Notes under the pieces: generated by a model | Seen by the model: only the letters and a program-made list of their open reading frames with translations | Databases searched by the model: none | What the model was told of the DNA's origin: nothing | In this document: piece by piece, positions 1 to 64,000 of the stretch | Numbering within the stretch: position 1 is the first letter of the stretch | Layout of the letters: each line of letters opens with the position of its first letter | Translations under genes and position numbers: made by a program | DNA from: Escherichia coli phage vB_EcoS_Ace | Sequence record: MT833283.1 | Length of the DNA stretch: 64,000 bases | Strand: one strand, 5' to 3'

Positions 1-33
1 TCGCATAAAGCCCTCCTCACTTTCAATACGAAT

Positions 34-62
34 ATTATACTAAATTCGAGGGCTTTAAGCAA
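34..62 (-). promoter_or_regulatory. Early sigma70-type promoter (TTGCTT-N17-TATAAT) reading leftward out of the window
   Basis: Reverse strand reads TTGCTT, 17-nt spacer, TATAAT, followed by GAGGAG RBS and an ATG near position 4-6; coordinates +/-2 nt. Confidence 0.5.
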
Positions 63-82
63 GTGAATTTTTAAATTATTTA

Positions 83-571
83 TTACATCTCAGCAAGTTC
101 TTGCTCAGTAATTACAGTATTGCATAGAGCATCAACTTCTTCATTACCACGAATACCTGAGTGACCTTTAACCTTAACAAAGGTTGGATTGGTATCATGG
201 AAGTTAATATACTGTTGAGTTAGTTTAAATGCTTCTTGCCAGAGTTCTAGATTAAGAGGAGTTTCACCATCTCCCTTCTTCCAGCCTTTCTTCTGCCAAG
301 ACCACATCCAGCTTTCCATACCATTTTTGCAGTAAGCAGAATCAGTGTAGATAATTACTGGACGATTATCTTTCTTAGTAGACCAACGAAGAACTTCTAC
401 AATTGCAGTAAGTTCCATTTCGTTATTAGTAGTTTTAGGGCTGAAGCCAGATTTAGAGCCAATACGATCATCATTATCATTATAGACAACGAATCCCCAC
501 GCACCTAAACCAGGATTGCCTTTACATGCACCATCTGTATATATGTGGAAAACCGACATTATTTGCTCCAA
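83..571 (-). CDS. rnh: Ribonuclease H
   Basis: 162 aa; N-terminal YTDGAC..GNPG and C-terminal VKGHSG..GNE..D motifs of the RNase H fold. Confidence 0.8.
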   Translation of the reverse strand: MEQIMSVFHIYTDGACKGNPGLGAWGFVVYNDNDDRIGSKSGFSPKTTNNEMELTAIVEVLRWSTKKDNRPVIIYTDSAYCKNGMESWMWSWQKKGWKKGDGETPLNLELWQEAFKLTQQYINFHDTNPTFVKVKGHSGIRGNEEVDALCNTVITEQELAEM

Positions 572-828
572 TCAATTTCAAGCCAAAAACCTTCACGTTG
601 CTCATACTTAGCTTCCACAACATAACCTAGTTTGCTAAGTTTTTGCATGACGCTATTTCTAGCGTTTTCTGAGTATTCAGTTAATCCCTGGATGTGACAA
701 TTAAATTCTTTATCTTTAATAGCTTTGTCAATCTCTACGGCAATAAGTGATTCTAGGTCAATTACTTCCTTTTTAATGCTAGCAATAGTATTTTGTTTTG
801 CTTCTAGAGCAGATAAAAGAATAGACAT
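559..828 (-). CDS. Hypothetical protein (89 aa)
   Basis: ORF overlapping the RNase H start by 13 nt (translational coupling layout); no recognisable motif. Confidence 0.4.
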   Translation of the reverse strand: MSILLSALEAKQNTIASIKKEVIDLESLIAVEIDKAIKDKEFNCHIQGLTEYSENARNSVMQKLSKLGYVVEAKYEQREGFWLEIDWSK

Positions 829-830
829 AT

Positions 831-1409
831 TTATTCTCCAATTACTAAAACATCATGTTGAGAAGATACACCACACATATAATCTGCACAATGCGTAAAA
901 GCCAGATCAATGATTTCAAATATATCATCTACATCTAAATCTGTGGCTCGACAATACGCAATAGCTAAACCTGTACGAATACTGGAAAGTACATCTTCTC
1001 CTCCACAGCCTACACCGGCATATTCAACTTCTAGAATAGAAGCATTAGATTGGAAAATAAAGATTCTTCCTTTGTAGAGCATAATAAATTGTCCCAGATT
1101 AGGTTCAGCATATTTTTCATTTTTCTTTTCGCCAAAATCTTTCTGGTTAAACATATCACGTAATTTAGGTACTATTTCCGTGTATAAATATTTATCATCA
1201 GAAATATCTGCTAAACGTGGTGGTACAGTAAAGCTATGCTCTAGTAATTGTCCCATGTAGAAGGAACTAGTGTATCCGAAGTACAAATCATCAGAGATTT
1301 TGAATACTTTCGGATTTTTAACCAGCAGTTTCGTATAGCCATTAGAACCCATACGATCACCAGCTAAGTATACTTTATCTTTATATTTAAATGCTACTAT
1401 GGCTGTCAT
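831..1409 (-). CDS. Putative Ntn-hydrolase, HslV/proteasome beta-subunit-like peptidase
   Basis: 192 aa; Met-Thr N-terminus followed by AIVAFKYKDKVYLAGD, later GVGCGG; resembles HslV TTIV..AGDGQ and GSGG motifs; by-eye similarity only. Confidence 0.4.
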   Translation of the reverse strand: MTAIVAFKYKDKVYLAGDRMGSNGYTKLLVKNPKVFKISDDLYFGYTSSFYMGQLLEHSFTVPPRLADISDDKYLYTEIVPKLRDMFNQKDFGEKKNEKYAEPNLGQFIMLYKGRIFIFQSNASILEVEYAGVGCGGEDVLSSIRTGLAIAYCRATDLDVDDIFEIIDLAFTHCADYMCGVSSQHDVLVIGE

Positions 1410-1439
1410 TATTAAATCCTTCTGTCAAATTAGAAGTAT

Positions 1440-1468
1440 ATTATATTTAAATTTCACTCAGTAAGCAA
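1440..1468 (-). promoter_or_regulatory. Early promoter TTGCTT-N17-TATAAT embedded in a 15-bp perfect inverted repeat
   Basis: Reverse strand: TTGCTT, 17-nt spacer ACTGAGTGAAATTTAAA, TATAAT; precedes the 831-1409 gene. Confidence 0.55.
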
Positions 1469-1484
1469 ATGAAATTTAAATATA
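1442..1484. repeat. Perfect 15-bp inverted repeat TATATTTAAATTTCA / TGAAATTTAAATATA with 13-bp spacer
   Basis: Arms at about 1442-1456 and 1470-1484 are exact reverse complements; spacer contains the -35 hexamer of the promoter above. Confidence 0.6.
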
Positions 1485-1485
1485 A

Positions 1486-1503
1486 TAGCCCCGAAGGGCT
1501 ATT
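1486..1503 (-). terminator. Hairpin terminator candidate downstream of the membrane protein gene
   Basis: ATAGCCC-CGAA-GGGCTAT stem-loop followed on the minus strand by a T/A-rich run. Confidence 0.4.
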
Positions 1504-1507
1504 TGAA

Positions 1508-1861
1508 TTAGATTATAATCAAGATTATTAGGGCGTATGTCAGATAATGCAGTAACTGATCAAATCCTAAAGCTATCCAAAACTTAGCATCGCTTATAGC
1601 GTATTTACAGCGTTGTGCTTTCCAATAATCTATAATAAAGTGTAGAATTAATTCCATAATAGCTAAAGCTATAGACATTCCTGGTGATGTGAATAGGATT
1701 AGAATTGCAAATGTTAATCCAGCATGTACTAGCGAATGGGTTAATAATGGAAGTTTCCACCCTATTTTATGCGTCTTTCTTAGCATATATGGTGTTTGGA
1801 GTGGATAATCGGCCATAAAATGTTTTAGAAATAATATGACAAATAATAGTATAATTAACAT
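1508..1861 (-). CDS. Hypothetical integral membrane protein
   Basis: 117 aa, at least three strongly hydrophobic segments (LIILLFVILFL, LTFAILILF, ALIILIII). Confidence 0.5.
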   Translation of the reverse strand: MLIILLFVILFLKHFMADYPLQTPYMLRKTHKIGWKLPLLTHSLVHAGLTFAILILFTSPGMSIALAIMELILHFIIDYWKAQRCKYAISDAKFWIALGFDQLLHYLTYALIILIII

Positions 1862-1864
1862 ATG

Positions 1865-2719
1865 TTACACCGTAAATGGATATGCAATAGCAGGATGGTG
1901 TTCATAGCCACGAACAGTAAAATCATCCTTACTTACCCACGTTAATACATCATCCAAAGTTCTAATATTTGGATTGATTTCTAAAGTAGGAGGTGCAAAA
2001 GGTTCACGATCGAATTGCTTGTGCTCCATCAGAACATTATACTGATCTTCATAGATATGAAGATTAATAATCTTTTGACGAGCAATACCTGGCTTAAGAC
2101 CTGTAATCTGTGCCATAATAGCTAGAAGTGCATAGCATTGCACCATATTAAATACTTGGCCCAGCAAGAAATCATTAGACCTCTGGAAAGAGTTTAGGTA
2201 TAGTGTATCACCTAAAATAGAGAATTGATGGGTATGCATACACGGACGTAGGCATCCTTTACGAAATTCCCCAGGGTTCCAAAAAGTTAAAATTTCTCCA
2301 CGATCGTCAATCCCTCTTTTCAAATTATGATAGACTTTGGCTAACTGATCAAATACCATACCATCAGAATTAGTCCAATGACGTCCTTGAACACCATAAA
2401 CTCGTCCCATATCATCCTCGCCTTTACGGAATGGATTACCTAGCCAGGCAATATTTTCATTTGCATTAGCATTCCATGTATTAACACCAATAGCGCGGAA
2501 TTGTGCTGCTGAGTCGTACCCACGGAGATATCCGATCATTTCCATTATTGCTTGTTTAGCAAATGCTTTACGAGTAGTTACTAGCGGCAGTTCTCCTGCT
2601 CCTACGTTAAAGGTAAAGTCTGCATCAATAATGGTTAGGCAACGAACCCCTGTTCTAGGATTCGTTACCCATACACCCTCTTCAAGAATACGTTTTCCAG
2701 TTTCAATATATTGCTTCAT
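1865..2719 (-). CDS. thyA: Thymidylate synthase
   Basis: 284 aa; conserved ThyA blocks including the catalytic Cys region [10 protein letters not shown] and the C-terminal HPAI..FTV. Confidence 0.9.
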
Positions 2720-3246
2720 TTAAATATCACCAATTCTTGTAAGAATGAAAGCGTTTTATCTGCATTCTGTCCTGCCACATAGTCCATTCTAGTTGCCATT
2801 GAATTAGTTAAAGTAATATGATGATGCAGATGTACATCAGCAGATAATGGTGTGGCTGAAGTAATAGTAGAGATATACGCCATATCTAGATGATTTTTGA
2901 CATACATTTCAAGAAGCAGAGTTGCTCCCCCTAATACTACAGTTACCTCTTCCTTGAGAAAATCAGGCAGACGGTATCCAATGTTGCTTATGCGTGTAGC
3001 TGATCCTACAGAGTTAGGTAGTGGTCTATTTGCATAAATAAATAGGTCAGAATCTCCTAGTATTCTTTTTTGCAGAGTCTCAGGGAAGGCTAACCAAGTT
3101 CCTGCTCCTACAATAATATTATCAGGTGCTAGAGAATCCAAAGTAGCATAGAAAGTATTTAGTTCTTCTTTGAAAGAACCCCAAGGGAGTTTACCATTGA
3201 GGCCGAACTCCCCATTCGGCCCAGTTGCATAGATTGCTGCTATCAT
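2716..3246 (-). CDS. frd: Dihydrofolate reductase
   Basis: 176 aa; N-terminal [22 protein letters not shown] matches the DHFR N-terminal NADPH/folate-binding signature; overlaps thyA start by 4 nt. Confidence 0.85.
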
Positions 3247-4391
3247 TAGAACATGCCCTCAAATTCGTTACCCAGATCTTTCAGGGTATCAGCAGAAGTT
3301 TCAGTTACCTGACCCACACGATATGCTGCACCAATCTGGATTTCTTGTGGGGCAGGCTGTAAGGAAGTAGTATCCAGCCAGTTCATAATCCACGGAATAG
3401 GGTTCTTAGTAATTACAGGTAAGTGGCTTGGCCATTCTACACCAATGTGCATAAATGCGTTACGTCCTACAAAGTAAAGGTATTCTTCAAGCAGTTCTGC
3501 GTTCAAACCAATCAGACTACGGCCTTTAAAGATAAAGTGACCCCATTCAATCTCAGTTTTCAGAGTTTTTAGGAGTTGTGTTGGTGCTTTAGCTAATGCT
3601 TCATCTACCAGATCTTTATCAAACTGCTGGAACATAATCTGGATGATAGCTTTAGACATTTGAGTATGTAGAGCTTCATCTTTAGCGATTAATTGCAGGT
3701 TCTTAGCAATACCTTGCAGAATATCGTTCTCTGCTAGAGCAAAGGTACATGCAAAGGATGCGTAGAACTGCATTGCTTCTAGACCGTAGATTGCAAAGTA
3801 AGCGTCTAACAGTTTAGCCTGAGTTTCACGTTTAACTTCAGGGAACTCAGTTTCTGGATAAGTATTATCACCACGATGATCACGTACTGCAAGGAAATAC
3901 TGGCCTAACAGATACAATTCATCAAACAGTTCAACAGAATCTGCGATACGTGCAAATGCTTCTTGGTTTTTAGTTACAGAATCAATAAATTCTGCTGGAT
4001 CAGTCAGAACGTTACGAATAATGTTACTATATGCACGGCTATGCAGATCTTCGAAGTAGCTCCACTGCTTGAGCATACCCTCCAATTCAGGACGGCTTAC
4101 AAGCGGCATAATAGCTGCTTCAGGAGCACGGCTAATGAAAGAATCTGTTTGGGTCTGCCATGCTAAGTTCAGGAGAGTAATTTCCTGAATATCACGCGGA
4201 AGGTTTGGCCATTGTTTCTTATCAGCTTCCAGACTGATTTCAGTTTCAGTCCAAAATTGAGAACGTTGCAGAAGTGCTAGACGCTCAAGTTCAGGATGTG
4301 CTACACGAACGTAATCTGCGATACCAAGAGAATCGCCCAGGAAAAGGTCAGCGTTAGTATGATCCCAATTCAGGTTTAGTAAAGTAGTCAT
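3246..4391 (-). CDS. nrdB: Ribonucleotide reductase class Ia small subunit
   Basis: 381 aa; ferritin-like di-iron/tyrosyl-radical protein signature (FYASFACTFALAE, EALH), located next to nrdA. Confidence 0.9.
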   Translation of the reverse strand: MTTLLNLNWDHTNADLFLGDSLGIADYVRVAHPELERLALLQRSQFWTETEISLEADKKQWPNLPRDIQEITLLNLAWQTQTDSFISRAPEAAIMPLVSRPELEGMLKQWSYFEDLHSRAYSNIIRNVLTDPAEFIDSVTKNQEAFARIADSVELFDELYLLGQYFLAVRDHRGDNTYPETEFPEVKRETQAKLLDAYFAIYGLEAMQFYASFACTFALAENDILQGIAKNLQLIAKDEALHTQMSKAIIQIMFQQFDKDLVDEALAKAPTQLLKTLKTEIEWGHFIFKGRSLIGLNAELLEEYLYFVGRNAFMHIGVEWPSHLPVITKNPIPWIMNWLDTTSLQPAPQEIQIGAAYRVGQVTETSADTLKDLGNEFEGMF

Positions 4392-4422
4392 TGATTTTCC
4401 TCTTTCTCACTATTTCAGGAAT

Positions 4423-4451
4423 ATTATAGCAAATCTGGTAGCGATTAGCAA
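4423..4451 (-). promoter_or_regulatory. Early promoter TTGCTA-N17-TATAAT upstream of nrdB
   Basis: Reverse strand TTGCTA, 17-nt spacer, TATAAT, followed by an AGAGGAAAA-type RBS and the nrdB ATG. Confidence 0.5.
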
Positions 4452-4458
4452 GTAAAAT

Positions 4459-4490
4459 TTCAAAGAAAAAGGAGACCCGAAGATCTCCTT
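4459..4490 (-). terminator. Rho-independent terminator downstream of nrdA
   Basis: AAGGAGA-CCCGAAG-ATCTCCTT hairpin with flanking T-runs on both strands. Confidence 0.55.
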
Positions 4491-4497
4491 GTTTTTA

Positions 4498-6828
4498 TTA
4501 TAGGTTACAACCACCGGATGCACAACCTGCTGCTTCTTCACCAGCTCCACCACCATTTTCAGTGTTGAAGTTAGCGTAGTACCAAGTTTTCCAACCGTAC
4601 TTAACAGCAGTCATGAAATCACGAACTACTACTGGACCAGGAATGATTTCATTCTCAAACTTGGTGTAGTCATAGTACATATTCGTACTGATAGACTGAC
4701 TGAAAAATTTCTGCATGGTTGCTACCCATTTGATCCACTCGATACGATCTACATCATAAGCCAGTTTATAGCTCATTAATATATCCCAATCGGTTGCACC
4801 TGGAGCAATTGCAATTACTTTATTCACTGCACTACCCTTGATAGATACAATCTTACGAGGTGGTTCAATAGAGTTAGTAACACCTAGCAGTACAGAGGAA
4901 CTTTCACCCGGCATCTGAGCAGTCAGAACAGAGTTACGCATACCGTATTTCAGGATATCTGCACGCAGAGATTCCCAATCCATTTCTAGACCTACGGTTA
5001 CCAGTTCATCAACAGTTTTCTTGTACGTGTCGATTACCAGAGTTCCTTTGGATGGCTTAGTACGATTAAACCAGTCACATGCACCTTGTTCTTTAGCCAG
5101 ACGTACAGATGCTTTGTGCAGGAAGTAAGACAGTTTTTCAGCTTCACGGTGAATCCAGTTACGAGCTTCAACACCTTCGTAAGCCAAACCTTCTGCTGCC
5201 ATTGCACCTGCTGCGTTCATCAGGCCAATACCAACGTTTCGACGTTTCTTAGCCGTGTATTCCATAGTTGGGAATGGGTAATCCTGAATCTCGATGATTG
5301 TATCAACTAATTTCAGAAGGATGTAGCAAGTTTTCTCCCATTCAGCCAGAGATTCCATGCGGCCTAGTACAACACCACCTAAGTTACACAGAGATACTTC
5401 ACCAATATCTTCTGGACGCATATCGTCTAACTGATCTTGGGTTTTATACAGTTCCGTAATGTGATGGAATGGACGGGTTGGCTGAGTAATTTCAACACAA
5501 AGGTTGGTCATACGAATCGGGTCAAGGAAGTTACCATGACGGTTAGATTCACCAATGTGATGAGCATACATACGCCCTGTTTCCATACGGATACGTAACC
5601 AAGTATCTAGGATTTCTTTTGCAGAGATTCTAGGAGCTGCTGGAATTGTTTTTCCTTCGTGGTCGGTCTTTGTAAGAGATGCCACACGTTTCTCCGCTGC
5701 CACGTAGATTTCTTCAAACTTAGCCTCATCTTCACCATAAAACGCTTCATGAACTTCTGGTGCGTAGAAGTAGGACATTAGCGTAATATCTTCGTTTTTC
5801 AGGTAACGTTTTAACAGAAGGTTGTTAAAGCTCAGAGAATAATCCATCTTATCGATTTTATTCTCGTCTGTAGCACGTTGCTGCTTAACCTGCATCAACT
5901 GAATGATTTCAGGATCGAAGTATGGATAAGACACAGTAGCAGAACCGCCACGGGTTTGCTGAGTGTTAGCTTTTACTGAACGGTCAATGTGTCTATAATA
6001 TGGCAGTTTTCCGGAATGCGGGAATGCCCCATTTCGCACCGGATCAGCAATTGATCGGCTTTCAAGATGATACCCGATTCCCGCTCTGGCTGCGACCATT
6101 TTGAAGACGATATGCTCGGCTGTGTCGATTGAATCGAGGGTATCAGTACTATCAACAAGACAACAAGAAGCAAAACCGCGGTCGCTGCTCCTAAGACCCA
6201 CGAGAGGTGGAGTAGGAACGTTGATTTTGTGGAGCGACATTGCATTGTAGAGGTCGATTGCATCTAGAATTGTCCAGTTAGGTTGAGATAACATCGCCAT
6301 TGCCATACCCATGTAAGCAAACTGCGGGGTTTCATAAATTTCACCAGTTGCAATATTACGACGGGAATACTTGTCGAAGAACTGTTTCAGCCCACCACTG
6401 GTGAATAAACGATCGCGATCATGATCAATAACTTGATTCAGAGCATCAAACTGATCATCGCTAATCCATGCACTCATGTCTTCCCAAGCTCCAACACTAA
6501 CCATATGATCGTGGAAGAAACGCAGAGAAGGAGGCTCGAAGGAGTCATATAGACGTTTACGCATCTGCGCAAGACGTAATTCCTTAGCTGGCACATCATA
6601 TGCTGGGTTATCTTTGATAAGACCTTCAGCGGCTTTAATTAACGCATCCATTAGGGTGTCGGAGTCTACAACACCTTTAGGTAGAGTTTTTTGAGCAGCC
6701 ATAGTGATGGATGACCAGCTTACATCAACTGTTTTGCAGCCATACACTGCCCAACCATTGAGTTTTTCAGGAGCAAAGTCTTCTACAGTACCGTCACGTT
6801 TGATTACTTTTTCTATGCGATGGCTCAT
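4498..6828 (-). CDS. nrdA: Ribonucleotide reductase class Ia large subunit
   Basis: ATP-cone start MSHRIEKVIKRDGT, catalytic-site CNLG block, C-terminal Cys pair; track ORF extends to 6933 but the internal ATG at 6828 has an AGGAAA-type RBS and starts the ATP-cone. Confidence 0.9.
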   Translation of the reverse strand: MSHRIEKVIKRDGTVEDFAPEKLNGWAVYGCKTVDVSWSSITMAAQKTLPKGVVDSDTLMDALIKAAEGLIKDNPAYDVPAKELRLAQMRKRLYDSFEPPSLRFFHDHMVSVGAWEDMSAWISDDQFDALNQVIDHDRDRLFTSGGLKQFFDKYSRRNIATGEIYETPQFAYMGMAMAMLSQPNWTILDAIDLYNAMSLHKINVPTPPLVGLRSSDRGFASCCLVDSTDTLDSIDTAEHIVFKMVAARAGIGYHLESRSIADPVRNGAFPHSGKLPYYRHIDRSVKANTQQTRGGSATVSYPYFDPEIIQLMQVKQQRATDENKIDKMDYSLSFNNLLLKRYLKNEDITLMSYFYAPEVHEAFYGEDEAKFEEIYVAAEKRVASLTKTDHEGKTIPAAPRISAKEILDTWLRIRMETGRMYAHHIGESNRHGNFLDPIRMTNLCVEITQPTRPFHHITELYKTQDQLDDMRPEDIGEVSLCNLGGVVLGRMESLAEWEKTCYILLKLVDTIIEIQDYPFPTMEYTAKKRRNVGIGLMNAAGAMAAEGLAYEGVEARNWIHREAEKLSYFLHKASVRLAKEQGACDWFNRTKPSKGTLVIDTYKKTVDELVTVGLEMDWESLRADILKYGMRNSVLTAQMPGESSSVLLGVTNSIEPPRKIVSIKGSAVNKVIAIAPGATDWDILMSYKLAYDVDRIEWIKWVATMQKFFSQSISTNMYYDYTKFENEIIPGPVVVRDFMTAVKYGWKTWYYANFNTENGGGAGEEAAGCASGGCNL

Positions 6829-6949
6829 TTGGCTTTCCTTTTTGTAGTTATCAGGATTTAGGAAATAGTTTACTTTATTCTCAGTCATTTGGCAAATAAA
6901 ATTTTCTGATAGAAAAGGCCCGAGTATTTTCATACCCAGGCCTTCTATA

Positions 6950-7192
6950 TTACCAGTCTAGTTTTTCGGCTTGATTAATTACTTTTGCTTTCGCATTCGC
7001 CCTCAGAAGAATATCTACTGATGTTGAAAGTTCATTATAATTAAAAGGCCGATTTGGATTAGAGGCTACAATTTTCCACGCTAGGGTAGTCTTAGGACTT
7101 TCTTCCCCTTCCTTACGTGTAATCATATTAGCAGCACTCAGTGAAGTACGGTGGATCTTAGTTTTGCGGTGCAGATGTACGACGTTTCCCAT
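6950..7192 (-). CDS. Hypothetical protein (80 aa)
   Basis: ORF packed between phoH and nrdA on the same strand. Confidence 0.4.
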   Translation of the reverse strand: MGNVVHLHRKTKIHRTSLSAANMITRKEGEESPKTTLAWKIVASNPNRPFNYNELSTSVDILLRANAKAKVINQAEKLDW

Positions 7193-7193
7193 A

Positions 7194-7955
7194 TTACACC
7201 TTCCCCATATCCTTAAAGATATCGTAGAATGCTTTAGACTCTGGTGAGCGAACGTTGTCGATCAGTTCGATCATAGAGAAAGGAGAGTTTTCATACTTCT
7301 CATAGACTTCCATAAGAAGTGCTAGACCTGAATCACCCTTGATGTCTTTCTGAGCTATATCTCCACAGATAATTAAACGACAATCTTGTCCTACACGAGT
7401 CAAAAGACAGATCATTGCTTCAACGGAGATATTCTGAGCTTCATCGACAATTACATAGGAGTTGTTGAAAGTTCGGCCACGGGCATGTTCGATAGCCAGG
7501 AATTTGATTTTCTGACGTTCGACATATCCTTTGTAGGCATGATCACCGATTGCCCATTTCATACCATCGGCTATTGGTTCCAACCAAGGCTCTAGCTTTT
7601 CTGCTAGATCACCTGGGAGCATACCAAGAGATTTACCTAGAGGTTCGTTCGGACGCACGAGGATCACTTGCTCAATATCTGAGTGAATGTCTACGAGTTC
7701 CTGAGCTGCAAGAACGGATGGAATAAAGGTTTTACCAGTACCTGGTTCACCTATACCCACAGTCACTGTGTTGTTCTTGATCATATTGATATATGATTTT
7801 TGCTCACGGTTTTTACCAACTAGGGATTTAGCAACTGGATTGGCGTAATCACCAGAGAAATCTGCTTGAATTACGTTACTCTCGTACTTGTTGCCACGCT
7901 TTCTTGAACCATTGCGGTTCTCTCTTTTTTGACGTGCTTTTCCCATAAATAACAC
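7194..7955 (-). CDS. phoH: PhoH-like ATPase
   Basis: 253 aa; Walker A GEPGTGKTF and the conserved PhoH core that follows. Confidence 0.85.
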   Translation of the reverse strand: MLFMGKARQKRENRNGSRKRGNKYESNVIQADFSGDYANPVAKSLVGKNREQKSYINMIKNNTVTVGIGEPGTGKTFIPSVLAAQELVDIHSDIEQVILVRPNEPLGKSLGMLPGDLAEKLEPWLEPIADGMKWAIGDHAYKGYVERQKIKFLAIEHARGRTFNNSYVIVDEAQNISVEAMICLLTRVGQDCRLIICGDIAQKDIKGDSGLALLMEVYEKYENSPFSMIELIDNVRSPESKAFYDIFKDMGKV

Positions 7956-8019
7956 TCCTATAGTGTACTTCGCTAACAGAGGATCAACAAAAAGATCTTG
8001 TTTATCAACTTACAAATAT

Positions 8020-8048
8020 ATTATACCAATATATACGGGAGAAAGCAA
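8020..8048 (-). promoter_or_regulatory. Early promoter TTGCTT-N17-TATAAT driving phoH-nrdA
   Basis: Reverse strand TTGCTT, 17-nt spacer, TATAAT in the divergent intergenic region. Confidence 0.55.
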
Positions 8049-8240
8049 CTACAATTTTAAATAAGCCTATGATATTGCATTTAAATAAAAAATTTGCTTG
8101 CTTTTATTGGGAAATGTATGGTACTAGATAATCATTTTATATCGCGTACACGGGTGCGTGATTATACTATTTTTAGTAGAGGTTGGCAAATAAAATTTTT
8201 TGACTCAGATCAATTTACAGAATGTTATAGTAAAATATTG

Positions 8241-8269
8241 TTGACATCCGCCTTCGAATGAGTTATAAT
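8241..8269 (+). promoter_or_regulatory. Consensus sigma70 promoter TTGACA-N17-TATAAT upstream of nrdD
   Basis: Exact consensus -35 and -10 hexamers with 17-nt spacing, followed by GAAGGAGAG RBS and ATG at 8299. Confidence 0.7.
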
Positions 8270-8298
8270 AGTAGTCTTAGTTAGAGAAGGAGAGTATA

Positions 8299-10173
8299 AT
8301 GAATCGCAATGAAGAACTAAAGTATAAAGGAATGCAGTCCTTGATTCGAAACTGCAAAGAAATTATCGAAGGTTCAGCAGATGAAGAGCTGCTGTTTAAT
8401 AATGCCAATAAGCCCTCAGAACGTTTCCCTACACAAAGGGATATGCTTGCAGGGGAATTGAGTAAATATCTGATTCTGGAAGAAATGCCAATCCAGATTC
8501 GAAATGCTCACATGATTGGTGATATTCACTTCCATGATGCTGATTACGCTGCATTAGGTATGACTAACTGTTGCCTGGTTGCTTTGGAAGATATGTTGAA
8601 AAACGGTATGAAGGTTGGTAATGCTGAAATCAGTACGCCAAACTCCATTACTACTGCGGCTGCTATTACAGCTCAGATTATTACTCAGGTTAGCTCCCAT
8701 CAATATGGTGGTACTTCTGTAGACCGATTAGATGAAGTACTGGCTCCTTATGTTCGTAAGTCTTATGATAAGAATCATGCGTTTGCAAAACGTTGGACTA
8801 AGGATGAAGCCAAAGCATCTGTAATGGCTACGGAAATGACTGAGAAAGAAGTTTACGATGCCTGTCAGGGCCTGGAGTATGAAATCAATACGATGTTCAA
8901 CTCTAATGGTCAAAGTCCGTTTATTACCTTTGGGTTTGGTCTAGGAACTTCTTGGGAAGCACGTCTTGTACAGAAAGCAATCCTAGAAGTGCGTATGGAT
9001 GGTTTGGGTATCAATAAACGTACAGCTATCTTCCCTAAACTGGTATTTGTTTTGCGTGATGGCGTAAACATGAAACCTGGTGATGTTAACTATGATATCA
9101 AGAAGTTAGCTATGAAATGTACTGCTGAACGTATGTATCCTGACTACATCAGTTATGATAAGGTTGTAGAAGTTACGGGAGACTACAAAGTCTCTATGGG
9201 CTGTCGTTCATTCCTGGCTGCTGCGGAAGATGGTGAAACTTCTGGTCGTAACAACTTAGGCGTTGTTTCCGTAAACCTTCCTCGAATCGCTATCGAAGCG
9301 GAAGGAAATATTGATCTATTCTTCGATCTACTTGAGCTGCGTGTGGATACCGCGTTAAAAGCATTGGAGTGGAGGGTTGATCGCTTAAAATACATTCAAG
9401 CTAAAGCTGCGCCCATCCTCTATATGTCAGGAGCCTTTGGATTACGTCTGGGGCCAGATGAATATGTATTTGATCATTTCTACAAGCGTGCTTCCGTATC
9501 TCTAGGATATATTGGTTGCCACGAAATGTTGCAGCTCATGTTTGGTAAAGATGTAGATACAATGTCTGAGTCTTGTATCAAGTTCGTTCAACGTGTGCTA
9601 CAATATATGCGTGATCGTGCTGATCAGAAGAAGGAAGAGACTCAGTTAGGTTATAGTCTGTATGCTACACCATCTGAATCTCTGTGTGATCGCTTCTGTC
9701 GTCTAGACCGTGAGTACTTCCCAGAGCATGAGGATATTCTGGCTAAAGGATATTACACTAACTCCCATCACCTTGATGTAGAACGTAAGGTTGCTCCAAA
9801 TGTGAAATTTGATTATGAGTCTAACTTTACTCCTATTGCTTCTGGTGGGTGCATTTCCTACGTGGAATTACCTGACATGAAGAAATTCCCAGATGCCCTA
9901 GAATGGGTAATTAACTATGCTGCAAGTAAAGTTCACTACTTTGGTATTAATACTCCAGTTGATTCTTGTGGTGAGTGTGGATTCTTAGGCGAAACAATTG
10001 CTTCTGAAGATGGATTTAAATGCCCAATTTGTGGCAACCATGATCCTGAGACTCTTGAGGTAACACGTCGTGTTTGTGGGTACCTTGGTAATCCAGGTGC
10101 ACGCCCATTTAACCCAGGTAAACAGCATGAGGTTATGGGACGAATCAAGCATGCAGATGTAAGAGCTAAATAA
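8299..10173 (+). CDS. nrdD: Anaerobic ribonucleoside-triphosphate reductase (class III)
   Basis: 624 aa; C-terminal Zn ribbon CGECG..CPICG and glycyl-radical motif RVCGYLG. Confidence 0.9.
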   Translation: MNRNEELKYKGMQSLIRNCKEIIEGSADEELLFNNANKPSERFPTQRDMLAGELSKYLILEEMPIQIRNAHMIGDIHFHDADYAALGMTNCCLVALEDMLKNGMKVGNAEISTPNSITTAAAITAQIITQVSSHQYGGTSVDRLDEVLAPYVRKSYDKNHAFAKRWTKDEAKASVMATEMTEKEVYDACQGLEYEINTMFNSNGQSPFITFGFGLGTSWEARLVQKAILEVRMDGLGINKRTAIFPKLVFVLRDGVNMKPGDVNYDIKKLAMKCTAERMYPDYISYDKVVEVTGDYKVSMGCRSFLAAAEDGETSGRNNLGVVSVNLPRIAIEAEGNIDLFFDLLELRVDTALKALEWRVDRLKYIQAKAAPILYMSGAFGLRLGPDEYVFDHFYKRASVSLGYIGCHEMLQLMFGKDVDTMSESCIKFVQRVLQYMRDRADQKKEETQLGYSLYATPSESLCDRFCRLDREYFPEHEDILAKGYYTNSHHLDVERKVAPNVKFDYESNFTPIASGGCISYVELPDMKKFPDALEWVINYAASKVHYFGINTPVDSCGECGFLGETIASEDGFKCPICGNHDPETLEVTRRVCGYLGNPGARPFNPGKQHEVMGRIKHADVRAK

Positions 10174-10178
10174 TGAAT

Positions 10179-10212
10179 CAGCCAGGTCGCTAGTCGATCT
10201 GGCTTTTATTTT
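10179..10212 (+). terminator. Rho-independent terminator after nrdD
   Basis: CAGCCAG..CTGGCT hairpin followed by TTTTATTTT. Confidence 0.5.
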
Positions 10213-10214
10213 AC

Positions 10215-10243
10215 TTGCTTTCTAGCTAAAACTTATGTATAAT
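10215..10243 (+). promoter_or_regulatory. Early promoter TTGCTT-N17-TATAAT with conserved ATAAATTTGAGAGGAG leader
   Basis: Hexamers and spacing read directly; leader motif shared with the PN25-like promoter at 16663. Confidence 0.6.
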
Positions 10244-10272
10244 TGATTTATAAATTTGAGAGGAGAAAACGA

Positions 10273-10491
10273 ATGGCAAAAGTACCACAAGAATTTACGG
10301 ATGGAATTAAGGCAGATCTAGATGTAATGCTAATGGCCCAATGGGAGTCTGGCTTCCGAGATGGAATTGATTGTTGTGTGGCCGTGCTCGATACTATTAG
10401 TTGGCAGCTTATTCAATCTGGAAATGATGCAGAAGGCAACCTTCTAGCTAACCTTTCTAAACAAATTAGGGAAATGAAATGCGCAGATTAA
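10273..10491 (+). CDS. Hypothetical small protein (72 aa)
   Basis: ATG at 10273 preceded by GAGAGGAG RBS; track ORF begins upstream at a TTG inside the promoter leader; stop overlaps the Sir2-like start. Confidence 0.5.
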   Translation: MAKVPQEFTDGIKADLDVMLMAQWESGFRDGIDCCVAVLDTISWQLIQSGNDAEGNLLANLSKQIREMKCAD

Positions 10492-11321
10492 TTATTGTTA
10501 GTGGTGCAGGTTTGAGTGTAGATAGTGGTGTTCGTGCTTTCCGTACTGATACTGCTAGTGGGAAATCCTTGTGGGATGAGTACGATCTAGAGGAAGTATG
10601 TAGCTTGCCTAACTTTGAAGCTGGCTTCCGTCGCTTCTGTGGTGAAGATGATCCTAACTACTTCAGTGCTCGTTTCCCTGGCATTGATGAAGATGGTAAC
10701 GATCTGTATCTCAAGACTCATGAGTTCTACAACATGCGTCGTCAGGAATTACAGACTGTTGAGCCTAACATTGCCCATCTGCGAATTGCAGAATGGTTCC
10801 AGCGTTATGATGCGGATAGCGTGAAGAACTTCACTACTAACGTTGATGACCTTCTGGAACGTGCTGGTATCCCTCGTGATGAAATCATTCACGCTCACGG
10901 GTACTTGAAAGAGGTGATCTATCGTCAGGGTCGCAATCAAATCATCGAAGATGTTGGGTATACTGCGATTGCCCCTGAAGATTACGAATGGGTAAAACCA
11001 AACGTAACATTCTTTGGTGAGACGGCTCCGTGGTATATGGGTCAGATTAACCTGTTTGATACGCTTACTAGCAATGATATGGTTATTGTGGTAGGTTGTA
11101 GCAACCAAGTGATTGACTTCAACTGGGAACTATTCCCTGCTGTATGTCGTGGAACTAAGATGATGGTTGTTAACCCTCAAGTTCGCTATGATGAACAGCT
11201 TGAATATGAGAAACGTGGTGTTACTGTATGGCGGGCTGGAGCTGCCGAAGTTTTTGGTAACAAGCATTTCATTGGTCAAGTAGAAGCCTTTATGGAAGGA
11301 ACTATTTATGTCGCATCCTAA
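10479..11321 (+). CDS. Sir2 (sirtuin)-family NAD-dependent protein
   Basis: 280 aa; GAGLSVDSGVRAFR (sirtuin GAGIS..SGIP.FR), HAHG (HG catalytic His), TFFGE (FGE motif), VVGCS; no Zn-ribbon cysteines seen. Confidence 0.65.
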   Translation: MRRLIIVSGAGLSVDSGVRAFRTDTASGKSLWDEYDLEEVCSLPNFEAGFRRFCGEDDPNYFSARFPGIDEDGNDLYLKTHEFYNMRRQELQTVEPNIAHLRIAEWFQRYDADSVKNFTTNVDDLLERAGIPRDEIIHAHGYLKEVIYRQGRNQIIEDVGYTAIAPEDYEWVKPNVTFFGETAPWYMGQINLFDTLTSNDMVIVVGCSNQVIDFNWELFPAVCRGTKMMVVNPQVRYDEQLEYEKRGVTVWRAGAAEVFGNKHFIGQVEAFMEGTIYVAS

Positions 11322-11523
11322 TAAGGGTAAAATGGGAGATATGGGATCAGACCCCCGATTTTACAAATCGCCTAAAAGACACCCTGATGATATAATTGTA
11401 TGGCCAGATAAAACATGGTGCTATCGTGAAGAGTTGTGGGAAATGGATTATATGTCAGATGATTTCTGTGTAATCTATATCGACACACCGGAACATAAAG
11501 CGTTCCTAGAGGAGAACGAATGA
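11308..11523 (+). CDS. Hypothetical protein (71 aa)
   Basis: ORF overlapping the end of the Sir2-like gene; Trp/Asp-rich, no recognisable motif. Confidence 0.4.
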   Translation: MSHPNKGKMGDMGSDPRFYKSPKRHPDDIIVWPDKTWCYREELWEMDYMSDDFCVIYIDTPEHKAFLEENE

Positions 11524-11705
11524 TAAAGAAGATTTTTAAGGGTATCTGGAAAGGTCTAGTATGGTTTGTCAACCTAATCGGTATGATTACCATTTATTCT
11601 CTGTTCCTATCTGTTATGTGGGGTAAAGGTGAATTGAAGGTTCCGGTTCCTTTTACTGAGGAAGTTAAAGTCTGGACGTGGGATGCTACTGGTGGAAATA
11701 AGTAA
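11520..11705 (+). CDS. Hypothetical small membrane protein (61 aa)
   Basis: One hydrophobic segment (LVWFVNLIGMITIYSLFLSVMW); overlaps neighbours. Confidence 0.4.
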   Translation: MIKKIFKGIWKGLVWFVNLIGMITIYSLFLSVMWGKGELKVPVPFTEEVKVWTWDATGGNK

Positions 11706-12198
11706 TACTCCTGTGATTTTCCTGGATATTGATGGGGTGCTCAATTCGAGCATCTCTCACCATCATGCTCCAGACAGTGAAAAGCTGTTCTTTGGCAGTG
11801 ATTGGGTTTATAAGCCATTACTCCAGGCTTTTCAGAACTTTCTTAAACCCTCCCCAATAATGATTGTTGGGGTCTCTTCATGGTTTTCTGTACGAAATGA
11901 AATGGAGAACGTTCAGATTATGACCGGACTCGGTTTGATCGATCGTTTCCTTGGTACAACAGATTTTACTGGAGGTGGTTTATCTCGGGGTAATTCTGTT
12001 TTACGTTTCGTCGAAAAATATAAGCTCAAGCATTGGTGTGTCCTAGATGATGCTGGTGCTATGATGTACCAATTCCCTACTGTTATTGTAAATGGCAGGA
12101 CTGGAATAAACCTTCAAGATTTAAATGCTATCAGCTATATGCTGGAGTTTAGTCCAGATCTTGAAATGTGTAAGGCTCTTCAGAAACTTAAGGTGTAA
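11683..12198 (+). CDS. HAD-superfamily hydrolase-like protein
   Basis: 171 aa; motif I FLDIDGVLN near the N-terminus and a C-terminal VLDD acidic motif. Confidence 0.5.
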   Translation: MLLVEISNTPVIFLDIDGVLNSSISHHHAPDSEKLFFGSDWVYKPLLQAFQNFLKPSPIMIVGVSSWFSVRNEMENVQIMTGLGLIDRFLGTTDFTGGGLSRGNSVLRFVEKYKLKHWCVLDDAGAMMYQFPTVIVNGRTGINLQDLNAISYMLEFSPDLEMCKALQKLKV

Positions 12199-12200
12199 AT

Positions 12201-12629
12201 ATGTTCGATAATCTTTTCATGAAAGAGGTAAACCCTATGCTCCTCAACTTCTGGCGTTCTCTCCCTAATGGTATGTATAATGAAACCATCAATCTGCTTA
12301 AGATTTGGTGTGAGAATAACGATATCTTCCTATCCTTTAAAGGCCCACTAGAGGAAGCTCCATGTATTGGAGTTAGCGTGGATTTAGGTGAGGGAGTAGA
12401 AGAAATTGTAGACTGGAAAGAACTCGATGAAATGGGTCTGGTTTTTGCCTTGAACCATAAGCTGTTTATGCCTGCAAATCACCGTCTTATTGTAAACTAT
12501 CGCACTGGTGAAGCTCCTGCTTTCCAGGTAAATGAACGTGAGGGCTGGTCATATTCGCCCAAAGAAGTAAATGAGGGGATTCAGAAACTTCGTCGTTTCG
12601 GGTATATGATCCCAGGTTTAACTGCTTAA
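12201..12629 (+). CDS. Hypothetical protein, tandem paralog A (142 aa)
   Basis: Shares with the next ORF the blocks DW.EL..MGL..ALN, ..TGE.P and R.G..(I/V)PGL. Confidence 0.5.
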   Translation: MFDNLFMKEVNPMLLNFWRSLPNGMYNETINLLKIWCENNDIFLSFKGPLEEAPCIGVSVDLGEGVEEIVDWKELDEMGLVFALNHKLFMPANHRLIVNYRTGEAPAFQVNEREGWSYSPKEVNEGIQKLRRFGYMIPGLTA

Positions 12630-12638
12630 GGAGGCAGA

Positions 12639-13034
12639 ATGGAACAAGTATTTTGGCGTCAGATAGATCCTAGTTTGGTAGAGCGTGCTGAAGGGCTCCT
12701 TGCACGTTGGTTGGGGGTTGACAAGGTTAGTGTAACATTTCCGTTTACTTCTGTAACAGACCCTAGTGTAGGTGTCTTTGTGGACGAAGATGAAGATGAT
12801 GGTTGGGAAGCTGACTGGAATGAATTGTCCAGTATGGGCTTGATTGTTGCCCTCAACTTCTCTATATTCCATCCACGTGGCTTAGCCATTACACGTGACC
12901 CCGAAACTGGTGAATCCCCTTATCTTTTGCAAGTAGAAGATGATATTTGGGAGTACACCGAAGATATTCTCGAAGAAGCTAAAGGTCAATTAAATCGCAT
13001 TGGGATCTATGTTCCAGGCCTAAATGATGATTGA
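12639..13034 (+). CDS. Hypothetical protein, tandem paralog B (131 aa)
   Basis: Paralog of 12201-12629; GGAG RBS upstream. Confidence 0.5.
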   Translation: MEQVFWRQIDPSLVERAEGLLARWLGVDKVSVTFPFTSVTDPSVGVFVDEDEDDGWEADWNELSSMGLIVALNFSIFHPRGLAITRDPETGESPYLLQVEDDIWEYTEDILEEAKGQLNRIGIYVPGLNDD

Positions 13035-13059
13035 TTTTCATTAGTCCAATCCTGATTAC

Positions 13060-13086
13060 CGAGTCATTTTGGCTCGGTTTTCTCTG
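13060..13086 (+). terminator. Rho-independent terminator
   Basis: ACCGAGTC-ATTTT-GGCTCGGT hairpin followed by TTTTCTCT. Confidence 0.55.
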
Positions 13087-13125
13087 TGCTCAAAGACACT
13101 GATAGCACCTTCGGAAAAATTTTAC

Positions 13126-13154
13126 TTGCAGGATGCTCAAAATCTTGATATAAT
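13126..13154 (+). promoter_or_regulatory. Early promoter (TTGCAG-N17-TATAAT) with conserved leader
   Basis: TATAAT followed by ATTTATATTGAATTGAGAGAC leader resembling other early leaders; -35 is weaker. Confidence 0.45.
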
Positions 13155-13647
13155 ATTTATATTGAATTGAGAGACATTAGTAAAAATTGATTTTGCTAAT
13201 TTTTCTTGTTTACAATCCGCAATACGGAACAGTTAGGCTGCCCCATTAAGGGTTGTTTTAACTATTACTAGTGTTTATACTGCATTAGTTAATTATCAAT
13301 TAAGTGATCTGCGTACCCTGAATTCGGAAAGGTAAATCCAAACCGTGCATATTTAGCTCGTTATATAGGCAGAGCTTTATATGGGGGTGCGAACGAAAAG
13401 AGCAGCGAATGGTGACACGTCCAGTAGCCACCTACCAATAGGATAGTGAGGGCAATCAGAATAGGCTTAGCGGCCAATGACCTAGGTTCTGATCTGGATA
13501 AGAGTTAAGAGAGCGCAGCACTGAGGTATGATAACTTATTCATACTGCTTGATGATTAATGTTTGTGTAAATGGTAGTAATAGTTGTTCTATTCTTTTGA
13601 ATAGTCCTAAAGAAAGATATCCGAATAACCAACATAGGAGTATTGTT

Positions 13648-16437
13648 GTGTTCTCAATCCTACAAGGTCACGCAGGATTTTCCAGAGATAAAGCCACTGG
13701 CATCTGGAAAGAGATCAAAGTGGAAGATTACACCTTTGCAAAGCGATTCTCTAAAGAGCATCCAGAAGGTAAACCAGCTTCCATGCCCTTCAAATTTGAT
13801 GTACTTGAAGAACTTGACCCGCAAAACCTTGCTGAAATGTTACCTATCATGCGTCGTCTTACCAAAGACCCGCATATTGTAGCTATTCGTGGTAAATGTC
13901 TAGCTCCAAAAGATAATGTGCGTCGTACCAGAGGAAACTTTAACGTATCCAATCCTAGTCATATTATCGCTATGGACGTGGATGGTATTGTAGATACTGG
14001 TGGCTATGACAAGTTTAATCTTGTTGGCATGGCACGTCATATTATTAAGATGTTGAATAGTATTAGTGAGGATATGTTTCCTCTTGATGCAGGGTTTATT
14101 GCTCATGCATCGTCTTCGGCTGGATTAAAACCAGGTATCCGAATGCACTTAATGCTAGAATCTAATGTCAAGGTAACGCAGGGGCAATTAAAATTCTTAT
14201 TTACATCCATCAATGACAGTAGTAAGCAAAAGTATGGCTTTGATATTGCTGACTTAGCTTATTATTCTTCTGTTCAGCTTCACTATTTCGCAGATCCCTT
14301 ATTTGATGATGGTATAGTCGATCCGTTTAAAGCGGAGAATAAACCACGTCTTGTGTATGTTAAGGGTTCGAAAGTGAATCTACCCAATAACCTAGTTGAC
14401 TTTGAAACAACTAGAGGTGAGTTTAAAGAAGAATTCTACTCCTTACTTGACCAAATTAAAGGCAAGAAGGCTGCATCTGATAAAGTGGAAGAAACCATCA
14501 GCGAACTAGAAGAAGCTGAGGATGGGGTGTACCTGCGTATTATCCCAAAACTTTATCACAGAGCGTTAGAAGATGGTGTTGACTTTACGTGGTTAGAACG
14601 TGAGATTAAACCAGCTTTATCTGAATATATTGCAACTAAAGATAATAGTCGTAATATTCAAGATTACTTTAATAACGGTCGTAAGCAGGCTCTAAAAGCC
14701 TTTGTGAATAACTCCAAACGTGAGATTCCACCCAACTTAAAAGGTGTACCACTAAAGCGTCTGGACACAGATTCACCGCCAGAAGTTCCATACTTGAAGA
14801 TTAACATTGTACCCCCAAAAGGACATTTAACATTTGTTAAGGCAAGTCTTGGTACAGGTAAAACCACAGCAGTAACTAAGTGGCTAGATGCAGGTGTTCT
14901 TCCAGGAAACTTTATTGCAATCACGAATACTAGGGCACTTGTATCTTCAAACGCGAAGAAATTCGGTGCTGGTCAGTATGATAAGTCAGTTGATATGCTG
15001 AACTTCAAACGTGGTGCTATTGATCGTATGTCTTCAACTATTCACTCTATCCATAAGTTCAAGAGCTTTGTGGGTCAGATTGATACGATCTTTATTGATG
15101 AATGTGACGCAGTAATGAATGATCTGTTATTCGCCCCGGTTGTTAAAAACCGTCGTGAATGTATTCAGGTTCTTCGCGATATTCTTATTACTGCAAAAAC
15201 GGTTATCTTATCTGATGGTGATATCAGTGCAGAAACGATTGAAGCCTATGGTTCTTTGATTGATTTTGATAAACCGGTCGCGTTCTATAATCATCACCGT
15301 AAAATGCTGGCAAAAGCTCATGCATATGAGTTCCCTGATGAATCCAGTATTTGGGTCGCACTCCAGACTTCACTAGAGATGGGGGAGAAATCAATCCTAG
15401 TATCTGACTGTGGGCCAGATGAACTGAATGAAAAGGGGATGGCGTTACGTCGTAACACTGGTGCGTTAGTTAAAGAAATTCACTCAAACTCTACGTCTGA
15501 TGTAGATATCCGACGTATTCTGGATTACACTACTAATGAGCTAATTGATCAACAGATTGATTGTTTGTTATGTAGTCCATCTGTAACGAGTGGCGTTGAC
15601 TTTAACTATTTTGATAACGTATTTGTTATCACTAGAACCTCAAACCAAGCGCCAAACATGCGTTTTCAAGCAATCAGGCGCGACCGTGGTGCTCAGAACA
15701 TTTATTATTTTATTGATAAATCTACGAGTGGATTTTCTGCGGGTTCCGAGCAATATAATATTGACGAAGGTTGGATTGAGTTAGCCCAACAACTGTACGC
15801 ACGTCGTCGTGAGCTGGAATCTAGAAACTATACTAGTACTTTGCGTTATTATCTGCTTGATCAGGGTGCAACTATCGATATTTTCAGCGAAAGCTGGGGA
15901 ACTATCGAAGGTGCAGGAAAAGAGTATACAGAAGAGCGAATCAAAGCTATTTTGCACTCAACTCCTGAATATTGTGCACCACGTCATGCAGATGCCTATG
16001 AAGCCAAGTTACTTCTGGTTCGCTATTATCATCTGGATTCTATTAAAGATGTAACAGTGGAACACGTTGAACAGTATATCAAGGATAAACCAAACGATAG
16101 AGCTGCATTCTTCCATAAGATGCACGACATGTTCTGGGAAGATATTAAAAAGTGTTCAAACGTAACAATCAAACCGTTTATCGAAGCTCTTAAGAATAAG
16201 AAGAAGGATTTCTTCCTTAAGACAGGTCAGAGCGCTAACCCAAAATATGCTCGTATGTATCTTGGCATGATGGGTATCGGTAAAGATCTGGATACGGAAA
16301 AGATTGTGGACTGGTACAGAACTTACTGTAAGATCGAATGTATGCCGATTCCAGTTAAGTTTATGACAGATGAAGAACGTCAGATGCATGAGGAAGCTCT
16401 TGCTGAATTGGGGGCTAGAAATGACAGCGAAGAATAA
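13648..16437 (+). CDS. Putative replication origin-binding / helicase-like ATPase
   Basis: Walker A GTGKTT and DExD-type IFIDECD; probable GTG start at 13648 with AGGAG RBS 7 nt upstream (track ORF begins at 13528 without RBS). Confidence 0.6.
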   Translation: MFSILQGHAGFSRDKATGIWKEIKVEDYTFAKRFSKEHPEGKPASMPFKFDVLEELDPQNLAEMLPIMRRLTKDPHIVAIRGKCLAPKDNVRRTRGNFNVSNPSHIIAMDVDGIVDTGGYDKFNLVGMARHIIKMLNSISEDMFPLDAGFIAHASSSAGLKPGIRMHLMLESNVKVTQGQLKFLFTSINDSSKQKYGFDIADLAYYSSVQLHYFADPLFDDGIVDPFKAENKPRLVYVKGSKVNLPNNLVDFETTRGEFKEEFYSLLDQIKGKKAASDKVEETISELEEAEDGVYLRIIPKLYHRALEDGVDFTWLEREIKPALSEYIATKDNSRNIQDYFNNGRKQALKAFVNNSKREIPPNLKGVPLKRLDTDSPPEVPYLKINIVPPKGHLTFVKASLGTGKTTAVTKWLDAGVLPGNFIAITNTRALVSSNAKKFGAGQYDKSVDMLNFKRGAIDRMSSTIHSIHKFKSFVGQIDTIFIDECDAVMNDLLFAPVVKNRRECIQVLRDILITAKTVILSDGDISAETIEAYGSLIDFDKPVAFYNHHRKMLAKAHAYEFPDESSIWVALQTSLEMGEKSILVSDCGPDELNEKGMALRRNTGALVKEIHSNSTSDVDIRRILDYTTNELIDQQIDCLLCSPSVTSGVDFNYFDNVFVITRTSNQAPNMRFQAIRRDRGAQNIYYFIDKSTSGFSAGSEQYNIDEGWIELAQQLYARRRELESRNYTSTLRYYLLDQGATIDIFSESWGTIEGAGKEYTEERIKAILHSTPEYCAPRHADAYEAKLLLVRYYHLDSIKDVTVEHVEQYIKDKPNDRAAFFHKMHDMFWEDIKKCSNVTIKPFIEALKNKKKDFFLKTGQSANPKYARMYLGMMGIGKDLDTEKIVDWYRTYCKIECMPIPVKFMTDEERQMHEEALAELGARNDSEE

Positions 16438-16654
16438 AAAGTGGGAAACAAGGAAGTTTCCCGTAAAAGAACGTAAAACTTCTGTTTACGATACTGCGGA
16501 GAAACTATGTAGGGTTGTACCACCTCGTCTCGCTGGCATCCCTAACGTCTCCATATGGTTACTTAAACAACGGAAGACTCGTGTGTCTCTTCGTATTGGC
16601 TTTGAGTTAGATAAAGTCTATGCTGAACTTGCTTCTTTGCTCAAAGAATCGTAA
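16421..16654 (+). CDS. Hypothetical small protein (77 aa)
   Basis: ATG at 16421 overlapping the end of the preceding gene; basic, KK-rich. Confidence 0.35.
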   Translation: MTAKNKKWETRKFPVKERKTSVYDTAEKLCRVVPPRLAGIPNVSIWLLKQRKTRVSLRIGFELDKVYAELASLLKES

Positions 16655-16662
16655 AAATTTAT

Positions 16663-16691
16663 TTGCTTTTAGGAAAATTTTTCTGTATAAT
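16663..16691 (+). promoter_or_regulatory. Phage T5 PN25-type early promoter
   Basis: Recalled PN25 sequence (pQE-vector T5 promoter) TTTATTTGCTTT.AGGAAAATTTTTCTGTATAATAGATTCATAAATTTGAGAGAGGAG matches except one position in the spacer. Confidence 0.85.
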
Positions 16692-16722
16692 AGATTCATA
16701 AATTTGAGAGAGGAGTTTAAAT

Positions 16723-17427
16723 ATGGCTGGTTCTCGTAGAAAGAAACTTATCCATGAAATCCCTGATGAAACCTTTAAAAAGGTTATTGAACATCTGGAG
16801 AATGGTGGTACTAAGAAAGCAGCATGTGAAATGCTCGGCGTTTCTTCTAACCCAACTATGGAACGAATGATCGAGGAATGGAGAGATCGTCAGGTTCAAG
16901 TTGCGGAAATGAAAAAGAAGAAGCGCGGAACACTGATTGAGGGGGTTGAGCTTGCAAACGTAATTGAACAGTATCTTTCTGGTGATTCTTTTGAAGAAAT
17001 TGCTGATCGTAACTATCGTTCTGTAGCGATGATTAAATCTGTTCTGGAACGTTATGGTGCTCTGCTTCGTTTAAACGATATTGTTGATCCATTGAATCCT
17101 CCGTTGATTCCTGATGATGCAATGGCAGAAGAATTTGAAGTTGGTGAACTTGTTTGGGTTCCTGGCTATCAGTGTATTGGTGAAATCAAGAAAGCAATGA
17201 CTAACCCAGTTGGCTGCTACCGTGTTTGGTTGTTATCAGAAGGTAAACAACAGAACGTTCACTATATGCACTACGAATTAGCTTCTGTTAAACATCTGGA
17301 AAAGCTGGGAGTTGATGTTAAGGCTCTGGGCTTTAAATGGAGTCGTGAAGAAGTTATCACGTTGGTTAATGAAGCTGTTAAAGCTGCCTTGAAACTCGAT
17401 AAAGAGAAAGGAAAACGCCGTGAGTAA
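16723..17427 (+). CDS. Putative DNA-binding regulator with two HTH-like motifs
   Basis: 234 aa; GGTKKAACEMLGVSSNPTMERMIEEW and SFEEIADRNYRSVAMIKSVLERYG resemble HTH units; expressed from the PN25-type promoter. Confidence 0.5.
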   Translation: MAGSRRKKLIHEIPDETFKKVIEHLENGGTKKAACEMLGVSSNPTMERMIEEWRDRQVQVAEMKKKKRGTLIEGVELANVIEQYLSGDSFEEIADRNYRSVAMIKSVLERYGALLRLNDIVDPLNPPLIPDDAMAEEFEVGELVWVPGYQCIGEIKKAMTNPVGCYRVWLLSEGKQQNVHYMHYELASVKHLEKLGVDVKALGFKWSREEVITLVNEAVKAALKLDKEKGKRRE

Positions 17428-17683
17428 ACTAACTGATCTGTTAAAAGCTGGAGACGTAAAATATCTCCAGCGAGATAGTTGGGTTAACTGGGATGTTCGT
17501 AGCTGCTACTCTACCATTATAAAGGTAGATGTTGATAATAATGATATTATCGAATTTACTTGGTGGCCTGATGTAGGTGGGTATACTAATCTCTCTTTTG
17601 AGAAAGCATCGTGGAAAACCACTGAGCTGACTCTAGAAGAAGCTCTGGCCGACGATTGGGAGATCGTTGAACTAGATATGTAG
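17420..17683 (+). CDS. Hypothetical protein (87 aa)
   Basis: ORF overlapping the preceding stop by 8 nt. Confidence 0.4.
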   Translation: MSKLTDLLKAGDVKYLQRDSWVNWDVRSCYSTIIKVDVDNNDIIEFTWWPDVGGYTNLSFEKASWKTTELTLEEALADDWEIVELDM

Positions 17684-17703
17684 CAGTTACTGAAAAATTT
17701 CAG

Positions 17704-17732
17704 TTGCTTAATCCTGTAATTCTTGATATAAT
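17704..17732 (+). promoter_or_regulatory. Early promoter TTGCTT-N17-TATAAT
   Basis: Hexamers and spacing read directly. Confidence 0.55.
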
Positions 17733-17790
17733 ATTCTCATAGTTTGAAAAAACTATTCTGTTTAATTCTTAATTAAGGAAATCGAAAAAT

Positions 17791-18201
17791 ATGACTACTC
17801 CAACTCAGTGGACTGATGAACTGTTCGAAAAAATGTCTTCCGACTACGTTGCTCGTATGGAGCAAATCCCAGAAGATGAGCGTCCGGGCGTTAGCATGGA
17901 AATTGTTAGCGAAATTGCTCAGGAAAATGGTGTAACTCCGAACGGTTTTCGTATGAAGCTGACCAAAGCAGGTCTGTATATCAAGAAAGCTGCTGGCTCT
18001 ACTTCTAAATCAAGCGCATCTACTGGAGAAAAAGCTTCTGGTGGTTCTCGTACTTCCAAAGCTCAGGCTCACTCCGATCTTCGCTCTGCATTCTCTGATG
18101 CTGGCTTAGCACCGGACTTCCTGGACGACGCAATCATCGACAAGCTGACCGGTAAAGCAGCTGCTCATCTAGCAGAAGCTATCCGAGCTATCACTAAGTA
18201 A
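17791..18201 (+). CDS. Hypothetical protein with one copy of the HTH-like module found four times in 21118-21885
   Basis: 136 aa; IAQENGVTPNGFRMKLTKAGLYIK parallels the repeat unit of 21118-21885; host-like codon usage (CTG, CGT, GGT). Confidence 0.5.
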   Translation: MTTPTQWTDELFEKMSSDYVARMEQIPEDERPGVSMEIVSEIAQENGVTPNGFRMKLTKAGLYIKKAAGSTSKSSASTGEKASGGSRTSKAQAHSDLRSAFSDAGLAPDFLDDAIIDKLTGKAAAHLAEAIRAITK

Positions 18202-18237
18202 TTCTTAGATAAATCCACCAACACAAGGAATACAGTT

Positions 18238-18534
18238 ATGAATAAAGCTGAAATTATTGCTCAATGCGAAAAATTTGGTGAGTTTTATCTTCATTACGAA
18301 AAACTTCGTCAGAAAGGAACCACGTACCTTCAGGGTACGATGGGATTTGATCCAGCTCAGGATAAATACCTGGCTGAGCGTATTAAACGTGAGCGCATCC
18401 GTAAGCCGAAAGAAGATGAAATCCTCGTTTTCTCTCGTACTAACGATAGCTTCCGTTTCATTCCTGTTGCGAAAGTTCGCCGTGTGACGAGCCTCCAGTC
18501 AGAGTTAGATCGTGCTTCTCCAGTAGGCCGATAA
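18238..18534 (+). CDS. Hypothetical protein (98 aa)
   Basis: AAGGAA RBS, basic C-terminal half. Confidence 0.45.
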   Translation: MNKAEIIAQCEKFGEFYLHYEKLRQKGTTYLQGTMGFDPAQDKYLAERIKRERIRKPKEDEILVFSRTNDSFRFIPVAKVRRVTSLQSELDRASPVGR

Positions 18535-18544
18535 GAAACCAATT

Positions 18545-18566
18545 AGCCCCTATATGGGGCTTTTTG
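18545..18566 (+). terminator. Rho-independent terminator
   Basis: AGCCCC-TATAT-GGGGCT hairpin followed by TTTTTG. Confidence 0.55.
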
Positions 18567-18584
18567 TGTATTTGGGATATGTAA

Positions 18585-18893
18585 ATGAGCGATCAGGTAA
18601 ATCAAAACTATGAAGGACACGTTGACGACCAGTCCATCATGCTTTGGGAGAAGGAGGGAGAACAAGTAAGACTAACCGTATCTGAATTTCGTGGGAATCT
18701 ATACATGGGAATTCGTTACTGGCTCCAAGATATTACTGGAGAGTGGTTTCCAACGAAATCCGGCTTCTCTTTTCCTTATACCCTAGAAACTACGTCACAG
18801 CTATTCTACGCTTTTACGCAAATCCTCAGTGAATCCGAGGTCTTGCATGAAGTACAGAAACGAGCTGAAGAACTCAAAGCCAAGAATGCCTAG
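18585..18893 (+). CDS. Hypothetical protein (102 aa)
   Basis: ORF with ATG start; no recognisable motif. Confidence 0.45.
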   Translation: MSDQVNQNYEGHVDDQSIMLWEKEGEQVRLTVSEFRGNLYMGIRYWLQDITGEWFPTKSGFSFPYTLETTSQLFYAFTQILSESEVLHEVQKRAEELKAKNA

Positions 18894-18910
18894 TTCTTGG
18901 CTTTTTCTTT
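18879..18910 (+). terminator. Rho-independent terminator overlapping the stop codon
   Basis: GCCAAGAA-TGCCTAG-TTCTTGGC hairpin followed by TTTTTCTTT. Confidence 0.55.
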
Positions 18911-18920
18911 ATAAATGTAC

Positions 18921-18949
18921 TTGCTTTCGACTCAGTTTTCATATATAAT
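18921..18949 (+). promoter_or_regulatory. Early promoter TTGCTT-N17-TATAAT with ATAAATTGATGAGAGGA leader
   Basis: Hexamers and spacing read directly. Confidence 0.55.
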
Positions 18950-18978
18950 ATTTATATAAATTGATGAGAGGATCAATT

Positions 18979-19179
18979 ATGGCAATGACAATAACACTTC
19001 CAAAGATTCAAGCAAAACTTAATTTGCTTTCCATAGCAAAGATCAATTATCAGGACAATATTGGCACTCCAAACCAGAAAGCGTACAAAGATGCGTGGTT
19101 AAAAGAAGCTGCTGATTTAGCTGGTATGGCTGCTCAGTATAATAAAGAACTCAAAATGGAAATCGCAGACGATGAATAA
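18979..19179 (+). CDS. Hypothetical small protein (66 aa)
   Basis: ATG at 18979 with GAGAGGA RBS; track ORF starts at a TTG inside the leader. Confidence 0.4.
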   Translation: MAMTITLPKIQAKLNLLSIAKINYQDNIGTPNQKAYKDAWLKEAADLAGMAAQYNKELKMEIADDE

Positions 19180-20143
19180 TGTAAAAGACTTTATCAAACG
19201 TTGTCAAGAAGCGTACTACCAGGGAATGAGTCTTATTTCCGATGAAGAATATGATCGTCTGATTAAAAGATTCCCACTAGAGGAAGAAATCGGACCGAAA
19301 GGTGATATTCCTCACTTGTATCGTATGTATTCTTTGCAGAAAGTCTATTACGGTCGTGGTGATAAAGCTCCATTCAATCCATTAGGTCAGGTTGAAACTG
19401 ATAAGTTAGATGGCTGTGCAATTTCTCTGTTATATATTAATGGTGAATTTGTTCAAGCGTTAACTCGTGGTAACGGTATTCTAGGGAATGATGTAACGCA
19501 TAATGTTAAAATGCTAAACATCCCCAAAACTATTTCCCAAAAAGTACCAACTCAAATCACTGGTGAAGTTCTCATTACTAAAGAAGTAGAGAACAAACGT
19601 AACTACGCTTCGGGTGCTATTAACCTGAAAGACAGCGATGATTTCATGCAACGTATTGGTGAAGGTGGTTTAATCTTCGTTGCATATGGTATCCAGTGTT
19701 CAGCGGAAACAGTCGGTATTACAGAAGCCTATTTAAAAGATATGCTTTGGCTAGAGAATGAGAACTTCTTGACAGTTGTTAATGTTCGTTCCTTCTTTAA
19801 GTGGATTCCGACGGATGGTAAAGTTGTTCGTATTAATGATAACAACAAATTCTTCCGTGAAGGTTGGACTAATAAATTTCCTCGCGGTGCATTTGCTATT
19901 AAAGAGGATGAAGAAGGCGAAATTACCACACTTGTTAAAGTTGAATGGCAAGTAGGGGCTTCTGGTAAAGTAACTCCAGTTGGTTATTTCGAGCCGGTGA
20001 TTATTGATGATGCCACAATCGTTAAAGCAACTCTTAATAACGTTGATTATATTAACGCTCTCGATTTAGAGATCGGTTGCCAGATTCGAGTGATTCGTGC
20101 TGGTGGTGTAATCCCTTGTATAGTAGAGCGAGTATACGACTAA
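19172..20143 (+). CDS. NAD-dependent DNA ligase, N-terminal (adenylation) subunit
   Basis: 323 aa; KxDG adenylation motif (TDKLDGCAISLLY) and LTRGNG block; ends without the Zn-finger/HhH/BRCT part. Confidence 0.75.
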   Translation: MNNVKDFIKRCQEAYYQGMSLISDEEYDRLIKRFPLEEEIGPKGDIPHLYRMYSLQKVYYGRGDKAPFNPLGQVETDKLDGCAISLLYINGEFVQALTRGNGILGNDVTHNVKMLNIPKTISQKVPTQITGEVLITKEVENKRNYASGAINLKDSDDFMQRIGEGGLIFVAYGIQCSAETVGITEAYLKDMLWLENENFLTVVNVRSFFKWIPTDGKVVRINDNNKFFREGWTNKFPRGAFAIKEDEEGEITTLVKVEWQVGASGKVTPVGYFEPVIIDDATIVKATLNNVDYINALDLEIGCQIRVIRAGGVIPCIVERVYD

Positions 20144-20193
20144 TTCGTAACCCTTTGCTACCCGTTTACCATGTCGGAATTATAAAGTGGTTA

Positions 20194-20222
20194 TTGACAT
20201 TTTCGCCGCTTAGGTATATACT
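20194..20222 (+). promoter_or_regulatory. Promoter TTGACA-N17-TATACT between the two ligase ORFs
   Basis: Consensus -35 and near-consensus -10 read directly. Confidence 0.45.
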
Positions 20223-20285
20223 ATTATCATTCAGTTGAGGGATAGAAAGTTATGGCGAGGGTAAGCAAAGTTAGTTAAAATTGTA

Positions 20286-20314
20286 GTTGCTAAATGCTTA
20301 AATACTTGCTATAA
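20286..20314 (+). promoter_or_regulatory. Early promoter TTGCTA-N17-TATAAT with ATAAATTGATAAGGAAG leader
   Basis: Hexamers and spacing read directly; immediately upstream of the second ligase ORF. Confidence 0.5.
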
Positions 20315-20345
20315 TATTTATATAAATTGATAAGGAAGAAATTTG

Positions 20346-21125
20346 ATGAAAATCGAAATTCCAACACAATGTCCCTCTTGTGGTTCTAAGCTAGATCTTG
20401 TCAACGGGCAATTATTCTGTAGGAATAAGTCCAACTGTCCAGCGCAATCAAGTAAGTTAATCGAGAACTTCTGCACAAAAATGAAGTTAAAGGGCTTTGG
20501 CCCGAAAACTATTGAGAAGCTGGAGCTGACTAAGATCTCAGAACTGTTTTACCTGACCGAAGAAGATTTGGTAGGAGCTGTGGGTAGCAAGGTTGCCGCT
20601 AAGTTGATTAGCGAGTTAAATACTAAGGTTCGCGGAGACATTGACTTTGGTTCAGTTCTCGGTTCTTTAGGAATTCCTCTTATTGGAGAGGTTGCAGCAA
20701 AGAAACTGTCCCAAAATTGCACTAGCTTCCACGATGTGAAGGCTGACGGCAAGGCTGGAGAAAATTACAAAACCTGGCTAAATTCCCCACAAGGCAAGGA
20801 TGTTATTGAACTACCGTGGAAATTCTCAACTGGTATTCGAGGTGCTAAAGCTGATATCATCATTACAGATGATTTAGTTGCCCAGCCAAATGGAATCACG
20901 GTCTGTATTACCGGATCTTTGCAAGACTTTGCAAATCGAACGGATGCAACAAACTATTTAGAAAGTCTAGGATATACGGTCAAGAAGTCCGTTACCAAAG
21001 ACGTCAAATACCTAATCTGTGAGGATGAATCAAAACGTTCTTCCTCATCTTATAAGAAAGCCGAAACGAATGGGATAGAAATCCTGTCGATTAAAGAACT
21101 ATTGGAGAAAAATAATAATGTCTAA
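20346..21125 (+). CDS. NAD-dependent DNA ligase, C-terminal subunit
   Basis: N-terminal Cys4 Zn finger (CPSCGSKL..CRNKSNCP), helix-hairpin-helix-like GFGPKTIEKL, then a BRCT-like tail. Confidence 0.7.
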   Translation: MKIEIPTQCPSCGSKLDLVNGQLFCRNKSNCPAQSSKLIENFCTKMKLKGFGPKTIEKLELTKISELFYLTEEDLVGAVGSKVAAKLISELNTKVRGDIDFGSVLGSLGIPLIGEVAAKKLSQNCTSFHDVKADGKAGENYKTWLNSPQGKDVIELPWKFSTGIRGAKADIIITDDLVAQPNGITVCITGSLQDFANRTDATNYLESLGYTVKKSVTKDVKYLICEDESKRSSSSYKKAETNGIEILSIKELLEKNNNV

Positions 21126-21885
21126 ACTGAACTGGAACGTAGAAGGTGTAACCGAGTCTCTGAAAGCAAAAGCCACTGCTCTGGGTGTTGCTGTAATCTC
21201 TCAAGAACAAGTAGCTGCTATCGCTGCTGAACTGGCTACCGAGACTGGCAAAGACGTTACCGCTCGCTCTGTTGGCTCTAAGCTGCGTAAAGAAGGTTTC
21301 GAAGTACAGAAAGCTAACGAAGTACAGAAATCCCCGTGGACTCCTGAGCAGGAAGCTGAACTAGTTGATTTCCTGAACGCTCATGCTGGTCAGTATACTT
21401 ACGCTGAAATCGCTGCTGCTGTAGCTGGTGGTCAGTTCGGTGCTAAGCAGGTACAGGGTAAGATCCTGAGTCTGGAAATGACCGCTTCTGTTAAGCCAAC
21501 TGAAAAAGCTGCTGCTGTTCGTTCCTTCACTCCTGACGAAGAAACTGATTTCGTTAATCAGGTTGTTGCTGGTGCTACTATTGAAGCTATCGCTGCTCAC
21601 TTCGGTCGCAATATTAAGCAGATTCGTGGTAAAGCTCTGAGCCTGCTTCGTGAAGGTCGTATCGCTGCTATGCCGGTACAGGAAACTTCAAGTGCTAAAA
21701 CTCGTGAAGATCTGTTAGAAGGTCTGGATCTGGCTAACATGACTGTTGCTGAGATCGCTGAGAAAACTGGTAAGTCTGAGCGCGGTGTTAAATCTATGCT
21801 GTCTCGTCGTGGTCTGGTTGCTAAGGACTATGATGGTGCCGCTAAGCGTGCTAAACTGGATGCAAAAGCTGCGGCTGCTGAATAA
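21118..21885 (+). CDS. Putative abundant DNA-binding protein built from four tandem HTH-like repeats
   Basis: 255 aa; four ~55-60-aa units each ending in a basic helix (SVGSKLRKEGF / GKILSLEMTA / KALSLLREGRIA / VKSMLSRRGLVA); strongly host-like codon usage. Confidence 0.5.
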   Translation: MSKLNWNVEGVTESLKAKATALGVAVISQEQVAAIAAELATETGKDVTARSVGSKLRKEGFEVQKANEVQKSPWTPEQEAELVDFLNAHAGQYTYAEIAAAVAGGQFGAKQVQGKILSLEMTASVKPTEKAAAVRSFTPDEETDFVNQVVAGATIEAIAAHFGRNIKQIRGKALSLLREGRIAAMPVQETSSAKTREDLLEGLDLANMTVAEIAEKTGKSERGVKSMLSRRGLVAKDYDGAAKRAKLDAKAAAAE

Positions 21886-21902
21886 TCTGGTAAATTAAAC
21901 CT

Positions 21903-21935
21903 AAGGGGAGGGGGCTATGCTCCTTCCCCTTTTTG
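21903..21935 (+). terminator. Rho-independent terminator
   Basis: AAGGGGAGG..CCTTCCCCTT hairpin followed by TTTTTGC. Confidence 0.55.
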
Positions 21936-21967
21936 CATTTAGAAGGCACGAAAGCGTGCAAAGGAGA

Positions 21968-23440
21968 ATGACCTTGTTTAACGTGCAAGCTGTAGTGTTG
22001 AAGATGCTTCTCGCTTCTGAACAGAAGCAAGTAGCATTGGAAACATTCTCAAAACTGCATAAAGATCATTTTAATGACGCTTTCTCCTCAATTTACCAAG
22101 CCGTCCAGAATTATTATAAGAAATATAACGCAATGCCGTCCATTGACGCACTGATGCTTGAGGCCAATAGGAACGCCCGCCTTTCTCAAGCTCTTGTCGT
22201 CTTAGCTAACACTCAAATTCCAGAAGTGAGCATGGAACAGGCACTTGAAGTCCTAGAAGCTGAATATACGCAGGATCTATTCCTGAAACTTCTAGAAACA
22301 GACGTGCTTCAAGATTTAACAATGCTGGATCAGGGAGAAATTCTCAACCGAGTTGCCTCCCTTCACTTAAAATTAGAAGAGAAAGTAACGAATACTGGAA
22401 AGGTATTCAACGCAGACACAATGCGTATTTTCCAGAGAGAAGAAGATACCAAACTGAACTTGATCGCTCTTGGTATTTGTAATGAGTTCGACGCTCAAAT
22501 TGGTTTAGCTCGCACAGAAACGTTACTGCTTGGTGGTTGGCGTGGTACTGGTAAATCCATTATCTGTTCAAACATACAGGTTCAGCAATATTTGAATGGA
22601 GACATTGCTCCATATTTCTCAATTGAGATGAAAGAGCACGAAGTGTTTAGACGTAATCTGGCTATGTTAGCTGGAGTATCTGCATTAGCAATGCGTAATA
22701 ACACTCTTGAAGGTGCTGCTCTGTTGAGATTAGCCAGAACTAGGGCTAGGATGTTTAATGGTGGTGAAGAGCTTTTCGATAACTTCGTTAAGCAATACAC
22801 TATGGCTAAAATGAGTGACTTCTATGATATGGAAAGTAAACTCCTTGAAGGCTATGAGCTTCACACTCCTATGATCATCGTTTACGATCCTGAACTGTCT
22901 ATTACGACGGTTGATGTAGAATTAAATAAACTAGTTGCTAAGTATGGTGATAAGGTTACTGTAGCTCTTCTAGACTATATTAACCAAACAAGACTTCCAG
23001 ATTCAAAGACCATTGATATGTATGACTGGAAAGAACAGATGGTTGTTAGTTCATCTTTCAAATCTATCTGCCAGAAACATAACGTGGCTGGTGTTGCCCC
23101 TTACCAGATTGACCAAGATGGTAGAACGCGTATGTCTAAAGGGATTCTTGATTCCGCAGATATGGCTGCTAATCTTAATGCTGCAAAAGCTGATAACGGT
23201 CAAGGTGCTATTATGTTTGACTTCGTTAAGACTCGTTCCTCTGATAGTGTGAAGTTTATGCCTAAGATGAACTGGGAAACTCTGCGAATGGATAACACTA
23301 CCAACCTAGCAATGGAAGATATTGCGCAAATGGAAGCTGAGTTCGTTATTCCTATTGAAAAGGATAAACCAGCTCAACCTAAACGTGCTAAGAAAGACAA
23401 AGCTGAAAATTCAACAGGTGAACAGGCCAGCGATATATGA
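21968..23440 (+). CDS. Putative DnaB-like replicative helicase
   Basis: Walker A GWRGTGKS, later VALLDYINQ (DnaB H2-like); start set at the ATG after the terminator, and is uncertain. Confidence 0.55.
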   Translation: MTLFNVQAVVLKMLLASEQKQVALETFSKLHKDHFNDAFSSIYQAVQNYYKKYNAMPSIDALMLEANRNARLSQALVVLANTQIPEVSMEQALEVLEAEYTQDLFLKLLETDVLQDLTMLDQGEILNRVASLHLKLEEKVTNTGKVFNADTMRIFQREEDTKLNLIALGICNEFDAQIGLARTETLLLGGWRGTGKSIICSNIQVQQYLNGDIAPYFSIEMKEHEVFRRNLAMLAGVSALAMRNNTLEGAALLRLARTRARMFNGGEELFDNFVKQYTMAKMSDFYDMESKLLEGYELHTPMIIVYDPELSITTVDVELNKLVAKYGDKVTVALLDYINQTRLPDSKTIDMYDWKEQMVVSSSFKSICQKHNVAGVAPYQIDQDGRTRMSKGILDSADMAANLNAAKADNGQGAIMFDFVKTRSSDSVKFMPKMNWETLRMDNTTNLAMEDIAQMEAEFVIPIEKDKPAQPKRAKKDKAENSTGEQASDI

Positions 23441-24327
23441 GTAGAATAACAGAACTACTTGATCTGAAAGGCATTGAATACAAAGACACAGGTGGGGATA
23501 TCCTCATCTGTTGTCTCAATCCAGATCATGATGATAAACACCCAAGTTTGCGTATTGATCCTGAATCAGGAATTATGCATTGCTTGAGTTGTGGCTTCGG
23601 TAGAGGAATACCGAGCATTTACCATTATTTTAATGAGACTCAGTACAGACAGTCACCAAGATTGTCACAAGTACGTAAAAAGATTTCAGAGATTAGGAAT
23701 GGATCTACGAATCTTGCAATTCCTGAATCTGCTTACCTTTTCGAAGGTGATTTCCGAGGTATCAGTTCTAAGACCTTGAAGAAATATTTTGCTTTCCAAC
23801 ATCAAGCAGACTGGGAAGGCAGAATTGTATTCCCAATAACAGATGCTGTTGGACGCAATATCCTATTCCTGGGACGTTCTATAAACAGTTCTGCCCCTCC
23901 TAAATACTTAGTAAAACCAAAACAAGTTTCACCACCGATTTTCCCCGTACGATATAATACACCAGTTCTTGTTCTAGTTGAAGGTATCTTTGATATGTTA
24001 AATCTAGAAGATAACGGTGTGGATTATGCTTCTTGCTGCTTTGGTACACATCAGTTTACATCTGATAACATTGCTGATAAGTTCAGTCCTTACATTATTG
24101 CTGGAGTAAGAGTAGTTGTTATCTTGCTAGATAATGATGCCTCTGGTAATAAAGCTGCTCAAGCACTAGCGAAGCTAATTCGTACAAAAACACGTTTAAC
24201 ACCTGTAGTTGGTAACTTCCTTCTTCCAGAAGGTAAAGACCCAGGTGATTTAAATAAAGAAGAGATCGATATGTTGGCTCAACGTATTGAAATTTTAGTT
24301 GCCGAATCGCTCAAAGATTTGGTATAA
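23437..24327 (+). CDS. DNA primase (DnaG-like: Zn-binding plus TOPRIM)
   Basis: 296 aa; CCLNPDHDDKHPSL..CLSCGFG Zn-binding motif; VLVEGIFDMLNL and LLDNDASG acidic TOPRIM motifs. Confidence 0.75.
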   Translation: MSRITELLDLKGIEYKDTGGDILICCLNPDHDDKHPSLRIDPESGIMHCLSCGFGRGIPSIYHYFNETQYRQSPRLSQVRKKISEIRNGSTNLAIPESAYLFEGDFRGISSKTLKKYFAFQHQADWEGRIVFPITDAVGRNILFLGRSINSSAPPKYLVKPKQVSPPIFPVRYNTPVLVLVEGIFDMLNLEDNGVDYASCCFGTHQFTSDNIADKFSPYIIAGVRVVVILLDNDASGNKAAQALAKLIRTKTRLTPVVGNFLLPEGKDPGDLNKEEIDMLAQRIEILVAESLKDLV

Positions 24328-24389
24328 TATATTGGTAAGTTAGAGAAGAAACACTGAAGTTATACTTACTTACCAAAAGGAGACTAAAT

Positions 24390-26957
24390 TTGAAAATTGC
24401 AGTAGTTGATAAAGCTCTAAATAACACTCGTTATGATAAACACTTCCAGCTTTATGGTGAGGAAGTTGATGTATTCCATATGTGTAACGAGAAGTTATCT
24501 GGTCGTTTGCTGAAAAAGCATATTACAATCGGAACTCCAGATAACCCGTTCGATCCGAACGATTACGATTTTGTTGTGCTAGTCGGTGCTGAACCTTTCC
24601 TGTATTTCGCAGGTAAGAAAGGTATCGGTGATTATACTGGTAAACGTGTAGAGCATGGTGGCTATGCCAACTGGATTGCAAGTATTAGTCCAGCTCAGCT
24701 ACACTTTAAACCTGAAATGAAACCAGTTTTCGATGCTACTGTTGAAAGTATTCACGACATTATTAATGGTCGTGAGAAGATTGCAAAAGCTGGTGATTAT
24801 CGTCCTATTACTGATCCAGACGAAGCTGAAGAATACATCAAGATGGTGTATAACATGGTTATCGGACCTATCGCATTCGACTCCGAAACCTCAGCTCTGT
24901 ATGCTCGTGATGGTTATCTTCTTGGTGTTTCTATGTCTCACCAAGAGTATCAGGGTGTCTATATTGACTCTGACAGCATCACCGAAGTAGCTGTACATTA
25001 TCTCCAGAAAATTCTGGATAGCAAGAATCATCAGATCGTTTTTCATAACTTGAAGTTCGATATGCACTTTTATTCCTATCATCTAGGACTTTCCTTTGAG
25101 AAAGCGCATAAAGAGCGTAGACTTCACGATACCATGTTACAACACTATGTTCTCGATGAACGTCGTGGTACTCACGGCTTGAAATCTCTGGCTATGAAGT
25201 ACACTGACATGGGTGACTATGACTTTGAACTGGATAAGTTCAAGGATGATTATTGCAAGGCACATAAGATCAAAAAAGAGGATTTCAGCTATGATCTGAT
25301 TCCTTTTGATATTATGTGGCCATATGCTGCAAAAGATACCGATGCTACTCTGCGTCTGCATAACTTCTTCTTACCAAAAATTGAGAAGAACGAAAAGCTT
25401 TGCAGTCTATACTACGAAGTTCTGATGCCTGGTTGTGTATTCCTGCAACGTGTTGAAGATCGTGGTGTACCGATTTCCGTTGATCGCTTGAAAGAAGCTC
25501 AGTATCAGTTGACACATCGATTAAATATGGCTCGTGAGAAGCTGTATACTTATCCAGAAGTCGTTCAGCTGGAGAAGGATCAGAACGAAGCGTTTAACCC
25601 GAACTCTGTTAAGCAACTCCGTGTTCTTCTGTTTGATTATGTTGGTTTGACTCCAACTGGTAAACTGACGGATACAGGTGCAGATTCTACAAATGCAGAA
25701 GCTCTGAATGAACTGGCTACTCAGCACCCGATTGCTAAAACTCTGCTAGAGATTCGTAAGCTGACTAAGCTGATTTCTACTTATGTTGAGAAGATTCTTC
25801 TGAGCATCGATGCAGATGGTTGCATTCGTACAGGTTTCCACGAACACATGACTACTTCTGGTCGTCTGAGTTCTTCTGGTAAGCTGAACCTGCAACAGTT
25901 ACCACGTGATGAATCTATTATCAAGGGTTGTGTAGTAGCTCCTCCTGGATATCGTGTAATCGCATGGGACTTAACAACTGCGGAAGTTTACTATGCTGCT
26001 GTTCTATCTGGTGACAGAAATATGCAACAAGTATTTATCAACATGAAGAATGAGCCTGATAAATACCCTGACTTCCACTCAAACATCGCACACATGGTAT
26101 TTAAACTGACTTGTGAACCACGTGATGTTAAGAAGCTGTTCCCAGCTCTGCGTCAGGCTGCTAAGGCAATTACCTTCGGTATTCTGTATGGTTCTGGCCC
26201 AGCGAAAGTAGCTCATTCTGTTAACGAAGCTCTTCTGGAACAGGCTGCTAAGACAGGCGAACCGTTTGTTGAATGTACCGTTGCAGATGCGAAGGACTAT
26301 ATCGAAACTTACTTCGGTCAGTTCCCTCAGCTTAAGCGTTGGATTGATAAGTGCCACGATCAGATCAAGAACTTTGGATTCATCTATAGTCACTTTGGTC
26401 GTAAGCGTCGTCTGCACAATATCCACTCCGAAGATCGTGGTGTTCAGGGTGAAGAAATCCGTTCTGGATTTAACGCAATCATTCAGTCTGCATCTTCTGA
26501 TAGCCTGTTGTTAGGTGCTATTGATGCTGATGAAGAAATCCTGTCCCTGGGTCTAGGAAAAGAGATGAAGATTGTCATGTTGGTTCACGACTCCGTGGTT
26601 GCTATTGTACGTGAAGATCTGATTGATCAGTATAACGAGATTCTGATTCGTAACATCCAGAAGGATCGTGGTATTAGTATCCCTGGCTGCCCAATCGGTA
26701 TTGATTCTGATTCTGAGAAAGGTGGTTCTCGTGACTACTCTTGTGGTAAGATGAAGAAACAGCACCCATCAATCGCTTGTATTGATGATGATGAATATAC
26801 TCGTTATGTTAAGGGTGTATTACTCGATGCAGATTTCGAGTATAAGAAGTTAGCTGCAATGGATAAAGAGCATCCAGACCACAGCAAGTACAAGGATGAT
26901 AAGTTTATTGCTGTATGTAAAGATCTGGATAATGTGAAAAGGATTTTAGGTGCTTGA
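24390..26957 (+). CDS. DNA polymerase, family A, with 3'-5' exonuclease domain
   Basis: 855 aa (the length recalled for T5 DNA polymerase); exo motifs (IAFDSET, YAAKD), pol motifs (RQAAKAITFGILYG, LVHDS); TTG start after AAAGGAGAC RBS. Confidence 0.9.
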   Translation: MKIAVVDKALNNTRYDKHFQLYGEEVDVFHMCNEKLSGRLLKKHITIGTPDNPFDPNDYDFVVLVGAEPFLYFAGKKGIGDYTGKRVEHGGYANWIASISPAQLHFKPEMKPVFDATVESIHDIINGREKIAKAGDYRPITDPDEAEEYIKMVYNMVIGPIAFDSETSALYARDGYLLGVSMSHQEYQGVYIDSDSITEVAVHYLQKILDSKNHQIVFHNLKFDMHFYSYHLGLSFEKAHKERRLHDTMLQHYVLDERRGTHGLKSLAMKYTDMGDYDFELDKFKDDYCKAHKIKKEDFSYDLIPFDIMWPYAAKDTDATLRLHNFFLPKIEKNEKLCSLYYEVLMPGCVFLQRVEDRGVPISVDRLKEAQYQLTHRLNMAREKLYTYPEVVQLEKDQNEAFNPNSVKQLRVLLFDYVGLTPTGKLTDTGADSTNAEALNELATQHPIAKTLLEIRKLTKLISTYVEKILLSIDADGCIRTGFHEHMTTSGRLSSSGKLNLQQLPRDESIIKGCVVAPPGYRVIAWDLTTAEVYYAAVLSGDRNMQQVFINMKNEPDKYPDFHSNIAHMVFKLTCEPRDVKKLFPALRQAAKAITFGILYGSGPAKVAHSVNEALLEQAAKTGEPFVECTVADAKDYIETYFGQFPQLKRWIDKCHDQIKNFGFIYSHFGRKRRLHNIHSEDRGVQGEEIRSGFNAIIQSASSDSLLLGAIDADEEILSLGLGKEMKIVMLVHDSVVAIVREDLIDQYNEILIRNIQKDRGISIPGCPIGIDSDSEKGGSRDYSCGKMKKQHPSIACIDDDEYTRYVKGVLLDADFEYKKLAAMDKEHPDHSKYKDDKFIAVCKDLDNVKRILGA

Positions 26958-27447
26958 TTTCAAATTGCCCGTATATGCTTTACGGGCATTTGTATCAATT
27001 GAGCAGGAAGGTGATTATTCCGTAATTACAACAAGATATAATAAATATGTGCTAGATAACAGGGAGTTGCCTGGCACATTCTCTCAACGTAGGTTAGCCT
27101 TATTTGAGAAGCGGAAAGAATTACCTTATAAGCTCTATCCTATTCGTGGTAGAATATCAATGTTGTCCCAATTAGTTGGGTCAAAGCGTAGCCAGTTCAT
27201 AGATTCTGATGGAAATCTCATTAACTGGAAGAAAACTACGTTCTACGATGTTATCACGTCTAAAGTTCTGCATTCTGCAAGAATTTATAATGGAAAGTAT
27301 CAATGCTATGTGGCTAAAGTCCCATATCCATTCGTGCTATCCTATGTTCCAGCTTATATAAGCTATATTCTGGTAAATAATAGCCCTGTTATTTATCAAG
27401 TCCATCAAGAGGAGCCTGAAATTCCTAGACTTAGAATAAAATTATGA
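26950..27447 (+). CDS. Hypothetical protein (165 aa)
   Basis: ORF between the polymerase and helicase genes, overlapping both. Confidence 0.4.
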   Translation: MLDFKLPVYALRAFVSIEQEGDYSVITTRYNKYVLDNRELPGTFSQRRLALFEKRKELPYKLYPIRGRISMLSQLVGSKRSQFIDSDGNLINWKKTTFYDVITSKVLHSARIYNGKYQCYVAKVPYPFVLSYVPAYISYILVNNSPVIYQVHQEEPEIPRLRIKL

Positions 27448-28796
27448 AGGTTGTTATATCTAATAAAGCCTATTTCAAGCCCGATGATGAACTCTGGGAT
27501 TATTGTAGTAAACAAACCACTTACCACATCGAGACAATGACTAGTAAATACCCTATTATGTATAAGAATAGTGGTGTTGTTGCTAAAGAGATTAAGTGGA
27601 TTCCCATTACGCGTCTGGATTTGCTAGATGCTAAGGGAGTAAAATACGAATTAGTTGATAAACGCACGTTAGCTCCGGTAAAAATACCAGAACCTCAGTT
27701 CAAGCTGCGTGAAGAAGATCAACTCCCTATATATGAAGAGTGTGATGATACTTGTATTATCAATGGTAAGCCCGGATTTGGTAAAACTATCCTAGCTTTA
27801 GCTCTTGCATATAAGTTTGGCCAGAAAACTCTGGTAATCTGCACCAACACATCCATACGGGAAATGTGGGCTGCAGAAGTTCGTAAATGGTTTGGATTCG
27901 AGCCTGGTATTATAGGTTCTGGAAAGTATAATATTGATCCACCAATCGTGGTCAGTAATATACAAACCGTGAATAAACATGCGAATAATCTTTCTAAGGT
28001 GTTCGGTACTGTTATAGTTGATGAAGTTCACCACTGTGTGGCTACAACTTTCACTAATTTCTTAGAGATCTCGTGTGCTCGCTACAAGATTGGTTTATCG
28101 GGTACGTTAAAACGTAAAGATGGCCTACAAGTTATGTTCAAAGATTTCTTTGGATATAAGATCTTTAGTCCGCCTGTCAATAACACTGTTCCACCCACAA
28201 TCCATAGGTACTCCGTGCCTGTTGAGTTATCAGGAAACCAGAACGTACCGTGGGCATTACGTGCTAACGATGTGTATAACCATCCTGAATATCGAGAGAC
28301 TATTATAAATCTAGCTCATTTATATGTGTCTATGGGGCATAAGGTTCTCTTTGTAAGTGATAGAACAGAACTAATTCAAACAATACTAGAAGCTCTCGCA
28401 CAACGTGGTGTTACAACCTATGAGATTATAGGTGCAACTCCTTTGGATGATCGATTGAGAATCCAGAAAGATGTAGCGGAGGGCGGACCTTGTGTACTTG
28501 CAGCAGCTCAGAGTATCTTCTCAGAAGGTATTTCTCTTAACGAGCTATCTTGTTTAATAATGGGGAGTCTCATTAATAATGAATCTCTCATAGAACAGTT
28601 AGCAGGCCGCGTTCAACGTATTGTTGACGGAAAGCTAGATCCGATTGTTGTAGATTTAATTATGAAAGGAGGTACTGGTTTAAGACAGGCTTCTGGACGT
28701 ATGGCCGTGTATCGCAATAATGCGTGGAAAACTATTACTATGACTCCGGAGAAAGCAGTACAATTAGCTAAAATTGCATTTGGCAACTGCTCATAA
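27444..28796 (+). CDS. SF2 DNA helicase (T5 D10-like)
   Basis: 450 aa; Walker A GKPGFGKT, DEVH box (VIVDEVHH), later helicase motifs. Confidence 0.75.
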   Translation: MKVVISNKAYFKPDDELWDYCSKQTTYHIETMTSKYPIMYKNSGVVAKEIKWIPITRLDLLDAKGVKYELVDKRTLAPVKIPEPQFKLREEDQLPIYEECDDTCIINGKPGFGKTILALALAYKFGQKTLVICTNTSIREMWAAEVRKWFGFEPGIIGSGKYNIDPPIVVSNIQTVNKHANNLSKVFGTVIVDEVHHCVATTFTNFLEISCARYKIGLSGTLKRKDGLQVMFKDFFGYKIFSPPVNNTVPPTIHRYSVPVELSGNQNVPWALRANDVYNHPEYRETIINLAHLYVSMGHKVLFVSDRTELIQTILEALAQRGVTTYEIIGATPLDDRLRIQKDVAEGGPCVLAAAQSIFSEGISLNELSCLIMGSLINNESLIEQLAGRVQRIVDGKLDPIVVDLIMKGGTGLRQASGRMAVYRNNAWKTITMTPEKAVQLAKIAFGNCS

Positions 28797-28808
28797 TTAT
28801 TGTATAAT
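28780..28808 (+). promoter_or_regulatory. Early promoter (TTGGCA-N17-TATAAT) with ATAAATTTGAGAGAGAAAG leader
   Basis: Read directly; followed by a short hairpin and no long ORF before the next promoter. Confidence 0.45.
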
Positions 28809-28879
28809 ATACACATAAATTTGAGAGAGAAAGTTTCGGATTGATAAGAAAGTCCGAAGCAGAAAAATAAAAATTGTAC

Positions 28880-28909
28880 TTGTCAAATCCTCCCGATTTA
28901 ATGTATAAT
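28880..28909 (+). promoter_or_regulatory. Early promoter (TTGTCA..TATAAT) with ATAAATTGATGAGAGAC leader
   Basis: Read directly; precedes the ATG at 28937. Confidence 0.5.
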
Positions 28910-28936
28910 ATATACATAAATTGATGAGAGACAAAA

Positions 28937-29299
28937 ATGAAATTCTTTGATTACGAGAGAATTTACCTCTTAGCTAGAGGAAACTCCGACCTGATTGTCA
29001 AGCTATTTAATAGAATGCTTGCAGAGCCTGATGCTCACCAGTTACTGGTCGGTTCTTCATTCATCTTGAATGAATCAACTATTGTTGATAACCCTTACAA
29101 ATTGTCTAATAGACAACTGGCAGAATATCTAGGAATTCTAAGTCTACGAAATTATGCCGAATATAAGTTTACAAACGATCCGAGTTTGGACATGCAATAT
29201 GTCCCCATATGGATACCACGTTCTGTAATCGACACTAACCCACTAATTGCAATCAATAAATCGAAGATAATCTTTAAAGAGGAAATAAAATATGGCTAA
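28937..29299 (+). CDS. Hypothetical protein (120 aa)
   Basis: ORF immediately after the tandem promoters. Confidence 0.45.
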   Translation: MKFFDYERIYLLARGNSDLIVKLFNRMLAEPDAHQLLVGSSFILNESTIVDNPYKLSNRQLAEYLGILSLRNYAEYKFTNDPSLDMQYVPIWIPRSVIDTNPLIAINKSKIIFKEEIKYG

Positions 29300-30065
29300 G
29301 TCTTGGGGCGAAACTACTGGCGGTTCTAACGATAAAATCGACTTCCTGAAATTCAACAACGGTGTAACTCGTGTTCGTATCGTTTCTGGTGTTCTTCCAC
29401 GTTATGTCTACTGGCTGACTAACAAAGATGGTAATGCAGCTCCGTTTGAGTGCCTGCGTTTCAACCGTACTAAAGAGAGCTTCGTTCGCGGTAAAGCTGA
29501 CCCGATTCACGAAATGGGCTTCTTCGAGAAAGAGCTGGACAAAGATGGTAATCGTGTTCCGCTGAAACCGAAGAAAAACTACATCGCTTTCGTTATCGAC
29601 CGTTCTGATAACAAACTGAAAGTTATGGAAGTTAAAGCTACGATCCTGAAAGGCATCCAGTCTATCATGAAGCAGCTGAAACTGTCCGACCCGTTCGATA
29701 TCGATATTTCTATCGAGAAGAAAGGTAAAGGCTTCGATACTGAGTACGATGTACAGCAGATCGCAGCAATGCAGTTCCAGATGGCTCTGAAAGATCCTAC
29801 TAGCGCAGAAGCTAAACTGCACGCCGCAGATGCCGATATCCTCGGTGAAGCTATGTGTGATGATACTGGTGAGTTCATCAAGTTTGAAAAAGTTCCTTCT
29901 CTGGAAGAAACCTACCCGGTTCCGTCCTACGAAGAGCAGAAAGAAGCTATTCTCGCCTTCATGGAAGGTCGTGAGAAGCAAGACGGCGGTGACGCTAAGT
30001 CTGGTGGTGATGCTGGTTCTCAGAAAGGCATCGACGCTGAAGCTGCTAGCGATCTGGACGACTAA
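29292..30065 (+). CDS. Putative ssDNA-binding protein (abundant, acidic C-terminal tail)
   Basis: 257 aa; host-like codon usage; RVRIVSGVLP..APFECL core and acidic tail ending DAEAASDLDD, reminiscent of gp32-type SSBs; by-eye only. Confidence 0.4.
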   Translation: MAKSWGETTGGSNDKIDFLKFNNGVTRVRIVSGVLPRYVYWLTNKDGNAAPFECLRFNRTKESFVRGKADPIHEMGFFEKELDKDGNRVPLKPKKNYIAFVIDRSDNKLKVMEVKATILKGIQSIMKQLKLSDPFDIDISIEKKGKGFDTEYDVQQIAAMQFQMALKDPTSAEAKLHAADADILGEAMCDDTGEFIKFEKVPSLEETYPVPSYEEQKEAILAFMEGREKQDGGDAKSGGDAGSQKGIDAEAASDLDD

Positions 30066-30075
30066 TAAACCAAGT

Positions 30076-30099
30076 GGAGCTACGGCTCCCTTTCTTTTT
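30076..30099 (+). terminator. Rho-independent terminator
   Basis: GGAGC-TACG-GCTCC hairpin followed by CTTTCTTTTT. Confidence 0.6.
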
Positions 30100-30104
30100 A
30101 ACTT

Positions 30105-31082
30105 ATGAGAATACTATTTAGTGCTGATCATCATATCAAATTAGGACAAGATAAAGTTCCAAAGGAATGGCAGAAGCGTCGCTTCCTGATGCTAGGAGAA
30201 CGGTTAAATGACATATTCCATAATCATAACTGTGATCTGCATATTGCTGGTGGTGATATTCTTGATGTTGCCGACCCATCGTCGGAAGAAATAGAACTTC
30301 TTGAACAGTTCATGTCAAGACTTGACCATTCAGGCAAGATCTTCACTGGGAACCATGAAATGTTAACTAAAACTATTTCATGTCTGTATCATTATGCAGG
30401 AGTTATTAATAAAGTAACAAACGGAAATTGGGAAGTCATTACTAAACCATATCGTTCTCCTGAATTTGATATTATCCCTTATGATGAAATCCACAAACCA
30501 AAGTGGAAACCATCTGAGTCAAAACTATGTTTCACGCATGTTCGTGGTGAAATCCCTCCACATGTAAAACCAGAGATTGATCTAACGAGGTATAACTGTT
30601 ATGACACTGTAATTGCTGGCGATTTACATTCTTATACTAATAGTCAAACTGTTGGTTCTACTAGACTTCTTTATCCAGGATCTCCATTAACTACATCGTT
30701 CCATAGAGAACGAACAAAAGGTACAAATGGTTGTTTTATCATTGATACCGACACATTAAAAGTAGAATGGATTGAACTTGGTGACTTACCACAACTGATT
30801 CGTAAAACAATCGGAGTTGGTGAGGAAATGGAGCCTAGTGACTATGACCGTGTAATTTATGAAGTCACTGGTGACGTCGTTCAGTTAAAGTCTATTAAAG
30901 ATTCTGATCTCTTAGATAAAAAGATTAACCATCGAGTTACTAAAGATGCTAAGTTAAATCTTGTTGATCTTGATATGTTAGGCGAGCTTGAGCTTTACTT
31001 CCGTGAAGTTGAAAAGCTGCCTCAAGACGACATTGATAGAATCTTGGCTAGAGCTGCTAAATATGTCAAAGATTATAATTAA
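30105..31082 (+). CDS. SbcD/Mre11-like nuclease (calcineurin-like phosphoesterase)
   Basis: 325 aa; DHH near the N-terminus, GGDILD, GNHE and later His motifs. Confidence 0.75.
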   Translation: MRILFSADHHIKLGQDKVPKEWQKRRFLMLGERLNDIFHNHNCDLHIAGGDILDVADPSSEEIELLEQFMSRLDHSGKIFTGNHEMLTKTISCLYHYAGVINKVTNGNWEVITKPYRSPEFDIIPYDEIHKPKWKPSESKLCFTHVRGEIPPHVKPEIDLTRYNCYDTVIAGDLHSYTNSQTVGSTRLLYPGSPLTTSFHRERTKGTNGCFIIDTDTLKVEWIELGDLPQLIRKTIGVGEEMEPSDYDRVIYEVTGDVVQLKSIKDSDLLDKKINHRVTKDAKLNLVDLDMLGELELYFREVEKLPQDDIDRILARAAKYVKDYN

Positions 31083-32901
31083 GACACTAAAATTCAGCAA
31101 CGTTATGTCTTACGGTAAGGATATCGTAATTCATTTCGATAAGAATCCAGTTACTCAGTTAATCGGAGGAAACGGTCTAGGGAAGTCCACTATTGCTACT
31201 GTTATTGAGGAATTGTTTTATAACAAGAACTCACGTGGTATCAAGAAGGACGCCCTATTCTCTTGGGGTTCTCCGAAGAAAGAGTATGATATGCATGCTT
31301 ACTTCTCGAAAGATGAAGATGAGTATGAATTGCATAAAGTAGTTAAATCAACTGCTAAGGTTACACTGATTAAGAATGGAGAAGATATCAGTGGACACAC
31401 AGCAACTCAAACGTACAAGATGATTGAAGAGATTATGGGTGGTGACTTCCAAACATTCACTAAACTAATCTATCAATCTGTTGGTTCCAATCTAGACTTC
31501 CTCAAAGCAACTGATGCAACACGTAAAGCTTTTCTTGTTAATCTGTTCAATCAGGAACAGTATAAAGAGATGTCAGAAACTATTAAGGCTGATCGTAAAG
31601 AAGTGGCAAGTACGTTAAGTAACTTGCAAGGCCAGATGGCCGTAATTACGAAGATCCTCAATGGAAAAGGTAATCTCGGAAGTTTACAGGAGCCAGTTGA
31701 AGTTCCAGAATTTGATGAAGAACCGTTAGCACAAGAACTTACTGAATCGAAAATTAAGGCGGCATTAGCCAAGTCACAAGAGGCTAATATTACTAAACTC
31801 CGTAATTTGGACAAAGCTGTACAAGTTGCCGAACAATCTTTCGAGCCTTTCAAAAATTTCCCTGCGCCCACTGACCAATCTGAAGAGATCTCAAGTGTTA
31901 CGCGTGACTTAACGATTGTTACCTCACGTGCGGGAGAAGTCAAGAAACGTTATCAGAAGTTTAAGCAAGAGGCTTCAAATACTGAATGTCCTACTTGTGG
32001 CACTCACCTTGATACAACTGCTGCTCAAAAAGCAATGGATATGGCTAGAACAGAATATGATCCTCTGTTTAAAGAGAAACAATCTCTTGAAGCTACATTG
32101 GAGCAGTTGAAGAAAGAACAAGTCGAGTACACTGCGTATACTAGAGCTAAGGATGCTTTGGATAAGGCAATAGCAGCTAGGGGCGAGTTCAAAAATTCAA
32201 TGAGTGATGCTTCTTTTGAAGAACTCAATGTGCAAATCCTACAGGTGCAAATCCGACAATTAGAACAGGAAATCGCAGATGGACGTTCTAAAGTTGCAAT
32301 TGCCAAAGAGCATAATGCAAATGTCGAGTTAGCCAATGCAAAGTATAAAGTGAAACTAGAACAGATTGAGAAAGCTGAGGCAGAAATGTCTGAGATAACG
32401 TCCAAACTGGATGGAGTATCAGAAGCTGTCGCTGATCTTGATATTCTGATAGCTGCATTGAAAAATCTGGTAGGATATAAACTAGAGCATAGTGTGAAAG
32501 TATTTGAGGAATTGATTAATAAATATCTTTCTATTATGACTGGTGGTAAGTTCGCACTTGGATTTGAGCTTGATGAAACTAAATTACAAGTAGTAATCTT
32601 CAATGATGGAAACCGTACCAGTATGGAGAACTGCTCTACTGGTCAGCAGAGTAGAATTAACCTAGCAACTCTGTTGGCAATTCGAATGCTGTTAACATCT
32701 ATCAGCAAAGTTAATATTAATCTTCTATTCCTTGACGAAGTTATTAGCTTTATTGATACGAAAGGACTTGATACTCTTGTTGAACTATTAAATGAGGAAG
32801 ATAGTCTGAACTCTATCATTGTTTCTCATGGGCATACGCATCCATTAGCCCATAAGATTACTGTCAAAAAAGATGCAGAAGGATTTTCCTACTTAGAATA
32901 A
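31063..32901 (+). CDS. SbcC/Rad50-like ATPase
   Basis: N-terminal Walker A GGNGLGKST, long coiled-coil middle with CPTCG zinc hook, C-terminal signature and D-loop (LLFLDEV); start set at the ATG at 31063. Confidence 0.75.
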   Translation: MSKIIIKTLKFSNVMSYGKDIVIHFDKNPVTQLIGGNGLGKSTIATVIEELFYNKNSRGIKKDALFSWGSPKKEYDMHAYFSKDEDEYELHKVVKSTAKVTLIKNGEDISGHTATQTYKMIEEIMGGDFQTFTKLIYQSVGSNLDFLKATDATRKAFLVNLFNQEQYKEMSETIKADRKEVASTLSNLQGQMAVITKILNGKGNLGSLQEPVEVPEFDEEPLAQELTESKIKAALAKSQEANITKLRNLDKAVQVAEQSFEPFKNFPAPTDQSEEISSVTRDLTIVTSRAGEVKKRYQKFKQEASNTECPTCGTHLDTTAAQKAMDMARTEYDPLFKEKQSLEATLEQLKKEQVEYTAYTRAKDALDKAIAARGEFKNSMSDASFEELNVQILQVQIRQLEQEIADGRSKVAIAKEHNANVELANAKYKVKLEQIEKAEAEMSEITSKLDGVSEAVADLDILIAALKNLVGYKLEHSVKVFEELINKYLSIMTGGKFALGFELDETKLQVVIFNDGNRTSMENCSTGQQSRINLATLLAIRMLLTSISKVNINLLFLDEVISFIDTKGLDTLVELLNEEDSLNSIIVSHGHTHPLAHKITVKKDAEGFSYLE

Positions 32902-32904
32902 AAC

Positions 32905-33387
32905 ATGGCCGTAGATAGTAGAGAGAAAGGTAAACGTGGTGAATATCAGGTAAGAGATATACTGCGTGAACGTACAGGTCTTGAGTGGGAACGTGTTCCA
33001 GGCTCTGGTGCTTTTGGCCAGAGCCATGGACTGAAGGGTGACATCTACCTTCCACCACAAAGCGGACACATTAGTAAATACTGCTTCGAAGTTAAGTGGT
33101 ATAAAGATGATAACATATCAAGTAATTTATTTAACGTTGGTGAATCCACTCTAGAGAAGTGGTGGCAGCAGTGTTCCCGTGAAGGTGAACAGATGAACTC
33201 CAAACCAGCCTTAATATTCAAGAAAGACAGAGGACAGTGGTTAATTGCTTTGGATAGCTCAGACCCGATGGTTGACAACTTAATGAGTCGCACCCATATG
33301 GTGTTAAATAAGAAAGACATGGAAATCGTAATCGGGTTATTCGAACCGTGGTTACATCACGCATCTGTTGAGGACTTAATTAAATAA
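32905..33387 (+). CDS. Putative Holliday-junction resolvase, Hjc-like PD-(D/E)XK nuclease
   Basis: 160 aa; GKRGEYQVRDILRERTG..VPGSGA..GDIY..FEVK reproduces the archaeal Hjc layout (Glu, GSG, Asp, E-x-K). Confidence 0.55.
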   Translation: MAVDSREKGKRGEYQVRDILRERTGLEWERVPGSGAFGQSHGLKGDIYLPPQSGHISKYCFEVKWYKDDNISSNLFNVGESTLEKWWQQCSREGEQMNSKPALIFKKDRGQWLIALDSSDPMVDNLMSRTHMVLNKKDMEIVIGLFEPWLHHASVEDLIK

Positions 33388-34262
33388 TGAGTAAATCCTG
33401 GGGAAAATTTATTGAAGAGGAAGAAGCTGAGCTGGCTTCTCGTCGCAACCTAATGATTGTTGATGGAACTAACTTGGGCTTCCGCTTCAAACATAATAAT
33501 AGTAAGAAACCATTCGCATCAAGTTATGTTTCTACAATTCAATCTCTCGCAAAATCCTATTCAGCTAGAACCACAATCGTTCTCGGTGATAAAGGAAAGT
33601 CTGTATTCCGTTTAGAGCATCTTCCTGATTACAAAGGGAACCGTGATGAAAAGTATGCTCAACGTACAGAAGAAGAGAAAGCACTAGATGAACAGTTCTT
33701 CGAGTATCTTCGTGATGCTTTCGAGTTGTGTGAAACCACATTCCCAACTTTCACTATTCGTGGTGTAGAAGCAGACGATATGGCAGCTTATATTGTTAAG
33801 CTCATTGGTCATTTATATGATCACGTTTGGCTGATCTCTACTGATGGTGACTGGGATACTCTATTAACTGATCGAGTTTCTCGCTTCTCCTTCACCACAC
33901 GTCGTGAGTACCATCTTCGTGATATGTATGAACACCATAACGTTGATGATGTTGACCAATTTATCTCTCTGAAAGCAATTATGGGAGATCTCGGTGATAA
34001 CATCCGTGGTGTTGAGGGCATTGGTGCAAAACGTGGTTATAACATTATCCGTGAATTTGGTAATGTTCTGGATATTATTGATCAACTCCCTCTGCCTGGA
34101 AAACAGAAGTATATACAGAATCTGAACGCATCGGAGGAGTTGCTTTTCCGAAACTTGATTCTGGTTGATTTGCCGACCTATTGTGTAGATGCTATTGCTG
34201 CTGTGGGTCAAGACGTATTAGATAAGTTTACGAAAGATATTTTGGAGATCGCAGGACAATGA
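33387..34262 (+). CDS. Flap endonuclease / 5'-3' exonuclease (T5 D15-like)
   Basis: 291 aa (the length recalled for T5 D15); N-terminal LMIVDGTNLGFR, acidic metal-site clusters, HhH-like C-terminal part. Confidence 0.85.
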   Translation: MSKSWGKFIEEEEAELASRRNLMIVDGTNLGFRFKHNNSKKPFASSYVSTIQSLAKSYSARTTIVLGDKGKSVFRLEHLPDYKGNRDEKYAQRTEEEKALDEQFFEYLRDAFELCETTFPTFTIRGVEADDMAAYIVKLIGHLYDHVWLISTDGDWDTLLTDRVSRFSFTTRREYHLRDMYEHHNVDDVDQFISLKAIMGDLGDNIRGVEGIGAKRGYNIIREFGNVLDIIDQLPLPGKQKYIQNLNASEELLFRNLILVDLPTYCVDAIAAVGQDVLDKFTKDILEIAGQ

Positions 34263-34705
34263 TTAAAATTAAACTAACTCATCCAGATTGCATGCCGAAG
34301 ATTGGTTCTGATGATGCCGCAGGTATGGATCTGCGTGCATTCTTTGGTACTAACCTTGCAGCAGATTTACGTGCTATTGCACCAGGCAAATCCCTTATGA
34401 TCGACACCGGTGTCGCGGTGGAAATTCCGCGAGGTTGGTTTGGTCTGGTAGTTCCTCGCAGCTCTTTAGGTAAGCGTAAACTAATGATCGCAAATACCGC
34501 AGGAGTGATCGACTCAGACTACCGTGGTACTATTAAGATGAACCTGTTTAACTACGGTTCTGAAATGCAAACTCTGGAGAATTTCGAGAGACTTTGTCAG
34601 CTAGTAGTACTACCACACTACTCAACTCATCATTTTGAAATCGTTGACGAACTAGAGGAGACTGATCGTGGAGAAGGCGGCTTTGGAAGCTCAGGAAGTA
34701 AATAA
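34259..34705 (+). CDS. dut: dUTP diphosphatase
   Basis: 148 aa; dUTPase motifs AAGMDLRA, PRSS, GVIDSDYRG and C-terminal RGEGGFGSSG. Confidence 0.85.
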   Translation: MIKIKLTHPDCMPKIGSDDAAGMDLRAFFGTNLAADLRAIAPGKSLMIDTGVAVEIPRGWFGLVVPRSSLGKRKLMIANTAGVIDSDYRGTIKMNLFNYGSEMQTLENFERLCQLVVLPHYSTHHFEIVDELEETDRGEGGFGSSGSK

Positions 34706-34931
34706 TTATTCAGATCTTAATATGGTAGGTAATTTTGAGCAGTCAAATACTTATCATGTAGCAGTTGCTGAACCTAATCTGAATAACGTGGTTCTTAAAG
34801 TAGACCGTGAAGGTAATGTAATCCATTGGGATGAAGACGCTTTTGTCGAATTGTGTAGTAAGTCTGAAGATCCTACACTCAGAGCTATGTTAGCAGTATT
34901 TAATTTAGGTGTTATTGCCGGAAGTAGATAA
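34668..34931 (+). CDS. Hypothetical protein (87 aa)
   Basis: Last plus-strand ORF before the strand switch. Confidence 0.35.
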   Translation: MEKAALEAQEVNNYSDLNMVGNFEQSNTYHVAVAEPNLNNVVLKVDREGNVIHWDEDAFVELCSKSEDPTLRAMLAVFNLGVIAGSR

Positions 34932-34936
34932 TAATA

Positions 34937-34970
34937 AACCCCAGTGGACAATCCACTGGGGTTTTCTTTT
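34937..34970. terminator. Bidirectional terminator at the convergence of early and late gene blocks
   Basis: CCCCAGTGG-ACAAT-CCACTGGGG hairpin with an A-run upstream and T-run downstream. Confidence 0.65.
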
Positions 34971-36735
34971 ACTTAGTGAGTAGTTGTTTTACTAATTCCT
35001 TGAGTTCATCAATTTCTTGCCTCTGTTGCTCAACAATCCCATTAAGTTCGTTAACAGCGCTAACTAGAAGAGCAGAAACACCACCATAACTAACACCAAG
35101 ATAACCGTCTTGGCTTACTTGGTATACAGCTTCAGGTAATACTTTCTGGAGATCCTGAGCAATAATACCTGCTTCCATAGAATAATCTTTGCTTTCAGGG
35201 TCATCAATATTAGTTCGTTTCTGGTAAGTATAGCCGCATAACAGCTTAACCTTACTTAGAGAATCTTCGATCTTAGTAAGATTAGACTTAGTTCTAATAT
35301 CAGAAACGTTAATCCAGTTAGATGCTCTAGCTCCCCCATCACTATGGAAATAGAATCTGGAAGCACCTGTCATTATATCCAGTTCAGAAGTGCCATCCCC
35401 CCATAGGATACCATCAACGTTACAAGCGTATCCCTTTCCAGGAATAGTTACTTTGGCAATACCTACAGCTACATCAGTAGTGTTACCATCTACGCTAACA
35501 GCTACAGGCCTATAAGACCAACTAGATAGAGCACCCCCATTAATTTTACAACCATAACCATACGACCAATCCCCTCCTTTATAGTCAGGCAGGTATACTG
35601 AGTCGAAAATTACTTGCTGACGTGTGCCAAGAGATAAGTTATTACGGGCAGTATTAACATCTGTACCTCCTGTACCTCCCGAAGCAATAGGTAGAGGTTT
35701 TCTAATAGCAGCAGACTTATCGTAGACACCCCAATCTCCTGCAGCATATACAAAGAAATAGGTATCTTTATCCGGAGCCCAAAGCATTGATTGTTCCCCC
35801 GCTCTATCTACCTGGTCTACTAAGAGATTCTCTCTTGCCTTAGCCACTGTAGTAGCTCCTGTCCCTCCATTTGTAATAGGAACGGTAGACTGACCGTTAA
35901 ATTGTTTTTGCCACGGCAACCAGTTACCAGTACCGTTTAGTATAGTAAGCCATGAGCTTCCAGATTTTCCTACCGCCTTCAATATACCGTATTGGGCGAA
36001 GCCATCAATATCTGTACTATGACAGTGAAAATTAAAAGTCCACCAATCCTCGTCTACTGGAGGACCAAAGGTAATTAGGTTACCTGAAGAGTAGTAACCA
36101 CTTTGCCCGGTAGCACCAATAAAACCAAGAACATTACTGTTAGGAGGAATAGGTACAGCAGTAGCCCCTACAGGAACATCTAGATTTTTTCTTGCTGTTT
36201 TAGCATCAGAAGCCCCTGTTCCACCGAACTGCACTTTCATGGCCTGGACGGCAGCGGTAGAACTATTGATTAATCCAAAGTCTCCGCTATTATAAACGAA
36301 TAAAGAATATTTTCCATCAGGAGACGTAATAAAGGTACCATTATCCTGCTGTCTTAAACGATCTATTTGTAAAGCTGTTTTTGCCTCTAATAAGGTGCTA
36401 GCACCTGTACCACCCTGAGCAATAGTAATAGCCTTAGTCAGTGCGTTTAATTCTGTAATATCGTTATTAGCACCTTTTGCCGCCTTCGTACCTAGGTTAG
36501 TGTTAATACCGCCAATAGCAGTATTGATATTACCTATTGATTCGTTAATACTATTAATATATGCGTCAGTAGCAGTCTTATCAGTAGTATATTTTGTAAG
36601 CTGTAGATATTTAGAGGTTAGTACAACAGCACCAGCCTCCCCATCAACAGAGAAAACACCAGCAACCGCCGCATCTCTGTTAACAACAACATAGGGGGCC
36701 ATAGCCCCACTTTTTGGCATTAATTGTCTAGACAT
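34969..36735 (-). CDS. L-shaped tail fibre protein B-like, with C-terminal intramolecular chaperone domain
   Basis: 588 aa; four GGTGA.T...AR.NL repeats; C-terminal block (…LLCGYTYQKRTNIDD…GIIAQDL…) alignable with the C-terminus of the next ORF. Confidence 0.6.
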   Translation of the reverse strand: MSRQLMPKSGAMAPYVVVNRDAAVAGVFSVDGEAGAVVLTSKYLQLTKYTTDKTATDAYINSINESIGNINTAIGGINTNLGTKAAKGANNDITELNALTKAITIAQGGTGASTLLEAKTALQIDRLRQQDNGTFITSPDGKYSLFVYNSGDFGLINSSTAAVQAMKVQFGGTGASDAKTARKNLDVPVGATAVPIPPNSNVLGFIGATGQSGYYSSGNLITFGPPVDEDWWTFNFHCHSTDIDGFAQYGILKAVGKSGSSWLTILNGTGNWLPWQKQFNGQSTVPITNGGTGATTVAKARENLLVDQVDRAGEQSMLWAPDKDTYFFVYAAGDWGVYDKSAAIRKPLPIASGGTGGTDVNTARNNLSLGTRQQVIFDSVYLPDYKGGDWSYGYGCKINGGALSSWSYRPVAVSVDGNTTDVAVGIAKVTIPGKGYACNVDGILWGDGTSELDIMTGASRFYFHSDGGARASNWINVSDIRTKSNLTKIEDSLSKVKLLCGYTYQKRTNIDDPESKDYSMEAGIIAQDLQKVLPEAVYQVSQDGYLGVSYGGVSALLVSAVNELNGIVEQQRQEIDELKELVKQLLTK

Positions 36736-36782
36736 TTTATTACCTTTATAGGGGCTTTCATAAGCCCCCTATTATACTTTTT

Positions 36783-39700
36783 TTATACTGGAGTTAAGGC
36801 AGCTACAACTTGTTTGAGTTGTTCTAACTCTTGTTCTAAAGTATTCATTTTATTACCCATGTACACCATAGCACAAGCCATATCCGTTAGAATAACGTTA
36901 CTATCAAGAGCAAGTGTGTCATCAGCTCTATCGGTTTCAATTTGACGATCCACATATTCGTTACCATCCGTGTCAACTCCAATTACGTCTTCAAAAACTG
37001 GAGAGCCAGGTACGATTTTTACATATTGAAGATCTATTTTTGCAAGATCCTGGGCTATAAGACCATAACGTTGAGTATCGCCCCACTTATATTTAAACAT
37101 AGTAGGCAACCACTGCATAACACGGTCATAACTTTCCTTTCCATCTGTGTAAATAATTTCTTTCTTTAAGTCACGGTCTGAAGTTGGGTTTTTTGCAAAA
37201 TCATAACCAACTCCCCACATATCCCCGGGCGCGTTTGCCCATGTTCCTAAACTACCATCTACGTTAAATTCAAATCCTCTATGTTTATCGTTATCACCTA
37301 GCAGCTTGAGTATTGTCCTGGACCATCCAGCGGCGCCCGGGGACAACATACCAATTGCGAAACGTATGTTATAACCGTTTGGAGTTGAAGTGCCTCCCGC
37401 GACTACCGGACTGAATGATGCGTTATTGTTAGTTGTACTCACTGAATTGAATGGAATTCCATTACCACTATCGTACTGCTCAATACCCCAACCATGAATG
37501 TTACCCACAGTGCCAGCATTAAATGCACGCGCTTTATGGTAGCCTGTTGGATAGAAATCAAAGTCCGCCACATCAATACTAGGACTATAAACTCTTAAAC
37601 GATGACATTTAATCTTGTCTGAACCAGATCTAACAGCACCGGATATTGACATATCATTATACCAGTTATACCTAGTAAAGTTAGCCCAATCATCCAAAGG
37701 AACACTAGCCCCGGCATAAAGCTCAAGATTGTTTCGCTCACCTCCTTCCATTGTAAAAGCGTAGTTAGCACCAATTTTTATTTTCTGAGCACTAAATTGA
37801 CCATTTTCGTCAAACTGGTAGAAGGCTGTTTTATCGGTGGTTGAGTTTGTAGTCCTTATTGTTGTTTTCGCTACACCAGATTGAAGTTCGTTGTAAATAG
37901 AGGAATAAGAAATTAAGTTTCTAGAAGCATCGTGATTCCTCATATATAACAGACCAGAATTGAATCCATTATATAAGCTAGCAGCAACTTCGGCAAAGCT
38001 AGGTGTATTAGTTTCTCCTAATTCTATGTTAGCCCTTGCACCTGCTGCATTCGTCGCCCCTGTACCTCCATTATTAATAGCTAGAATTCCCTGGGTATCA
38101 TTATTTAAATCAGGCTTATTTGCTGAACCGTATAGAATATTAGTATGGATAGTAGGATTTTCACTATCTAATTGATTATCATTTATAGTCCCGACAAAAA
38201 CAATACCACTAGAGTATTGGGGGCAAATAAATGAGTGAGTATCTGCAGTTTTAGAGTAAAATCCTGCAGAATACGCCGGTAGCCCACCTATTCCTATGTC
38301 GTTTCTATAGTAGCCAGAACCAAAAGCTCTCATAGCTTTAAAAAGAGATACTAAATCAGGCTCGTTTAAAGTGAGTCCTGCACCACCTAAGCCAAAAGCA
38401 CCACGAAGTAAAACCTCACCATTAATGCCATCCCAAACATTCTTAGTAACAACGTTACCTAGAGAAATATTACCACTCTCGTCTGGGCGAATAGTTCCGT
38501 TAACCATTGCTACATAAGGAAGTTTAATAGCTCCGGTATCATCAGCAGGACCAATTCCATTCACAGTAGTGATATAAGGAATCTGTTCCTTAATAGCACC
38601 GCCGTCTTCTTCTCCCTTAGTAGGTGCACGAAAAGCCTGCCCTTGCATCATATCTGGTAGGCGGAATGTGGTAGAACCGTCACCAGTGGAGAAGTAGAGA
38701 GTTGCACCGGCTTGCCATTCAGCTTCTGAAACAGAAGGAATTAGACCAGCTTCGATGGCTTCCCAAGTATCAGGATAGTCAACACGAAGTACTTCACGGC
38801 CATCAGCAGGTAGAACACCAGGGTAACCAACACCTGAATCCTTGTTATAAGGGAACCAAGTAACTTCACCCAACCATAGAGAAGGGTTACCACCCGGAAG
38901 TGTAATCTGTACGTTACCTGCATCATCTGCATGAACGTTGTTGATTGATACGAGTTTTTGCTCGGTTTCTACTAACTCTAGGACAGGAGCTTCAGCAGTA
39001 CCAGCAACTTTATACCAACCGTACTTTGAATCAGTTTGATTCCAGACTAGAACCTTTTCGTCTAGAACACGGTTTGCAACATCAGCATCAGCTTCTGCTT
39101 TCGTCTTATAAACTTTGATAAAACCAGAAATATCTACTTTATCAAGTTTACCATCAACAACCTGAGTAGCACGATCTGCCTCAGCTTTAGCACGATCTGC
39201 CTCAGTAGTAGCATCGATAGCTTTATCGCCAGCTTCAGTAGCAGAACCAGCAGCATTAGTTTCAGAAATCTTAGCGTTTAGTTCTGATTGCTTAGCAGCA
39301 GCAGCATGCTCACCAGCAGTTGTTGCAGCAGCATCGGCTCCTTCTTTAGCAGTTTCTGCACCAGTTTGTGCAGTTTCAGCGGCTACTTGAGCTTGTTGAG
39401 CAGCAGTTTTAGCTTGTTCGGCTAGTTCTCTACTTCTTTCAGCATTTTGAGCAGCTAACTGAGCCGCATCTTTGTGTGTGCCGGCTTCTGTAGCAGATGC
39501 AGCGGATTCTTCAGCGCTAGCCTTAGATAATCCAGCTTGTCTCTCAGATTCCGTAGCAGAAGTAGCTGCTTGAGTAGCAGAAGCTTCAGAAGAATCAGCG
39601 TAAATAGCAGCTCTATTTTCTGAGTCTCTAGCGTTAGTTTCAGATAATTTTGCTGCAATTTCAGAATCTTTTGCTGCCGCAGCAGAAGCAGCAGAGGCTT

Positions 39701-39845
39701 CTACAGCAGCAGTTAATTCACCAGCAGTAATAGAACTAATAGAATTACCTAAAACTACTGTATATTTAGGATACTTACTAGCAGTAGTTGTAGTGTCATC
39801 TATGTTCAGAATCTGCTGTACAATAATTTTAGTTTTAAGTGCCAT
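36783..39845 (-). CDS. L-shaped tail fibre protein A-like (pb1-like), with C-terminal intramolecular chaperone domain
   Basis: 1020 aa; Ala/Glu/Lys-rich coiled-coil N-terminal region, beta-rich Gly/Asn-rich body, C-terminal chaperone-like block (…DRDLKKEI…YGLIAQDLAK…). Confidence 0.65.
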   Translation of the reverse strand: MALKTKIIVQQILNIDDTTTTASKYPKYTVVLGNSISSITAGELTAAVEASAASAAAAKDSEIAAKLSETNARDSENRAAIYADSSEASATQAATSATESERQAGLSKASAEESAASATEAGTHKDAAQLAAQNAERSRELAEQAKTAAQQAQVAAETAQTGAETAKEGADAAATTAGEHAAAAKQSELNAKISETNAAGSATEAGDKAIDATTEADRAKAEADRATQVVDGKLDKVDISGFIKVYKTKAEADADVANRVLDEKVLVWNQTDSKYGWYKVAGTAEAPVLELVETEQKLVSINNVHADDAGNVQITLPGGNPSLWLGEVTWFPYNKDSGVGYPGVLPADGREVLRVDYPDTWEAIEAGLIPSVSEAEWQAGATLYFSTGDGSTTFRLPDMMQGQAFRAPTKGEEDGGAIKEQIPYITTVNGIGPADDTGAIKLPYVAMVNGTIRPDESGNISLGNVVTKNVWDGINGEVLLRGAFGLGGAGLTLNEPDLVSLFKAMRAFGSGYYRNDIGIGGLPAYSAGFYSKTADTHSFICPQYSSGIVFVGTINDNQLDSENPTIHTNILYGSANKPDLNNDTQGILAINNGGTGATNAAGARANIELGETNTPSFAEVAASLYNGFNSGLLYMRNHDASRNLISYSSIYNELQSGVAKTTIRTTNSTTDKTAFYQFDENGQFSAQKIKIGANYAFTMEGGERNNLELYAGASVPLDDWANFTRYNWYNDMSISGAVRSGSDKIKCHRLRVYSPSIDVADFDFYPTGYHKARAFNAGTVGNIHGWGIEQYDSGNGIPFNSVSTTNNNASFSPVVAGGTSTPNGYNIRFAIGMLSPGAAGWSRTILKLLGDNDKHRGFEFNVDGSLGTWANAPGDMWGVGYDFAKNPTSDRDLKKEIIYTDGKESYDRVMQWLPTMFKYKWGDTQRYGLIAQDLAKIDLQYVKIVPGSPVFEDVIGVDTDGNEYVDRQIETDRADDTLALDSNVILTDMACAMVYMGNKMNTLEQELEQLKQVVAALTPV

Positions 39846-40267
39846 TATTGAGTTACTCCATCGCTGATGTATACTTTACCTTCCATAATACGGAAAGAAC
39901 TGACTTCAGAGCCAATTACATCACGAGTCATTAGGATATCATAATAACCAGCAAAACGTTGTCTTGGGTTATACTTATCACGTTCTTTAGATGCTTTTTC
40001 ACCAATATTAGTAACGTCTGCAACGGAAAGACTAATTGCAGCAGCACCTTGAGCAGCATCAATAACACGAGTTTTAAAGTTAGCTAGAACCTCGGCGTTC
40101 TCATCTAAACTAGATTTAATAGTTCCTCGGAGTGAATACCCCGTCAAGTTAACAGGAACTTCTGTTGGTGGATATACACTATCATCAACATCCATAAATT
40201 GCATGATAAGACCATAAGGTACTTTTTCATCAACAACAATATCAATAACTCGGTTTTCTGTACTCAT
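39845..40267 (-). CDS. Tail collar protein (T5 p132-like)
   Basis: 140 aa (the length recalled for T5 p132), between pb4-like and tail-fibre genes. Confidence 0.5.
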
Positions 40268-40272
40268 TATAA

Positions 40273-42330
40273 TTACCTTATATGGATATACCCACTATTT
40301 AGGTCTATCTTCATCTTGTAGTATGCTTCAGGGTTCCCTGATAATGCAGCATTTCTATCGTAGATTATATTAACACCGATTTGCGATAAGAAGGCATTTC
40401 CTGCCACAATCTTATCCGCAGTAACAGTCCCATTAACAATCATATTGCCATGAAGAACCATTGCAGGGTTAATCCATCCAGCTCCGTTCCATTGACGGGT
40501 AAATGCTGTTTGCGGAGCATTACTGTTAAATTGTGTTAGAACATCATACTTAACCGGAGGTTTTCCAAAGTTATTTTGGAAGAATGCGTTAGCTTGTCCA
40601 TCATCCCAACCACCTAGTCCAGGAATACCCATGGAGTACATCCCAGGACCACGCTGTCCATCATGTCCTATAGTACCTTCAGTACCACTCCACTGAACTA
40701 CATCAGACCAGCTAGTACCTTCAAGAAGTTTGTTAGTAACTGGATCAAGTGTACCTGTAGTCGCATAGATATTTTGTGTCATATCTGTACGGTTAGGTGG
40801 AGTTTTTGCCCAACCAGGAGGCGGATAATCTTGTTCTAGCGGTTTGGCCGGTAAAGATGTTGCTAACTTATAAACAAATACTGTTTGCTTACCTTGTAAA
40901 CCAGTTCCAATATCTACGTCACCATTTGGCGTTCCAATTACTACACCACTAGAGATGCGCAGAGTAGTACCATCATAACGTATCCATTGTGTAGCATTAC
41001 CAATGTCTAGTTTCGCTTTGGCAGAGGTATTATCCATACCCATCCAAATACCAGAATTATTATCTCCCCAAGATTTACCTTGAGTGTAAATTGCTGGATT
41101 ATCTTTACCAGACAAGTTAGTCATGATAAAGTTCGCAGCATTAATATCTCTAGTAATTACTTTACCATCAACGTTAACAACACGATTTATAGGGTCGAAA
41201 GAAATAGGTGCTTTTCCTTCTTCATCGAGCAGACCAATGTTAATAGCACCAGTAGCTGCATCAATTAAGAATGTCTGTCTCCAGATTTCCCCATCTTTCA
41301 TACTACCCTTAATAAAGGCATAGTTAACATCAATACCCGTCTCATTGACAAAACTGTTATCTAGAGGAGTATCCTCATTCAGAATAAATGTTACAGGAGC
41401 TGATTCTGTTATATCTTGCTTATTTGGTCCCCAGGCAATTGATGAAACCTTAAAGGTATGTTCAACTTTCCATGGGAATGATATAATCGTTGCAGCTCTA
41501 GCAGCCCCCACGTTTATCTTTTGAGCTTTAGCCCAGCCAGTCTTAGCGTATTCTTCGGAGTTTATATAAGTAACCAAGAACTCACGAACATTAGCACCAG
41601 CACCGCGTTCCCAATCCCACTCAATTCTAACATCATATCGTTCTTTACCATCAGCAATTCGTGCAGCTTTAAAAACAATATCGATAGGTGCAGTAGGAGG
41701 AACAAAATTATAAGCTACAGTTAGAATACTAGGGAACTCATAGTAACCAGAAGAATCAACTGTAACACCATCAGGCATAGTTACTTGACCAGATATTCTG
41801 ATCTTATAATCTCCGATAGGAACTCCACCAAATTTAATAGTAGAACCTAAAGCCCCAATGTAATACTTAGTCCAAGGACTATCTTCCGTGGCTGTACTTT
41901 TTAACTCAATAGTACAGTAACTTGCTTCACCAGTAGTTTCCACAACAACTATCGGTGCGCCCACCCCAACATCCACTGGTTCTGACTCAGACCTTGCTGT
42001 AACAATTATTGGCTTCTCTTTTGTTTTAAAGTTAGTTTCATTAGAGAGGTTAATACCAATTTTTGCATTTAAAAGTTCTGAGTCAATAATTGAGTCATAA
42101 AAAGCTCCCTGAACCTGATAGGTAGTTGAGGGAGTTAAGTTATTGATCATAACAAAGAAAGTGTCGATTCCAGTGAAATCTCTTCTATCCACTTCTTCGC
42201 CAAGTTTAAGCCAGAATGATCTACCGATAACATCGTAGTCGGTATAGATAGAATGCTGGATATACGCCATAGTATATCCAGTCATAATACTATTTAAGAC
42301 CATCTTGGCTGGTGCATTATTCGAAATCAT
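40273..42330 (-). CDS. Baseplate/tail-tip protein pb4-like
   Basis: 685 aa; Gly/Thr/Asn-rich beta-type protein following the hub protein (T5 pb4 recalled as ~688 aa). Confidence 0.55.
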
Positions 42331-45180
42331 TTAAATAGATGCCCAATCCACAGATTGCTCGCCATTATCACCTTCTGCTCTTATACGGAAGCGTAACTTC
42401 CTATTAATACCTAGAGCATCCTCGTTATGAAGAGCATAGTCTGCCTTATTGTATATCAGTAGATAATCGTAGACATACTGATCTTCAATTCGTACACTTC
42501 TTAATAAACGATCTAGGTTATCGTAGATTTCGAGAGTGTAGAAGATTCCATCAATGATATCTTCTTCTGGAATTCTATCCCAGGCCAACTTAACGTCTGG
42601 TCCTACAAACTCCGATGCATCTCCTGAAGCTGTATTAGTAACCCTGAAATTACTAACGACGCTTAAGTTTTTAGCAGAGTTAAGTTCTACCGATAGTGTT
42701 ACAGGAGAACTTCGTCTACCATTAATATCTACAGCTCTAATCTCAAAGACTGCTAAACCAGCAGGTTCTCCAATAATTTCTTGGATCATTCGTAGATTTG
42801 GATTAGTTTCTAATTGCTGTACGATGTAAGGATCAGCATGTCCAGAATGAACAATGGAGTAGTAAACAACGTTATTAGTTAAGCTAGGAAGCCAAGATAA
42901 CTCACCATTCTTACCAATAGATCCTACTTGTCCACCCGGTGTTGGTGTATACATAAAGTCTCTAGGAGGCAGTACATTATTACTAACATCAGGGATATCG
43001 TTACCACTATTATCAACCTGCTCGGAGTTAATGAATACATCCTCACCATACTCTTGCAGTGTAATATTAATCTTACCTTCTCTAGAGTTTTCAACCTCAT
43101 CAACTAGGAAGTATTTCTTATTCCAACCATAACGACCATATGTAAAAGCAATCGGATCGTTAGGCTCAATGCCTATGAAATGATATGGTAATGAGAATGT
43201 GAGAGTTCGTGAGTAACGAGACTTTTTCAGTTCTCTATCTGCAAAGCTACGTGCAGTATAGTAGTTAGTGATATTTGCAAAAGAAAGCTGAAGTTTTTTA
43301 TCTAATCCTTTATCTTGTTCCTTAAATATAGAGTTAAAGAATGTAATGGAGTTAGTCTTCCAGCTTAATGCAGGATCTAATATGGAGGCTTGTACTGAGT
43401 TGAACTTATTTCTACCTGTGGTATCTGATAGCTCCAAATCACCGTAGGTATCTAAGAAGTCAATCTCTAATGGGGTGTTTGAGAACTTCTCAACAGTTAT
43501 TCTATATTGACCAGATAAGTTGTTGATAGCACCACCATAAGACTCTATTAATCCCTGCACGTTTTTAAATACTGACTCAGAGGTATCGAGAATAGTGTTC
43601 ATTTGAACTATTTGTCTATTCTCTCCTACAGCATCAGTCCATCCAACGTATCTCCAATAGGGTTGCCAAGAAACCTGGTAGGATTCATCAATGATATCCA
43701 AAATAGCTGCTTCTTGAATAAGTTGCTGGAGTGGGAACTGATCGATAGTGATATTAGCACCGTAGCGATCAGAGGTTAGGTAGTCCAGAGTTTGCCATAT
43801 ACCATTTAAGCTGGTCTTATCAGCAGTTACTCTACCATCTGAATGATAGATCTTAATCTTCTTACCTTGAACTTCAGCACTAACTTCTGGAATTTCTGTT
43901 CTGTTTTCATTAATAGTAAAGCGAACGATAGCATAAGCAGTATCTAACAGTTTATAACGAGAGTCCCAGTATTCCGGTCCATTCTCATTCATGTTCTGTA
44001 GATAGAAACCTTTCTCTTTTGCAATGTTAACTAGAACATCAGCAGCAGATTGATCAGCCTTACCATGATAAGTCCAGATACGGATATCGCCATTACCATC
44101 ATTATACTTATATTCCTGTCCATGAATAGAAGGTTCAGAGCTTGGTTGACCAGAAGCAATACGTTGCATGGTATCACCAGCTACTTTCTTAGTACCAAAA
44201 CAAGTACGAGACTTACTATCATTAGGATCAATACAGATCATTGGTACATCACCAAAGTAGAAATCTAGAAATCCATCAATCTCACCCTCACAGAAAGCGT
44301 ATACTACATATACGATATTAGGGTTATGCAGTTCAGTATCTGCAAATACTGGGATTCCAGGAATTTTCTGAACTCCGTATACTACTGGAAGGAATTTAGC
44401 TGCTAAGTTAAAATCAAGATCTACTTCCTTAGTTACAGTCTCATAGTATTTCTTTAGGCTATAGCTTCTAGAAAGACCAAATAACTTTTTCTTAGATTGT
44501 AACTTATAACGTTCTTCCTGAACCTGATACTTAGCAAGAATAGAAATACTCTTGTTAGCGTGGAAGAATCCGTAGTCCTCTTGATATTCAGGTCGTTTAG
44601 CACCATTAGATGGAACTAATTGGCCAGCAACAATCTCAAGTCCCCTATGGTCAGCATCATCTGTGAAACGTCCGTTTACTCTATCAAAGTCATAGAATTG
44701 GTTTGAACAGTTCCATGTAATAACAGATGTACTAACTCCAGAAGTACCAATGTTATCCTTAATACCACCACCAGTGATTTTACCACGGAAGTAAAGTAAA
44801 GGACCATTAGTGTCTGGATCTACAGGAAGAATGTTACCTTCTTCATCAATAACCGCTTGATGGATTGAGATGGATCTATCTAGGAAGGATACACCATTTT
44901 GGACTAGTTTTAATACTTCATCTTCAGCAGTACCTGTGATAGTAAAAGAAAGGCTACCAATGGAAAGTTTTCTATTTTGTTTATGTGTTGTTATAGACTT
45001 AACTTTACCAGATGTGTAAAGAATACCATTATAAATTACATCCCTAAAATAGTCTGTAAGATAAATGTACGCAGAACTTGATCCGGTAGAGCTTGGCAAT
45101 TCAAGAGTAATAAGGCATGCAGTTTTTATTTTATTATTGGTTCTTAAATACTCTCTTGCACTGTCAAGAATTTTCTTCAT
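42331..45180 (-). CDS. Baseplate hub protein pb3-like
   Basis: 949 aa (the length recalled for T5 pb3); position after the Dit-like gene. Confidence 0.6.
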   Translation of the reverse strand: MKKILDSAREYLRTNNKIKTACLITLELPSSTGSSSAYIYLTDYFRDVIYNGILYTSGKVKSITTHKQNRKLSIGSLSFTITGTAEDEVLKLVQNGVSFLDRSISIHQAVIDEEGNILPVDPDTNGPLLYFRGKITGGGIKDNIGTSGVSTSVITWNCSNQFYDFDRVNGRFTDDADHRGLEIVAGQLVPSNGAKRPEYQEDYGFFHANKSISILAKYQVQEERYKLQSKKKLFGLSRSYSLKKYYETVTKEVDLDFNLAAKFLPVVYGVQKIPGIPVFADTELHNPNIVYVVYAFCEGEIDGFLDFYFGDVPMICIDPNDSKSRTCFGTKKVAGDTMQRIASGQPSSEPSIHGQEYKYNDGNGDIRIWTYHGKADQSAADVLVNIAKEKGFYLQNMNENGPEYWDSRYKLLDTAYAIVRFTINENRTEIPEVSAEVQGKKIKIYHSDGRVTADKTSLNGIWQTLDYLTSDRYGANITIDQFPLQQLIQEAAILDIIDESYQVSWQPYWRYVGWTDAVGENRQIVQMNTILDTSESVFKNVQGLIESYGGAINNLSGQYRITVEKFSNTPLEIDFLDTYGDLELSDTTGRNKFNSVQASILDPALSWKTNSITFFNSIFKEQDKGLDKKLQLSFANITNYYTARSFADRELKKSRYSRTLTFSLPYHFIGIEPNDPIAFTYGRYGWNKKYFLVDEVENSREGKINITLQEYGEDVFINSEQVDNSGNDIPDVSNNVLPPRDFMYTPTPGGQVGSIGKNGELSWLPSLTNNVVYYSIVHSGHADPYIVQQLETNPNLRMIQEIIGEPAGLAVFEIRAVDINGRRSSPVTLSVELNSAKNLSVVSNFRVTNTASGDASEFVGPDVKLAWDRIPEEDIIDGIFYTLEIYDNLDRLLRSVRIEDQYVYDYLLIYNKADYALHNEDALGINRKLRFRIRAEGDNGEQSVDWASI

Positions 45181-45791
45181 AGACTTTCCCTCAAGGAAAG
45201 TGAAATACCAGTATATGTACCATTACTATTTAACGTAGAGCCAAAACTGTCTCCGTTCATTAATTTAGTTCTAAACAGAATACCATTAAATACCGGTTTC
45301 TCACTACCCGTAGTAGTAATGAATAGATCAGGATAAACACTTATATTCCAAGTATTTCCTGCTGTGTTGATAGAAGTGATTTTATACACTTTTGGATGGT
45401 TGGACAATTTAAATAAATCGCCTGGTTTAGGCAGTCCACGAAGTGTACCTTTAGTGTCCATAATAACTGTTGAACCTTTTTGTCCAGCAGGAATATTTAC
45501 AGCACTAGTATCACCACGAACTCGGAAAGCTTCATATTGTGGTAATAACACATCAATATAGCTACCTGTTCTTTTATAATCTAGAATGAATGAGTCTAAT
45601 TTAGCAAATTCATCTGGGAATAATTCTGGATAAGAGATATTAATACCCCAATATTGAGCAGACACCTTAACCTCCCTAACTTTACCATTAGGTAATTCAT
45701 CACGAATCATAGGGTCATTGTCTACTAAGTTAACGCTTTCAAAACCTAACCCTGATAGCTCTGGGTTCGTGTATGGGTCTGGTAGTCTCAT
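45177..45791 (-). CDS. Distal tail protein (Dit, pb9-like)
   Basis: 204 aa, between tape-measure and hub genes; AAGAGGAG RBS. Confidence 0.55.
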   Translation of the reverse strand: MRLPDPYTNPELSGLGFESVNLVDNDPMIRDELPNGKVREVKVSAQYWGINISYPELFPDEFAKLDSFILDYKRTGSYIDVLLPQYEAFRVRGDTSAVNIPAGQKGSTVIMDTKGTLRGLPKPGDLFKLSNHPKVYKITSINTAGNTWNISVYPDLFITTTGSEKPVFNGILFRTKLMNGDSFGSTLNSNGTYTGISLSLRESL

Positions 45792-45817
45792 AGTTAATTT
45801 CTCCTCTTAATAACAAT

Positions 45818-45846
45818 ATTATAATAGGATTGGAAAATTTTATCAA
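45818..45846 (-). promoter_or_regulatory. Consensus-like sigma70 promoter (TTGATA-N17-TATAAT) inside the tail gene block
   Basis: Reverse strand TTGATA, 17-nt spacer, TATAAT, then AAGAGGAG RBS and the Dit ATG. Confidence 0.45.
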
Positions 45847-45868
45847 GAAATTTTTATTTTTCCATAAA

Positions 45869-45897
45869 GAAAAGGAGGACTTTATGTCCTCCTCCAG
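45869..45897 (-). terminator. Hairpin (terminator/attenuator candidate) downstream of the tape-measure gene
   Basis: GGAGGAC-ATAAA-GTCCTCC stem-loop followed by a T-rich run on the minus strand. Confidence 0.45.
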
Positions 45898-45899
45898 TA

Positions 45900-48800
45900 T
45901 TAAGAATTACCAAGTGATTTCAGGGTGGTTCCATTCTCATTAAGAGCCTGTTCCACGGCATCCCTGAAAGCAGCACTGTTGCTCGAAGCAAAGTCTCGGA
46001 AGCTAGCCGCATCCATCGTACTGATGTTCAGCACAATAGGTCTACCCGATGTACCCTTTGAAGATCCTTTGAGTTCATCAGTAGGAGTAGCCTTCATCGG
46101 AACCATAGGAGTGATTACTTCGGTACCATGCTCACCCATCTGGTAACTAACTCCAGGATACATATTACCACCTTCTGCACGAGGTACGAAAGAGTTAGCA
46201 TTACCAATCCCTTGATCACCTCGAATATAAGAAAGTTCTCCTGCGTTAGCCGACATAGAAACGTCTACGTTCTTCTGGCGCTCTCCAAGAGTTAAGTAAC
46301 CAGCTGTCTCAGCACCAGAGTCCCCAATAGAAGACATACCAGATGCAGAGGATGCTTGAGCAAGAGCCATAGCACCTGCTAAACCAGCCGCAACCATCAG
46401 AGGAATAGAGAATGGATACGGAACAGCTGTTGCTGCCTGCATCACCGCTACTGCCGTCTGGATAATGATTTGCTTCTTAGCCGCATCTTGCTGGATCTTG
46501 AGCTTTTCAGCCTCTAACTTCTTGATCTTAGCTTTGGATTGCTCAGATTTACCATCACGTTTCTGTTCTGCTGCAATAGCTGCATCAATAGCACTTACCT
46601 GTTGACCAACACTATACTGAATCATTGAAGATACAGTTTGCATACCCGCCGCTACTAGAGAAGTGGTATCCAGAGATCCTTGAGAGAACTGGATCATAGC
46701 GTTAGTTAGGTTACCCATGCTTTGTGCTACAGCAGTTGCTTCGGAGTTCAGCTCAGACAGCTTAGAAATAGCCTGGTCGTAAGATGCCATTCTATTCTGC
46801 ATATCTGCGAAGTTTTTATCTTCTCCAGTTAATCCAGTAGTAGGAGTATACGTAGCCCCTACAGCTGCACCTACAGAAGACTGCATTTCTGCATCACGCT
46901 GTACTCTTAGAGCCGCAAGCTGGGCTCTAGTTTCTGCTAGCTTTTTGTTATATTCTAGCTGAGCAGCAGCATTCCCTAAAGTTTTTTGCTTAAGGTCTTC
47001 GAATAACTGGATTTGCTCCTTGATACGTTCCGCAGCTCCCATTAAAGGATTTGCAGTAAATTTTCTTTGTTGCTCCTCCTCCCTGCCAGCAGCCATTTCC
47101 CTTTGCTGATCCTGACGGAATTTCCATATTTCACGTTCAATTTGTGCCTGAGCACGTCTTGATTGTTCAGCTTCCTTATGCTTATCAACCTGTTTGGAGT
47201 ACCATTCATACTTTTCTTTCTCGACAGTCAGTTCAAGGTTCAACTGAGCTAAACGATATTGAGTATCTGTCATAGTACGGTTATTCAGGAGAGCAATTTC
47301 ACGATCAACACCAAGAATCTTATCGGTATAATCCTTAACCTTCTTCTGAGCTTCCATACCCTGGTTAGTGATCTTGATACGTTCTAACTGAATCTTAGCT
47401 ATCTCACCTTCGATTGCTTTGTTACCCTTGTTAGTTTCTAGGACACGCTTAAGAGCTGCTTCCTGTTCTTCTAACTGTTGGATTTCCAGACGTCTACCAG
47501 CTTCCTGTGCTTTCTCTTTGTCCTTAGTCTGGTTATACACTTCGGCAATCTTCTGCTGAACTTCTAACTGATTCTTAGTTTCATTACCGGTTAGTTTTAC
47601 ATAACCAGCAAGAGCTTGTGAAGCAGTCTTCATCTCACTAAGGGTATTATATCCTAAGTTCAGGCTCTTAACATACTCATCAGCATTTTTACCAGTACCA
47701 GCAGAAAGAGACTCAATAGTCTTAATCGTATCTGATAGGGATGCACTAGTTTTAGCCGCAGTATTAGTATTCTGAGCAATGTTCTGGATATCGTTAGCTA
47801 AATCACTAGCAGTTTTCTTAGCCTGATCATATGCTTTCTGCTGTTCTGTCAGTCCTTTCAGAGTTGCGGAGTTAAAGTCATAAACCGCATCAGGGTCATT
47901 CATATCCTTCTGCAGATTAATCTGCTTCTGAAATTCTGGAGTAGCCTTAGCAGCCGCAGCACCAGCAGCTTGATATGCAGATTTCCATGCACCTAAGTTA
48001 TCGGTTGAATCAGTAACTTCCTTATCCAAACGTTCTACTTGGAGTGCCATAGCCGCAGTTTCAGCTACGAACTTCTTGTTTTCCTCCGAAGCACCAAGAG
48101 CCGCAGCACTTACCGGAACACCTTGAGCTACAGAACGAATTGCACCTGCGGTAAAGAAGTCAGCCTGTTCCATACGCTTGTCTAGATCAGCTTTTAACTT
48201 ATTACGCTTTTCTAGAGATTCTTTATACATATCAAGCGCTTTATTATATCCTTCCTCAGAAGCGGAAAGACTTAAAGCTACAGCACCAACATTAGTTGGG
48301 TCAATCTGACGGTTAGTTTCTTCCTGTGCTCTAGCAGCAGAAGCCGAGATAGATGCTTGAGAAGTATAGAATACTGCGTTGATAGAATCAATTACCGGCC
48401 CTAAATACTTAGCAGCAGCCTGTTGAACCTTTCTCAGGGCAGCATCAGCATTAGCAGCAAACTGTTCCCATGGAGTTGCACGAAGTACGTCATCCAAGTA
48501 GCCGAAACGTTTAGTAGATTCAGCGATTACTGCGTTAGCATATGCTTGTTGCTTTTGGAAAGTGGAAAGACTATTGACGTTATACGTAATACCTGTGTTA
48601 GCAGCATTTAACTGTTTAACGTAGTCAGCGTAAGCATCATTAAGACGAATAGTAACACCAAGTTCGTCCAGAAGTTCGATTTCTTGTTTGGATACACCCT
48701 TGATTACACGGTTAAGTGCATCAGTCATATCAACACCAAGAACAGCAGCAGCACGACGAGCTACTAGACCAAATTTATTAAGTTGTTCAGCATCAAATCC

Positions 48801-49580
48801 ATATGCGGAAGCAGAGGATGCTTGTCTCATTGCTTCTTCGAAGGAGATTGCATAACCAGCAGCCTCTTGTAGAGATCTAGCTAGAGTTTGTACCGGAGTA
48901 CCTGTTTGAGTACCAACAATAGTACCAAACTTCTCAAGACGGTTTAACTGGTCACCCATCTTAAGTTGTTCGAATGCAGATTGTAGAACGAACACGTTAG
49001 ATGCGATAGCAGCGTACATAAGAGGTAAACCACCACCCACTTTAGCCATAGCTGCAAAGTCACGAGTTGCACCACGTGCTGAACCAGAAGTATTACCAAT
49101 TGCACGACTAGCACGTCCTGCAGCGGTAGTTGTATCATTAAAGCCTCTAGCAGTATTACCTAGTGCTCGGTTAGTATCATATAATCTATCTTGAACTTTT
49201 TCAGTTGCAGCAGCTACATCGTTACCCATCGCCTTAACAGATTTACCAACGTGTGTAAATCCAGACTCTAGCTTATCGGATACCTCGATCATAGCAATAG
49301 CAAGGTCATCTAACTTAGCACCAATACTATCCATAGATTTGGTGATACCAGTCATGCCTCTACTAGCCTGCATTTTAGTTAGACTTTTAGCTGCTCTATC
49401 CGCCGCCCTCTCAATGGAGTAAAGAGTTTTGGGCATTTTTCCTAACTGCTCATTAGTCAGTTCGGAAGCGGCAGCAGCATTTTCTAACGCATCGGAAACG
49501 TTCTCAATAGATTTTGCAGTACGGGTTGCCCCTTTCTGCTTTACATCTATAAGTAGTTCTCGTATTAGCTTATCAGTCAT
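45900..49580 (-). CDS. Tail tape measure protein (pb2-like)
   Basis: 1226 aa; long Ala/Gln/Lys-rich coiled-coil, hydrophobic segments near the C-terminus (IIIQTAVAVMQAATAV..MVAAGLAGAMALA) and a Gly-rich C-terminal domain. Confidence 0.8.
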   Translation of the reverse strand: MTDKLIRELLIDVKQKGATRTAKSIENVSDALENAAAASELTNEQLGKMPKTLYSIERAADRAAKSLTKMQASRGMTGITKSMDSIGAKLDDLAIAMIEVSDKLESGFTHVGKSVKAMGNDVAAATEKVQDRLYDTNRALGNTARGFNDTTTAAGRASRAIGNTSGSARGATRDFAAMAKVGGGLPLMYAAIASNVFVLQSAFEQLKMGDQLNRLEKFGTIVGTQTGTPVQTLARSLQEAAGYAISFEEAMRQASSASAYGFDAEQLNKFGLVARRAAAVLGVDMTDALNRVIKGVSKQEIELLDELGVTIRLNDAYADYVKQLNAANTGITYNVNSLSTFQKQQAYANAVIAESTKRFGYLDDVLRATPWEQFAANADAALRKVQQAAAKYLGPVIDSINAVFYTSQASISASAARAQEETNRQIDPTNVGAVALSLSASEEGYNKALDMYKESLEKRNKLKADLDKRMEQADFFTAGAIRSVAQGVPVSAAALGASEENKKFVAETAAMALQVERLDKEVTDSTDNLGAWKSAYQAAGAAAAKATPEFQKQINLQKDMNDPDAVYDFNSATLKGLTEQQKAYDQAKKTASDLANDIQNIAQNTNTAAKTSASLSDTIKTIESLSAGTGKNADEYVKSLNLGYNTLSEMKTASQALAGYVKLTGNETKNQLEVQQKIAEVYNQTKDKEKAQEAGRRLEIQQLEEQEAALKRVLETNKGNKAIEGEIAKIQLERIKITNQGMEAQKKVKDYTDKILGVDREIALLNNRTMTDTQYRLAQLNLELTVEKEKYEWYSKQVDKHKEAEQSRRAQAQIEREIWKFRQDQQREMAAGREEEQQRKFTANPLMGAAERIKEQIQLFEDLKQKTLGNAAAQLEYNKKLAETRAQLAALRVQRDAEMQSSVGAAVGATYTPTTGLTGEDKNFADMQNRMASYDQAISKLSELNSEATAVAQSMGNLTNAMIQFSQGSLDTTSLVAAGMQTVSSMIQYSVGQQVSAIDAAIAAEQKRDGKSEQSKAKIKKLEAEKLKIQQDAAKKQIIIQTAVAVMQAATAVPYPFSIPLMVAAGLAGAMALAQASSASGMSSIGDSGAETAGYLTLGERQKNVDVSMSANAGELSYIRGDQGIGNANSFVPRAEGGNMYPGVSYQMGEHGTEVITPMVPMKATPTDELKGSSKGTSGRPIVLNISTMDAASFRDFASSNSAAFRDAVEQALNENGTTLKSLGNS

Positions 49581-49590
49581 TTATTTTTCC

Positions 49591-49625
49591 CAATAAAAAA
49601 GGCTCTGGGCAAATCACCCAGAGCC
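49591..49625 (-). terminator. Rho-independent terminator immediately upstream of the tape-measure start
   Basis: GGCTCTGGG-CAAATCAC-CCAGAGCC hairpin followed (minus strand) by TTTTTTATTGGGAAAAATAAATG. Confidence 0.55.
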
Positions 49626-49660
49626 AAGCCTCATCGTGGAACGCCCATTGGAGGAAACTT

Positions 49661-50029
49661 TTACTGAGCTCGAGATCTAGCATGCGGTTTAATGTTCGGA
49701 GTGCGACCATTTTGTTTACCATGCTTCTCGGCTCTCTTACGAGCTGCATCTACAGCTTTCGAATCAAATATATTGATGATGTGTAGAACAAACTCTTTCT
49801 CTATAGGATCAGTAATCCCATAGATATCAAATAAAACACCTAGTGCACTTTTGTCTTTTCCTATAAAAATAGGAAAGTCACCTGGTATGAAACAGTCAAT
49901 AAGACTGTTATAAATATTCATACTAGTAGATACAATAGGTGGAAAATCTTCGAGTTCAACAGGCATTGCCTTAGGATCAGGTTCAATACCTAGCGACTCA
50001 CAAAGCATTAAATATTGTTGTTTTGTCAT
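49661..50029 (-). CDS. Hypothetical protein, possible tail assembly chaperone (122 aa)
   Basis: Position between tail-tube-side genes and the tape measure; basic C-terminus. Confidence 0.4.
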   Translation of the reverse strand: MTKQQYLMLCESLGIEPDPKAMPVELEDFPPIVSTSMNIYNSLIDCFIPGDFPIFIGKDKSALGVLFDIYGITDPIEKEFVLHIINIFDSKAVDAARKRAEKHGKQNGRTPNIKPHARSRAQ

Positions 50030-50090
50030 TTTAGATGCTGATGATTTAATGCATTTATCAGCAAAATCGGCAACAGCATCTAGTAACTGC

Positions 50091-50495
50091 TTACGCTTTT
50101 GAGCTACGAAAAGTGTCTAAGTGGAACACTGTCTGGTTGATCCAAGAATCAAACGCAGCAGAGTTCTGCATAAGCATGATAGCATTATCGCGACTAAATG
50201 GAACTTCAGTAGTAGGATCAGCTTCAGTTTCGATAAGCATCAGCTTCTCAACATCTCCAATCGTCAAGCCAGTCCAGCCAGCAATTGCAGTATCAACGAA
50301 AGCTTCAATAAACTTATCATCGTCCTGAACTTGAATCATAGTACCGTTAACCCACTCGTCACGCTTAGCGGAAGAGATAACACGCTTAGATGCAGCACGA
50401 GACATGTAGTTCAGTTGCAGCTTGAAGTTAGGCATACCTGGGTAAGCCAGCTCAATAGTACGAGTTTCAAGGGTAATATCTTTTAAATTGATCAT
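50091..50495 (-). CDS. Hypothetical protein, possible tail assembly chaperone (134 aa)
   Basis: Position upstream of the tape measure; overlaps the stop of the preceding gene. Confidence 0.4.
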   Translation of the reverse strand: MINLKDITLETRTIELAYPGMPNFKLQLNYMSRAASKRVISSAKRDEWVNGTMIQVQDDDKFIEAFVDTAIAGWTGLTIGDVEKLMLIETEADPTTEVPFSRDNAIMLMQNSAAFDSWINQTVFHLDTFRSSKA

Positions 50496-51391
50496 TTCTT
50501 TATTTCTCCAAAGAAGTCGATTCTTACCGGATCAGAGTCTGCAGTAGGGATTACATCCCATTCAACTCTGTATATATCCGAGAATTGTAGGCGTTTTGTT
50601 ATACGTGCTGAAGGAAAGTCAATCGAAATATGTTCATTTCGGATGGTTAATGGTATGTCAGTTTCGGGTTCAATATTATAAAACATATCACCAGCAAATC
50701 GCTTAGTGTAGTAAAATGCAATTGTTGCCGAAGCATTCATTTCATTAACATAAGCTCTCTTATTATTATATATTTTGTTTATGTCAAATACGCTTTTATC
50801 TTCTCTCCAAGAACATTGTTGCTGGAATGACATAGAAGCGGATAAAAGAGCTGGTAAAACATTACTGTTGGTAGATACTCTAGGAGGACTATATGACATA
50901 ACTTCACCCTGAACAATAGAACCAGCAGGAGTAAAAGTAGACACCTCAGAGAACTTACCAGATTCAATTCCTACGTTTAGGATAGGAACGCTTTTGTCTA
51001 GAGAAAAGTCTACAGTAGATACATAGCAATTCTCAAAGTACACACAGTTATTATCTTTATTAACTATGTATATATTAAACATTGTTGGCTCAATATTTGT
51101 ACTATAAAGTGGTAGTAAGAATGTGTTACCCTCTCGGTCAAAGCCCATCCATTCAAAGAAGTTAGCTTCAGTAAGGGTATTACTAAAATTTATAGCCAGC
51201 GATATTGAAGATGGAGTTTGTGCATTAATAATAGAGTCAGCATAGTTGGTTCTACGATGGATAGTCCTACGAAGAGTTTTAAATTCCTCATAGGACGTAT
51301 TGATATCGTAATTTGACAGGGCATCAAAATGATAAGCCCTGCCATCATACTCAACTATAACTTTTGACTCCCTCATTAGAGAGTAGTACAT
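50492..51391 (-). CDS. Tail protein (T5 p140-like)
   Basis: 299 aa, immediately after the tail tube gene. Confidence 0.45.
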   Translation of the reverse strand: MYYSLMRESKVIVEYDGRAYHFDALSNYDINTSYEEFKTLRRTIHRRTNYADSIINAQTPSSISLAINFSNTLTEANFFEWMGFDREGNTFLLPLYSTNIEPTMFNIYIVNKDNNCVYFENCYVSTVDFSLDKSVPILNVGIESGKFSEVSTFTPAGSIVQGEVMSYSPPRVSTNSNVLPALLSASMSFQQQCSWREDKSVFDINKIYNNKRAYVNEMNASATIAFYYTKRFAGDMFYNIEPETDIPLTIRNEHISIDFPSARITKRLQFSDIYRVEWDVIPTADSDPVRIDFFGEIKK

Positions 51392-51395
51392 TTAA

Positions 51396-52805
51396 TTAGC
51401 CACCAGAAGCAGTAACTGTAATGCTCTTAGTACCTTCTACACCAGAACCATCTTTAGCTACAGCTTTCACAGTAACTGCACCAGTCTTAGAAGCATCAGC
51501 GGTTAGTAACCCAGAAGTTGCATCAATAGTGGCAGCAGTACCAGAGGAAATAGACCAAGTTACTTCCTTATTAGTAGCTTCGGCAGGTAAAACATCTACA
51601 GTCATCTGAAGAGTTGCACTATTCTCGACGGAAGTTGCATCACCCGCAGATTTAACAGTAATACCTGTTACCTTAACCGGAGCTGCTTTACCACCGTCAC
51701 CAGTTGCAATCAGATTTGCAATAGTAGTTTTGGTGTACTTATTAGAGAAACCAAGATAACCTTCATCACCAGTATCCAGATCAGTAGGAATTGCTTTGAA
51801 CTCTACAGAAGTACCAAGTACATCGTCAGTCTCAATAGTTGGGATGTTAACGTGAGCTTGCTTAGCAACTAGAACAGCGGCTGGGCGCTCATCATCATAT
51901 TCACCGCCAAGTACTAGAGCGATTTCGAAACGGTTAACTACCTTCAGGGTCTTAATCAGATCTTTATACAGATCCATAGAACCTAGAGCTTTATCGTTAA
52001 GATAAGCGGTCAGAGAACCAGTTAACTCGAATGCACCAGTAAATGAACCGATTGGGATGTTAACACGGGACATGACGTTAGGAGTCAGATAGGTGATGTT
52101 GTTGTTAATTGTAAAGCTACCACCAGTGATCGGAATGTCATATGCCTTACCAGTATCCATATCCTTAATTTTGAGGATAGTCAGTTTGTTCTTGATATAA
52201 GAACCCTGGATAGTCATGTAAGTTTCATCATCAATACCCACAGTATCAGGATCAAATGGAGCAGCGTCCAGAGGGATCAGCTGGTTACCATTACCTGACC
52301 AAGTTACACGACCTATATCTTCGATATCAACGTTTACTTCAGCCTGGTTGATCTGACAGGAATCGATGTAGCTCCATGCTTTATCAGTAAGGATGTAAAT
52401 ATGTAGCATTGCCAGCTCGTGGTATGCGTTATCCTTAAAGTTAACCATGAAGTTAGTTTCGTTAGTGTGAGCACCTGTATCGCCATCTAGGTTGATAGGC
52501 TTACCACTAGAAAGAGCATGCCACAGCATGTAGTCCGGAACGATCTGCTTACTAGTAGTCTTATCTAAGTAAGGCAGGATGTAAGTAGAGAAACTCCACT
52601 CAGCTGCGTTCAGGGAGTCGTTGAAACGTTTTGAACCACGAGTTGGACGCGGACCAGCTTCGTTAACAGTAATATCGGTTGAGTTACTGTCCTGACCCCA
52701 AGAAATATCATCTTGAACTAGAATCTCTTGCGTGTTGGTCTTATCGTGACCAGTCTTAACCGTAGACACGAAGATTCGAGTATTACGTAATAGTTGTAAA
52801 GACAT
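51396..52805 (-). CDS. Major tail tube protein (pb6-like) with C-terminal Ig-like domain
   Basis: 469 aa; C-terminal ~90 aa has a BIG2-like pattern (ATLQMTVDVLPAEATNKEVTWSISSG..TVKAVAKDGSGV). Confidence 0.7.
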   Translation of the reverse strand: MSLQLLRNTRIFVSTVKTGHDKTNTQEILVQDDISWGQDSNSTDITVNEAGPRPTRGSKRFNDSLNAAEWSFSTYILPYLDKTTSKQIVPDYMLWHALSSGKPINLDGDTGAHTNETNFMVNFKDNAYHELAMLHIYILTDKAWSYIDSCQINQAEVNVDIEDIGRVTWSGNGNQLIPLDAAPFDPDTVGIDDETYMTIQGSYIKNKLTILKIKDMDTGKAYDIPITGGSFTINNNITYLTPNVMSRVNIPIGSFTGAFELTGSLTAYLNDKALGSMDLYKDLIKTLKVVNRFEIALVLGGEYDDERPAAVLVAKQAHVNIPTIETDDVLGTSVEFKAIPTDLDTGDEGYLGFSNKYTKTTIANLIATGDGGKAAPVKVTGITVKSAGDATSVENSATLQMTVDVLPAEATNKEVTWSISSGTAATIDATSGLLTADASKTGAVTVKAVAKDGSGVEGTKSITVTASGG

Positions 52806-52831
52806 TTATTTATATTCTCCTAATCTGTAAC

Positions 52832-53317
52832 TTATCTGCGAAGTGCCCTACGAGGTGGCTGATACCTCACTGTTACATTTATTTCCGCTAAACCATATGG
52901 GGCCAGTAGACCCTCATCTGTAGCTACTGAGGTGATGCTCATATCAGTTGCCTCACATGGGAAGGTCGATCCATTAGGTTTACTAACAGTATATTCTAAA
53001 TTTCCACCTGTGTCAATGACGGTTTTTATGTCAGCTACGAGTTTTTCAAGTTGCTCTTGAATATCTGTTTTCTCTTTGTCATACACGAGGATTGGAAGTT
53101 CTAAAAACATCCACTGTTGGCCTGAGGGAAGATACTGCCCAGTTTCAGTTCCGATATGGACTGCCACATAAGGAAATTCTCGGATTTCCTCGAATTTATA
53201 AGTTTGACGAGAAACGTTTCCATAAAGGTTATTGAAATACTCGTCAGGTTGTGAACCATCCATTTGTGTGGCGATTCGGTCAACCACTGCTTGTGCAATA
53301 CTTGTTCTGTGATCCAT
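52832..53317 (-). CDS. Tail terminator-like protein (T5 p142-like)
   Basis: 161 aa; between head-tail joining genes and the tube gene. Confidence 0.45.
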   Translation of the reverse strand: MDHRTSIAQAVVDRIATQMDGSQPDEYFNNLYGNVSRQTYKFEEIREFPYVAVHIGTETGQYLPSGQQWMFLELPILVYDKEKTDIQEQLEKLVADIKTVIDTGGNLEYTVSKPNGSTFPCEATDMSITSVATDEGLLAPYGLAEINVTVRYQPPRRALRR

Positions 53318-53320
53318 TTA

Positions 53321-54088
53321 TTAGGTTCCTTGATTAACCTTGATTTTATATCTAGAGTGAATCAGGTCTCTTGCAGCTTTTGCGATTGCTTCCCCAATAA
53401 GTTTTTGAGGGTTTCGAGCGCCAGGGTAAGGTCGTAGAGAAAGTCTTCGATATGTAGAAACTGCGGGGTTGAACACAGAGTAAGGACGAACCATATAGTT
53501 ATACGTCACATTCAGCTCTGGAGCACCTTTACTAGTTTCTGCATCACGTAACATAACATCTTTAATCTTTAAGGAGTTAGCAAAGCGACCAGTTCTGAAC
53601 TTCAATGGTGCCCCTGCTTTTTTCATATCCTTGATTAAGTATTCCTTAGCTACTATCTCAAGAATAGCACGCATGTTACTATTTGATACGAAACGACCGG
53701 AAGCACCTGTTACTGCACCTGAATAGCCATCTTCAGTATCTCTAGGATCTCCAAAGTTTACCTGAACTCTACCGGTAGAACGTTTTTTACCTACAGCAGA
53801 ACGTTTACCTGCGGTTGCTTGAATTAAATTCTCTAGAGCGCCTAAATCACCAGAAAGATCTAAGTTAGAAGAAACAGCCTTCAGTATAGATGCTGTCCTA
53901 ACATTTAATAAGTCTTGTGATACTGGTTTTGAGAATTTGAAAGATACCTGTGCAACTGTGCCATCTCTTGTAGGATCCTTCAAACCAGTCTCAACTGTAT
54001 ATACAACAGTATTCTTATTATTCTCAGATCGTCCTGCAGTATCTAGCTGCTCTTTAATAATTTGTCTAGCTAGATCAGAAAGAGCCAT
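53321..54088 (-). CDS. Head-tail connector/completion protein candidate
   Basis: 255 aa; position only. Confidence 0.4.
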   Translation of the reverse strand: MALSDLARQIIKEQLDTAGRSENNKNTVVYTVETGLKDPTRDGTVAQVSFKFSKPVSQDLLNVRTASILKAVSSNLDLSGDLGALENLIQATAGKRSAVGKKRSTGRVQVNFGDPRDTEDGYSGAVTGASGRFVSNSNMRAILEIVAKEYLIKDMKKAGAPLKFRTGRFANSLKIKDVMLRDAETSKGAPELNVTYNYMVRPYSVFNPAVSTYRRLSLRPYPGARNPQKLIGEAIAKAARDLIHSRYKIKVNQGT

Positions 54089-54600
54089 TACACTCTCCTA
54101 TAGACTTCGATGATTGTACGAATATGTTCTGGAATACCAGACTTAGTATTGTTAAACGTAACTGTCTCACCACCAATAGTCTTGGCTTGACGATAATCTT
54201 GCTTATGCCAGTGATCTACTAACAGACATGCTGCCAGTTTAAGATCTTCAGGCATTGGATTGAAACCACCTTGAGTATACTCTACATCCATATATCCTTC
54301 AGGAGGATTAAACTTAAGGAGAATAACACCATCAGGATACAGTTTAAACTGTTCCGGATCTATTTCATTCTCGTTAATAGTCATCTTTGTAATAGATGTG
54401 GCTGAAGGAGAACTCAGGAAATATTTCCTACGGCTAGGTTTTGTGGTGATTAATTGATCTACCGCATCTGCATCATCCATACCTAGAAGGCTTGTAATCA
54501 GCGTATTGGCAGCTTTAATCATCATCTCAACCTGAGTTTCCATATCAGGACGTTTTAAATTCCCATATAGTTTATAATCTTCAACAGTGATGATTTGCAT
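54088..54600 (-). CDS. Head completion/adaptor protein candidate
   Basis: 170 aa; first gene after the capsid-gene terminator. Confidence 0.4.
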   Translation of the reverse strand: MQIITVEDYKLYGNLKRPDMETQVEMMIKAANTLITSLLGMDDADAVDQLITTKPSRRKYFLSSPSATSITKMTINENEIDPEQFKLYPDGVILLKFNPPEGYMDVEYTQGGFNPMPEDLKLAACLLVDHWHKQDYRQAKTIGGETVTFNNTKSGIPEHIRTIIEVYRRV

Positions 54601-54610
54601 TTATTTTTCC

Positions 54611-54640
54611 CAATAAAAAAGGAGAGCCGAAGCTCTCCTT
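54611..54640 (-). terminator. Rho-independent terminator downstream of the major capsid gene
   Basis: AAGGAGAGC-CGAA-GCTCTCCTT hairpin followed (minus strand) by TTTTTTATTGGGAAAAATAAATG. Confidence 0.6.
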
Positions 54641-54659
54641 ATCGGCTGAAAAGCCTGTA

Positions 54660-56036
54660 TTAAGATGCAGCGTACGCACCAGATACAACGCCATTTTCGA
54701 AGTAACGTTGCAGGTTAACACGCTGAGTAACGTAGTATGCGTCACGCTGTTTGCCAGCTTGGCGCTCACGTTCAACAGTAACAGCACGCTGACGCGGCAT
54801 TACGAAGTTATCTTTATAAACAATAACTGCGAATTCAGCGGAAGCAGCTTTAGCTGGGAAGTACTCAGAAACTACAACTGGCAGACCATAAATACGACCA
54901 ACCTGACCCTGCAGTTTAACAGCATCATTACCAACCTGGGCAACATCCTGCCATTCTTCATCTTCCAGCAGATCGTAGTAAGCATCCATAGATACGATCA
55001 GTACCAGTTTGCTCAGTTTCAGACCATGACGGCCCAGTTTACGACGTAGCTTGGAGATAGTCTTAGCAGTTACCAGAACAGAACCGTCAGCTTTAGCTTC
55101 GGTAACAACCTTAGCACCATCATCAGCAGCTAGTTTCAGCAGACCCTTAGGCTGACCAGTACCATTACCGGACATGAAAGCTTCTTCGATAGAAACAGCG
55201 TGTGCTTCGATCAGACGCTTACGCAGCAGAGGCAGCAGGGAGAAGATTGCATCTTCTTCAGTTTCATCAGTGATGAAGGACTTAGCAGCCAGCTTGTAAG
55301 TTTTGAAGCTGATTTCAGTCAGTTGACCTTTAACTTCGTCACCAACAGTTTCGTCAGTACCGAATTTGGAAGCATCTACCCAAGTAGCACGACCAGCTTC
55401 TGGTTCAACGAGCATTGTAAGGATTTTGCTGGACATTGGCAGTTCATCGAACAGTGCACCAACTACCAGTTCCTTCTGCAGGTCACGGATAATACGGGTA
55501 GAGAAGATAGTTTCGTATGCTTCGCTAGACATGGAAACGGAAGAAGAACCGTTAACAGCTTTAACGTGAGCCTTACCGTGTTCAGTTTCGAATACGTCCT
55601 TCTCCATCATATAAGACAGAAGAACCAGTTTCTCAACTTCATCTTCGAAAGCATCCTGAGTGCCATAAAGAGCTTTAGCTACGCTATCACCAACGAAGGA
55701 ACGACCTTCACGAGCTGCCAACAGAGACTTAATTTCGTCCTGAAGACCAACGATAGTTTCCTGTTGCTTTTCTACAGTCTGTGCAAACAGTTCTGCGCTC
55801 TTCTTAGACTTCTCGTCCAGGTTCTTAACTAGATCCAGAGCTTCTTCCAGACGCTTACGGTCTTCACCAACAGCTTTAGATACTAGGTCGTTCATACGAG
55901 CCAGTTCTTTTTCTTCCTGCTCTTCACGCAGACGCTTAGCTTCCGCAGCTTTCTGAGCAGCAGTCAGACCTTCCAGAGATTTAGCCAGATCACCCAGACC
56001 AAGTTCTTCCTTCAGCTTATTAATATCAATAGTCAT
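54660..56036 (-). CDS. Major capsid protein precursor (pb8-like, HK97 fold with N-terminal scaffolding domain)
   Basis: 458 aa (the length recalled for T5 pb8 precursor); ~160-aa coiled-coil N-terminus then HK97-type body; host-like codon usage. Confidence 0.85.
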   Translation of the reverse strand: MTIDINKLKEELGLGDLAKSLEGLTAAQKAAEAKRLREEQEEKELARMNDLVSKAVGEDRKRLEEALDLVKNLDEKSKKSAELFAQTVEKQQETIVGLQDEIKSLLAAREGRSFVGDSVAKALYGTQDAFEDEVEKLVLLSYMMEKDVFETEHGKAHVKAVNGSSSVSMSSEAYETIFSTRIIRDLQKELVVGALFDELPMSSKILTMLVEPEAGRATWVDASKFGTDETVGDEVKGQLTEISFKTYKLAAKSFITDETEEDAIFSLLPLLRKRLIEAHAVSIEEAFMSGNGTGQPKGLLKLAADDGAKVVTEAKADGSVLVTAKTISKLRRKLGRHGLKLSKLVLIVSMDAYYDLLEDEEWQDVAQVGNDAVKLQGQVGRIYGLPVVVSEYFPAKAASAEFAVIVYKDNFVMPRQRAVTVERERQAGKQRDAYYVTQRVNLQRYFENGVVSGAYAAS

Positions 56037-56053
56037 TTTTAAATAATTCTCCG

Positions 56054-56686
56054 TTATTCTTTAACGTAGCCTAAAGCTATCGCAAGTTTTTCTAGTTCAG
56101 AAAGATTACGTTCTTGAGCTGGGACAGCCTTAGAACTTGTTGCAGTAAAAGATTTGCGCCATTCAGTGTAATCGTGGCCATTCATACTCTTAGCGAGGTT
56201 GAACGTTGAGTCCTGATTACAAGGTACAGAAACTACCGAGACTTCGTATAGTTCTAAATCTTTAATAATAAATATGTCAGTAGCTTCATCCCATTCTGCG
56301 TCTAGGCAGCGGAATCCGATACTGAAGGTTTTCAGTACACCGTTTTTAATTAGTGAAAAGATAGCTGGATCAGAACTTTCATAAATCTCGCATTCAATTT
56401 CGAGACCCATTTCAGTAGGATTAAGATCAATACACTTGCCGATTGGACGACGATGGTCGTGGCCGAAAAGAATAATAGGATTTTTCATGTAGTTAGCAAG
56501 TGCATTGGACGTTTTCCATGCCGAAGCAGGAATTACGTCACCAGCGCGATCTTTACTAATTGTATTAGCGAATCCACGGATTTTTACAACACCCTCTTTG
56601 GATTCGCTATCAATAGACTTAATGTAAGCGTCTAAATGAACCGGTGCTGATTTTAACTTGTTATAGTCAATAGCAGCATTTGTCAT
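56054..56686 (-). CDS. Prohead protease (pb11-like)
   Basis: 210 aa, immediately upstream of the capsid gene; His/Ser-containing blocks (ILFGHDHRRPIG). Confidence 0.7.
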   Translation of the reverse strand: MTNAAIDYNKLKSAPVHLDAYIKSIDSESKEGVVKIRGFANTISKDRAGDVIPASAWKTSNALANYMKNPIILFGHDHRRPIGKCIDLNPTEMGLEIECEIYESSDPAIFSLIKNGVLKTFSIGFRCLDAEWDEATDIFIIKDLELYEVSVVSVPCNQDSTFNLAKSMNGHDYTEWRKSFTATSSKAVPAQERNLSELEKLAIALGYVKE

Positions 56687-56689
56687 TTA

Positions 56690-57172
56690 TTAAGCCTCCG
56701 GCGCAGGGTTGATAGTTGTTACACACTCGTTAGAAGTAATAGAAGTAGATTTACTATCCGTTACAACAACTTTGTAAGTACCAGCATCTTCTGCAGCAGC
56801 TGTAGCTTTGTTGAAATTAGGGCCAGTAACACCACTTAGTGGAGAACCGTCCTTAGTCCAAGCATAAGTATATGGTGCAGTACCACCAGTAACTGTTACG
56901 CCCAGATTAATTGCTGCACCAGTATCAACAGCTAGAGTTTTAGCCAGATTCTTCGTGAAAGCTAGAGCCGGAACAACCGGAACAGTAACTTCGTATGCTT
57001 CTTTGAACTTATTCCAAACCTTGCGGTTGGTATGTGCAGTGGTCATTCCAAACTCTTTACGTAGAGTAGCGTAGTTTGGAACGAACTTGTGTGCTGCAAC
57101 CGTAGCAAAGAAGATATGAGATTCTGGCAGCTTTTCACCAAAAATGGCCTTTAGACCATCATAATCAATCAT
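56690..57172 (-). CDS. Capsid decoration protein (pb10-like) with Ig-like domain
   Basis: 160 aa; C-terminal Ig-like pattern (GVTVTGGTAPYTYAWTKDGSPL..AGTYKVVVTD). Confidence 0.6.
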   Translation of the reverse strand: MIDYDGLKAIFGEKLPESHIFFATVAAHKFVPNYATLRKEFGMTTAHTNRKVWNKFKEAYEVTVPVVPALAFTKNLAKTLAVDTGAAINLGVTVTGGTAPYTYAWTKDGSPLSGVTGPNFNKATAAAEDAGTYKVVVTDSKSTSITSNECVTTINPAPEA

Positions 57173-58386
57173 TCTTTATCCCCATCGGTAGTGCCTTGCG
57201 GTCTACCACCTTCTTGACCAGATATACCTGTTGCAGAACCAGCAACGTTAGCAGGAATACGAATCTTATTCATCTGCTCATCATCTAAAGGTTCAAGGTT
57301 AAGCTCTTCACGAGCTTCGTTACCAGTCATGATACCGTTATTAACCAAAGAGGTTAAATGTTTAGCCTCAGCTTCTTTATCTGGCGTCAGTGCAGCTACT
57401 TCCTTAGTATTAGGAGTAACCTTGTAGCCAAAGAAGAAAGTAAGAGAACTAGTCAGCTTGTTCAGCATAGGAATGATAGTCATGTAATAGAACAATTCGA
57501 TGTTTGGTCGAATGTTAGCATTATTACCACCATCAAGTAACACTTGCGGAACACCAAAGGCAAGACAGATGGATTTATTAAATCCTTCGATATCTTCCTT
57601 GAAGTCTAGATCTTTAAAAGAGGATATTTGGGAGTACGGTTTTGCTTTCATACCACCATCTAGAATAAGGACAGTAGACTGACCCGTACTAGGATTATAA
57701 TCGAGTTGTAATTCTTCTTGTTTACGCTCACGCAATTTCTTGTTCAGGATTTCATCCGTCTCAAGAATAAGACCAATCACTGTGCCGTTATCGAGGAACT
57801 TCTCTTTAAAGTTAAGCATTTTAGAACGCTTCTCAAGAGAGTCAATAACTGTAGCAACACGAGATTGTCCAGAAATTTGGGAGTTTGTGCCACACACGTA
57901 ACTGTTATCCTTTATAAAGATAATCTCATCTACGCGATAGTCTATCTGGTTATTAAATATGAATTTTTTGATAAACTTATTGGCATCTGCCTCTACTTGC
58001 ATTAGTGCAGCAGGGACATGGTAAAGTGCTGTGCCATCCCAATAGATGTATGCACAACCCTCAAAAAGTAGGTCAGTGACTACAAGTCTACGGAATGTGC
58101 TTATATCCATGAATGGATTAGGTCGTACATTTAAGAGAGTGTCTAGAGTCTTTGCCTTGACGCCATTAGCGTACGTGACAATATTATATTTATCTCCGAC
58201 AGTATAAGAACACTCCGCCGCACTATCGATAACCATGTTAGCAGTTCGGTTGAGAATCTCAATCTTACTGTAGGCTTGTCCAGTGGTAAATGGCTTACGG
58301 TTAGTGCGATGACTAACTGGTTCCATGTCTCTTATAATACGTTGACCCGGATTTAGCTTTTCAGTAATCCAGCTTTTTAAACCCAT
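57169..58386 (-). CDS. Portal protein (pb7-like)
   Basis: 405 aa, between the terminase/HNH and decoration/protease genes; acidic Gly-rich C-terminus. Confidence 0.7.
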   Translation of the reverse strand: MGLKSWITEKLNPGQRIIRDMEPVSHRTNRKPFTTGQAYSKIEILNRTANMVIDSAAECSYTVGDKYNIVTYANGVKAKTLDTLLNVRPNPFMDISTFRRLVVTDLLFEGCAYIYWDGTALYHVPAALMQVEADANKFIKKFIFNNQIDYRVDEIIFIKDNSYVCGTNSQISGQSRVATVIDSLEKRSKMLNFKEKFLDNGTVIGLILETDEILNKKLRERKQEELQLDYNPSTGQSTVLILDGGMKAKPYSQISSFKDLDFKEDIEGFNKSICLAFGVPQVLLDGGNNANIRPNIELFYYMTIIPMLNKLTSSLTFFFGYKVTPNTKEVAALTPDKEAEAKHLTSLVNNGIMTGNEAREELNLEPLDDEQMNKIRIPANVAGSATGISGQEGGRPQGTTDGDKE

Positions 58387-58910
58387 TATAAGAACCTTGC
58401 GAATCCTGATTTAGTTTCAGTCTTGACTTGTGTCTTTTCTTGAGGATTCTGTAGCTTTTCCTTTTGTTTAAGAACCCATGCCTTCTGCTTATTAGCAGAG
58501 AAAAGGGGAGGTTCTTTAGTGTACACCTTATGTAATAGTTGGTGATGGTGGACACAAAGGGTAACAGTGTCATCTACTAGCTCATGCCTATATCTTTCAT
58601 AGAATGCCGTCCTATTTGAGAGGACTGTTTCTTCGTCAGTGAAATCCAATTGGAGTTCTTTAGCAAATTTTTTAACTAGTAGAGACACTGTATGGTAATG
58701 ATGAAGCTCTAATTCTTCACCACAACCACAGATTTCGCAGCGATCGGCTTTTTTATATTGACTTTTTATACCGTCTCGCATGAGTGATATAGCATCACGT
58801 TTATATTTTACATTTCCTGCCACAGTATTCTCCTCAACTGTATGAATATAGTATACATAATCATGTCGAATTTGTAAAGGGGATTTTAAAATGCAGGAAT
58901 GGGATACCAA
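58386..58910 (-). CDS. HNH endonuclease
   Basis: 174 aa; CEICGCGEELELHHYH ... CVHHHQLLH (Cys pairs with HH/H-N-H spacing). Confidence 0.7.
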   Translation of the reverse strand: MVSHSCILKSPLQIRHDYVYYIHTVEENTVAGNVKYKRDAISLMRDGIKSQYKKADRCEICGCGEELELHHYHTVSLLVKKFAKELQLDFTDEETVLSNRTAFYERYRHELVDDTVTLCVHHHQLLHKVYTKEPPLFSANKQKAWVLKQKEKLQNPQEKTQVKTETKSGFARFL

Positions 58911-58937
58911 CTGAGTAGTATCCCATCCTATACTTAT

Positions 58938-60254
58938 TTATTTCCCACGGGAAATTGAGTAAATTCCATAACGCAGTGCGTCACAAAGGTGAGAGTTCGC
59001 ATCATGACGTGGTTTTTCACGTGATAATTTCTCTTCGCCCTCCTGGAAGTCCCACTTGTAGTTCGCTAGGGCGTGGATCAATGAGGTACATGAAGCATCT
59101 ACGATGATCTTACCTTGCTGGAACAGTGCTTGTAGGCATGCCAGACCATCTAGGACAGATTTCTTAGCAGGAGCAGAAGCGATTTCATGTTCATATGCCA
59201 AGTCCTGACGGAACTGAGCAGCAGCGGAGTCTACAAATATACGATCAACGTTATAACGATCTATACAGTGCTGTATGTAAGCAGCGTGTTGAGCTGTAGT
59301 CTTTTCAGCCTGCTGATACTCTTCTAGTACGTAATAAACATCAGTATCATAGTGATACTTGATAGTAAGAACTGCTGTAGGGTCACGATAACCAACGTCG
59401 ATACCAAGTAATGTTTCGAAAGCCTCATCATCTTTAAAGAAGTGACGCATACCTTTGAGGTCTTTAACGTGCTCGATAGCATTGAAGGTATCAAAGATCT
59501 GACCTTCGAATACGGAGAAGTCAGCCTCATATTCTTGACGGAAATAGTTTTTACTAACAGTACGACGCGCTTCTTCGATATCGTTCAGGTCAGCACGTGG
59601 GTTATCCCGATAGGTACCATGAATAGATACCCAGTTAGGCAGCGTCTCATTAAATCCTTTCTCATAGAACTCTTTGAACCAGTTACCACCACGAGGTGTG
59701 GAAATAAACAGAGCCTTAGAGTTTGGCTTATCTAGGGTAGGACGTAGCTGAATATCGAAAGCTGCACCACCAACATCGGAAATCGCTGCTTCGTCAAAGA
59801 TGATGAAGTCATACGAACGACCAACCGCGGAGTCAGCCTGCGCCGCAGAAGCCAGCTTAAAGAGAGAACCATTCGCTAGTTCAATCTCTTTATCTTTTGC
59901 GTTCTCACGTTCAGTCTGTAACCCATACTTCTTAATAAGACCACGAATCTGTGACCAACCTATGTTAGCCAGTGAGTAGTTAGGTGCAACTACTAGCACC
60001 TTTACATTAGGCTCCAGAAGTTTTAGGAACCCAAGTGTATATGCGATGAATGACTTACCTACACGACGTGATACACATGCAGTCACGAAGCGGTGTCTTG
60101 GGTCTTCCAGCGCATTAATGATTGCAATCTGAGGGGCATTAGGTGTAATCCCCTCTTGAGCTAGAATGTTAGAGACTGGCAGACGGAAGAATCGTTTGTC
60201 AATACCAAAGTCAATAACATCTGTGGTGTTAATATAGTCTCTAGAGACTTTCAT
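58938..60254 (-). CDS. Terminase large subunit
   Basis: 438 aa; Walker A-like VSRRVGKSF, Walker B IIFDEAA, C-terminal RNase H-like nuclease fold with acidic residues. Confidence 0.8.
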   Translation of the reverse strand: MKVSRDYINTTDVIDFGIDKRFFRLPVSNILAQEGITPNAPQIAIINALEDPRHRFVTACVSRRVGKSFIAYTLGFLKLLEPNVKVLVVAPNYSLANIGWSQIRGLIKKYGLQTERENAKDKEIELANGSLFKLASAAQADSAVGRSYDFIIFDEAAISDVGGAAFDIQLRPTLDKPNSKALFISTPRGGNWFKEFYEKGFNETLPNWVSIHGTYRDNPRADLNDIEEARRTVSKNYFRQEYEADFSVFEGQIFDTFNAIEHVKDLKGMRHFFKDDEAFETLLGIDVGYRDPTAVLTIKYHYDTDVYYVLEEYQQAEKTTAQHAAYIQHCIDRYNVDRIFVDSAAAQFRQDLAYEHEIASAPAKKSVLDGLACLQALFQQGKIIVDASCTSLIHALANYKWDFQEGEEKLSREKPRHDANSHLCDALRYGIYSISRGK

Positions 60255-60736
60255 TATCTCTTACCTCCTCCTGCTAGAGCGGTAATAAGATTCATATAGT
60301 TTTCGTCACCACTTCCAGCAATAATATTATTCTGAATATTAGTCTGGTTAGCCGGAGTACGGGCTGCTGCCTTCACTTTCTCCAGTTCTACCATCATTTT
60401 CATTTCTTCCATCTTCATCTTGTGCGCCTTCCAGAGAATATCCATGATATCCTGGTCAGAACCCATGCCAGTTTCTTCAAGTTCTTCCAGCTTACGCTTG
60501 ATAACTTCATCAAGAACTCCGAATAAACGGTCACGATTACGGAAGCCACTTTCCATAAATATATCGTTGAGATAGTTTTTAACTTCTCCACGATTCATTA
60601 TATCACGAAATGCAATCTCAGACATACCAAGACTACGAGCAGCGGCAGGAACATCACTACCACACTGTAAATAGGCTTCAATAACATCCATGCCTTCGGG
60701 AGACATGAGATCGGGAACTAATACATCATTTGCCAT
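60254..60736 (-). CDS. Terminase small subunit candidate
   Basis: 160 aa, directly upstream of the large subunit with overlapping stop/start; HTH-like segment [17 protein letters not shown]. Confidence 0.5.
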
Positions 60737-60746
60737 ATATCCTCCT

Positions 60747-62528
60747 TTAGGTTAGGCGTTGAACTGTTACACGTAGTCTTGGTAAGAAGATAGCAGCTGC
60801 TTCTGCAGCATGGATAATAACACCCAACTCAACGTTGCCATTACCAAGGTTTTTAATAGTATAAATATAACCATTCCTTCTAAAAATCATACTATCTGGT
60901 CGGCTCGCCCATTCCTGTGTATAACTATATGCTGTAGTACTATGATATGGTACTAGATATCCTGGAGGCAATGTTAGTATTTGATGAAATATACCATCAC
61001 CAGCAGTATAACTTTGTTGCCGTCTACCTTGTACCTGCCAAGCACTACCTCCGTAAGTACGCACAGGCATTCCAGCAGTATTAATATTACCCATAATAAC
61101 TTCAGTGGTTAGTATAATAGTAGAATGAGCATTAGGCAGACCCAACCATACAGTAGCTAAAGGCTGATAATAGTTGCCTGCCGCTGGGTAAGATGGATTT
61201 ATATCATCCCCAACATAAGTACTAGCAACGTTACCAGGGAATAATCGTAGTGGAACTGTAGAGGGACTCCAAACTGGACCATGTTCATTTCCTATGGAAT
61301 TACTATTAGTATCTACATACCATTGTTTACCTGCACCAAACTTATATAAACTAATCTGAGAGGCAGCACCCCCATAGTTAACTGGAGACCATAATCCACC
61401 ATTGCTAGAGCCAATGAATTCACATCGCGCAGTAGTATCCCCAAAAACCCCAGTATACGCAGCATTATTACCTATATATTCCATATCTGAACGATAACCT
61501 AGATTACCAAAGGCATTCTGATTAATAAATTTATAACCAGAGTTAGGTAAACTTACCCCTTTAATAGTAAAGTTAGATGGAGAGATAAGGATATCAGAAC
61601 CAGTAAATGGATTACCAGAAACCACCATATTACCATTAGAGTAACGTAGGTTTAAAACATACCAGATAACCTTAGTAGGTGTAATATTATACCAGTCCTG
61701 AATATAAACAGTGTTAACAGACTGAGAACCCATATTACTAGCCGAACCTCTACAGGTATATAGATAAGGAAAAGTAGGGGAGGAATAGATATGATTTACA
61801 TTTGCCGGTATTTCTTTTTTCTTACCTATATAGCTGCGAATATTTGAGTTACATACGTAGAAATGATCATGACCTCTACCGGCAGAACCAATAGGTGCCT
61901 GCCAGTTAGGATCCCAATAGTTTAAATCTCCGGCATTTATAGGTACATTAATAGTTCCTCTAGGAAATCCAAGCATTTCATATGCTCTGGCAACCGCTTC
62001 CCCTACCGGAACACCCCCAGGTCTCACTATACCCACATCTGATGATTGTATAATTGTTCCGCCAGTACCTTGTCTGGCTATAGACTCTTCATGTCCTAAT
62101 CCACTATTATAAATATAAGTACCGTGTGCTAGGCTATCGCCGATTGCAAAAGCAGAACTTAAGCCTACTTGAGCGAATGCTCTAAAACCTGGATCCTCCG
62201 CAAGAGTTAAATAGCTACCAACCTGAGATTGAGTACCATTGAGGAATCCTCTATGGGTACCATTAATCTCAATAGCAGTTAATATAACTCTACCCGGATC
62301 ATTGGATTTAATATTTATAATATCCCAAGGCATCTGAGTAACAAAGTATCCATTACCTGCATTACCTAGAGCCGCTTCATAAGTCCCATCAACCAGGACG
62401 AAAGGCATATCTGAGTGAAAGATACTATTAGTATTTGGAGAGTAGTGTTCACCAGTATCACCACCATTAGCAGCGTTTAGCGATAATACAGTTTTACCAT
62501 CACTAAATTTTCCTGCGAAAAAACTCAT
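60747..62528 (-). CDS. Receptor-binding tail protein candidate (pb5-like)
   Basis: 593 aa, Gly/Asn/Tyr-rich beta-type protein, divergently adjacent to the llp-like lipoprotein gene as in T5 (oad-llp); by position and composition only. Confidence 0.5.
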
Positions 62529-62552
62529 ACAATCTCCTTCTTTAAAAATGTA

Positions 62553-62581
62553 TTTGCTTAGATCCCTCTATTTTGCTATAA
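62553..62581 (+). promoter_or_regulatory. Early promoter TTGCTT-N17-TATAAT upstream of llp
   Basis: Read directly; followed by ATAAATTAAACAGAGGAAC leader and ATG at 62612. Confidence 0.55.
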
Positions 62582-62611
62582 TATATTTATAAATTAAACA
62601 GAGGAACGATT

Positions 62612-62878
62612 ATGAAAAAGTTACTAGCTATCGTAGTTGCAGCAGTAGTGTTGACGGGTTGTGTACCAGCTCCCGAGCCATTTTGTAAGGCATATGTGAA
62701 GTCTTATGGTCATGTTGGTGAAGAACACTATGCTTTAGATATTCGAGAAGCACGTACTGTGGGCTACCGATTCCCTAAAACTCAGTTACGCACTAAGTTT
62801 GGGTGGTGGGATTTGTCACAGTTTGATCTCAAATATGGCGATTGCAAATTTAAACTAGAACAATCTGGTCACTTGTAA
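62612..62878 (+). CDS. llp: Lytic-conversion lipoprotein (Llp-like)
   Basis: 88 aa; signal peptide with lipobox (MKKLLAIVVAAVVLTGC), small mature domain with two more Cys; divergent from the pb5-like gene. Confidence 0.65.
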   Translation: MKKLLAIVVAAVVLTGCVPAPEPFCKAYVKSYGHVGEEHYALDIREARTVGYRFPKTQLRTKFGWWDLSQFDLKYGDCKFKLEQSGHL

Positions 62879-62952
62879 TTAGTATAAAGTAAAAAGATCT
62901 CGAAGTAAACAAAAATTTTTATTTCTGGGATGAGGTACAGGTAGCAAACACA

Positions 62953-63267
62953 ATGCAAGATGAAGAAAAGTCCTTTCAGGAACCTGTTAACTTTGAAATA
63001 GATCCCAGGACTAAAGCAATACATGATGCAATTAACGAAATCATTCAAGACGTCATAGAAGATACAATAGAAGACGTGATGGGAACATCCTTCTTAATAG
63101 AAGAATCCGGCTTCGATGAAGTAATGGATCTTATCGGGACAGTCATAATGGTTCGTGCAATTGCTAGGATATTCCAAATACCAGGACTACAGGAGAAGCA
63201 AAGAGATGTCAGACGACAACAGAAGAAAGAACAGACGCGGGGAAGTGTACGAAAGTTGGATAAATAG
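62953..63267 (+). CDS. Hypothetical protein (104 aa)
   Basis: Acidic N-terminal half, basic C-terminus. Confidence 0.4.
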   Translation: MQDEEKSFQEPVNFEIDPRTKAIHDAINEIIQDVIEDTIEDVMGTSFLIEESGFDEVMDLIGTVIMVRAIARIFQIPGLQEKQRDVRRQQKKEQTRGSVRKLDK

Positions 63268-63443
63268 TTTCGGATTCGGGACTGTGTTATTCTTTATCTT
63301 TGTACTCTTTTGGTTAGCAGCTATGGCGGGGTGGTTATAATGGAAGTAGTAATTATTGCTTTACTAGTTGTGGTAATTATCGGACAGTGCATTCTAGATA
63401 ACCACTTAGCTCGTATAGAACGTAAGCTGCGGGGAGACAAATA

Positions 63444-63638
63444 ATGGATTGGCTAGGACTTATTACACTTGTAGTATGGCTTGTCTGGATTGTTGGATAT
63501 ATGACGTCACATCGTAATCGTATACAGCGGCTAGAGGATAAAGTCGCCCAACTGAATATTAATATGGATAAGTTACTGGACTCCCAACGTAATGATCGGG
63601 CACGTATTCACCAACTTGAGAGGGAATTAGATGTTTAG
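63444..63638 (+). CDS. Hypothetical small membrane protein (64 aa)
   Basis: N-terminal hydrophobic helix (LGLITLVVWLVWIVGYM) then charged coiled tail. Confidence 0.4.
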   Translation: MDWLGLITLVVWLVWIVGYMTSHRNRIQRLEDKVAQLNINMDKLLDSQRNDRARIHQLERELDV

Positions 63639-63876
63639 CTTTGTAGCTATCTTTATTATCTGGGTGCTTGCGGGAATCTTCGGAACACTCGGGGCGATTA
63701 ATAAGCATCGTGAATATATTGCGGGAGTATCGCGGGAGCTTTCGGAAAGGGAGCGGAAGTTTGCGGAGAAACGGGAGGAGTTTGAGCGAGAGTGGTCGGA
63801 TGGATCTCGGGCATCGCGGAGGAGATTTCGTATGTCAGAATCAGGAGACAAGCCGGTAGACCGGTGTTCCTCCTAA
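63631..63876 (+). CDS. Hypothetical small membrane protein (81 aa)
   Basis: N-terminal hydrophobic helix then Arg/Glu-rich tail (ERERKFAEKREEFEREW). Confidence 0.4.
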   Translation: MFSFVAIFIIWVLAGIFGTLGAINKHREYIAGVSRELSERERKFAEKREEFEREWSDGSRASRRRFRMSESGDKPVDRCSS

Positions 63877-64000
63877 GTTAGCGCTAATTACCAATTCTCG
63901 AAATCTCATAAGATTACACATGAAGGTGTGCCCAGAGGTTCCCTAGATGAGAATGAGTCTCATTACCGCCCCGGTACTTAGCAAGCTAATAGTCACACCA

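Follow-up and report, generated by a model that had tools for sequence, protein, structure and literature searches.

Predicted early-class promoters of a T5-like phage share an upstream tract, a core and a transcribed start

The promoter PN25 of bacteriophage T5 is the basis of the 'T5 promoter' in expression vectors. All promoter classes of T5 are transcribed by sigma70 RNA polymerase; primer extension has placed Ppol among the early promoters, PG25 is late, and the main difference between early and late promoters is an ATATT discriminator (Klimuk 2020). In phage AKFV33, 32 T5-like promoters were described with TTGCTw, 17–18 bp, TATAATA, AAAATT/AAAAATT at −43 and TAAATT at +1 (Niu et al. 2012, PMC3326045). 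This is the same consensus as the one presented here, but the AKFV33 promoters were pooled, and the transcribed motif was not separated from the ribosome-binding site or by temporal class.

Information beyond the hexamers has been explored for PN25, whose +1 position was confirmed by a −12/+2 oligonucleotide, TATAATAGATTCAT (Klimuk 2020). According to cited accounts of Kammerer 1986, altering positions +3 to +20 reduces the yield of full-length RNA about 10-fold, and promoter escape is fastest with the native transcribed sequence; the N25 transcribed region is likewise reported to govern escape, with an antiDSR version giving one tenth of the RNA (Kammerer 1986; Hsu 2025). The downstream-sequence work concerns one promoter (Kammerer et al. 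1986; Hsu and co-workers), while other members of the family described below carry variants. T7 A1 and lambda PL and PR are likewise host-polymerase promoters with information beyond the hexamers, such as upstream A-tracts and an extended −10, but their −35 hexamers and transcribed regions are unlike those of the family. The early promoters of T4 are also read by the host polymerase and carry extra-hexamer information, and their −35 and transcribed regions differ as well. In the N25 escape literature, T7 A1 and lambda PL have open-complex stabilities and escape positions that differ from those of N25.

We analysed a stretch of 64,000 nucleotides (the window) from a T5-like phage of the genus Epseptimavirus, with 99.5% identity to phage EH4. 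The stretch runs collinear with T5 46–111 kb; the phage differs from T5 in genus and in host, taken as Salmonella, and some T5 homing-endonuclease genes that adjoin promoters are missing from the window. No tRNA genes were found in the 64 kb, and Rfam at gathering thresholds gave no match anywhere in them. The annotation of Seafire, a close relative, gives ribosome-binding sites and terminators but not promoters.

A generic sigma70 consensus scan of the window returned 46 sites against 53.5 expected. In A/T-rich DNA such a lack of enrichment makes the hexamers by themselves weak proof, and because the scan did not discriminate, a family-specific modular matrix was adopted. A single-block matrix from eight seeds was overfitted and was rebuilt from two modules with a variable spacer, sites being listed above a threshold of 8. 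The exact core TTGCTT-N17-TATAAT occurs eight times against 0.04 expected (100 shuffles, maximum 1): at 34–62, 1440–1468 and 8020–8048 on the minus strand, and at 10215–10243, 16663–16691, 17704–17732, 18921–18949 and 62554–62582 on the plus strand. An initial annotation of this DNA had listed the same eight, all of which exist, although the last was placed one position off, at 62553–62581. It had also suggested a position weight matrix scan, which extended the family to 14 and added an unlisted site at 24299 (+) with 33.7 bits; the members score 33.7–59.6 bits, and the highest score among 30 shuffled windows was 18.9. Among its near-variants, 4423 (−), 13126, 28780 and 28880 belong to the family by the matrix, the one given at 20286 really lies at 20287, and 8241 (+) and 20194 (+) had to be dismissed as promoter-like sites without the family flanks.

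The perfect TATAAT is found in all 14 members, and the spacer is 17 nt in 12 of them and 18 nt in the other two. The −35 hexamer is TTGCTT in eight and TTGCTA in two, with TTGCAG, TTGCCG, TTGGCA and TTGTCA occurring once each; such non-consensus versions in four to five of the 14 count against the early-class reading. Half of the sites (7/14) carry the TGn of an extended −10. Conservation continues on both sides of the core, in an upstream A/T block around −43 (A−42, T−40 and A−37 in 14/14, A−43 in 13/14), in the discriminator (A−6 in 13/14, T−5 in 12/14, A/T-rich from −4 to −1) and in the transcribed start (T+2 in 13/14, A+3 and T+7 in 12/14 each). Blockwise identity is 0.70 for the upstream (UP) block, 0.77 for the −35, 1.00 for the −10, 0.56 for the discriminator and 0.65 for +1 to +7, against 0.38 in the spacer and 0.31 at +21 to +40.

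Each of the 14 sites falls one-to-one on a "promoter" feature of T5 (GenBank AY543070), including PN25, PN26, PK28a, P31A/B, Ppol and llp, some of the matched features being unnamed and possibly computational predictions themselves. The sites are positional orthologues with 71–100% identity over about 80–150 nt. The site at 16663–16691, earlier called PN25-like, is the PN25 orthologue itself: over 150 nt it shares 94.7% identity with T5, and the one mismatch within the core falls in the spacer. What is common to the T5 early promoters and the window sites comprises TTGCTw-17/18-TATAAT, the −43 A-tract, the ATATT-type discriminator, the ATAAATT(T)GA start and the downstream genes; the few substitutions lie mainly in the spacers. 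Since every site matches an annotated T5 promoter, the observation holds but was known before, and the architecture of the family, having been published, is ordinary and not new.

The window-derived matrix also performs on the whole T5 genome, where it finds 34 sites, 31–32 of them at annotated promoters. All 34 lie either at 16–76 kb, in the early region, or at llp, and the matrix detects no annotated pre-early or late T5 promoter (PH22, PG25, PJ5, P12, holin, oad). The idea that these sites define the early regulon is supported as to class, through orthology to T5 promoters, but the window holds just part of the set, with about 19 more in T5 at 16–46 kb.

All 14 members face and are co-oriented with orthologues of early genes, namely those of nucleotide metabolism and replication and an llp-like lipoprotein, and the late structural region of the window contains no member. 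On the minus strand, the promoter at 8–77, taken to span the upstream A/T tract through +20, has TTGCTT-17-TATAAT at 34–62, a predicted +1 at 27 and an ATG at +22; it corresponds to T5 46337–46411, and the downstream T5.090 orthologue extends past the window start. The promoter at 1414–1483 (−), with the same core at 1440–1468 and an ATG at +25, serves ORF 831–1409, an HslV-family peptidase according to the Seafire annotation. At 4397–4466 (−), TTGCTA-17-TATAAT (4423–4451) is combined with a TGn extended −10 and an ATG at +26; this promoter lies directly past a terminator (4469–4490), serves nrdB, frd and thy, and corresponds to T5 50061–50135. The last one on this strand, at 7994–8063 (−) with TTGCTT-17-TATAAT at 8020–8048, is 98% identical to T5 53638–53712 and is followed by about 58 nt of leader, then phoH and nrdA, with GTAAGTTGA at +1 and no adjacent ribosome-binding site.

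Among the plus-strand members, the promoter at 10200–10269 (TTGCTT-17-TATAAT at 10215–10243; T5 55708–55782) lies directly past a terminator (10180–10204), with the transcribed start ATAAATTTGAGAGGAG and an ATG at +24. It is followed by the promoter at 13111–13180, which has TTGCAG-17-TATAAT at 13126–13154 and a predicted +1 at 13161 (T5 58999–59073). The PN25 orthologue at 16648–16717 (TTGCTT-17-TATAAT at 16663–16691) starts at 16698 with ATAAATTTGAGAGAGGAG and has the ATG of D2 at +26 (16723). The PN26 orthologue at 17689–17758 (TTGCTT-17-TATAAT at 17704–17732) has a leader of about 52 nt to D3, and a 7-bp hairpin, ATAGTTT-GAAA-AAACTAT, at the 5′ end of its transcript. Directly past the terminator 18876–18904, the promoter at 18906–18975 (TTGCTT-17-TATAAT at 18921–18949, ATG at +24; T5 65284–65358) serves a small ORF and then ligA. 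The PK28a orthologue at 20272–20341, with TTGCTA-17-TATAAT at 20287–20315, is 100% identical to T5 over 149 nt and serves ligB, D5, the D6 helicase and the primase. The Ppol orthologue at 24284–24354, which was absent from the first list, has TTGCCG-18-TATAAT at 24299–24328 (T5 70987–71061), lies within the 3′ end of the primase gene and has a leader of about 55 nt to the DNA polymerase.

The orthologue of P31A at 28765–28834 (+) carries TTGGCA-17-TATAAT at 28780–28808 and ATAAATTTGAGAGAGAAAG, without an adjacent start codon, and that of P31B at 28865–28935 (+) carries TTGTCA-18-TATAAT at 28880–28909, with an ATG at +22 and an operon that includes D11–D15 and dut. Only one family member is found outside the replication-gene block: the orthologue of the llp promoter at 62539–62608 (+), past the late structural region and near the right end of the window. 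It has TTGCTT-17-TATAAT at 62554–62582 and an ATG at +24, and serves the gene of an 88-aa lipoprotein (62612–62878) whose signal peptide ends in LTGC.

Other sigma70-type promoters in the window provide a contrast. The one at 8161–8189 (−), TTGCCA-17-TATAAT, is the orthologue of T5 53776–53850 and precedes the 8020 promoter in a tandem arrangement; it is a non-member because its A-tract is present but the discriminator and the transcribed-region motif are absent. The nrdD promoter at 8241–8269 (+) has the perfect consensus TTGACA-17-TATAAT, yet lacks the family flanks and reaches 12.9 bits. The PK28b orthologue at 20194–20222 (+), TTGACA-17-TATACT, in tandem with PK28a, is likewise excluded by its flanks (below 8 bits). 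The orthologue of PG25, late in T5, at 45818–45846 (−), has TTGATA-17-TATAAT followed by ATTGTT, in place of the early discriminator, and by ATTAAGAGGAG; it lacks the transcribed-region motif and scores 13.5 bits.

The conserved leader of the initial annotation proved to be shorter than proposed. The start ATAAATT(T)GA at +1 is common to the family, but a perfect copy of the whole 18-mer ATAWATTTGAGAGAGGAG occurs at 16698 alone, with two further sites at 2–3 mismatches. TATAAT-N6-ATAAATT occurs seven times in the window against 0.016 expected. A merger of leader and ribosome-binding site holds for nine to ten members, which have GAGG, GGAG or AGGA at about +12 to +18 and begin translation between +22 and +26, and fails for the remaining four to five, which lack an adjacent ribosome-binding site; members without an adjacent start codon are those at 8020, 13126, 17704, 24299 and 28780. 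That the leader may contribute to promoter strength agrees with the literature on changes at +3 to +20, which establishes it for PN25 alone, and positions +1 to +20 of the window orthologue (16698–16717) are identical to the 20-nt sequence studied there.

Comparison with relatives offers a further view of this region. Between window and T5 the zone-by-zone comparison is noisy, with the 1440 pair mis-anchored on a second TATAAT in T5, and we used the llp pair and the overall trend: at llp the flanks and spacer have diverged, while −1 to +13 is nearly identical. Distant relatives were scanned with a core-only matrix of upstream tract, −35 and −10. Sites picked by these elements alone have ATAAATTGA-like starts in Klebsiella, Pectobacterium and Vibrio AG74 relatives, and the block from −6 to about +10 is kept from Salmonella and E. 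coli phages to those of Klebsiella, Pectobacterium and one Vibrio lineage. In Vibrio phage D306 the core is present with a different start (TCAAAATCA), which shows that the architecture can exist without this exact transcribed motif. A logo from IMG/VR was left out as evidence because its loci had been selected with the full matrix, and any argument from it about the transcribed region would be circular.

Judged from their sequence architecture, the statistics, the gene context and the orthology to T5 promoters, the 14 sites are very probably sigma70 early-class promoters of a T5-like phage, in which near-optimal elements are stacked and the transcribed start serves both escape and the 5′UTR. 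Unmodified host RNA polymerase with sigma70 would read them after DNA entry in the second-step transfer. The A-tract aAAAtT at −45 to −40 would serve the alpha C-terminal domains as an UP element, followed by TTGCTw at −35, a 17-nt spacer (18 in two) with a T-rich 3′ half, the perfect TATAAT, the A/T-rich discriminator ATaTtt and a start at A, and then ATAAATT(T)GAgAGAGG, A/T-rich at first and purine-rich later. The transcribed part may have two jobs: the quick escape of a very tightly bound polymerase, as shown for PN25, and, in most members, that of the whole 5′UTR of 21–25 nt with its Shine-Dalgarno sequence. We infer that all 14 would fire in the window phage and, by analogy, that the escape role would extend from PN25 to all of them.

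Can the conservation be explained otherwise? The region downstream of the −10 may be kept mainly for translation, as an A/U-rich, unstructured 5′ end with a well-spaced, strong Shine-Dalgarno sequence. With the start codon so close to +1 in most sites, the entire 5′UTR is the motif, and its purine run GAGAGG is the ribosome-binding part. However, +1 to +10 (ATAAATTGA, GTAAGTTGA, ATAGTTTGA) is also kept in the four to five members without an adjacent start codon, the motif is present at T5 P16-17, which precedes the stable RNAX, and the effects of +3 to +20 changes on RNA yield and escape of PN25, in the cited accounts, were seen in vitro, free of translation. We consider a mainly translational role conceivable, though on the unlikely side. 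Several members directly past terminator hairpins form terminator–promoter modules at gene-block boundaries, an arrangement that would suit a repeated element, the similarity then stemming from a promoter cassette that was recently duplicated or moved. We rejected this as highly improbable: the spacer (0.38) and the sequence outside the elements (0.31–0.37) are near-random against 0.56–1.00 in the functional blocks, and each copy is positionally orthologous between the window phage and T5, which means that the copies are old.

Another possibility is that the discriminator and first bases (ATATTT / ATAAATTGA) mark early promoters as a regulatory target that gpT5.026, D5 or another phage factor recognises at early shut-off, or, from the resemblance of TATAAAT to a −10, make sigma70-bound polymerase pause close to the promoter. 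The T5 early promoters that score have this block, annotated pre-early and late ones, which are also strong, lack it, and it is conserved out to Vibrio phage AG74, but common descent and selection for strength explain this conservation too. We know of no factor that binds such a DNA block of discriminator and first transcribed bases. gpT5.026 cuts the binding of RNA polymerase to the N25 −12/+2 strand 8-fold, and early transcripts are up in the gene 026 mutant, but in vitro it alters transcription by no more than two-fold (Klimuk 2020). A role as regulatory target or pause site seems doubtful.

Read as early-class promoters, the sites provide an annotation that is transferable to the phage group, including at least one close relative lacking promoter entries. 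For T5-like genomes, a simple matrix suffices to tell early promoters apart from pre-early and late ones. The members also amount to a natural collection of PN25 variants, and their pattern of conservation reveals which transcribed positions have been kept in evolution.

The promoter at 13126 (+) has no gene directly after it and appears to launch a long untranslated RNA instead. This structured leader, at 13161–13647 (+), precedes the gene of the origin-binding helicase (GTG at 13648). Rfam at permissive thresholds gave one meaningless 12-bit match to it and nothing else, and our literature search on a T5 leader RNA or origin gave nothing relevant. The leader might be the sole observation here that is new biology. 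As a joint and quite speculative proposal, the block between −6 and roughly +10 could, beyond optimising escape and translation, determine the early class in cis across Demerecviridae, as a handle for damping or pausing early transcription, and the RNA from 13161 could regulate the helicase gene or activate a replication origin. The leader is about 490 nt long, conserved and supported by covariation, with the invariant islands GAACAGTnnGGCTGC and GCTTAGCGGC and a modelled structure of P1, P2 and a closing helix, and 441 Demerecviridae records match it.

Over a 6-kb piece, the window shares 99.5% identity with Salmonella phage EH4 and 99.1% with phage Seafire, relatives that belong to the genus Epseptimavirus, family Demerecviridae. 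As the window runs collinear with roughly 46.3-111.5 kb of phage T5, it takes in the rightward half of the early region, here comprising genes of nucleotide metabolism and replication, then the late structural region and, immediately ahead of the right terminal repeat, the llp/receptor-binding-protein locus. An 80-aa ORF at 6950-7192(-), between phoH and nrdA, has a Seafire RefSeq counterpart labelled 'tail length tape measure protein'; given the small size and the early-operon position, this looks like an annotation error.

The motif TTGCTT-N17-TATAAT occurs exactly eight times in the window, compared to 0.04 expected from shuffles. The initial annotation had listed all eight, at 34-62(-), 1440-1468(-), 8020-8048(-), 10215-10243, 16663-16691, 17704-17732, 18921-18949 and, corrected by one base, 62554-62582. 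It had also proposed a position weight matrix scan, which we ran with two modules separated by a variable spacer, namely upstream tract plus -35 hexamer and -10 hexamer plus 25 nt downstream. This generated a family of 14 distinct sites with 33.7-59.6 bits, while the maximum in 30 shuffled windows was 18.9. The family consists of the eight exact sites, five previously suggested near-variants (4423-, 13126+, 20287+, 28780+, 28880+), and 24299+, which had been missed. Two further suggested variants, 8241+ and 20194+, lack the family flanks; as sigma70 promoters both are good, and 8241+ has the perfect consensus TTGACA-17-TATAAT.

When the sites are aligned, conservation extends well beyond the two hexamers: a shared aAAAtTnnA block lies upstream, the spacer is T-rich in its 3' half, the discriminator is rich in A/T, and the start reads ATAAATT(T)GA, with purines after it. 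Relative to the predicted transcription start, A at -42 and T at -40 are found in all 14 sites, A at -6 and T at +2 in 13, and A at +3 in 12; TGn precedes the -10 hexamer in seven. The combination TATAAT-N6-ATAAATT occurs seven times in the window (0.016 expected). Only the PN25 orthologue carries the conserved leader exactly as first described, and two others come within three mismatches of it; the element that is really shared is shorter.

Several family promoters have terminator hairpins directly upstream, at 4469-4490(-), 10180-10204(+), 13058-13078(+) (48 nt upstream of 13126) and 18876-18904(+). Where the two abut, the T-run of the terminator merges into the upstream A/T tract, so that terminator and promoter form a compact module at the operon border. 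The divergent control region at 7956-8298 (340 nt) includes a hairpin (8141-8162) and three promoters: 8020(-), 8161(-) with TTGCCA-17-TATAAT, and 8241(+), which serves nrdD. Promoters 8161(-) and 8241(+) drive early-type genes, yet the early discriminator and transcribed-region motif are absent from both.

How do these sites relate to known promoters? All 14, together with 8161-, 8241+, 20194+ and 45818-, each fall on one of the 75-nt "promoter" features of the T5 record AY543070. Site 16663 corresponds to PN25, 17704 to PN26, 20287 to PK28a (100% identical over 149 nt), 20194 to PK28b, 24299 to the polymerase promoter Ppol, 28780 and 28880 to P31A and P31B, 62554 to the llp promoter, and 45818 to the late promoter PG25. 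As an independent check, a matrix derived from the window only was run over the whole T5 genome with a cut-off of at least 20 bits. It yielded 34 sites, 31 of them on annotated 75-nt promoter features and one at a feature named P-F 30; the other two are one weak site repeated in both terminal repeats. Every strong match lies at 16-76 kb or at llp, and the annotated pre-early promoters (PH22 and those next to it) and late promoters (PG25, PJ5, P12, holin, oad) all fail to score in this genome-wide scan. Judged by this distribution, the family is the T5 early class, in agreement with the early regulon originally proposed.

The PN26 orthologue is predicted to start its transcript with a perfect 7-bp hairpin, ATAGTTT-GAAA-AAACTAT, at +1 (17739-17756(+); a 6-bp version exists in T5), which may act as a stabilising 5' stem-loop. 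The P31A and P31B orthologues are arranged in tandem, 100 nt apart (28780-28935(+)), and the P31A-orthologue transcript, which has no adjacent start codon, contains a hairpin TTTCGGA...TCCGAA ahead of P31B. At the right end, an 88-aa lipoprotein gene (62612-62878(+), signal peptide MKKLLAIVVAAVVLTGC) is divergent from a 593-aa receptor-binding protein gene (60747-62528(-)). T5 llp/oad show the same arrangement, but with divergence in both proteins and no more than 71% identity in the promoter region.

Such a family could also stem from a recently spread promoter cassette. Taken in pairs, the 14 sites have a mean identity of 1.00 in the -10 hexamer, 0.77 in the -35 hexamer, 0.70 in the upstream tract, 0.65 at +1..+7 and 0.56 in the discriminator, compared to 0.38 in the first 12 spacer bases, 0.37 at -55..-46 and 0.31 at +21..+40, the low values being near those for random A/T-rich DNA. 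Every family site has a positional orthologue in T5. The llp promoter, with surroundings about 71% identical and a mostly different spacer, retains its upstream tract, the two hexamers and -1..+13. These observations speak against such a cassette and point to selection on discrete elements.

Does the transcribed start serve transcription or translation? At 9-10 of these 14 promoters a start codon follows at +22 to +26 with a Shine-Dalgarno at about +12..+18; here the conserved stretch is the whole 5'UTR and does merge with the RBS, as initially suggested. This does not hold for 8020, 13126, 17704, 24299 and 28780, which have long leaders or no adjoining gene. All five keep the first ten transcribed bases, as does T5 P16-17 ahead of the stable RNAX. 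This retention argues that +1..+10 belongs with the promoter, and the purine run belongs partly with the ribosome.

Experimental work on T5 offers a mechanistic frame. Promoters of every temporal class are served by sigma70 RNA polymerase (Klimuk et al. 2020). Using primer extension, Klimuk et al. (2020) identified Ppol as early and PG25 and PJ5 as late; they describe ATATT as common to early-promoter discriminators, and their PN25 +1 coincides exactly with the position predicted in the window. According to the overview by Hsu and Han (2025), the N25 open complex is very stable, promoter escape limits initiation, and escape is fastest from the native N25 +1..+20. Replacing +3..+20 by the antiDSR cuts full-length RNA about 10-fold (Kammerer et al. 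1986, as cited by Hsu and Han 2025), so that for PN25 the proposed contribution of the leader to promoter strength is borne out by the literature. Given the tight, escape-limited N25 complex, the family promoters most likely combine stacked near-optimal recognition elements, which would bind polymerase very tightly, with an A/T-rich, purine-rich transcribed start that would let it depart quickly and would double as a minimal, unstructured 5'UTR bearing the Shine-Dalgarno. Early timing results mainly from DNA entry only at second-step transfer, and phage proteins take part in later damping (Klimuk et al. 2020). That the -6..+10 block itself is the cis-determinant of the early class, as a shut-off target or a sigma70-dependent pause signal, appears unlikely.

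The promoter family as noted is nothing new. T5 promoters are annotated in AY543070, an identical consensus, with its A/T regions at -43 and +1, is given in the AKFV33 paper (Niu et al. 2012, PMC3326045), the BF23 genome paper transferred T5 promoters by alignment, and earlier papers cover both the discriminator motif and what the transcribed region does (Klimuk et al. 2020; Hsu and Han 2025).

To follow the family further, a core-only matrix scoring nothing downstream of the -10 hexamer (15 matches in the real window, 0 in 20 shuffled ones) was run on the early regions of distantly related Demerecviridae. Klebsiella phage FZ41, whose polymerase is 77% identical, has 12 sites, most with ATA(A/G)(A/T)TTGA starts, and Pectobacterium phage DU_PP_V has 8, in part with such starts. 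Vibrio phage AG74 (57% identical) has 5, four with starts such as ATAAATTGAAAAGGAG and ATAAAGTTGAGGGAG. The 6 sites of Vibrio phage D306 (52% identical; 4607-24921 of the retrieved sequence) keep the upstream tract, a TTGCnn -35 hexamer and TATAAT, but their transcribed-start consensus is TCAAAATCA, a natural counter-example to the ATAAATTGA start. IMG/VR viral contigs contain the exact TTGCTT-N17-TATAAT-N6-ATAAATT in more than 120 stretches, most of which belong to contigs of 104-128 kb, the span of T5-like genomes.

One member merits separate follow-up beyond the promoter family. Downstream of promoter 13126+ lie about 487 nt in which no ORF is credible (13161-13647(+)) and then the gene of an origin-binding (UL9-like) helicase, starting at 13648 according to the Seafire annotation; T5 has the same gap. 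Counterparts of this leader lie at L001:14055-14545 (from T5), L125:7962-8442 and L126:8759-9239 of the retrieved sequences. Homologues occur in 441 phage records, mostly unannotated, and no Rfam family matches the leader. The RNA folds better than shuffles (z = -3.1). An alignment of eight T5-like sequences is near-invariant over its first ~105 nt, where all eight agree in about 97 of 103 columns, and the middle differs strongly between two groups. The groups, folded separately, agree in layout: two hairpins come first, the 5' one and a second, then a variable domain of ~320 nt enclosed by a long-range helix, and lastly a 3' hairpin. In the close-relative alignment 99% of cells pair, and 21 pairs are altered on both sides compared to 0-3 with partners slid.

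FZ41 and DU_PP_V share the promoter-plus-gap arrangement and the invariant islands TTGAGAGA, GAACAGTnnGGCTGC and GCTTAGCGGC, and contribute further compensatory changes, which fall in the 5' hairpin and the closing helix. With these distant relatives, 13 pairs are altered on both sides and 94% of cells pair, compared to 1-5 and 33-52% with partners slid. Compensatory changes from three Demerecviridae lineages support the 5' hairpin, the second hairpin and the closing helix. The leader is a candidate new structured RNA or origin-associated transcript: it may regulate the helicase gene, or it may be a transcript that activates a nearby replication origin. The latter idea comes from early electron-microscopy work, which reportedly placed a T5 origin near the genome middle. 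In one IMG/VR contig (L010:5140-5200, columns 1-40 of the leader alignment), unrelated sequence replaces the -35 hexamer and spacer of the leader promoter, and the TATAAT box and leader transcript are retained.

What the first reader, a model, noticed from the sequence alone, without database searches (positions are those of the whole stretch)
831..1409. HslV/proteasome-like Ntn-hydrolase inside a nucleotide-metabolism operon
The 192-aa protein starts Met-Thr and continues AIVAFKYKDKVYLAGD, with a later GVGCGG glycine-rich loop, recalling HslV (Thr1 nucleophile, GDGQ and GSGG motifs). A proteasome-like peptidase co-transcribed with RNase H and downstream of thyA/frd is unexpected and could act in host-protein turnover or maturation of a phage protein.
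Basis: inference. Interest (0 to 1): 0.5.

Follow-up and report, generated by a model that had tools for sequence, protein, structure and literature searches.

The report
Phage-encoded proteasome/HslV-like threonine peptidase
The gene really does encode a small proteasome/HslV-like protease with an intact active site, but such genes are already annotated in about 125 T5-like phage genomes and were described as a phage-borne family in 2021, so only its biological role remains unknown.

Summary

It is not a true HslV. No NCBIfam model matches at E <= 0.01, no HslU-like ATPase is annotated in the parts of two closely related phage genomes that I read, and its closest cellular relatives are in Streptomyces, alpha-proteobacteria and Myxococcota. 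That fits the 'AAH' proteasome-homolog family of Fuchs, Alva and Lupas (2021).

The window is a T5-like Epseptimavirus. The gene is an accessory cassette behind its own T5-type early promoter, followed by an 89-aa ORF and RNase H. Close relatives (S116, AKFV33) lack it.

The peptidase fold and catalytic residues are shown. Ring assembly, ATPase independence, substrates and role are inferred or unknown. The phage has a separate prohead protease, so capsid maturation is unlikely.

Identical or near-identical proteins are already named 'peptidase HslV family' or 'Proteasome subunit', so the finding is already known and of modest interest.

The parts
831..1409 (-). CDS, 192 aa, proteasome-beta/HslV/BPH-like N-terminal-threonine (Ntn) peptidase, AAH-type phage subfamily
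1404..1406 (-). Codon of Thr2, the predicted nucleophile (Thr1 once Met is removed); no propeptide
   Evidence: Translation. All 147 rows of A2 have T here, but those rows were pre-selected to start with MT. The unbiased figure is 160 of the 167 proteins fetched starting with MT. Aligns to Thr1 of HslV
1356..1358 (-). Codon of Asp18 (equivalent to Asp17 of the proteasome/HslV catalytic triad)
   Evidence: Invariant 147/147; aligned to the HslV GD motif
1308..1310 (-). Codon of Lys34 (equivalent to Lys33 of the triad)
   Evidence: Invariant 147/147; aligned to HslV Lys33 in 'KKV'
1257..1277 (-). G45-YTSSFY51: oxyanion-hole Gly plus the family signature G[YF]T[ST]SF[RY]MGQ, at the position where proteasomes bind substrate
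   Evidence: G45 invariant; T47, S49, F50, G53 and Q54 conserved at >=90%. This motif was the pattern that retrieved 367 viral and 391 genomic relatives
1002..1010 (-). G134-C135-G136, equivalent to the GSG loop of HslV (by my numbering from memory, Ser124 of HslV and Ser129 of 20S beta), with Cys in place of Ser
   Evidence: Aligned to the IGSGG loop of HslV. Position 135 is Cys in 98 and Ser in 39 of 147 homologs
1417..1423 (-). Ribosome-binding site AGAAGGA, 7 nt before the ATG
   Evidence: Read directly from the sequence
1440..1468 (-). T5-type early promoter TTGCTT-17 nt-TATAAT(A) directly upstream of the gene
   Evidence: Sequence. Matches the T5 promoter consensus quoted in the AKFV33 annotation, where the homologous site is annotated as a promoter. 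The generic sigma-70 scan missed it because TTGCTT matches TTGACA at only 3 of 6 positions. Conserved in phages that lack the gene
1487..1500 (-). Hairpin AGCCC-TTCG-GGGCT followed by an A/T-rich tract, just after the DUF3307 stop codon; a possible terminator separating the upstream unit
   Evidence: Sequence. It did not meet the terminator scan's T-run rule, so this is only a candidate
559..828 (-). 89-aa ORF of unknown function (phrog_13270), 2 nt downstream of the peptidase gene; also present in phages without the peptidase
83..559 (-). RNase H gene, with an ATG start that overlaps the stop codon of the 89-aa ORF; probably the last gene of the same transcription unit
   Evidence: Pfam RNase_H E 1.1e-30; annotated as 477 nt in relatives; translation

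Best explanation
The gene encodes a catalytically intact member of the proteasome-like Ntn-hydrolase superfamily. It belongs to a compact subfamily of about 180-190 aa without a propeptide, carried by many tailed phages and prophages. This is most probably the 'AAH' family of Fuchs, Alva and Lupas (2021). In this T5-like Epseptimavirus it is an optional cassette inserted directly behind a conserved early promoter, ahead of an 89-aa ORF and RNase H. Shown: the fold; the invariant Thr/Asp/Lys triad and oxyanion Gly; the lack of a propeptide; the promoter and RBS; the presence/absence polymorphism; and the absence of any annotated unfoldase in the parts of two closely related phage genomes that I read. 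Inferred: host methionine aminopeptidase removes Met1 (Thr is a permitted second residue, as in E. coli HslV), exposing Thr as both nucleophile and base-carrying amine; the subunits assemble into stacked rings like BPH and HslV; and the complex cleaves peptides or unfolded proteins early in infection without a phage-encoded ATPase. The role would be auxiliary and dispensable, such as host or defence-protein turnover or proteostasis. The strongly conserved GYTSSF(R/Y)MGQ segment next to the active site suggests a defined substrate preference rather than indiscriminate cleavage.
Against: No enzymatic, structural or genetic data exist for this protein or any close relative. The residue equivalent to Ser129/Ser124, which supports the Thr1 amine in proteasomes and HslV, is Cys here, and its effect on activity is unknown. 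Assignment to AAH rests on length, secondary structure and taxonomic distribution, not on direct comparison with the published AAH reference sequence, which is not available in these tools. Isolated HslV is nearly inactive without HslU (established knowledge), so independence from an ATPase is an assumption.
Confidence: 0.75

Rival explanations
1. It is a functional HslV substitute that docks onto the host's HslU ATPase, forming a hybrid ATP-dependent protease that retargets or boosts host proteolysis during infection.
Against: No NCBIfam model, including any HslV model, matches at E <= 0.01. Identity to HslV in the structural alignment is only 19%. The loop after H2 is 18 residues long (90-107); from memory of the E. 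coli sequence, not measured here, this is longer than in HslV, whose pore loop Fuchs et al. describe as very short. The family is abundant in Streptomyces, and Actinobacteria lack HslV according to Table 1 of Fuchs et al., so dependence on HslU cannot be a general property of the family. The HslU-tail binding pocket could not be examined.
Confidence: 0.12
2. It is a monomeric or small-oligomer, highly specific processing enzyme or transpeptidase, as connectase is within the same superfamily. It would act on one particular host or phage protein rather than as a degradative chamber.
For: The segment after the oxyanion Gly (GYTSSF[R/Y]MGQ) is unusually conserved, which is what a fixed substrate would predict. 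Fuchs et al. note that several new homologs may not form rings. Connectase shows the fold can support ligation.
Confidence: 0.1
3. It matures a virion protein, acting as a prohead or tail protein-processing protease.
For: In many temperate-type phage contigs the homolog lies a few genes from terminase, portal, prohead protease and capsid genes.
Against: This phage has its own prohead protease next to the capsid gene (56054..56686). The gene sits in the early nucleotide-metabolism region behind an early-type promoter. Close relatives with the same virion genes lack it. The contigs where it lies near structural genes also carry a separate prohead protease (cluster 3).
Confidence: 0.03

Closest known systems
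[quoted passage not shown]
   Same: Compact subunit of about 180-190 aa with no propeptide and no C-terminal S12/H5 elements, and with H1-H4 present. It is related to BPH and HslV. It occurs in many phages, and its closest cellular relatives are in Actinobacteria and alpha-proteobacteria, with some Firmicutes, as the paper describes. No AAA+ partner and no informative gene context were found.
   Different: Membership is inferred, because the reference sequence WP_035979212 and the authors' profiles could not be compared here. The T5-like clade has its own substitutions, Tyr instead of the family's Arg at position 51 and Ala3 instead of Cys3.
BPH (beta-proteobacterial proteasome homolog; PDB 5OVS, 5OVU)
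   Different: Only 13-16% identity in the structural alignments. The BPH pore loop is long and highly acidic, whereas the corresponding loop here (90-107) has 4 acidic and 4 basic residues. BPH is a cellular protein and this one is phage-borne.
HslV (ClpQ), the peptidase of the HslUV ATP-dependent protease
   Same: Met-Thr start with Thr1 exposed by Met removal, a GD motif (Asp17), Lys33, an oxyanion Gly, a G-x-G loop at the GSGG position, the same fold and a similar size.
   Different: No NCBIfam model, including any HslV model, matches. Cys replaces the Ser of GSGG. The loops are longer. No hslU gene is annotated in the parts of the related phage genomes that I read. Relatives occur in Actinobacteria, which lack HslUV.
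[quoted passage not shown] 2021
   Same: A phage-borne, group I proteasome-like protein with a conserved active site.
   Different: PPH is about 140 aa and lacks helix H2. This protein is 192 aa and has H2 at residues 71-89. Every viral homolog extracted here is about 177-230 aa or longer.

Membership tests
Proteasome-like Ntn hydrolases (Pfam PF00227; MEROPS T1) | Sequence match to the family model above the curated threshold | tested here: met
   PF00227 38.6 bits against cut-off 22.4, full length
Proteasome-like Ntn hydrolases (Pfam PF00227; MEROPS T1) | Alpha-beta-beta-alpha sandwich fold of proteasome subunits | tested here: met
Proteasome-like Ntn hydrolases (Pfam PF00227; MEROPS T1) | N-terminal Thr nucleophile with Asp17 and Lys33 | tested here: met
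   T2, D18 and K34 are invariant in the 147 aligned homologs and align to HslV T1, D17 and K33. The 147 rows were pre-selected to start with MT; the unbiased figure is 160 of 167 fetched proteins starting with MT
Proteasome-like Ntn hydrolases (Pfam PF00227; MEROPS T1) | Oxyanion-hole Gly (Gly47 in 20S, Gly45 in HslV) | tested here: met
   G45 invariant
Proteasome-like Ntn hydrolases (Pfam PF00227; MEROPS T1) | Ser in the GSG loop (Ser129 in 20S, Ser124 in HslV; numbering from memory) supporting Thr1 | tested here: not met
   Cys135 here. The family has Cys in 98, Ser in 39 and other residues in 10 of 147 homologs. The flanking Gly residues are conserved, so the loop is kept but its side chain differs
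Proteasome-like Ntn hydrolases (Pfam PF00227; MEROPS T1) | Peptide-bond hydrolysis demonstrated | not testable with these tools
   No experimental paper on any phage homolog was found
HslV (ClpQ) proper | Matches an HslV equivalog model | tested here: not met
   No NCBIfam family at E <= 0.01
HslV (ClpQ) proper | Encoded with, or accompanied by, HslU in the same genome | tested here: not met
   No AAA+ unfoldase is annotated in Sepoy 1-50 kb or S133 1-50 kb. Only a ClpP-like serine protease and a prohead protease are annotated. The remaining parts of those genomes were not read. The host's HslU remains a possible partner
HslV (ClpQ) proper | Dodecamer of two hexameric rings with HslU-tail pockets | not testable with these tools
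BPH | Long, highly acidic pore loop; heptameric double ring | tested here: not met
   The loop 90-107 is long but has no net charge (4 acidic, 4 basic). The family's median net charge for this loop is -1. Ring symmetry was not testable
AAH (Fuchs et al. 2021) | Compact group I subunit with H1-H4, no propeptide and no S12/H5 | tested here: met
   Secondary structure of the model; 160 of 167 fetched proteins start with MT
AAH (Fuchs et al. 2021) | Distribution: Actinobacteria, alpha-proteobacteria and many phages | tested here: met
   The best 80 of 391 genomic hits are mostly Streptomyces, Azospirillum, Mesorhizobium, Rhizobium and Polyangiaceae. 367 viral contig hits
AAH (Fuchs et al. 2021) | Clusters with the authors' AAH sequences (reference WP_035979212) | not testable with these tools
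   The reference sequence and the CLANS map are not available here; the held supplement had no occurrences of the search terms
PPH (Fuchs et al. 2021) | About 140 residues, lacking helix H2 | tested here: not met
   192 aa, with H2 at residues 71-89
Phage prohead (capsid maturation) protease | Located in the head module next to the portal and capsid genes; required for the virion | tested here: not met
   The gene lies in the early region. A separate protease sits at 56054..56686 beside the capsid gene. The gene is absent from related phages

The most novel reading that the evidence does not exclude
The phage peptidase is a dedicated counter-defence or host-takeover protease. It would either hijack the host's HslU or act alone on a specific host target, using a conserved substrate channel (GYTSSF[R/Y]MGQ) and a Cys in place of the canonical Ser. 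The natural presence/absence variants among T5-like phages would then correspond to differences in host range or sensitivity to defence systems.
Probability: 0.12. Interest if true: 0.7.

Novelty: already known. Interest (0 to 1): 0.3.

Why it matters
No phage-encoded proteasome homolog has an assigned function, although the family is large: 6638 clusters at 50% identity at E <= 1e-3, with hundreds of matching viral contigs. This copy sits in a lytic E. coli/Salmonella phage group that is easy to manipulate. Natural variants with and without the gene exist, including BASEL-collection phages: TrudiRoth and IrmaTschudi carry it, whereas the alignment to IrisVonRoten skips the region and suggests it does not. 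That makes it a convenient place to test what viral proteasome-like peptidases do and whether they need a host ATPase. As a sequence finding it adds nothing beyond existing annotation.

Tried and rejected
Oligomeric state is therefore untested.

2. A neighbour analysis of 53 non-redundant viral loci found no conserved adjacent partner. The only recurrent genes were capsid, portal, prohead protease, terminase, PhoH and HNH genes a few positions away.

3. Neighbour analysis of 80 bacterial loci was swamped by spurious high-GC ORFs and showed only genus-level synteny in Azospirillum.

4. NCBIfam and PADLOC gave no hits for the protein.

5. Literature searches for functional work on phage HslV-like or proteasome-like proteins found only the 2021 bioinformatic survey and passing genome-paper mentions.

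6. The supplement of Fuchs et al. that is held as text (2,178 characters) had no occurrences of the search terms 'phage', 'AAH', 'PPH' or 'CPH'.

7. PPH membership was considered because many tblastn matches covered only residues 1-144. It was rejected once the full ORFs proved to be 177-230 aa.

8. The + strand ORFs inside the interval (725..898 and 910..1077) are short shadow ORFs with no support.

Full report
**The observation.** Window 831..1409 on the - strand is a 192-aa ORF that begins MTAIVAFKYKDKVYLAGD and carries GVGCGG at residues 132-137. The short + strand ORFs inside the interval are shadow ORFs. The sequence matches Pfam PF00227 (Proteasome) at 38.6 bits against a curated cut-off of 22.4, covering residues 2-189 and model positions 5-188 of 189. 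It also matches PHROG 1040, 'peptidase HslV family', at E 1.9e-21. A single-sequence search of the PDB was only marginal (20S beta7, E 0.012). A profile built from 147 homologs hit HslV at 3.6e-11, BPH at 2e-7 over the full length, and actinobacterial 20S beta subunits.

**Active site.**
- A full HMMER scan of 1.84 billion representatives found 6638 clusters at E <= 1e-3 and 783 at E <= 1e-30.
- In an alignment of 147 members (25-94% identical to the query), M1, T2, D18, K34, G45, G106 and G134 are invariant. These rows were pre-selected to start with MT, so the invariance of M1 and T2 follows partly from the selection.
- T2, D18 and K34 align with Thr1, Asp17 and Lys33 of HslV.
The Ser of that loop (Ser124 in HslV and Ser129 in 20S, numbering from memory) is Cys here, and in the family it is Cys in 98 and Ser in 39 of 147.
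- The stretch after the oxyanion Gly, G[YF]T[ST]SF[RY]MGQ, is a strong family signature. The T5-like clade has Tyr where most members have Arg (position 51).

**Which family.** It is not a true HslV.
- No NCBIfam model matches at E <= 0.01.
- Structural-alignment identity to HslV and BPH is 13-19%.
- Fuchs, Alva and Lupas (2021, PMC8665760) described 22 new proteasome homologs, including the phage-associated group I families PPH, AAH and CPH, which radiate from BPH and HslV.
- PPH is about 140 aa and lacks H2. This protein is 192 aa with H2, and every viral homolog I extracted is 177 aa or longer, so PPH is excluded.
- A scan of one genome per prokaryotic species found 391 relatives. The best 80 are mostly Streptomyces, Azospirillum, Mesorhizobium, Rhizobium, Polyangiaceae and Paraburkholderia, with a few Firmicutes. 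That is the distribution published for AAH.
- I therefore file it as AAH-type.

**Genomic setting.**
- The window is a T5-like Epseptimavirus, 99.5% identical to Salmonella phage Sepoy over the first 3.3 kb.
- The exact protein is QNR52236.1 of E. coli phage vB_EcoS_Ace. Near-identical proteins are named 'peptidase HslV family', 'Proteasome subunit', 'putative proteasome', 'protease' or 'threonine-type endopeptidase'.
- About 125 phage records carry a copy at 90% identity or more, while 435 records match the surrounding region. The gene is therefore accessory.
- In Epseptimavirus S116, window 840-1433 is replaced by an unrelated 261-bp segment with a different small ORF, and the DUF3307 gene is also missing. 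In Tequintavirus AKFV33 the peptidase gene is absent.
- The sequence just upstream (1434-1512) is kept in both. On the - strand it reads as a hairpin AGCCC-TTCG-GGGCT (1500..1487) right after the DUF3307 stop, then TTGCTT-17 nt-TATAAT (1468..1440), then AGAAGGA (1423..1417) 7 nt before the ATG.
- This matches the T5 promoter consensus cited in the AKFV33 record, where the homologous site is annotated as a promoter. The generic scan missed it.
- The gene is thus the first gene of a short early unit (peptidase, 89-aa ORF, RNase H) rather than a simple member of the frd-thyA operon.

**Partners and function.**
- The parts of two close relatives that I read, Sepoy 1-50 kb and S133 1-50 kb, have no annotated AAA+ unfoldase. 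They show a ClpP-like serine protease (outside the window) and a prohead protease. The latter lies in the window at 56054..56686, next to the capsid gene.
- Among 53 non-redundant viral loci, no gene is consistently adjacent to the homolog. The recurrent genes a few positions away are capsid, portal, prohead protease, terminase, PhoH-like and HNH genes. Bacterial contexts were uninformative.
- This agrees with Fuchs et al., who found no AAA+ partner or telling context, and with a jumbo-phage paper that noted HslV-like genes without HslU.
- Because many relatives live in Actinobacteria, which lack HslV according to that paper's Table 1, obligate dependence on HslU cannot be a general family trait.
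- No functional study of any phage homolog was found.

**Mechanism.**
- Shown: a proteasome-fold protein with a complete Thr/Asp/Lys/Gly catalytic set and no propeptide, expressed from its own early-type promoter, dispensable for the phage type, and with no phage-encoded ATPase annotated in the parts of the two related genomes that I read.
- Inferred: host methionine aminopeptidase exposes Thr1; the subunits form BPH/HslV-like stacked rings; and the complex cleaves peptides or unfolded proteins early in infection as an auxiliary factor.
- Rivals: a hybrid protease with host HslU (about 0.12), a connectase-like specific enzyme (about 0.1), and virion maturation (about 0.03).

**Verdict.** The 'HslV' label is only approximate, the 'operon' context is partly wrong, and the finding is not new. 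Interest is modest. The open question is what viral proteasome homologs do, and this phage group would be a convenient system for testing that.

Noticed in passing
window 1434-1512 (compare L001 1601-1679 and L002 1342-1420): A conserved early promoter plus hairpin acts as a fixed 'slot' behind which different cargo sits in different T5-like phages. Here it is the peptidase gene. In S116 it is an unannotated ORF of about 84-98 aa. In AKFV33 the 89-aa ORF homolog follows directly. Records such as S113 and SB10 have an HNH or homing endonuclease annotated somewhere in the matched 3.3-kb region.
   Followed up: partly
window 1439-1487: This promoter region matches its own reverse complement at about 80% in related phages (blastn against L001 and L002). 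It is an imperfect palindrome spanning the -35/-10 region, and its significance is unknown.
   Followed up: no
window 1508-1861 (- strand): A 117-aa DUF3307 membrane protein (Pfam E 3.1e-12; PHROG 2470 'membrane protein', moron/auxiliary category) lies between thyA and the peptidase gene. It is also variably present: absent in S116, present in AKFV33.
   Followed up: partly
window 559-828 (- strand): An 89-aa ORF of unknown function (phrog_13270, E 2e-61) lies between the peptidase and RNase H. It is conserved in T5-like phages whether or not the peptidase is present, so it is not a dedicated partner.
   Followed up: partly
residue 51 and residue 3 of the protein (window codons 1257-1259 and 1401-1403): There are clade-specific substitutions next to the active site. 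The T5-like clade has Tyr51 where 120 of 147 family members have Arg, and Ala3 where 112 of 147 have Cys. This may mean a changed substrate preference.
   Followed up: no
P0033, P0039, P0040, P0048, P0058, P0073; L166 2501-3463 (Vibrio phage VPMCC14): Some family members are 300-390 aa. They carry a long, highly acidic C-terminal extension after the peptidase core, and it had no NCBIfam match (only P0033 was scanned, and only in that library).
   Followed up: partly
Sepoy NC_048760 21515-22114 (outside the window): T5-like phages also encode a ClpP-like 'ATP-dependent protease' (serine protease) in the early region. Carriers of this gene therefore have three proteases: ClpP-like, prohead and proteasome-like. 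No unfoldase of their own is annotated in the parts of the genomes that I read.
   Followed up: no
S133 NC_048011 46419-48089 (should correspond to the window region near 10.5-12.5 kb, not mapped): Two Sir2-like (NAD-dependent deacetylase) genes are annotated in the early region of a close relative. The corresponding window ORFs were not examined.
   Followed up: no

What the first reader, a model, noticed from the sequence alone, without database searches (positions are those of the whole stretch)
1440..1503. Promoter embedded in a perfect 15-bp palindrome next to a terminator hairpin
The arms TATATTTAAATTTCA and TGAAATTTAAATATA are exact reverse complements separated by 13 bp, and the spacer contains the -35 hexamer of the minus-strand promoter for the HslV-like/RNase H operon. 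A perfect palindrome of this length centred on a promoter is a classical operator layout or cruciform-prone site, suggesting regulated transcription of this sub-operon. A separate GC hairpin (1486-1503) terminates the upstream gene.
Basis: seen in the sequence. Interest (0 to 1): 0.45.

Follow-up and report, generated by a model that had tools for sequence, protein, structure and literature searches.

The report
Self-complementary T5 early promoter cassette
In this T5-like phage a strong early promoter sits inside a perfect 18-bp inverted repeat just after a terminator hairpin, and related phages keep the two arms complementary through matched changes, so it looks like a hairpin-forming regulatory cassette at a gene-module junction, not a repressor binding site.

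Summary
The arms are 18 bp, not 15 (1439-1456 / 1470-1487, 13-nt spacer). It is the longest perfect inverted repeat in the 64-kb window; simulated sequences reach 10-14 bp.

The window is a T5-like Epseptimavirus. On the minus strand the spacer holds TTGCTT (-35). The gene-proximal arm holds the rest of the 17-bp spacer plus TATAAT (-10). The other arm is the upstream AT-rich region and also the U-rich tail of a GC hairpin (1484-1503) that ends the thy/DUF3307 unit. T5 annotates a promoter at the same place.

Across 24 distinct variants, pairing holds in 97.5% of cells, and 7 of 20 pairs changed on both sides. The variants include T5 itself (20-22 bp arms) and a second, paralogous cassette elsewhere in the genome. 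Most single mismatches are G·U on the sense strand.

The cassette joins at least 4 upstream ends to 5 downstream genes.

An operator is therefore unlikely: pairing is conserved, not sequence. My best reading is a terminator-promoter cassette whose palindrome folds as an AU hairpin on read-through RNA, with the arms probably kept identical by hairpin-templated correction. Function is inferred, not shown. A function-less, self-correcting quasipalindrome is the main rival.

The parts
1508..1861 (-). DUF3307 membrane-protein gene, the last gene of the upstream unit (nrdA-nrdB-frd-thy-DUF3307)
   Evidence: ORF. Pfam PF11750, E=3e-12. Absent in many relatives, where thy abuts the cassette directly.
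1484..1503 (-). T1: intrinsic-terminator-type hairpin. 8-bp stem AAUAGCCC/GGGCUAUU with a UUCG loop; the core is 5 bp with 4 G-C pairs.
   Evidence: Sequence. Predicted in the RNA fold. Conserved in all relatives examined. Its tail UAUUAUAUUU is only moderately U-rich.
1470..1487 (-). Promoter-distal arm of the palindrome (sense: TATTATATTTAAATTTCA, about -54 to -37). It doubles as the T1 tail and the AT-rich upstream (UP-like) region of the promoter.
   Evidence: Mirrored changes with the other arm.
1457..1469 (-). Loop/spacer of the palindrome (sense: TTTGCTTACTGAG), containing the -35 hexamer TTGCTT (1468->1463)
   Evidence: TTGCTT is invariant in all 24 variants, while the 5-6 nt after it vary freely.
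1439..1456 (-). Promoter-proximal arm (sense: TGAAATTTAAATATAATA, about -23 to -6), made of the 3' part of the 17-bp spacer plus the -10 hexamer TATAAT (1445->1440)
1410..1438 (-). Discriminator ATACT, predicted start site near 1431-1433, and Shine-Dalgarno AAGGA (1421->1417) ahead of the ATG at 1409
   Evidence: Sequence. The start site is predicted from spacing only. T5 early promoters carry ATATT here (PMC7472727). Homology with relatives that carry other downstream genes ends about 3 nt after the palindrome.
83..1409 (-). Downstream unit: HslV/proteasome-like gene (831-1409), 89-aa ORF (559-828) and RNase H (ORF as listed 83-571, TTG; Pfam was run on 83-559 from the internal ATG)
   Evidence: ORFs. 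Pfam PF00227 (E=1e-9) and PF00075 (E=1e-30).

Best explanation
This is a conserved regulatory cassette of about 85 bp in T5-like phages (Markadamsvirinae). A GC-rich hairpin (T1) ends the thy/DUF3307 transcript. It is followed at once by a T5-type early sigma-70 promoter (TTGCTT-17-TATAAT) for the HslV-like/ORF/rnhA genes.

The promoter's upstream half is an exact inverted copy of its spacer-plus-minus-10 half, and the -35 hexamer sits in the loop. What is preserved is self-pairing of one strand, not a protein recognition sequence.

The most likely working form is RNA. Transcripts that read through T1 fold the promoter sequence into an 18-22 bp A·U hairpin directly abutting T1. Transcripts started at the promoter itself begin downstream of the palindrome and lack it. 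I infer that this hairpin insulates the downstream unit from upstream transcription, by RNase III-type cleavage of a perfect two-turn duplex and/or as a back-up pause or terminator ahead of the T-rich start region.

Hairpin-templated (quasipalindrome) correction during replication probably helps keep the arms identical. The cassette also serves as a shared patch of homology at which gene modules are exchanged.

Shown here: the anatomy, the non-chance status, conservation with compensatory change, a second paralogous copy, the sense-strand bias, and the module-junction location.
Inferred: promoter and terminator activity, the RNA-level role, RNase III cleavage, and template switching.
For: Anatomy and significance:
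- 18-bp perfect repeat. It is the longest in 64 kb; simulations reach 10-14 bp.
- The promoter matches the T5 early type. It resembles the PN25-like promoter at window 16663. T5 annotates a promoter at the homologous thy-rnh site. An ATATT discriminator is typical of T5 early promoters (PMC7472727).

Conservation of pairing:
- 24 distinct variants: 97.5% of cells paired, 7 of 20 pairs changed on both sides, 0 of 500 shuffles reach this, and slid controls give 35-53%.
- One pair runs G-C (L040), G·U (T5), A-U (L101). Mirrored 1-nt insertions give 19-bp arms (L355 is perfect). T5-type arms reach 20-22 bp perfect.

Second copy:
- A paralogous cassette in the rest of the genome (Sepoy 37590-37670) has the same layout but arms TATTATACAGAAATTTTC/GAAAATTTCTGTATAATA, also 18 bp perfect.
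- These two are the outliers among 40 T5-type promoters, with fold energies of -19.5 and -18.3 kcal/mol.

Strand bias:
- About 7 independent G·U events against 3 A·C events on the sense strand.
- The sense RNA hairpin is more stable than the antisense one in 23 of 24 variants, by 4.4 kcal/mol on average. It never falls above -13.2 kcal/mol, while the antisense one weakens to -6.5.

Structure:
- RNA folds place T1 and the palindrome hairpin adjacent to each other; in the T5, L040 and cassette-2 folds no unpaired base separates them. Fold z-scores are -5.8 for the window and -6.9 to -9.1 for those three.

Module junction:
- At least 4 upstream ends and 5 downstream genes occur in 12 or more combinations.
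- The cassette is 97.5% identical where the flanks no longer align.
- One record is a recombinant between two neighbouring promoters that has lost an ORF.

Template switching is active in these genomes: the loop of the cassette-2 terminator is inverted between close relatives.
Against: - There are no transcript 5'/3' end data for any T5-like phage in the searched literature, so promoter, terminator and hairpin activity are all predicted.
- The stem is almost pure A·U.
- The tail after the stem is U-rich in some contexts (UAUUUUAU) but not in others (UACUCAAU), so a terminator role is not consistently supported.
- The G·U versus A·C count (about 7:3) is not statistically decisive, and part of the sense/antisense energy difference is inherited by descent.
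- Arms this perfect are more than RNA stability should require. That fits replication-templated correction without any selected function.
- Only 2 (arguably 3) of 40 promoters carry a long palindrome, so it is not needed for promoter function.
- One relative (EC148) has lost the loop with the -35 yet kept the palindrome.
Confidence: 0.45

Rival explanations
1. A function-less, self-perpetuating quasipalindrome. Short A/T-symmetric promoter blocks (AAATTT upstream and in the spacer) seeded an inverted repeat. Intra-strand template switching during replication then extended and homogenised it. The result fills all the space left free between the terminator stem, the -35 core and the start region. 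It persists because the upstream half only needs to be AT-rich.
For: - Arms are mostly perfect rather than merely stable.
- Indels and multi-nucleotide differences are mirrored (TTT/AAA versus CAG/CTG).
- The palindrome stops exactly at the GGGC of T1, at -6, and at the core of the -35 (22 bp in L040).
- Loop inversion of a neighbouring perfect hairpin between close relatives is a hallmark of template switching (PMC8604942 abstract).
- The other 38 promoters also show excess complementarity between their own upstream region and their own spacer (5 with 8 nt or more, permutation p=0.003), giving a graded series as expected from a mutational process.
Against: - Template switching is strand-symmetric, yet mismatches and fold energies favour the sense strand.
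- The palindrome is retained across the sampled Tequintavirus and Epseptimavirus records and in a paralogous cassette.
- The mirrored -10 (TATTATA) replaces what would otherwise be a better U-tract for T1, which is a cost.
Confidence: 0.3
2. A DNA cruciform or hairpin switch. Under negative supercoiling the repeat extrudes, which sequesters the -10 and the upstream region and shuts the promoter off. Promoter output would then be coupled to DNA topology.
For: The DNA hairpin is predicted at -12 kcal/mol, z=-7.5. The arms are AT-rich. Pairing is conserved.
Against: - A central spacer of 7-14 nt strongly disfavours extrusion (general knowledge of cruciform kinetics).
- Virion T5-type DNA is linear and nicked (PMC10644984), so sustained supercoiling is doubtful.
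- A cruciform needs both strands to pair, but the antisense hairpin weakens to -6.5 kcal/mol in some natural variants.
Confidence: 0.1
3. An operator. A dimeric phage or host DNA-binding protein recognises the two arms and represses or activates this promoter.
For: Dyad symmetry centred on a promoter is the classical operator layout. T5 early transcription is shut off late by unknown factors (PMC7472727).
Against: - Arms differ at mirrored positions between lineages and between the two cassettes of one genome, yet each stays perfectly self-complementary. A shared protein would not require that.
- Arm length (18-22 bp) and spacer length (7-14 nt) vary.
- G·T intermediates are common.
- No other half-site copies occur in the genome.
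- The parts conserved between the cassettes are simply promoter elements (TATAATA, AAATTT).
Confidence: 0.07
4. A divergent or bidirectional promoter. The mirrored TATAAT on the plus strand (1481-1486) drives antisense transcription.
For: A perfect TATAAT exists on the plus strand. Promoter symmetry is known to give divergent transcription in bacteria (own knowledge).
Against: The best plus-strand -35 candidates at 16-18 bp spacing (TCAGTA, CTCAGT, CAGTAA) match TTGACA at 2 of 6 positions or fewer, and there is no TG extension (sequence). Such a transcript would run straight into T1 and has no plus-strand gene to serve.
Confidence: 0.03

Closest known systems
PeSLs (promoter-early stem-loops) of T4-like phages (Arbiol et al. 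2010, PMC2839356; Comeau et al. 2014, PMC4122927)
   Same: A composite intergenic cassette made of a terminator stem-loop, an AT-rich stretch and a strong sigma-70 early promoter. It is repeated in the genome. It sits at junctions where accessory genes are inserted, deleted or swapped, and it acts as a patch of homology for modular shuffling.
   Different: A different phage family (Demerecviridae, siphovirus). Only two long-palindrome copies per genome. The PeSL stem-loop is a separate GC hairpin, whereas here a second, much longer A·U inverted repeat encloses the promoter itself. Mini-circle formation was not tested. The PeSL papers do not mention T5.
Promoter-coupled terminators (Fletcher, ... 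Grainger, bioRxiv 10.64898/2026.08.19.745784)
   Same: Termination and initiation signals of tandem units share the same DNA. Hairpin-coding DNA overlaps the -35, and T-rich terminator sequence contributes to promoter function.
   Different: In that class one hairpin lies over the -35, the T-tract lies in the spacer, and the RNA 3' end is about 10 bp upstream of the start site. Here T1 lies wholly upstream, with a predicted 3' end about 45 nt before the start site. The promoter-spanning hairpin ends at -6, so any termination would fall at or after +1.
Classical T5 promoters (PN25, PN26, D/E20; Gentz & Bujard 1985, cited in PMC7472727)
   Same: TTGCTT -35, 17-bp spacer, TATAAT, an A/T block near -45, and an ATATT-type discriminator. 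PN25- and D/E20-like promoters are present in this same window.
   Different: Those promoters have at most about 8 nt of complementarity between the upstream region and the spacer. The 18-22 bp dyad is specific to two cassettes.
RNase III processing hairpins between phage T7 genes, some next to promoters (own knowledge; Dunn & Studier 1983)
   Same: An intergenic hairpin of about two helical turns, present only on read-through RNA, that would separate upstream from downstream mRNA.
   Different: T7 sites have internal loops and experimentally mapped cleavages. Here cleavage is only inferred, and the stem is a perfect A·U duplex overlapping a host-RNAP promoter.
Quasipalindrome template-switch mutagenesis (e.g. 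PMC7202029, PMC8604942, PMC5941160)
   Same: Arms are homogenised, indels are mirrored, and spacer inversion is seen in a neighbouring hairpin.
   Different: That is a mutational mechanism, not a functional class. It does not explain the sense-strand bias.

Membership tests
T5-type early sigma-70 promoter | -35 TTGCTT-like hexamer, 17 (±1) bp spacer, -10 TATAAT | tested here: met
   TTGCTT 1468->1463, 17 bp, TATAAT 1445->1440. TTGCTT and TATAAT are invariant in 24 variants.
T5-type early sigma-70 promoter | A/T-rich block upstream of the -35 (about -45) and an ATATT discriminator | tested here: met
   AAATTTCA lies just before the -35, and the 25 nt upstream are 72% AT. The discriminator is ATACT in the window (4 of 5) and ATATT in most relatives. 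The criterion comes from PMC7472727.
T5-type early sigma-70 promoter | Mapped start site and early kinetics | not testable with these tools
   The only support is the T5 record's annotated 'promoter' at the homologous site. No transcript data were found.
Intrinsic (Rho-independent) terminator (T1) | GC-rich stem-loop shortly after a stop codon | tested here: met
   8-bp stem (4 G-C pairs) with a UUCG loop, 5 nt after the DUF3307 stop codon; in relatives it lies directly after thy.
Intrinsic (Rho-independent) terminator (T1) | Run of U immediately 3' of the stem | tested here: inconclusive
   The tail is UAUUAUAUUU after the core stem (7 of 10 U), or AUAUUUAA after the extended stem (4 of 8 U). 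The consensus scan did not call it.
PeSL-like mobile regulatory cassette | Composite stem-loop + AT-rich region + early promoter, repeated in the genome | tested here: met
   Two paralogous cassettes with the same layout, plus a weaker third at Sepoy 36031.
PeSL-like mobile regulatory cassette | Located at boundaries of variable gene modules, with recombinants between cassettes | tested here: met
   12 or more upstream/downstream combinations. The cassette is conserved where the flanks differ. One recombinant has lost an ORF.
PeSL-like mobile regulatory cassette | Membership in T4-like phages, the G(n)-loop-C(n) stem motif, and mini-circle formation | tested here: not met
   The host phage is a T5-like siphovirus. 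The stem motif is different. Mini-circles are not testable here. So this works like a PeSL but is not a member of that family.
Promoter-coupled terminator (Fletcher et al. 2026) | RNA 3' end within about 35 bp (mode 10 bp) upstream of the start site; hairpin DNA over the -35; T-tract in the spacer | tested here: not met
   The predicted T1 end is about 45 nt upstream of the predicted start site. The hairpin that does cover the -35 extends through the -10.
Palindromic operator of a dimeric regulator | Half-site sequence conserved (not merely complementary) among sites bound by the same protein; a cognate protein | tested here: not met
   The two cassettes in one genome differ at 5 of 18 arm positions, each difference mirrored in the other arm. 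No other half-sites exist. No candidate protein was identified.
RNase III substrate | About 20 bp or more of uninterrupted dsRNA on a transcript that really exists | tested here: inconclusive
   Predicted stems are 18-23 bp including G·U pairs, at -13 to -24 kcal/mol. Read-through RNA and cleavage are not testable here, and antideterminant positions were not analysed.
Rfam families | Match to any curated RNA family | tested here: not met
   No hit at the palindrome with E up to 1.

The most novel reading that the evidence does not exclude
T5-family phages have a class of 'self-complementary promoters'. The upstream half of a strong sigma-70 promoter is selected to pair with its own spacer and -10 in read-through RNA. 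Each promoter would then carry its own built-in insulator: a hairpin that is cut by RNase III, or that stops or pauses incoming polymerases. This makes terminator-promoter cassettes portable units for exchanging gene modules. The weaker but significant own-promoter complementarity in the other 38 promoters would be the same principle in milder form.
Probability: 0.25. Interest if true: 0.65.

Novelty: new variant of a known kind. Interest (0 to 1): 0.47.

Why it matters
T5 promoters are textbook strong promoters and are widely used in expression vectors. I found no description of a conserved, covarying hairpin that encloses one of them.

If the pairing acts on read-through RNA, it would be a compact way to insulate tandem transcription units. 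It would also extend two ideas to a new phage family and a new geometry: portable terminator-promoter cassettes (PeSLs) and promoter-terminator coupling.

If instead it is a self-correcting quasipalindrome, it is a clean natural example of template switching shaping promoter architecture. It would also be a caution against reading promoter palindromes as operators.

Either way the cassette marks a recombination joint, which is useful for understanding mosaicism in T5-like therapeutic phages.

Tried and rejected
- **Chance:** rejected. In 2.69 Mb of fetched phage and metagenome DNA, no other palindrome of 12 bp or more ends at TATAAT(A).
- **Repeated operator half-site:** none found in the window or in the rest of the genome. 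The one 2-mismatch hit (Sepoy 19757) is just another promoter's spacer/-10.
- **Known RNA family:** none.
- **Divergent plus-strand promoter:** no usable -35 (sequence).
- **More distant Demerecviridae via thymidylate synthase loci (L011-L019):** the cassette is absent after thy, so they gave no information.
- **Terminator-hairpin scans:** That spent the single metagenome scan poorly.
- **Literature on T5 promoter palindromes or T5 transcript-end maps:** nothing relevant. Gentz & Bujard 1985 is not held.
- **MAFFT alignment of the variants:** it placed the two arm gaps asymmetrically. I re-aligned with N padding so that pairs share columns.
- **The promoter-spanning hairpin as a canonical terminator:** rejected as a firm claim, because the tail after it is U-rich only in some gene contexts.
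- **T5 nick site or injection-stop signal:** considered, but no supporting evidence, and the location does not fit (own knowledge).

Full report
**1. What the window is.**
Bases 1-6000 are 98.8% identical to Salmonella phage Sepoy, and more than 460 T5-like phage records match (Demerecviridae, Markadamsvirinae, Epseptimavirus/Tequintavirus).

All genes near the finding are on the minus strand. In order they are:
- nrdA, nrdB, frd and thy (1865-2719);
- a DUF3307 membrane protein (1508-1861);
- the intergenic region in question;
- an HslV/proteasome-like gene (831-1409), an 89-aa ORF, and RNase H (listed ORF 83-571; Pfam was run on 83-559).

**2. The observation.**
The reported 15-mers are present and complementary. 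The perfect inverted repeat is 18 bp: 1439-1456 / 1470-1487 with a 13-nt spacer.
- It is the longest perfect inverted repeat with a loop up to 60 nt in the 64-kb window; the runner-up is 13 bp.
- Thirty composition-matched simulated sequences gave maxima of 10-14 bp.
- The arm does not recur in the window, even allowing 2 mismatches.

**3. Anatomy on the sense (minus) strand.**
The sequence reads:
AAUAGCCC-UUCG-GGGCUAUU (hairpin T1, 1503->1484), then TATTATATTTAAATTTCA (distal arm, 1487->1470, sharing 4 nt with T1), then T-TTGCTT-ACTGAG (loop; -35 at 1468->1463), then TGAAATTTAAA-TATAAT-A (proximal arm, 1456->1439; -10 at 1445->1440), then TACTTCTAATTTGACAGAAGGATTTAATA-ATG.

TTGCTT-17-TATAAT with an A/T block before the -35 is the classical T5 promoter type.
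- The same window carries PN25-like and D/E20-like promoters.
- The T5 GenBank record annotates a promoter at the homologous thy-rnh position.
- T5 early promoters are reported to share an ATATT discriminator (PMC7472727). The window has ATACT; most relatives have ATATT.

The -10 lies inside one arm. The other arm is at once the U-rich tail of T1 and the upstream AT-rich region of the promoter.

**4. Conservation.**
I collected the cassette from T5 itself, from 12 further GenBank relatives sampled across the identity range, and from IMG/VR contigs. This gave 22 distinct orthologous versions plus 2 versions of a paralogous cassette.

Three arm types occur:
- 18-bp arms, as in the window;
- 19-bp arms, with a mirrored insertion of A in one arm and T in the other (perfect in DaisyDussoix);
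- T5-type arms, TATTATATTTGAAATTGTAC / GTACAATTTCAAATATAATA (20 bp, and 22 bp perfect in L040 when the TT of the -35 is included).

One pair runs G-C (L040), G·U (T5), A-U (L101).

I built an alignment laid out so that pairs share columns. On it, 97.5% of cells pair, 7 of 20 pairs changed on both sides, no shuffle out of 500 reaches the observed pairing or covariation, and sliding the partner by 1-3 columns drops pairing to 35-53%.

The 5-6 loop positions after the -35 vary freely, so the region is not simply frozen.

**5. A second copy, and a gradient.**
The window covers Sepoy coordinates from about 48.8 kb onward. In the remainder of that genome (Sepoy 1-48800) there is exactly one other 18-bp perfect inverted repeat. 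It has the same layout:

ATAGCCCTC-GCTTA-GAGGGCTAT | TATTATACAGAAATTTTC | GC-TTGCTT-AATATA | GAAAATTTCTGTATAATA.

It lies downstream of a PnuC-like gene and ahead of a small ORF and the tRNA region. Its arms differ from the window's at 5 of 18 positions, and every difference is mirrored.

Among 40 T5-type promoters in this composite genome, these two fold at -19.5 and -18.3 kcal/mol. A third (Sepoy 36031) folds at -14.5. The rest lie between -12.3 and -1.0 kcal/mol.

With the top two excluded, promoters are still more complementary to their own spacer than to other promoters' spacers: 5 have 8 nt or more, permutation p=0.003. The window's palindrome is thus the extreme of a family tendency.

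**6. Why not an operator.**
- A shared dimeric protein would constrain sequence. Here sequence differs between two cassettes in one genome while complementarity is perfect in each.
- Arm length (18-22 bp) and spacer length (7-14 nt) vary.
- Wobble-type intermediates are common.
- No other half-sites exist.
- The segments common to both cassettes are just promoter elements.

I rate the operator reading at about 0.07.

**7. RNA, DNA or neither?**
Single mismatches fall into three groups: about 7 independent G·U events on the sense strand, about 3 A·C events, and 2 transversions.

As RNA, the sense hairpin is more stable than the antisense one in 23 of 24 variants, by 4.4 kcal/mol on average. It never falls above -13.2 kcal/mol, while the antisense hairpin weakens to -6.5.

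This favours pairing of the sense strand, that is, read-through RNA. It argues against a cruciform, which needs both strands. It also argues against a purely strand-symmetric mutational process. The events are few and partly shared by descent, however, so the evidence is suggestive only.

RNA folds place the palindrome hairpin directly against T1. In the T5, L040 and cassette-2 folds no unpaired base separates them (z = -5.8 for the window, -6.9 to -9.1 for those three). Transcripts started at the promoter begin downstream of the palindrome, so only read-through RNA carries it.

A perfect A·U duplex of about two turns is the kind of substrate E. coli RNase III cuts (established knowledge; not tested here). 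The T-rich start region after the stem could add pausing or termination, but that tail is U-rich only in some gene contexts.

Against a selected function: the arms are more perfect than stability requires, and the palindrome fills exactly the space between constrained elements. In addition, the loop of the cassette-2 terminator is inverted between close relatives (GCTTA versus TAAGC), a hallmark of template switching. A self-correcting quasipalindrome without function is therefore a serious rival (0.3). The two are not exclusive.

**8. Module junction.**
The 79-bp core (window 1434-1512) stays about 97% identical in records whose flanks no longer align.

Three different thy 3' ends or the DUF3307 gene occur upstream. 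Five different genes occur downstream: HslV-like, MGLF(K/R)KK, MISAKEA, MSKEIEL, or rnh directly. These are found in at least 12 combinations. Homology ends about 3 nt after the palindrome.

One record is a recombinant between cassette 2 and the next promoter, with the intervening ORF lost.

This is how PeSLs of T4-like phages behave (PMC2839356). This phage is not T4-like and the stem motif differs, so the cassette works like a PeSL without being a member of that family.

The recently described promoter-coupled terminators (bioRxiv 10.64898/2026.08.19.745784) share the principle of dual-use DNA but not the geometry.

**9. Verdict.**
- The promoter and terminator readings are supported.
- The operator reading is not supported.
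- Best explanation (0.45): a portable terminator-promoter cassette whose promoter is self-complementary. The pairing acts mainly on read-through RNA as an insulator hairpin and is kept exact with the help of templated correction.
- Sub-claims: cassette identity about 0.9; 'pairing, not protein code' about 0.8; RNA-level function about 0.4.
- Novelty: a new variant of a known kind.
- Interest: 0.47.

Noticed in passing
L360 (Escherichia phage EC148, NC_106721 47104-47465): The 15 nt holding the -35 (ATTTGCTTATTTAGT) are missing. This leaves an uninterrupted 34-bp perfect palindrome, TATTATATTTAAATTTC|GAAATTTAAATATAATA, in front of the same downstream gene. It is either a natural loop deletion that weakens the promoter or an assembly artefact at a palindrome.
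   Followed up: partly
L020 37640-37665 (Sepoy) versus L363, L364 and L366 (about 150-175): The loop of the cassette-2 terminator hairpin is inverted between close relatives: GCTTA in Sepoy and INF11, TAAGC in 118970_sal2, ZBSTP12 and EscoHU1. The stem is identical. This is a signature of template switching or inversion across a perfect inverted repeat.
   Followed up: partly
L365 (OR850830, S.Inf 5-2 clone) 150-240: A hybrid promoter whose upstream half comes from cassette 2 and whose downstream half comes from the next promoter (Sepoy 37264). The 98-aa ORF between them is missing. The hybrid still pairs at 16 of 18 positions plus one G·U.
   Followed up: partly
L020 35990-36060 (Sepoy, minus strand): A third, weaker 'palindromic promoter'. 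AGCAGAAATTTTAA upstream pairs with TTAAGATTTCTGCT just before TATAAT (-14.5 kcal/mol), and a small hairpin GGAGTTTAACTCC precedes it.
   Followed up: partly
window and L020, 38 other T5-type promoters: Each promoter's own upstream region is more complementary to its own spacer/-10 than to those of other promoters: 5 have 8 nt or more, against roughly 2 expected from the cross-promoter rates (permutation p=0.003). Dyad symmetry around the -35 may be a general trait of T5-family promoters.
   Followed up: partly
window 16618-16700 (+) and 45800-45890 (-): These are near-exact copies of the classical T5 promoters PN25 (…AAAAATTTATTTGCTTTTAGGAAAATTTTTCTGTATAATAGATTCATAAAT) and D/E20. The identification is from memory of the published sequences.
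   Followed up: no
window 34936-34964: A 13-bp perfect GC-rich hairpin (AAACCCCAGTGGA-CAA-TCCACTGGGGTTT) flanked by an A-tract and a T-tract. It lies between convergent ORFs ending at 34931 (+) and 34969 (-), so it is a likely bidirectional terminator.
   Followed up: partly
window 8040-8275: Back-to-back strong promoter matches on opposite strands (minus at 8048 and 8189, plus at 8241). This marks a divergent transcription switch region.
   Followed up: no
GenBank records: Records named Campylobacter phage A148, Listeria phage LM 4-14-1 and Klebsiella phage 150049 match this Salmonella/E. coli T5-like sequence. A148 and 150049 are 98.6% identical over 6 kb; LM 4-14-1 is a 3.5-kb record at 83% over 118 nt. 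Their host labels look doubtful.
   Followed up: no
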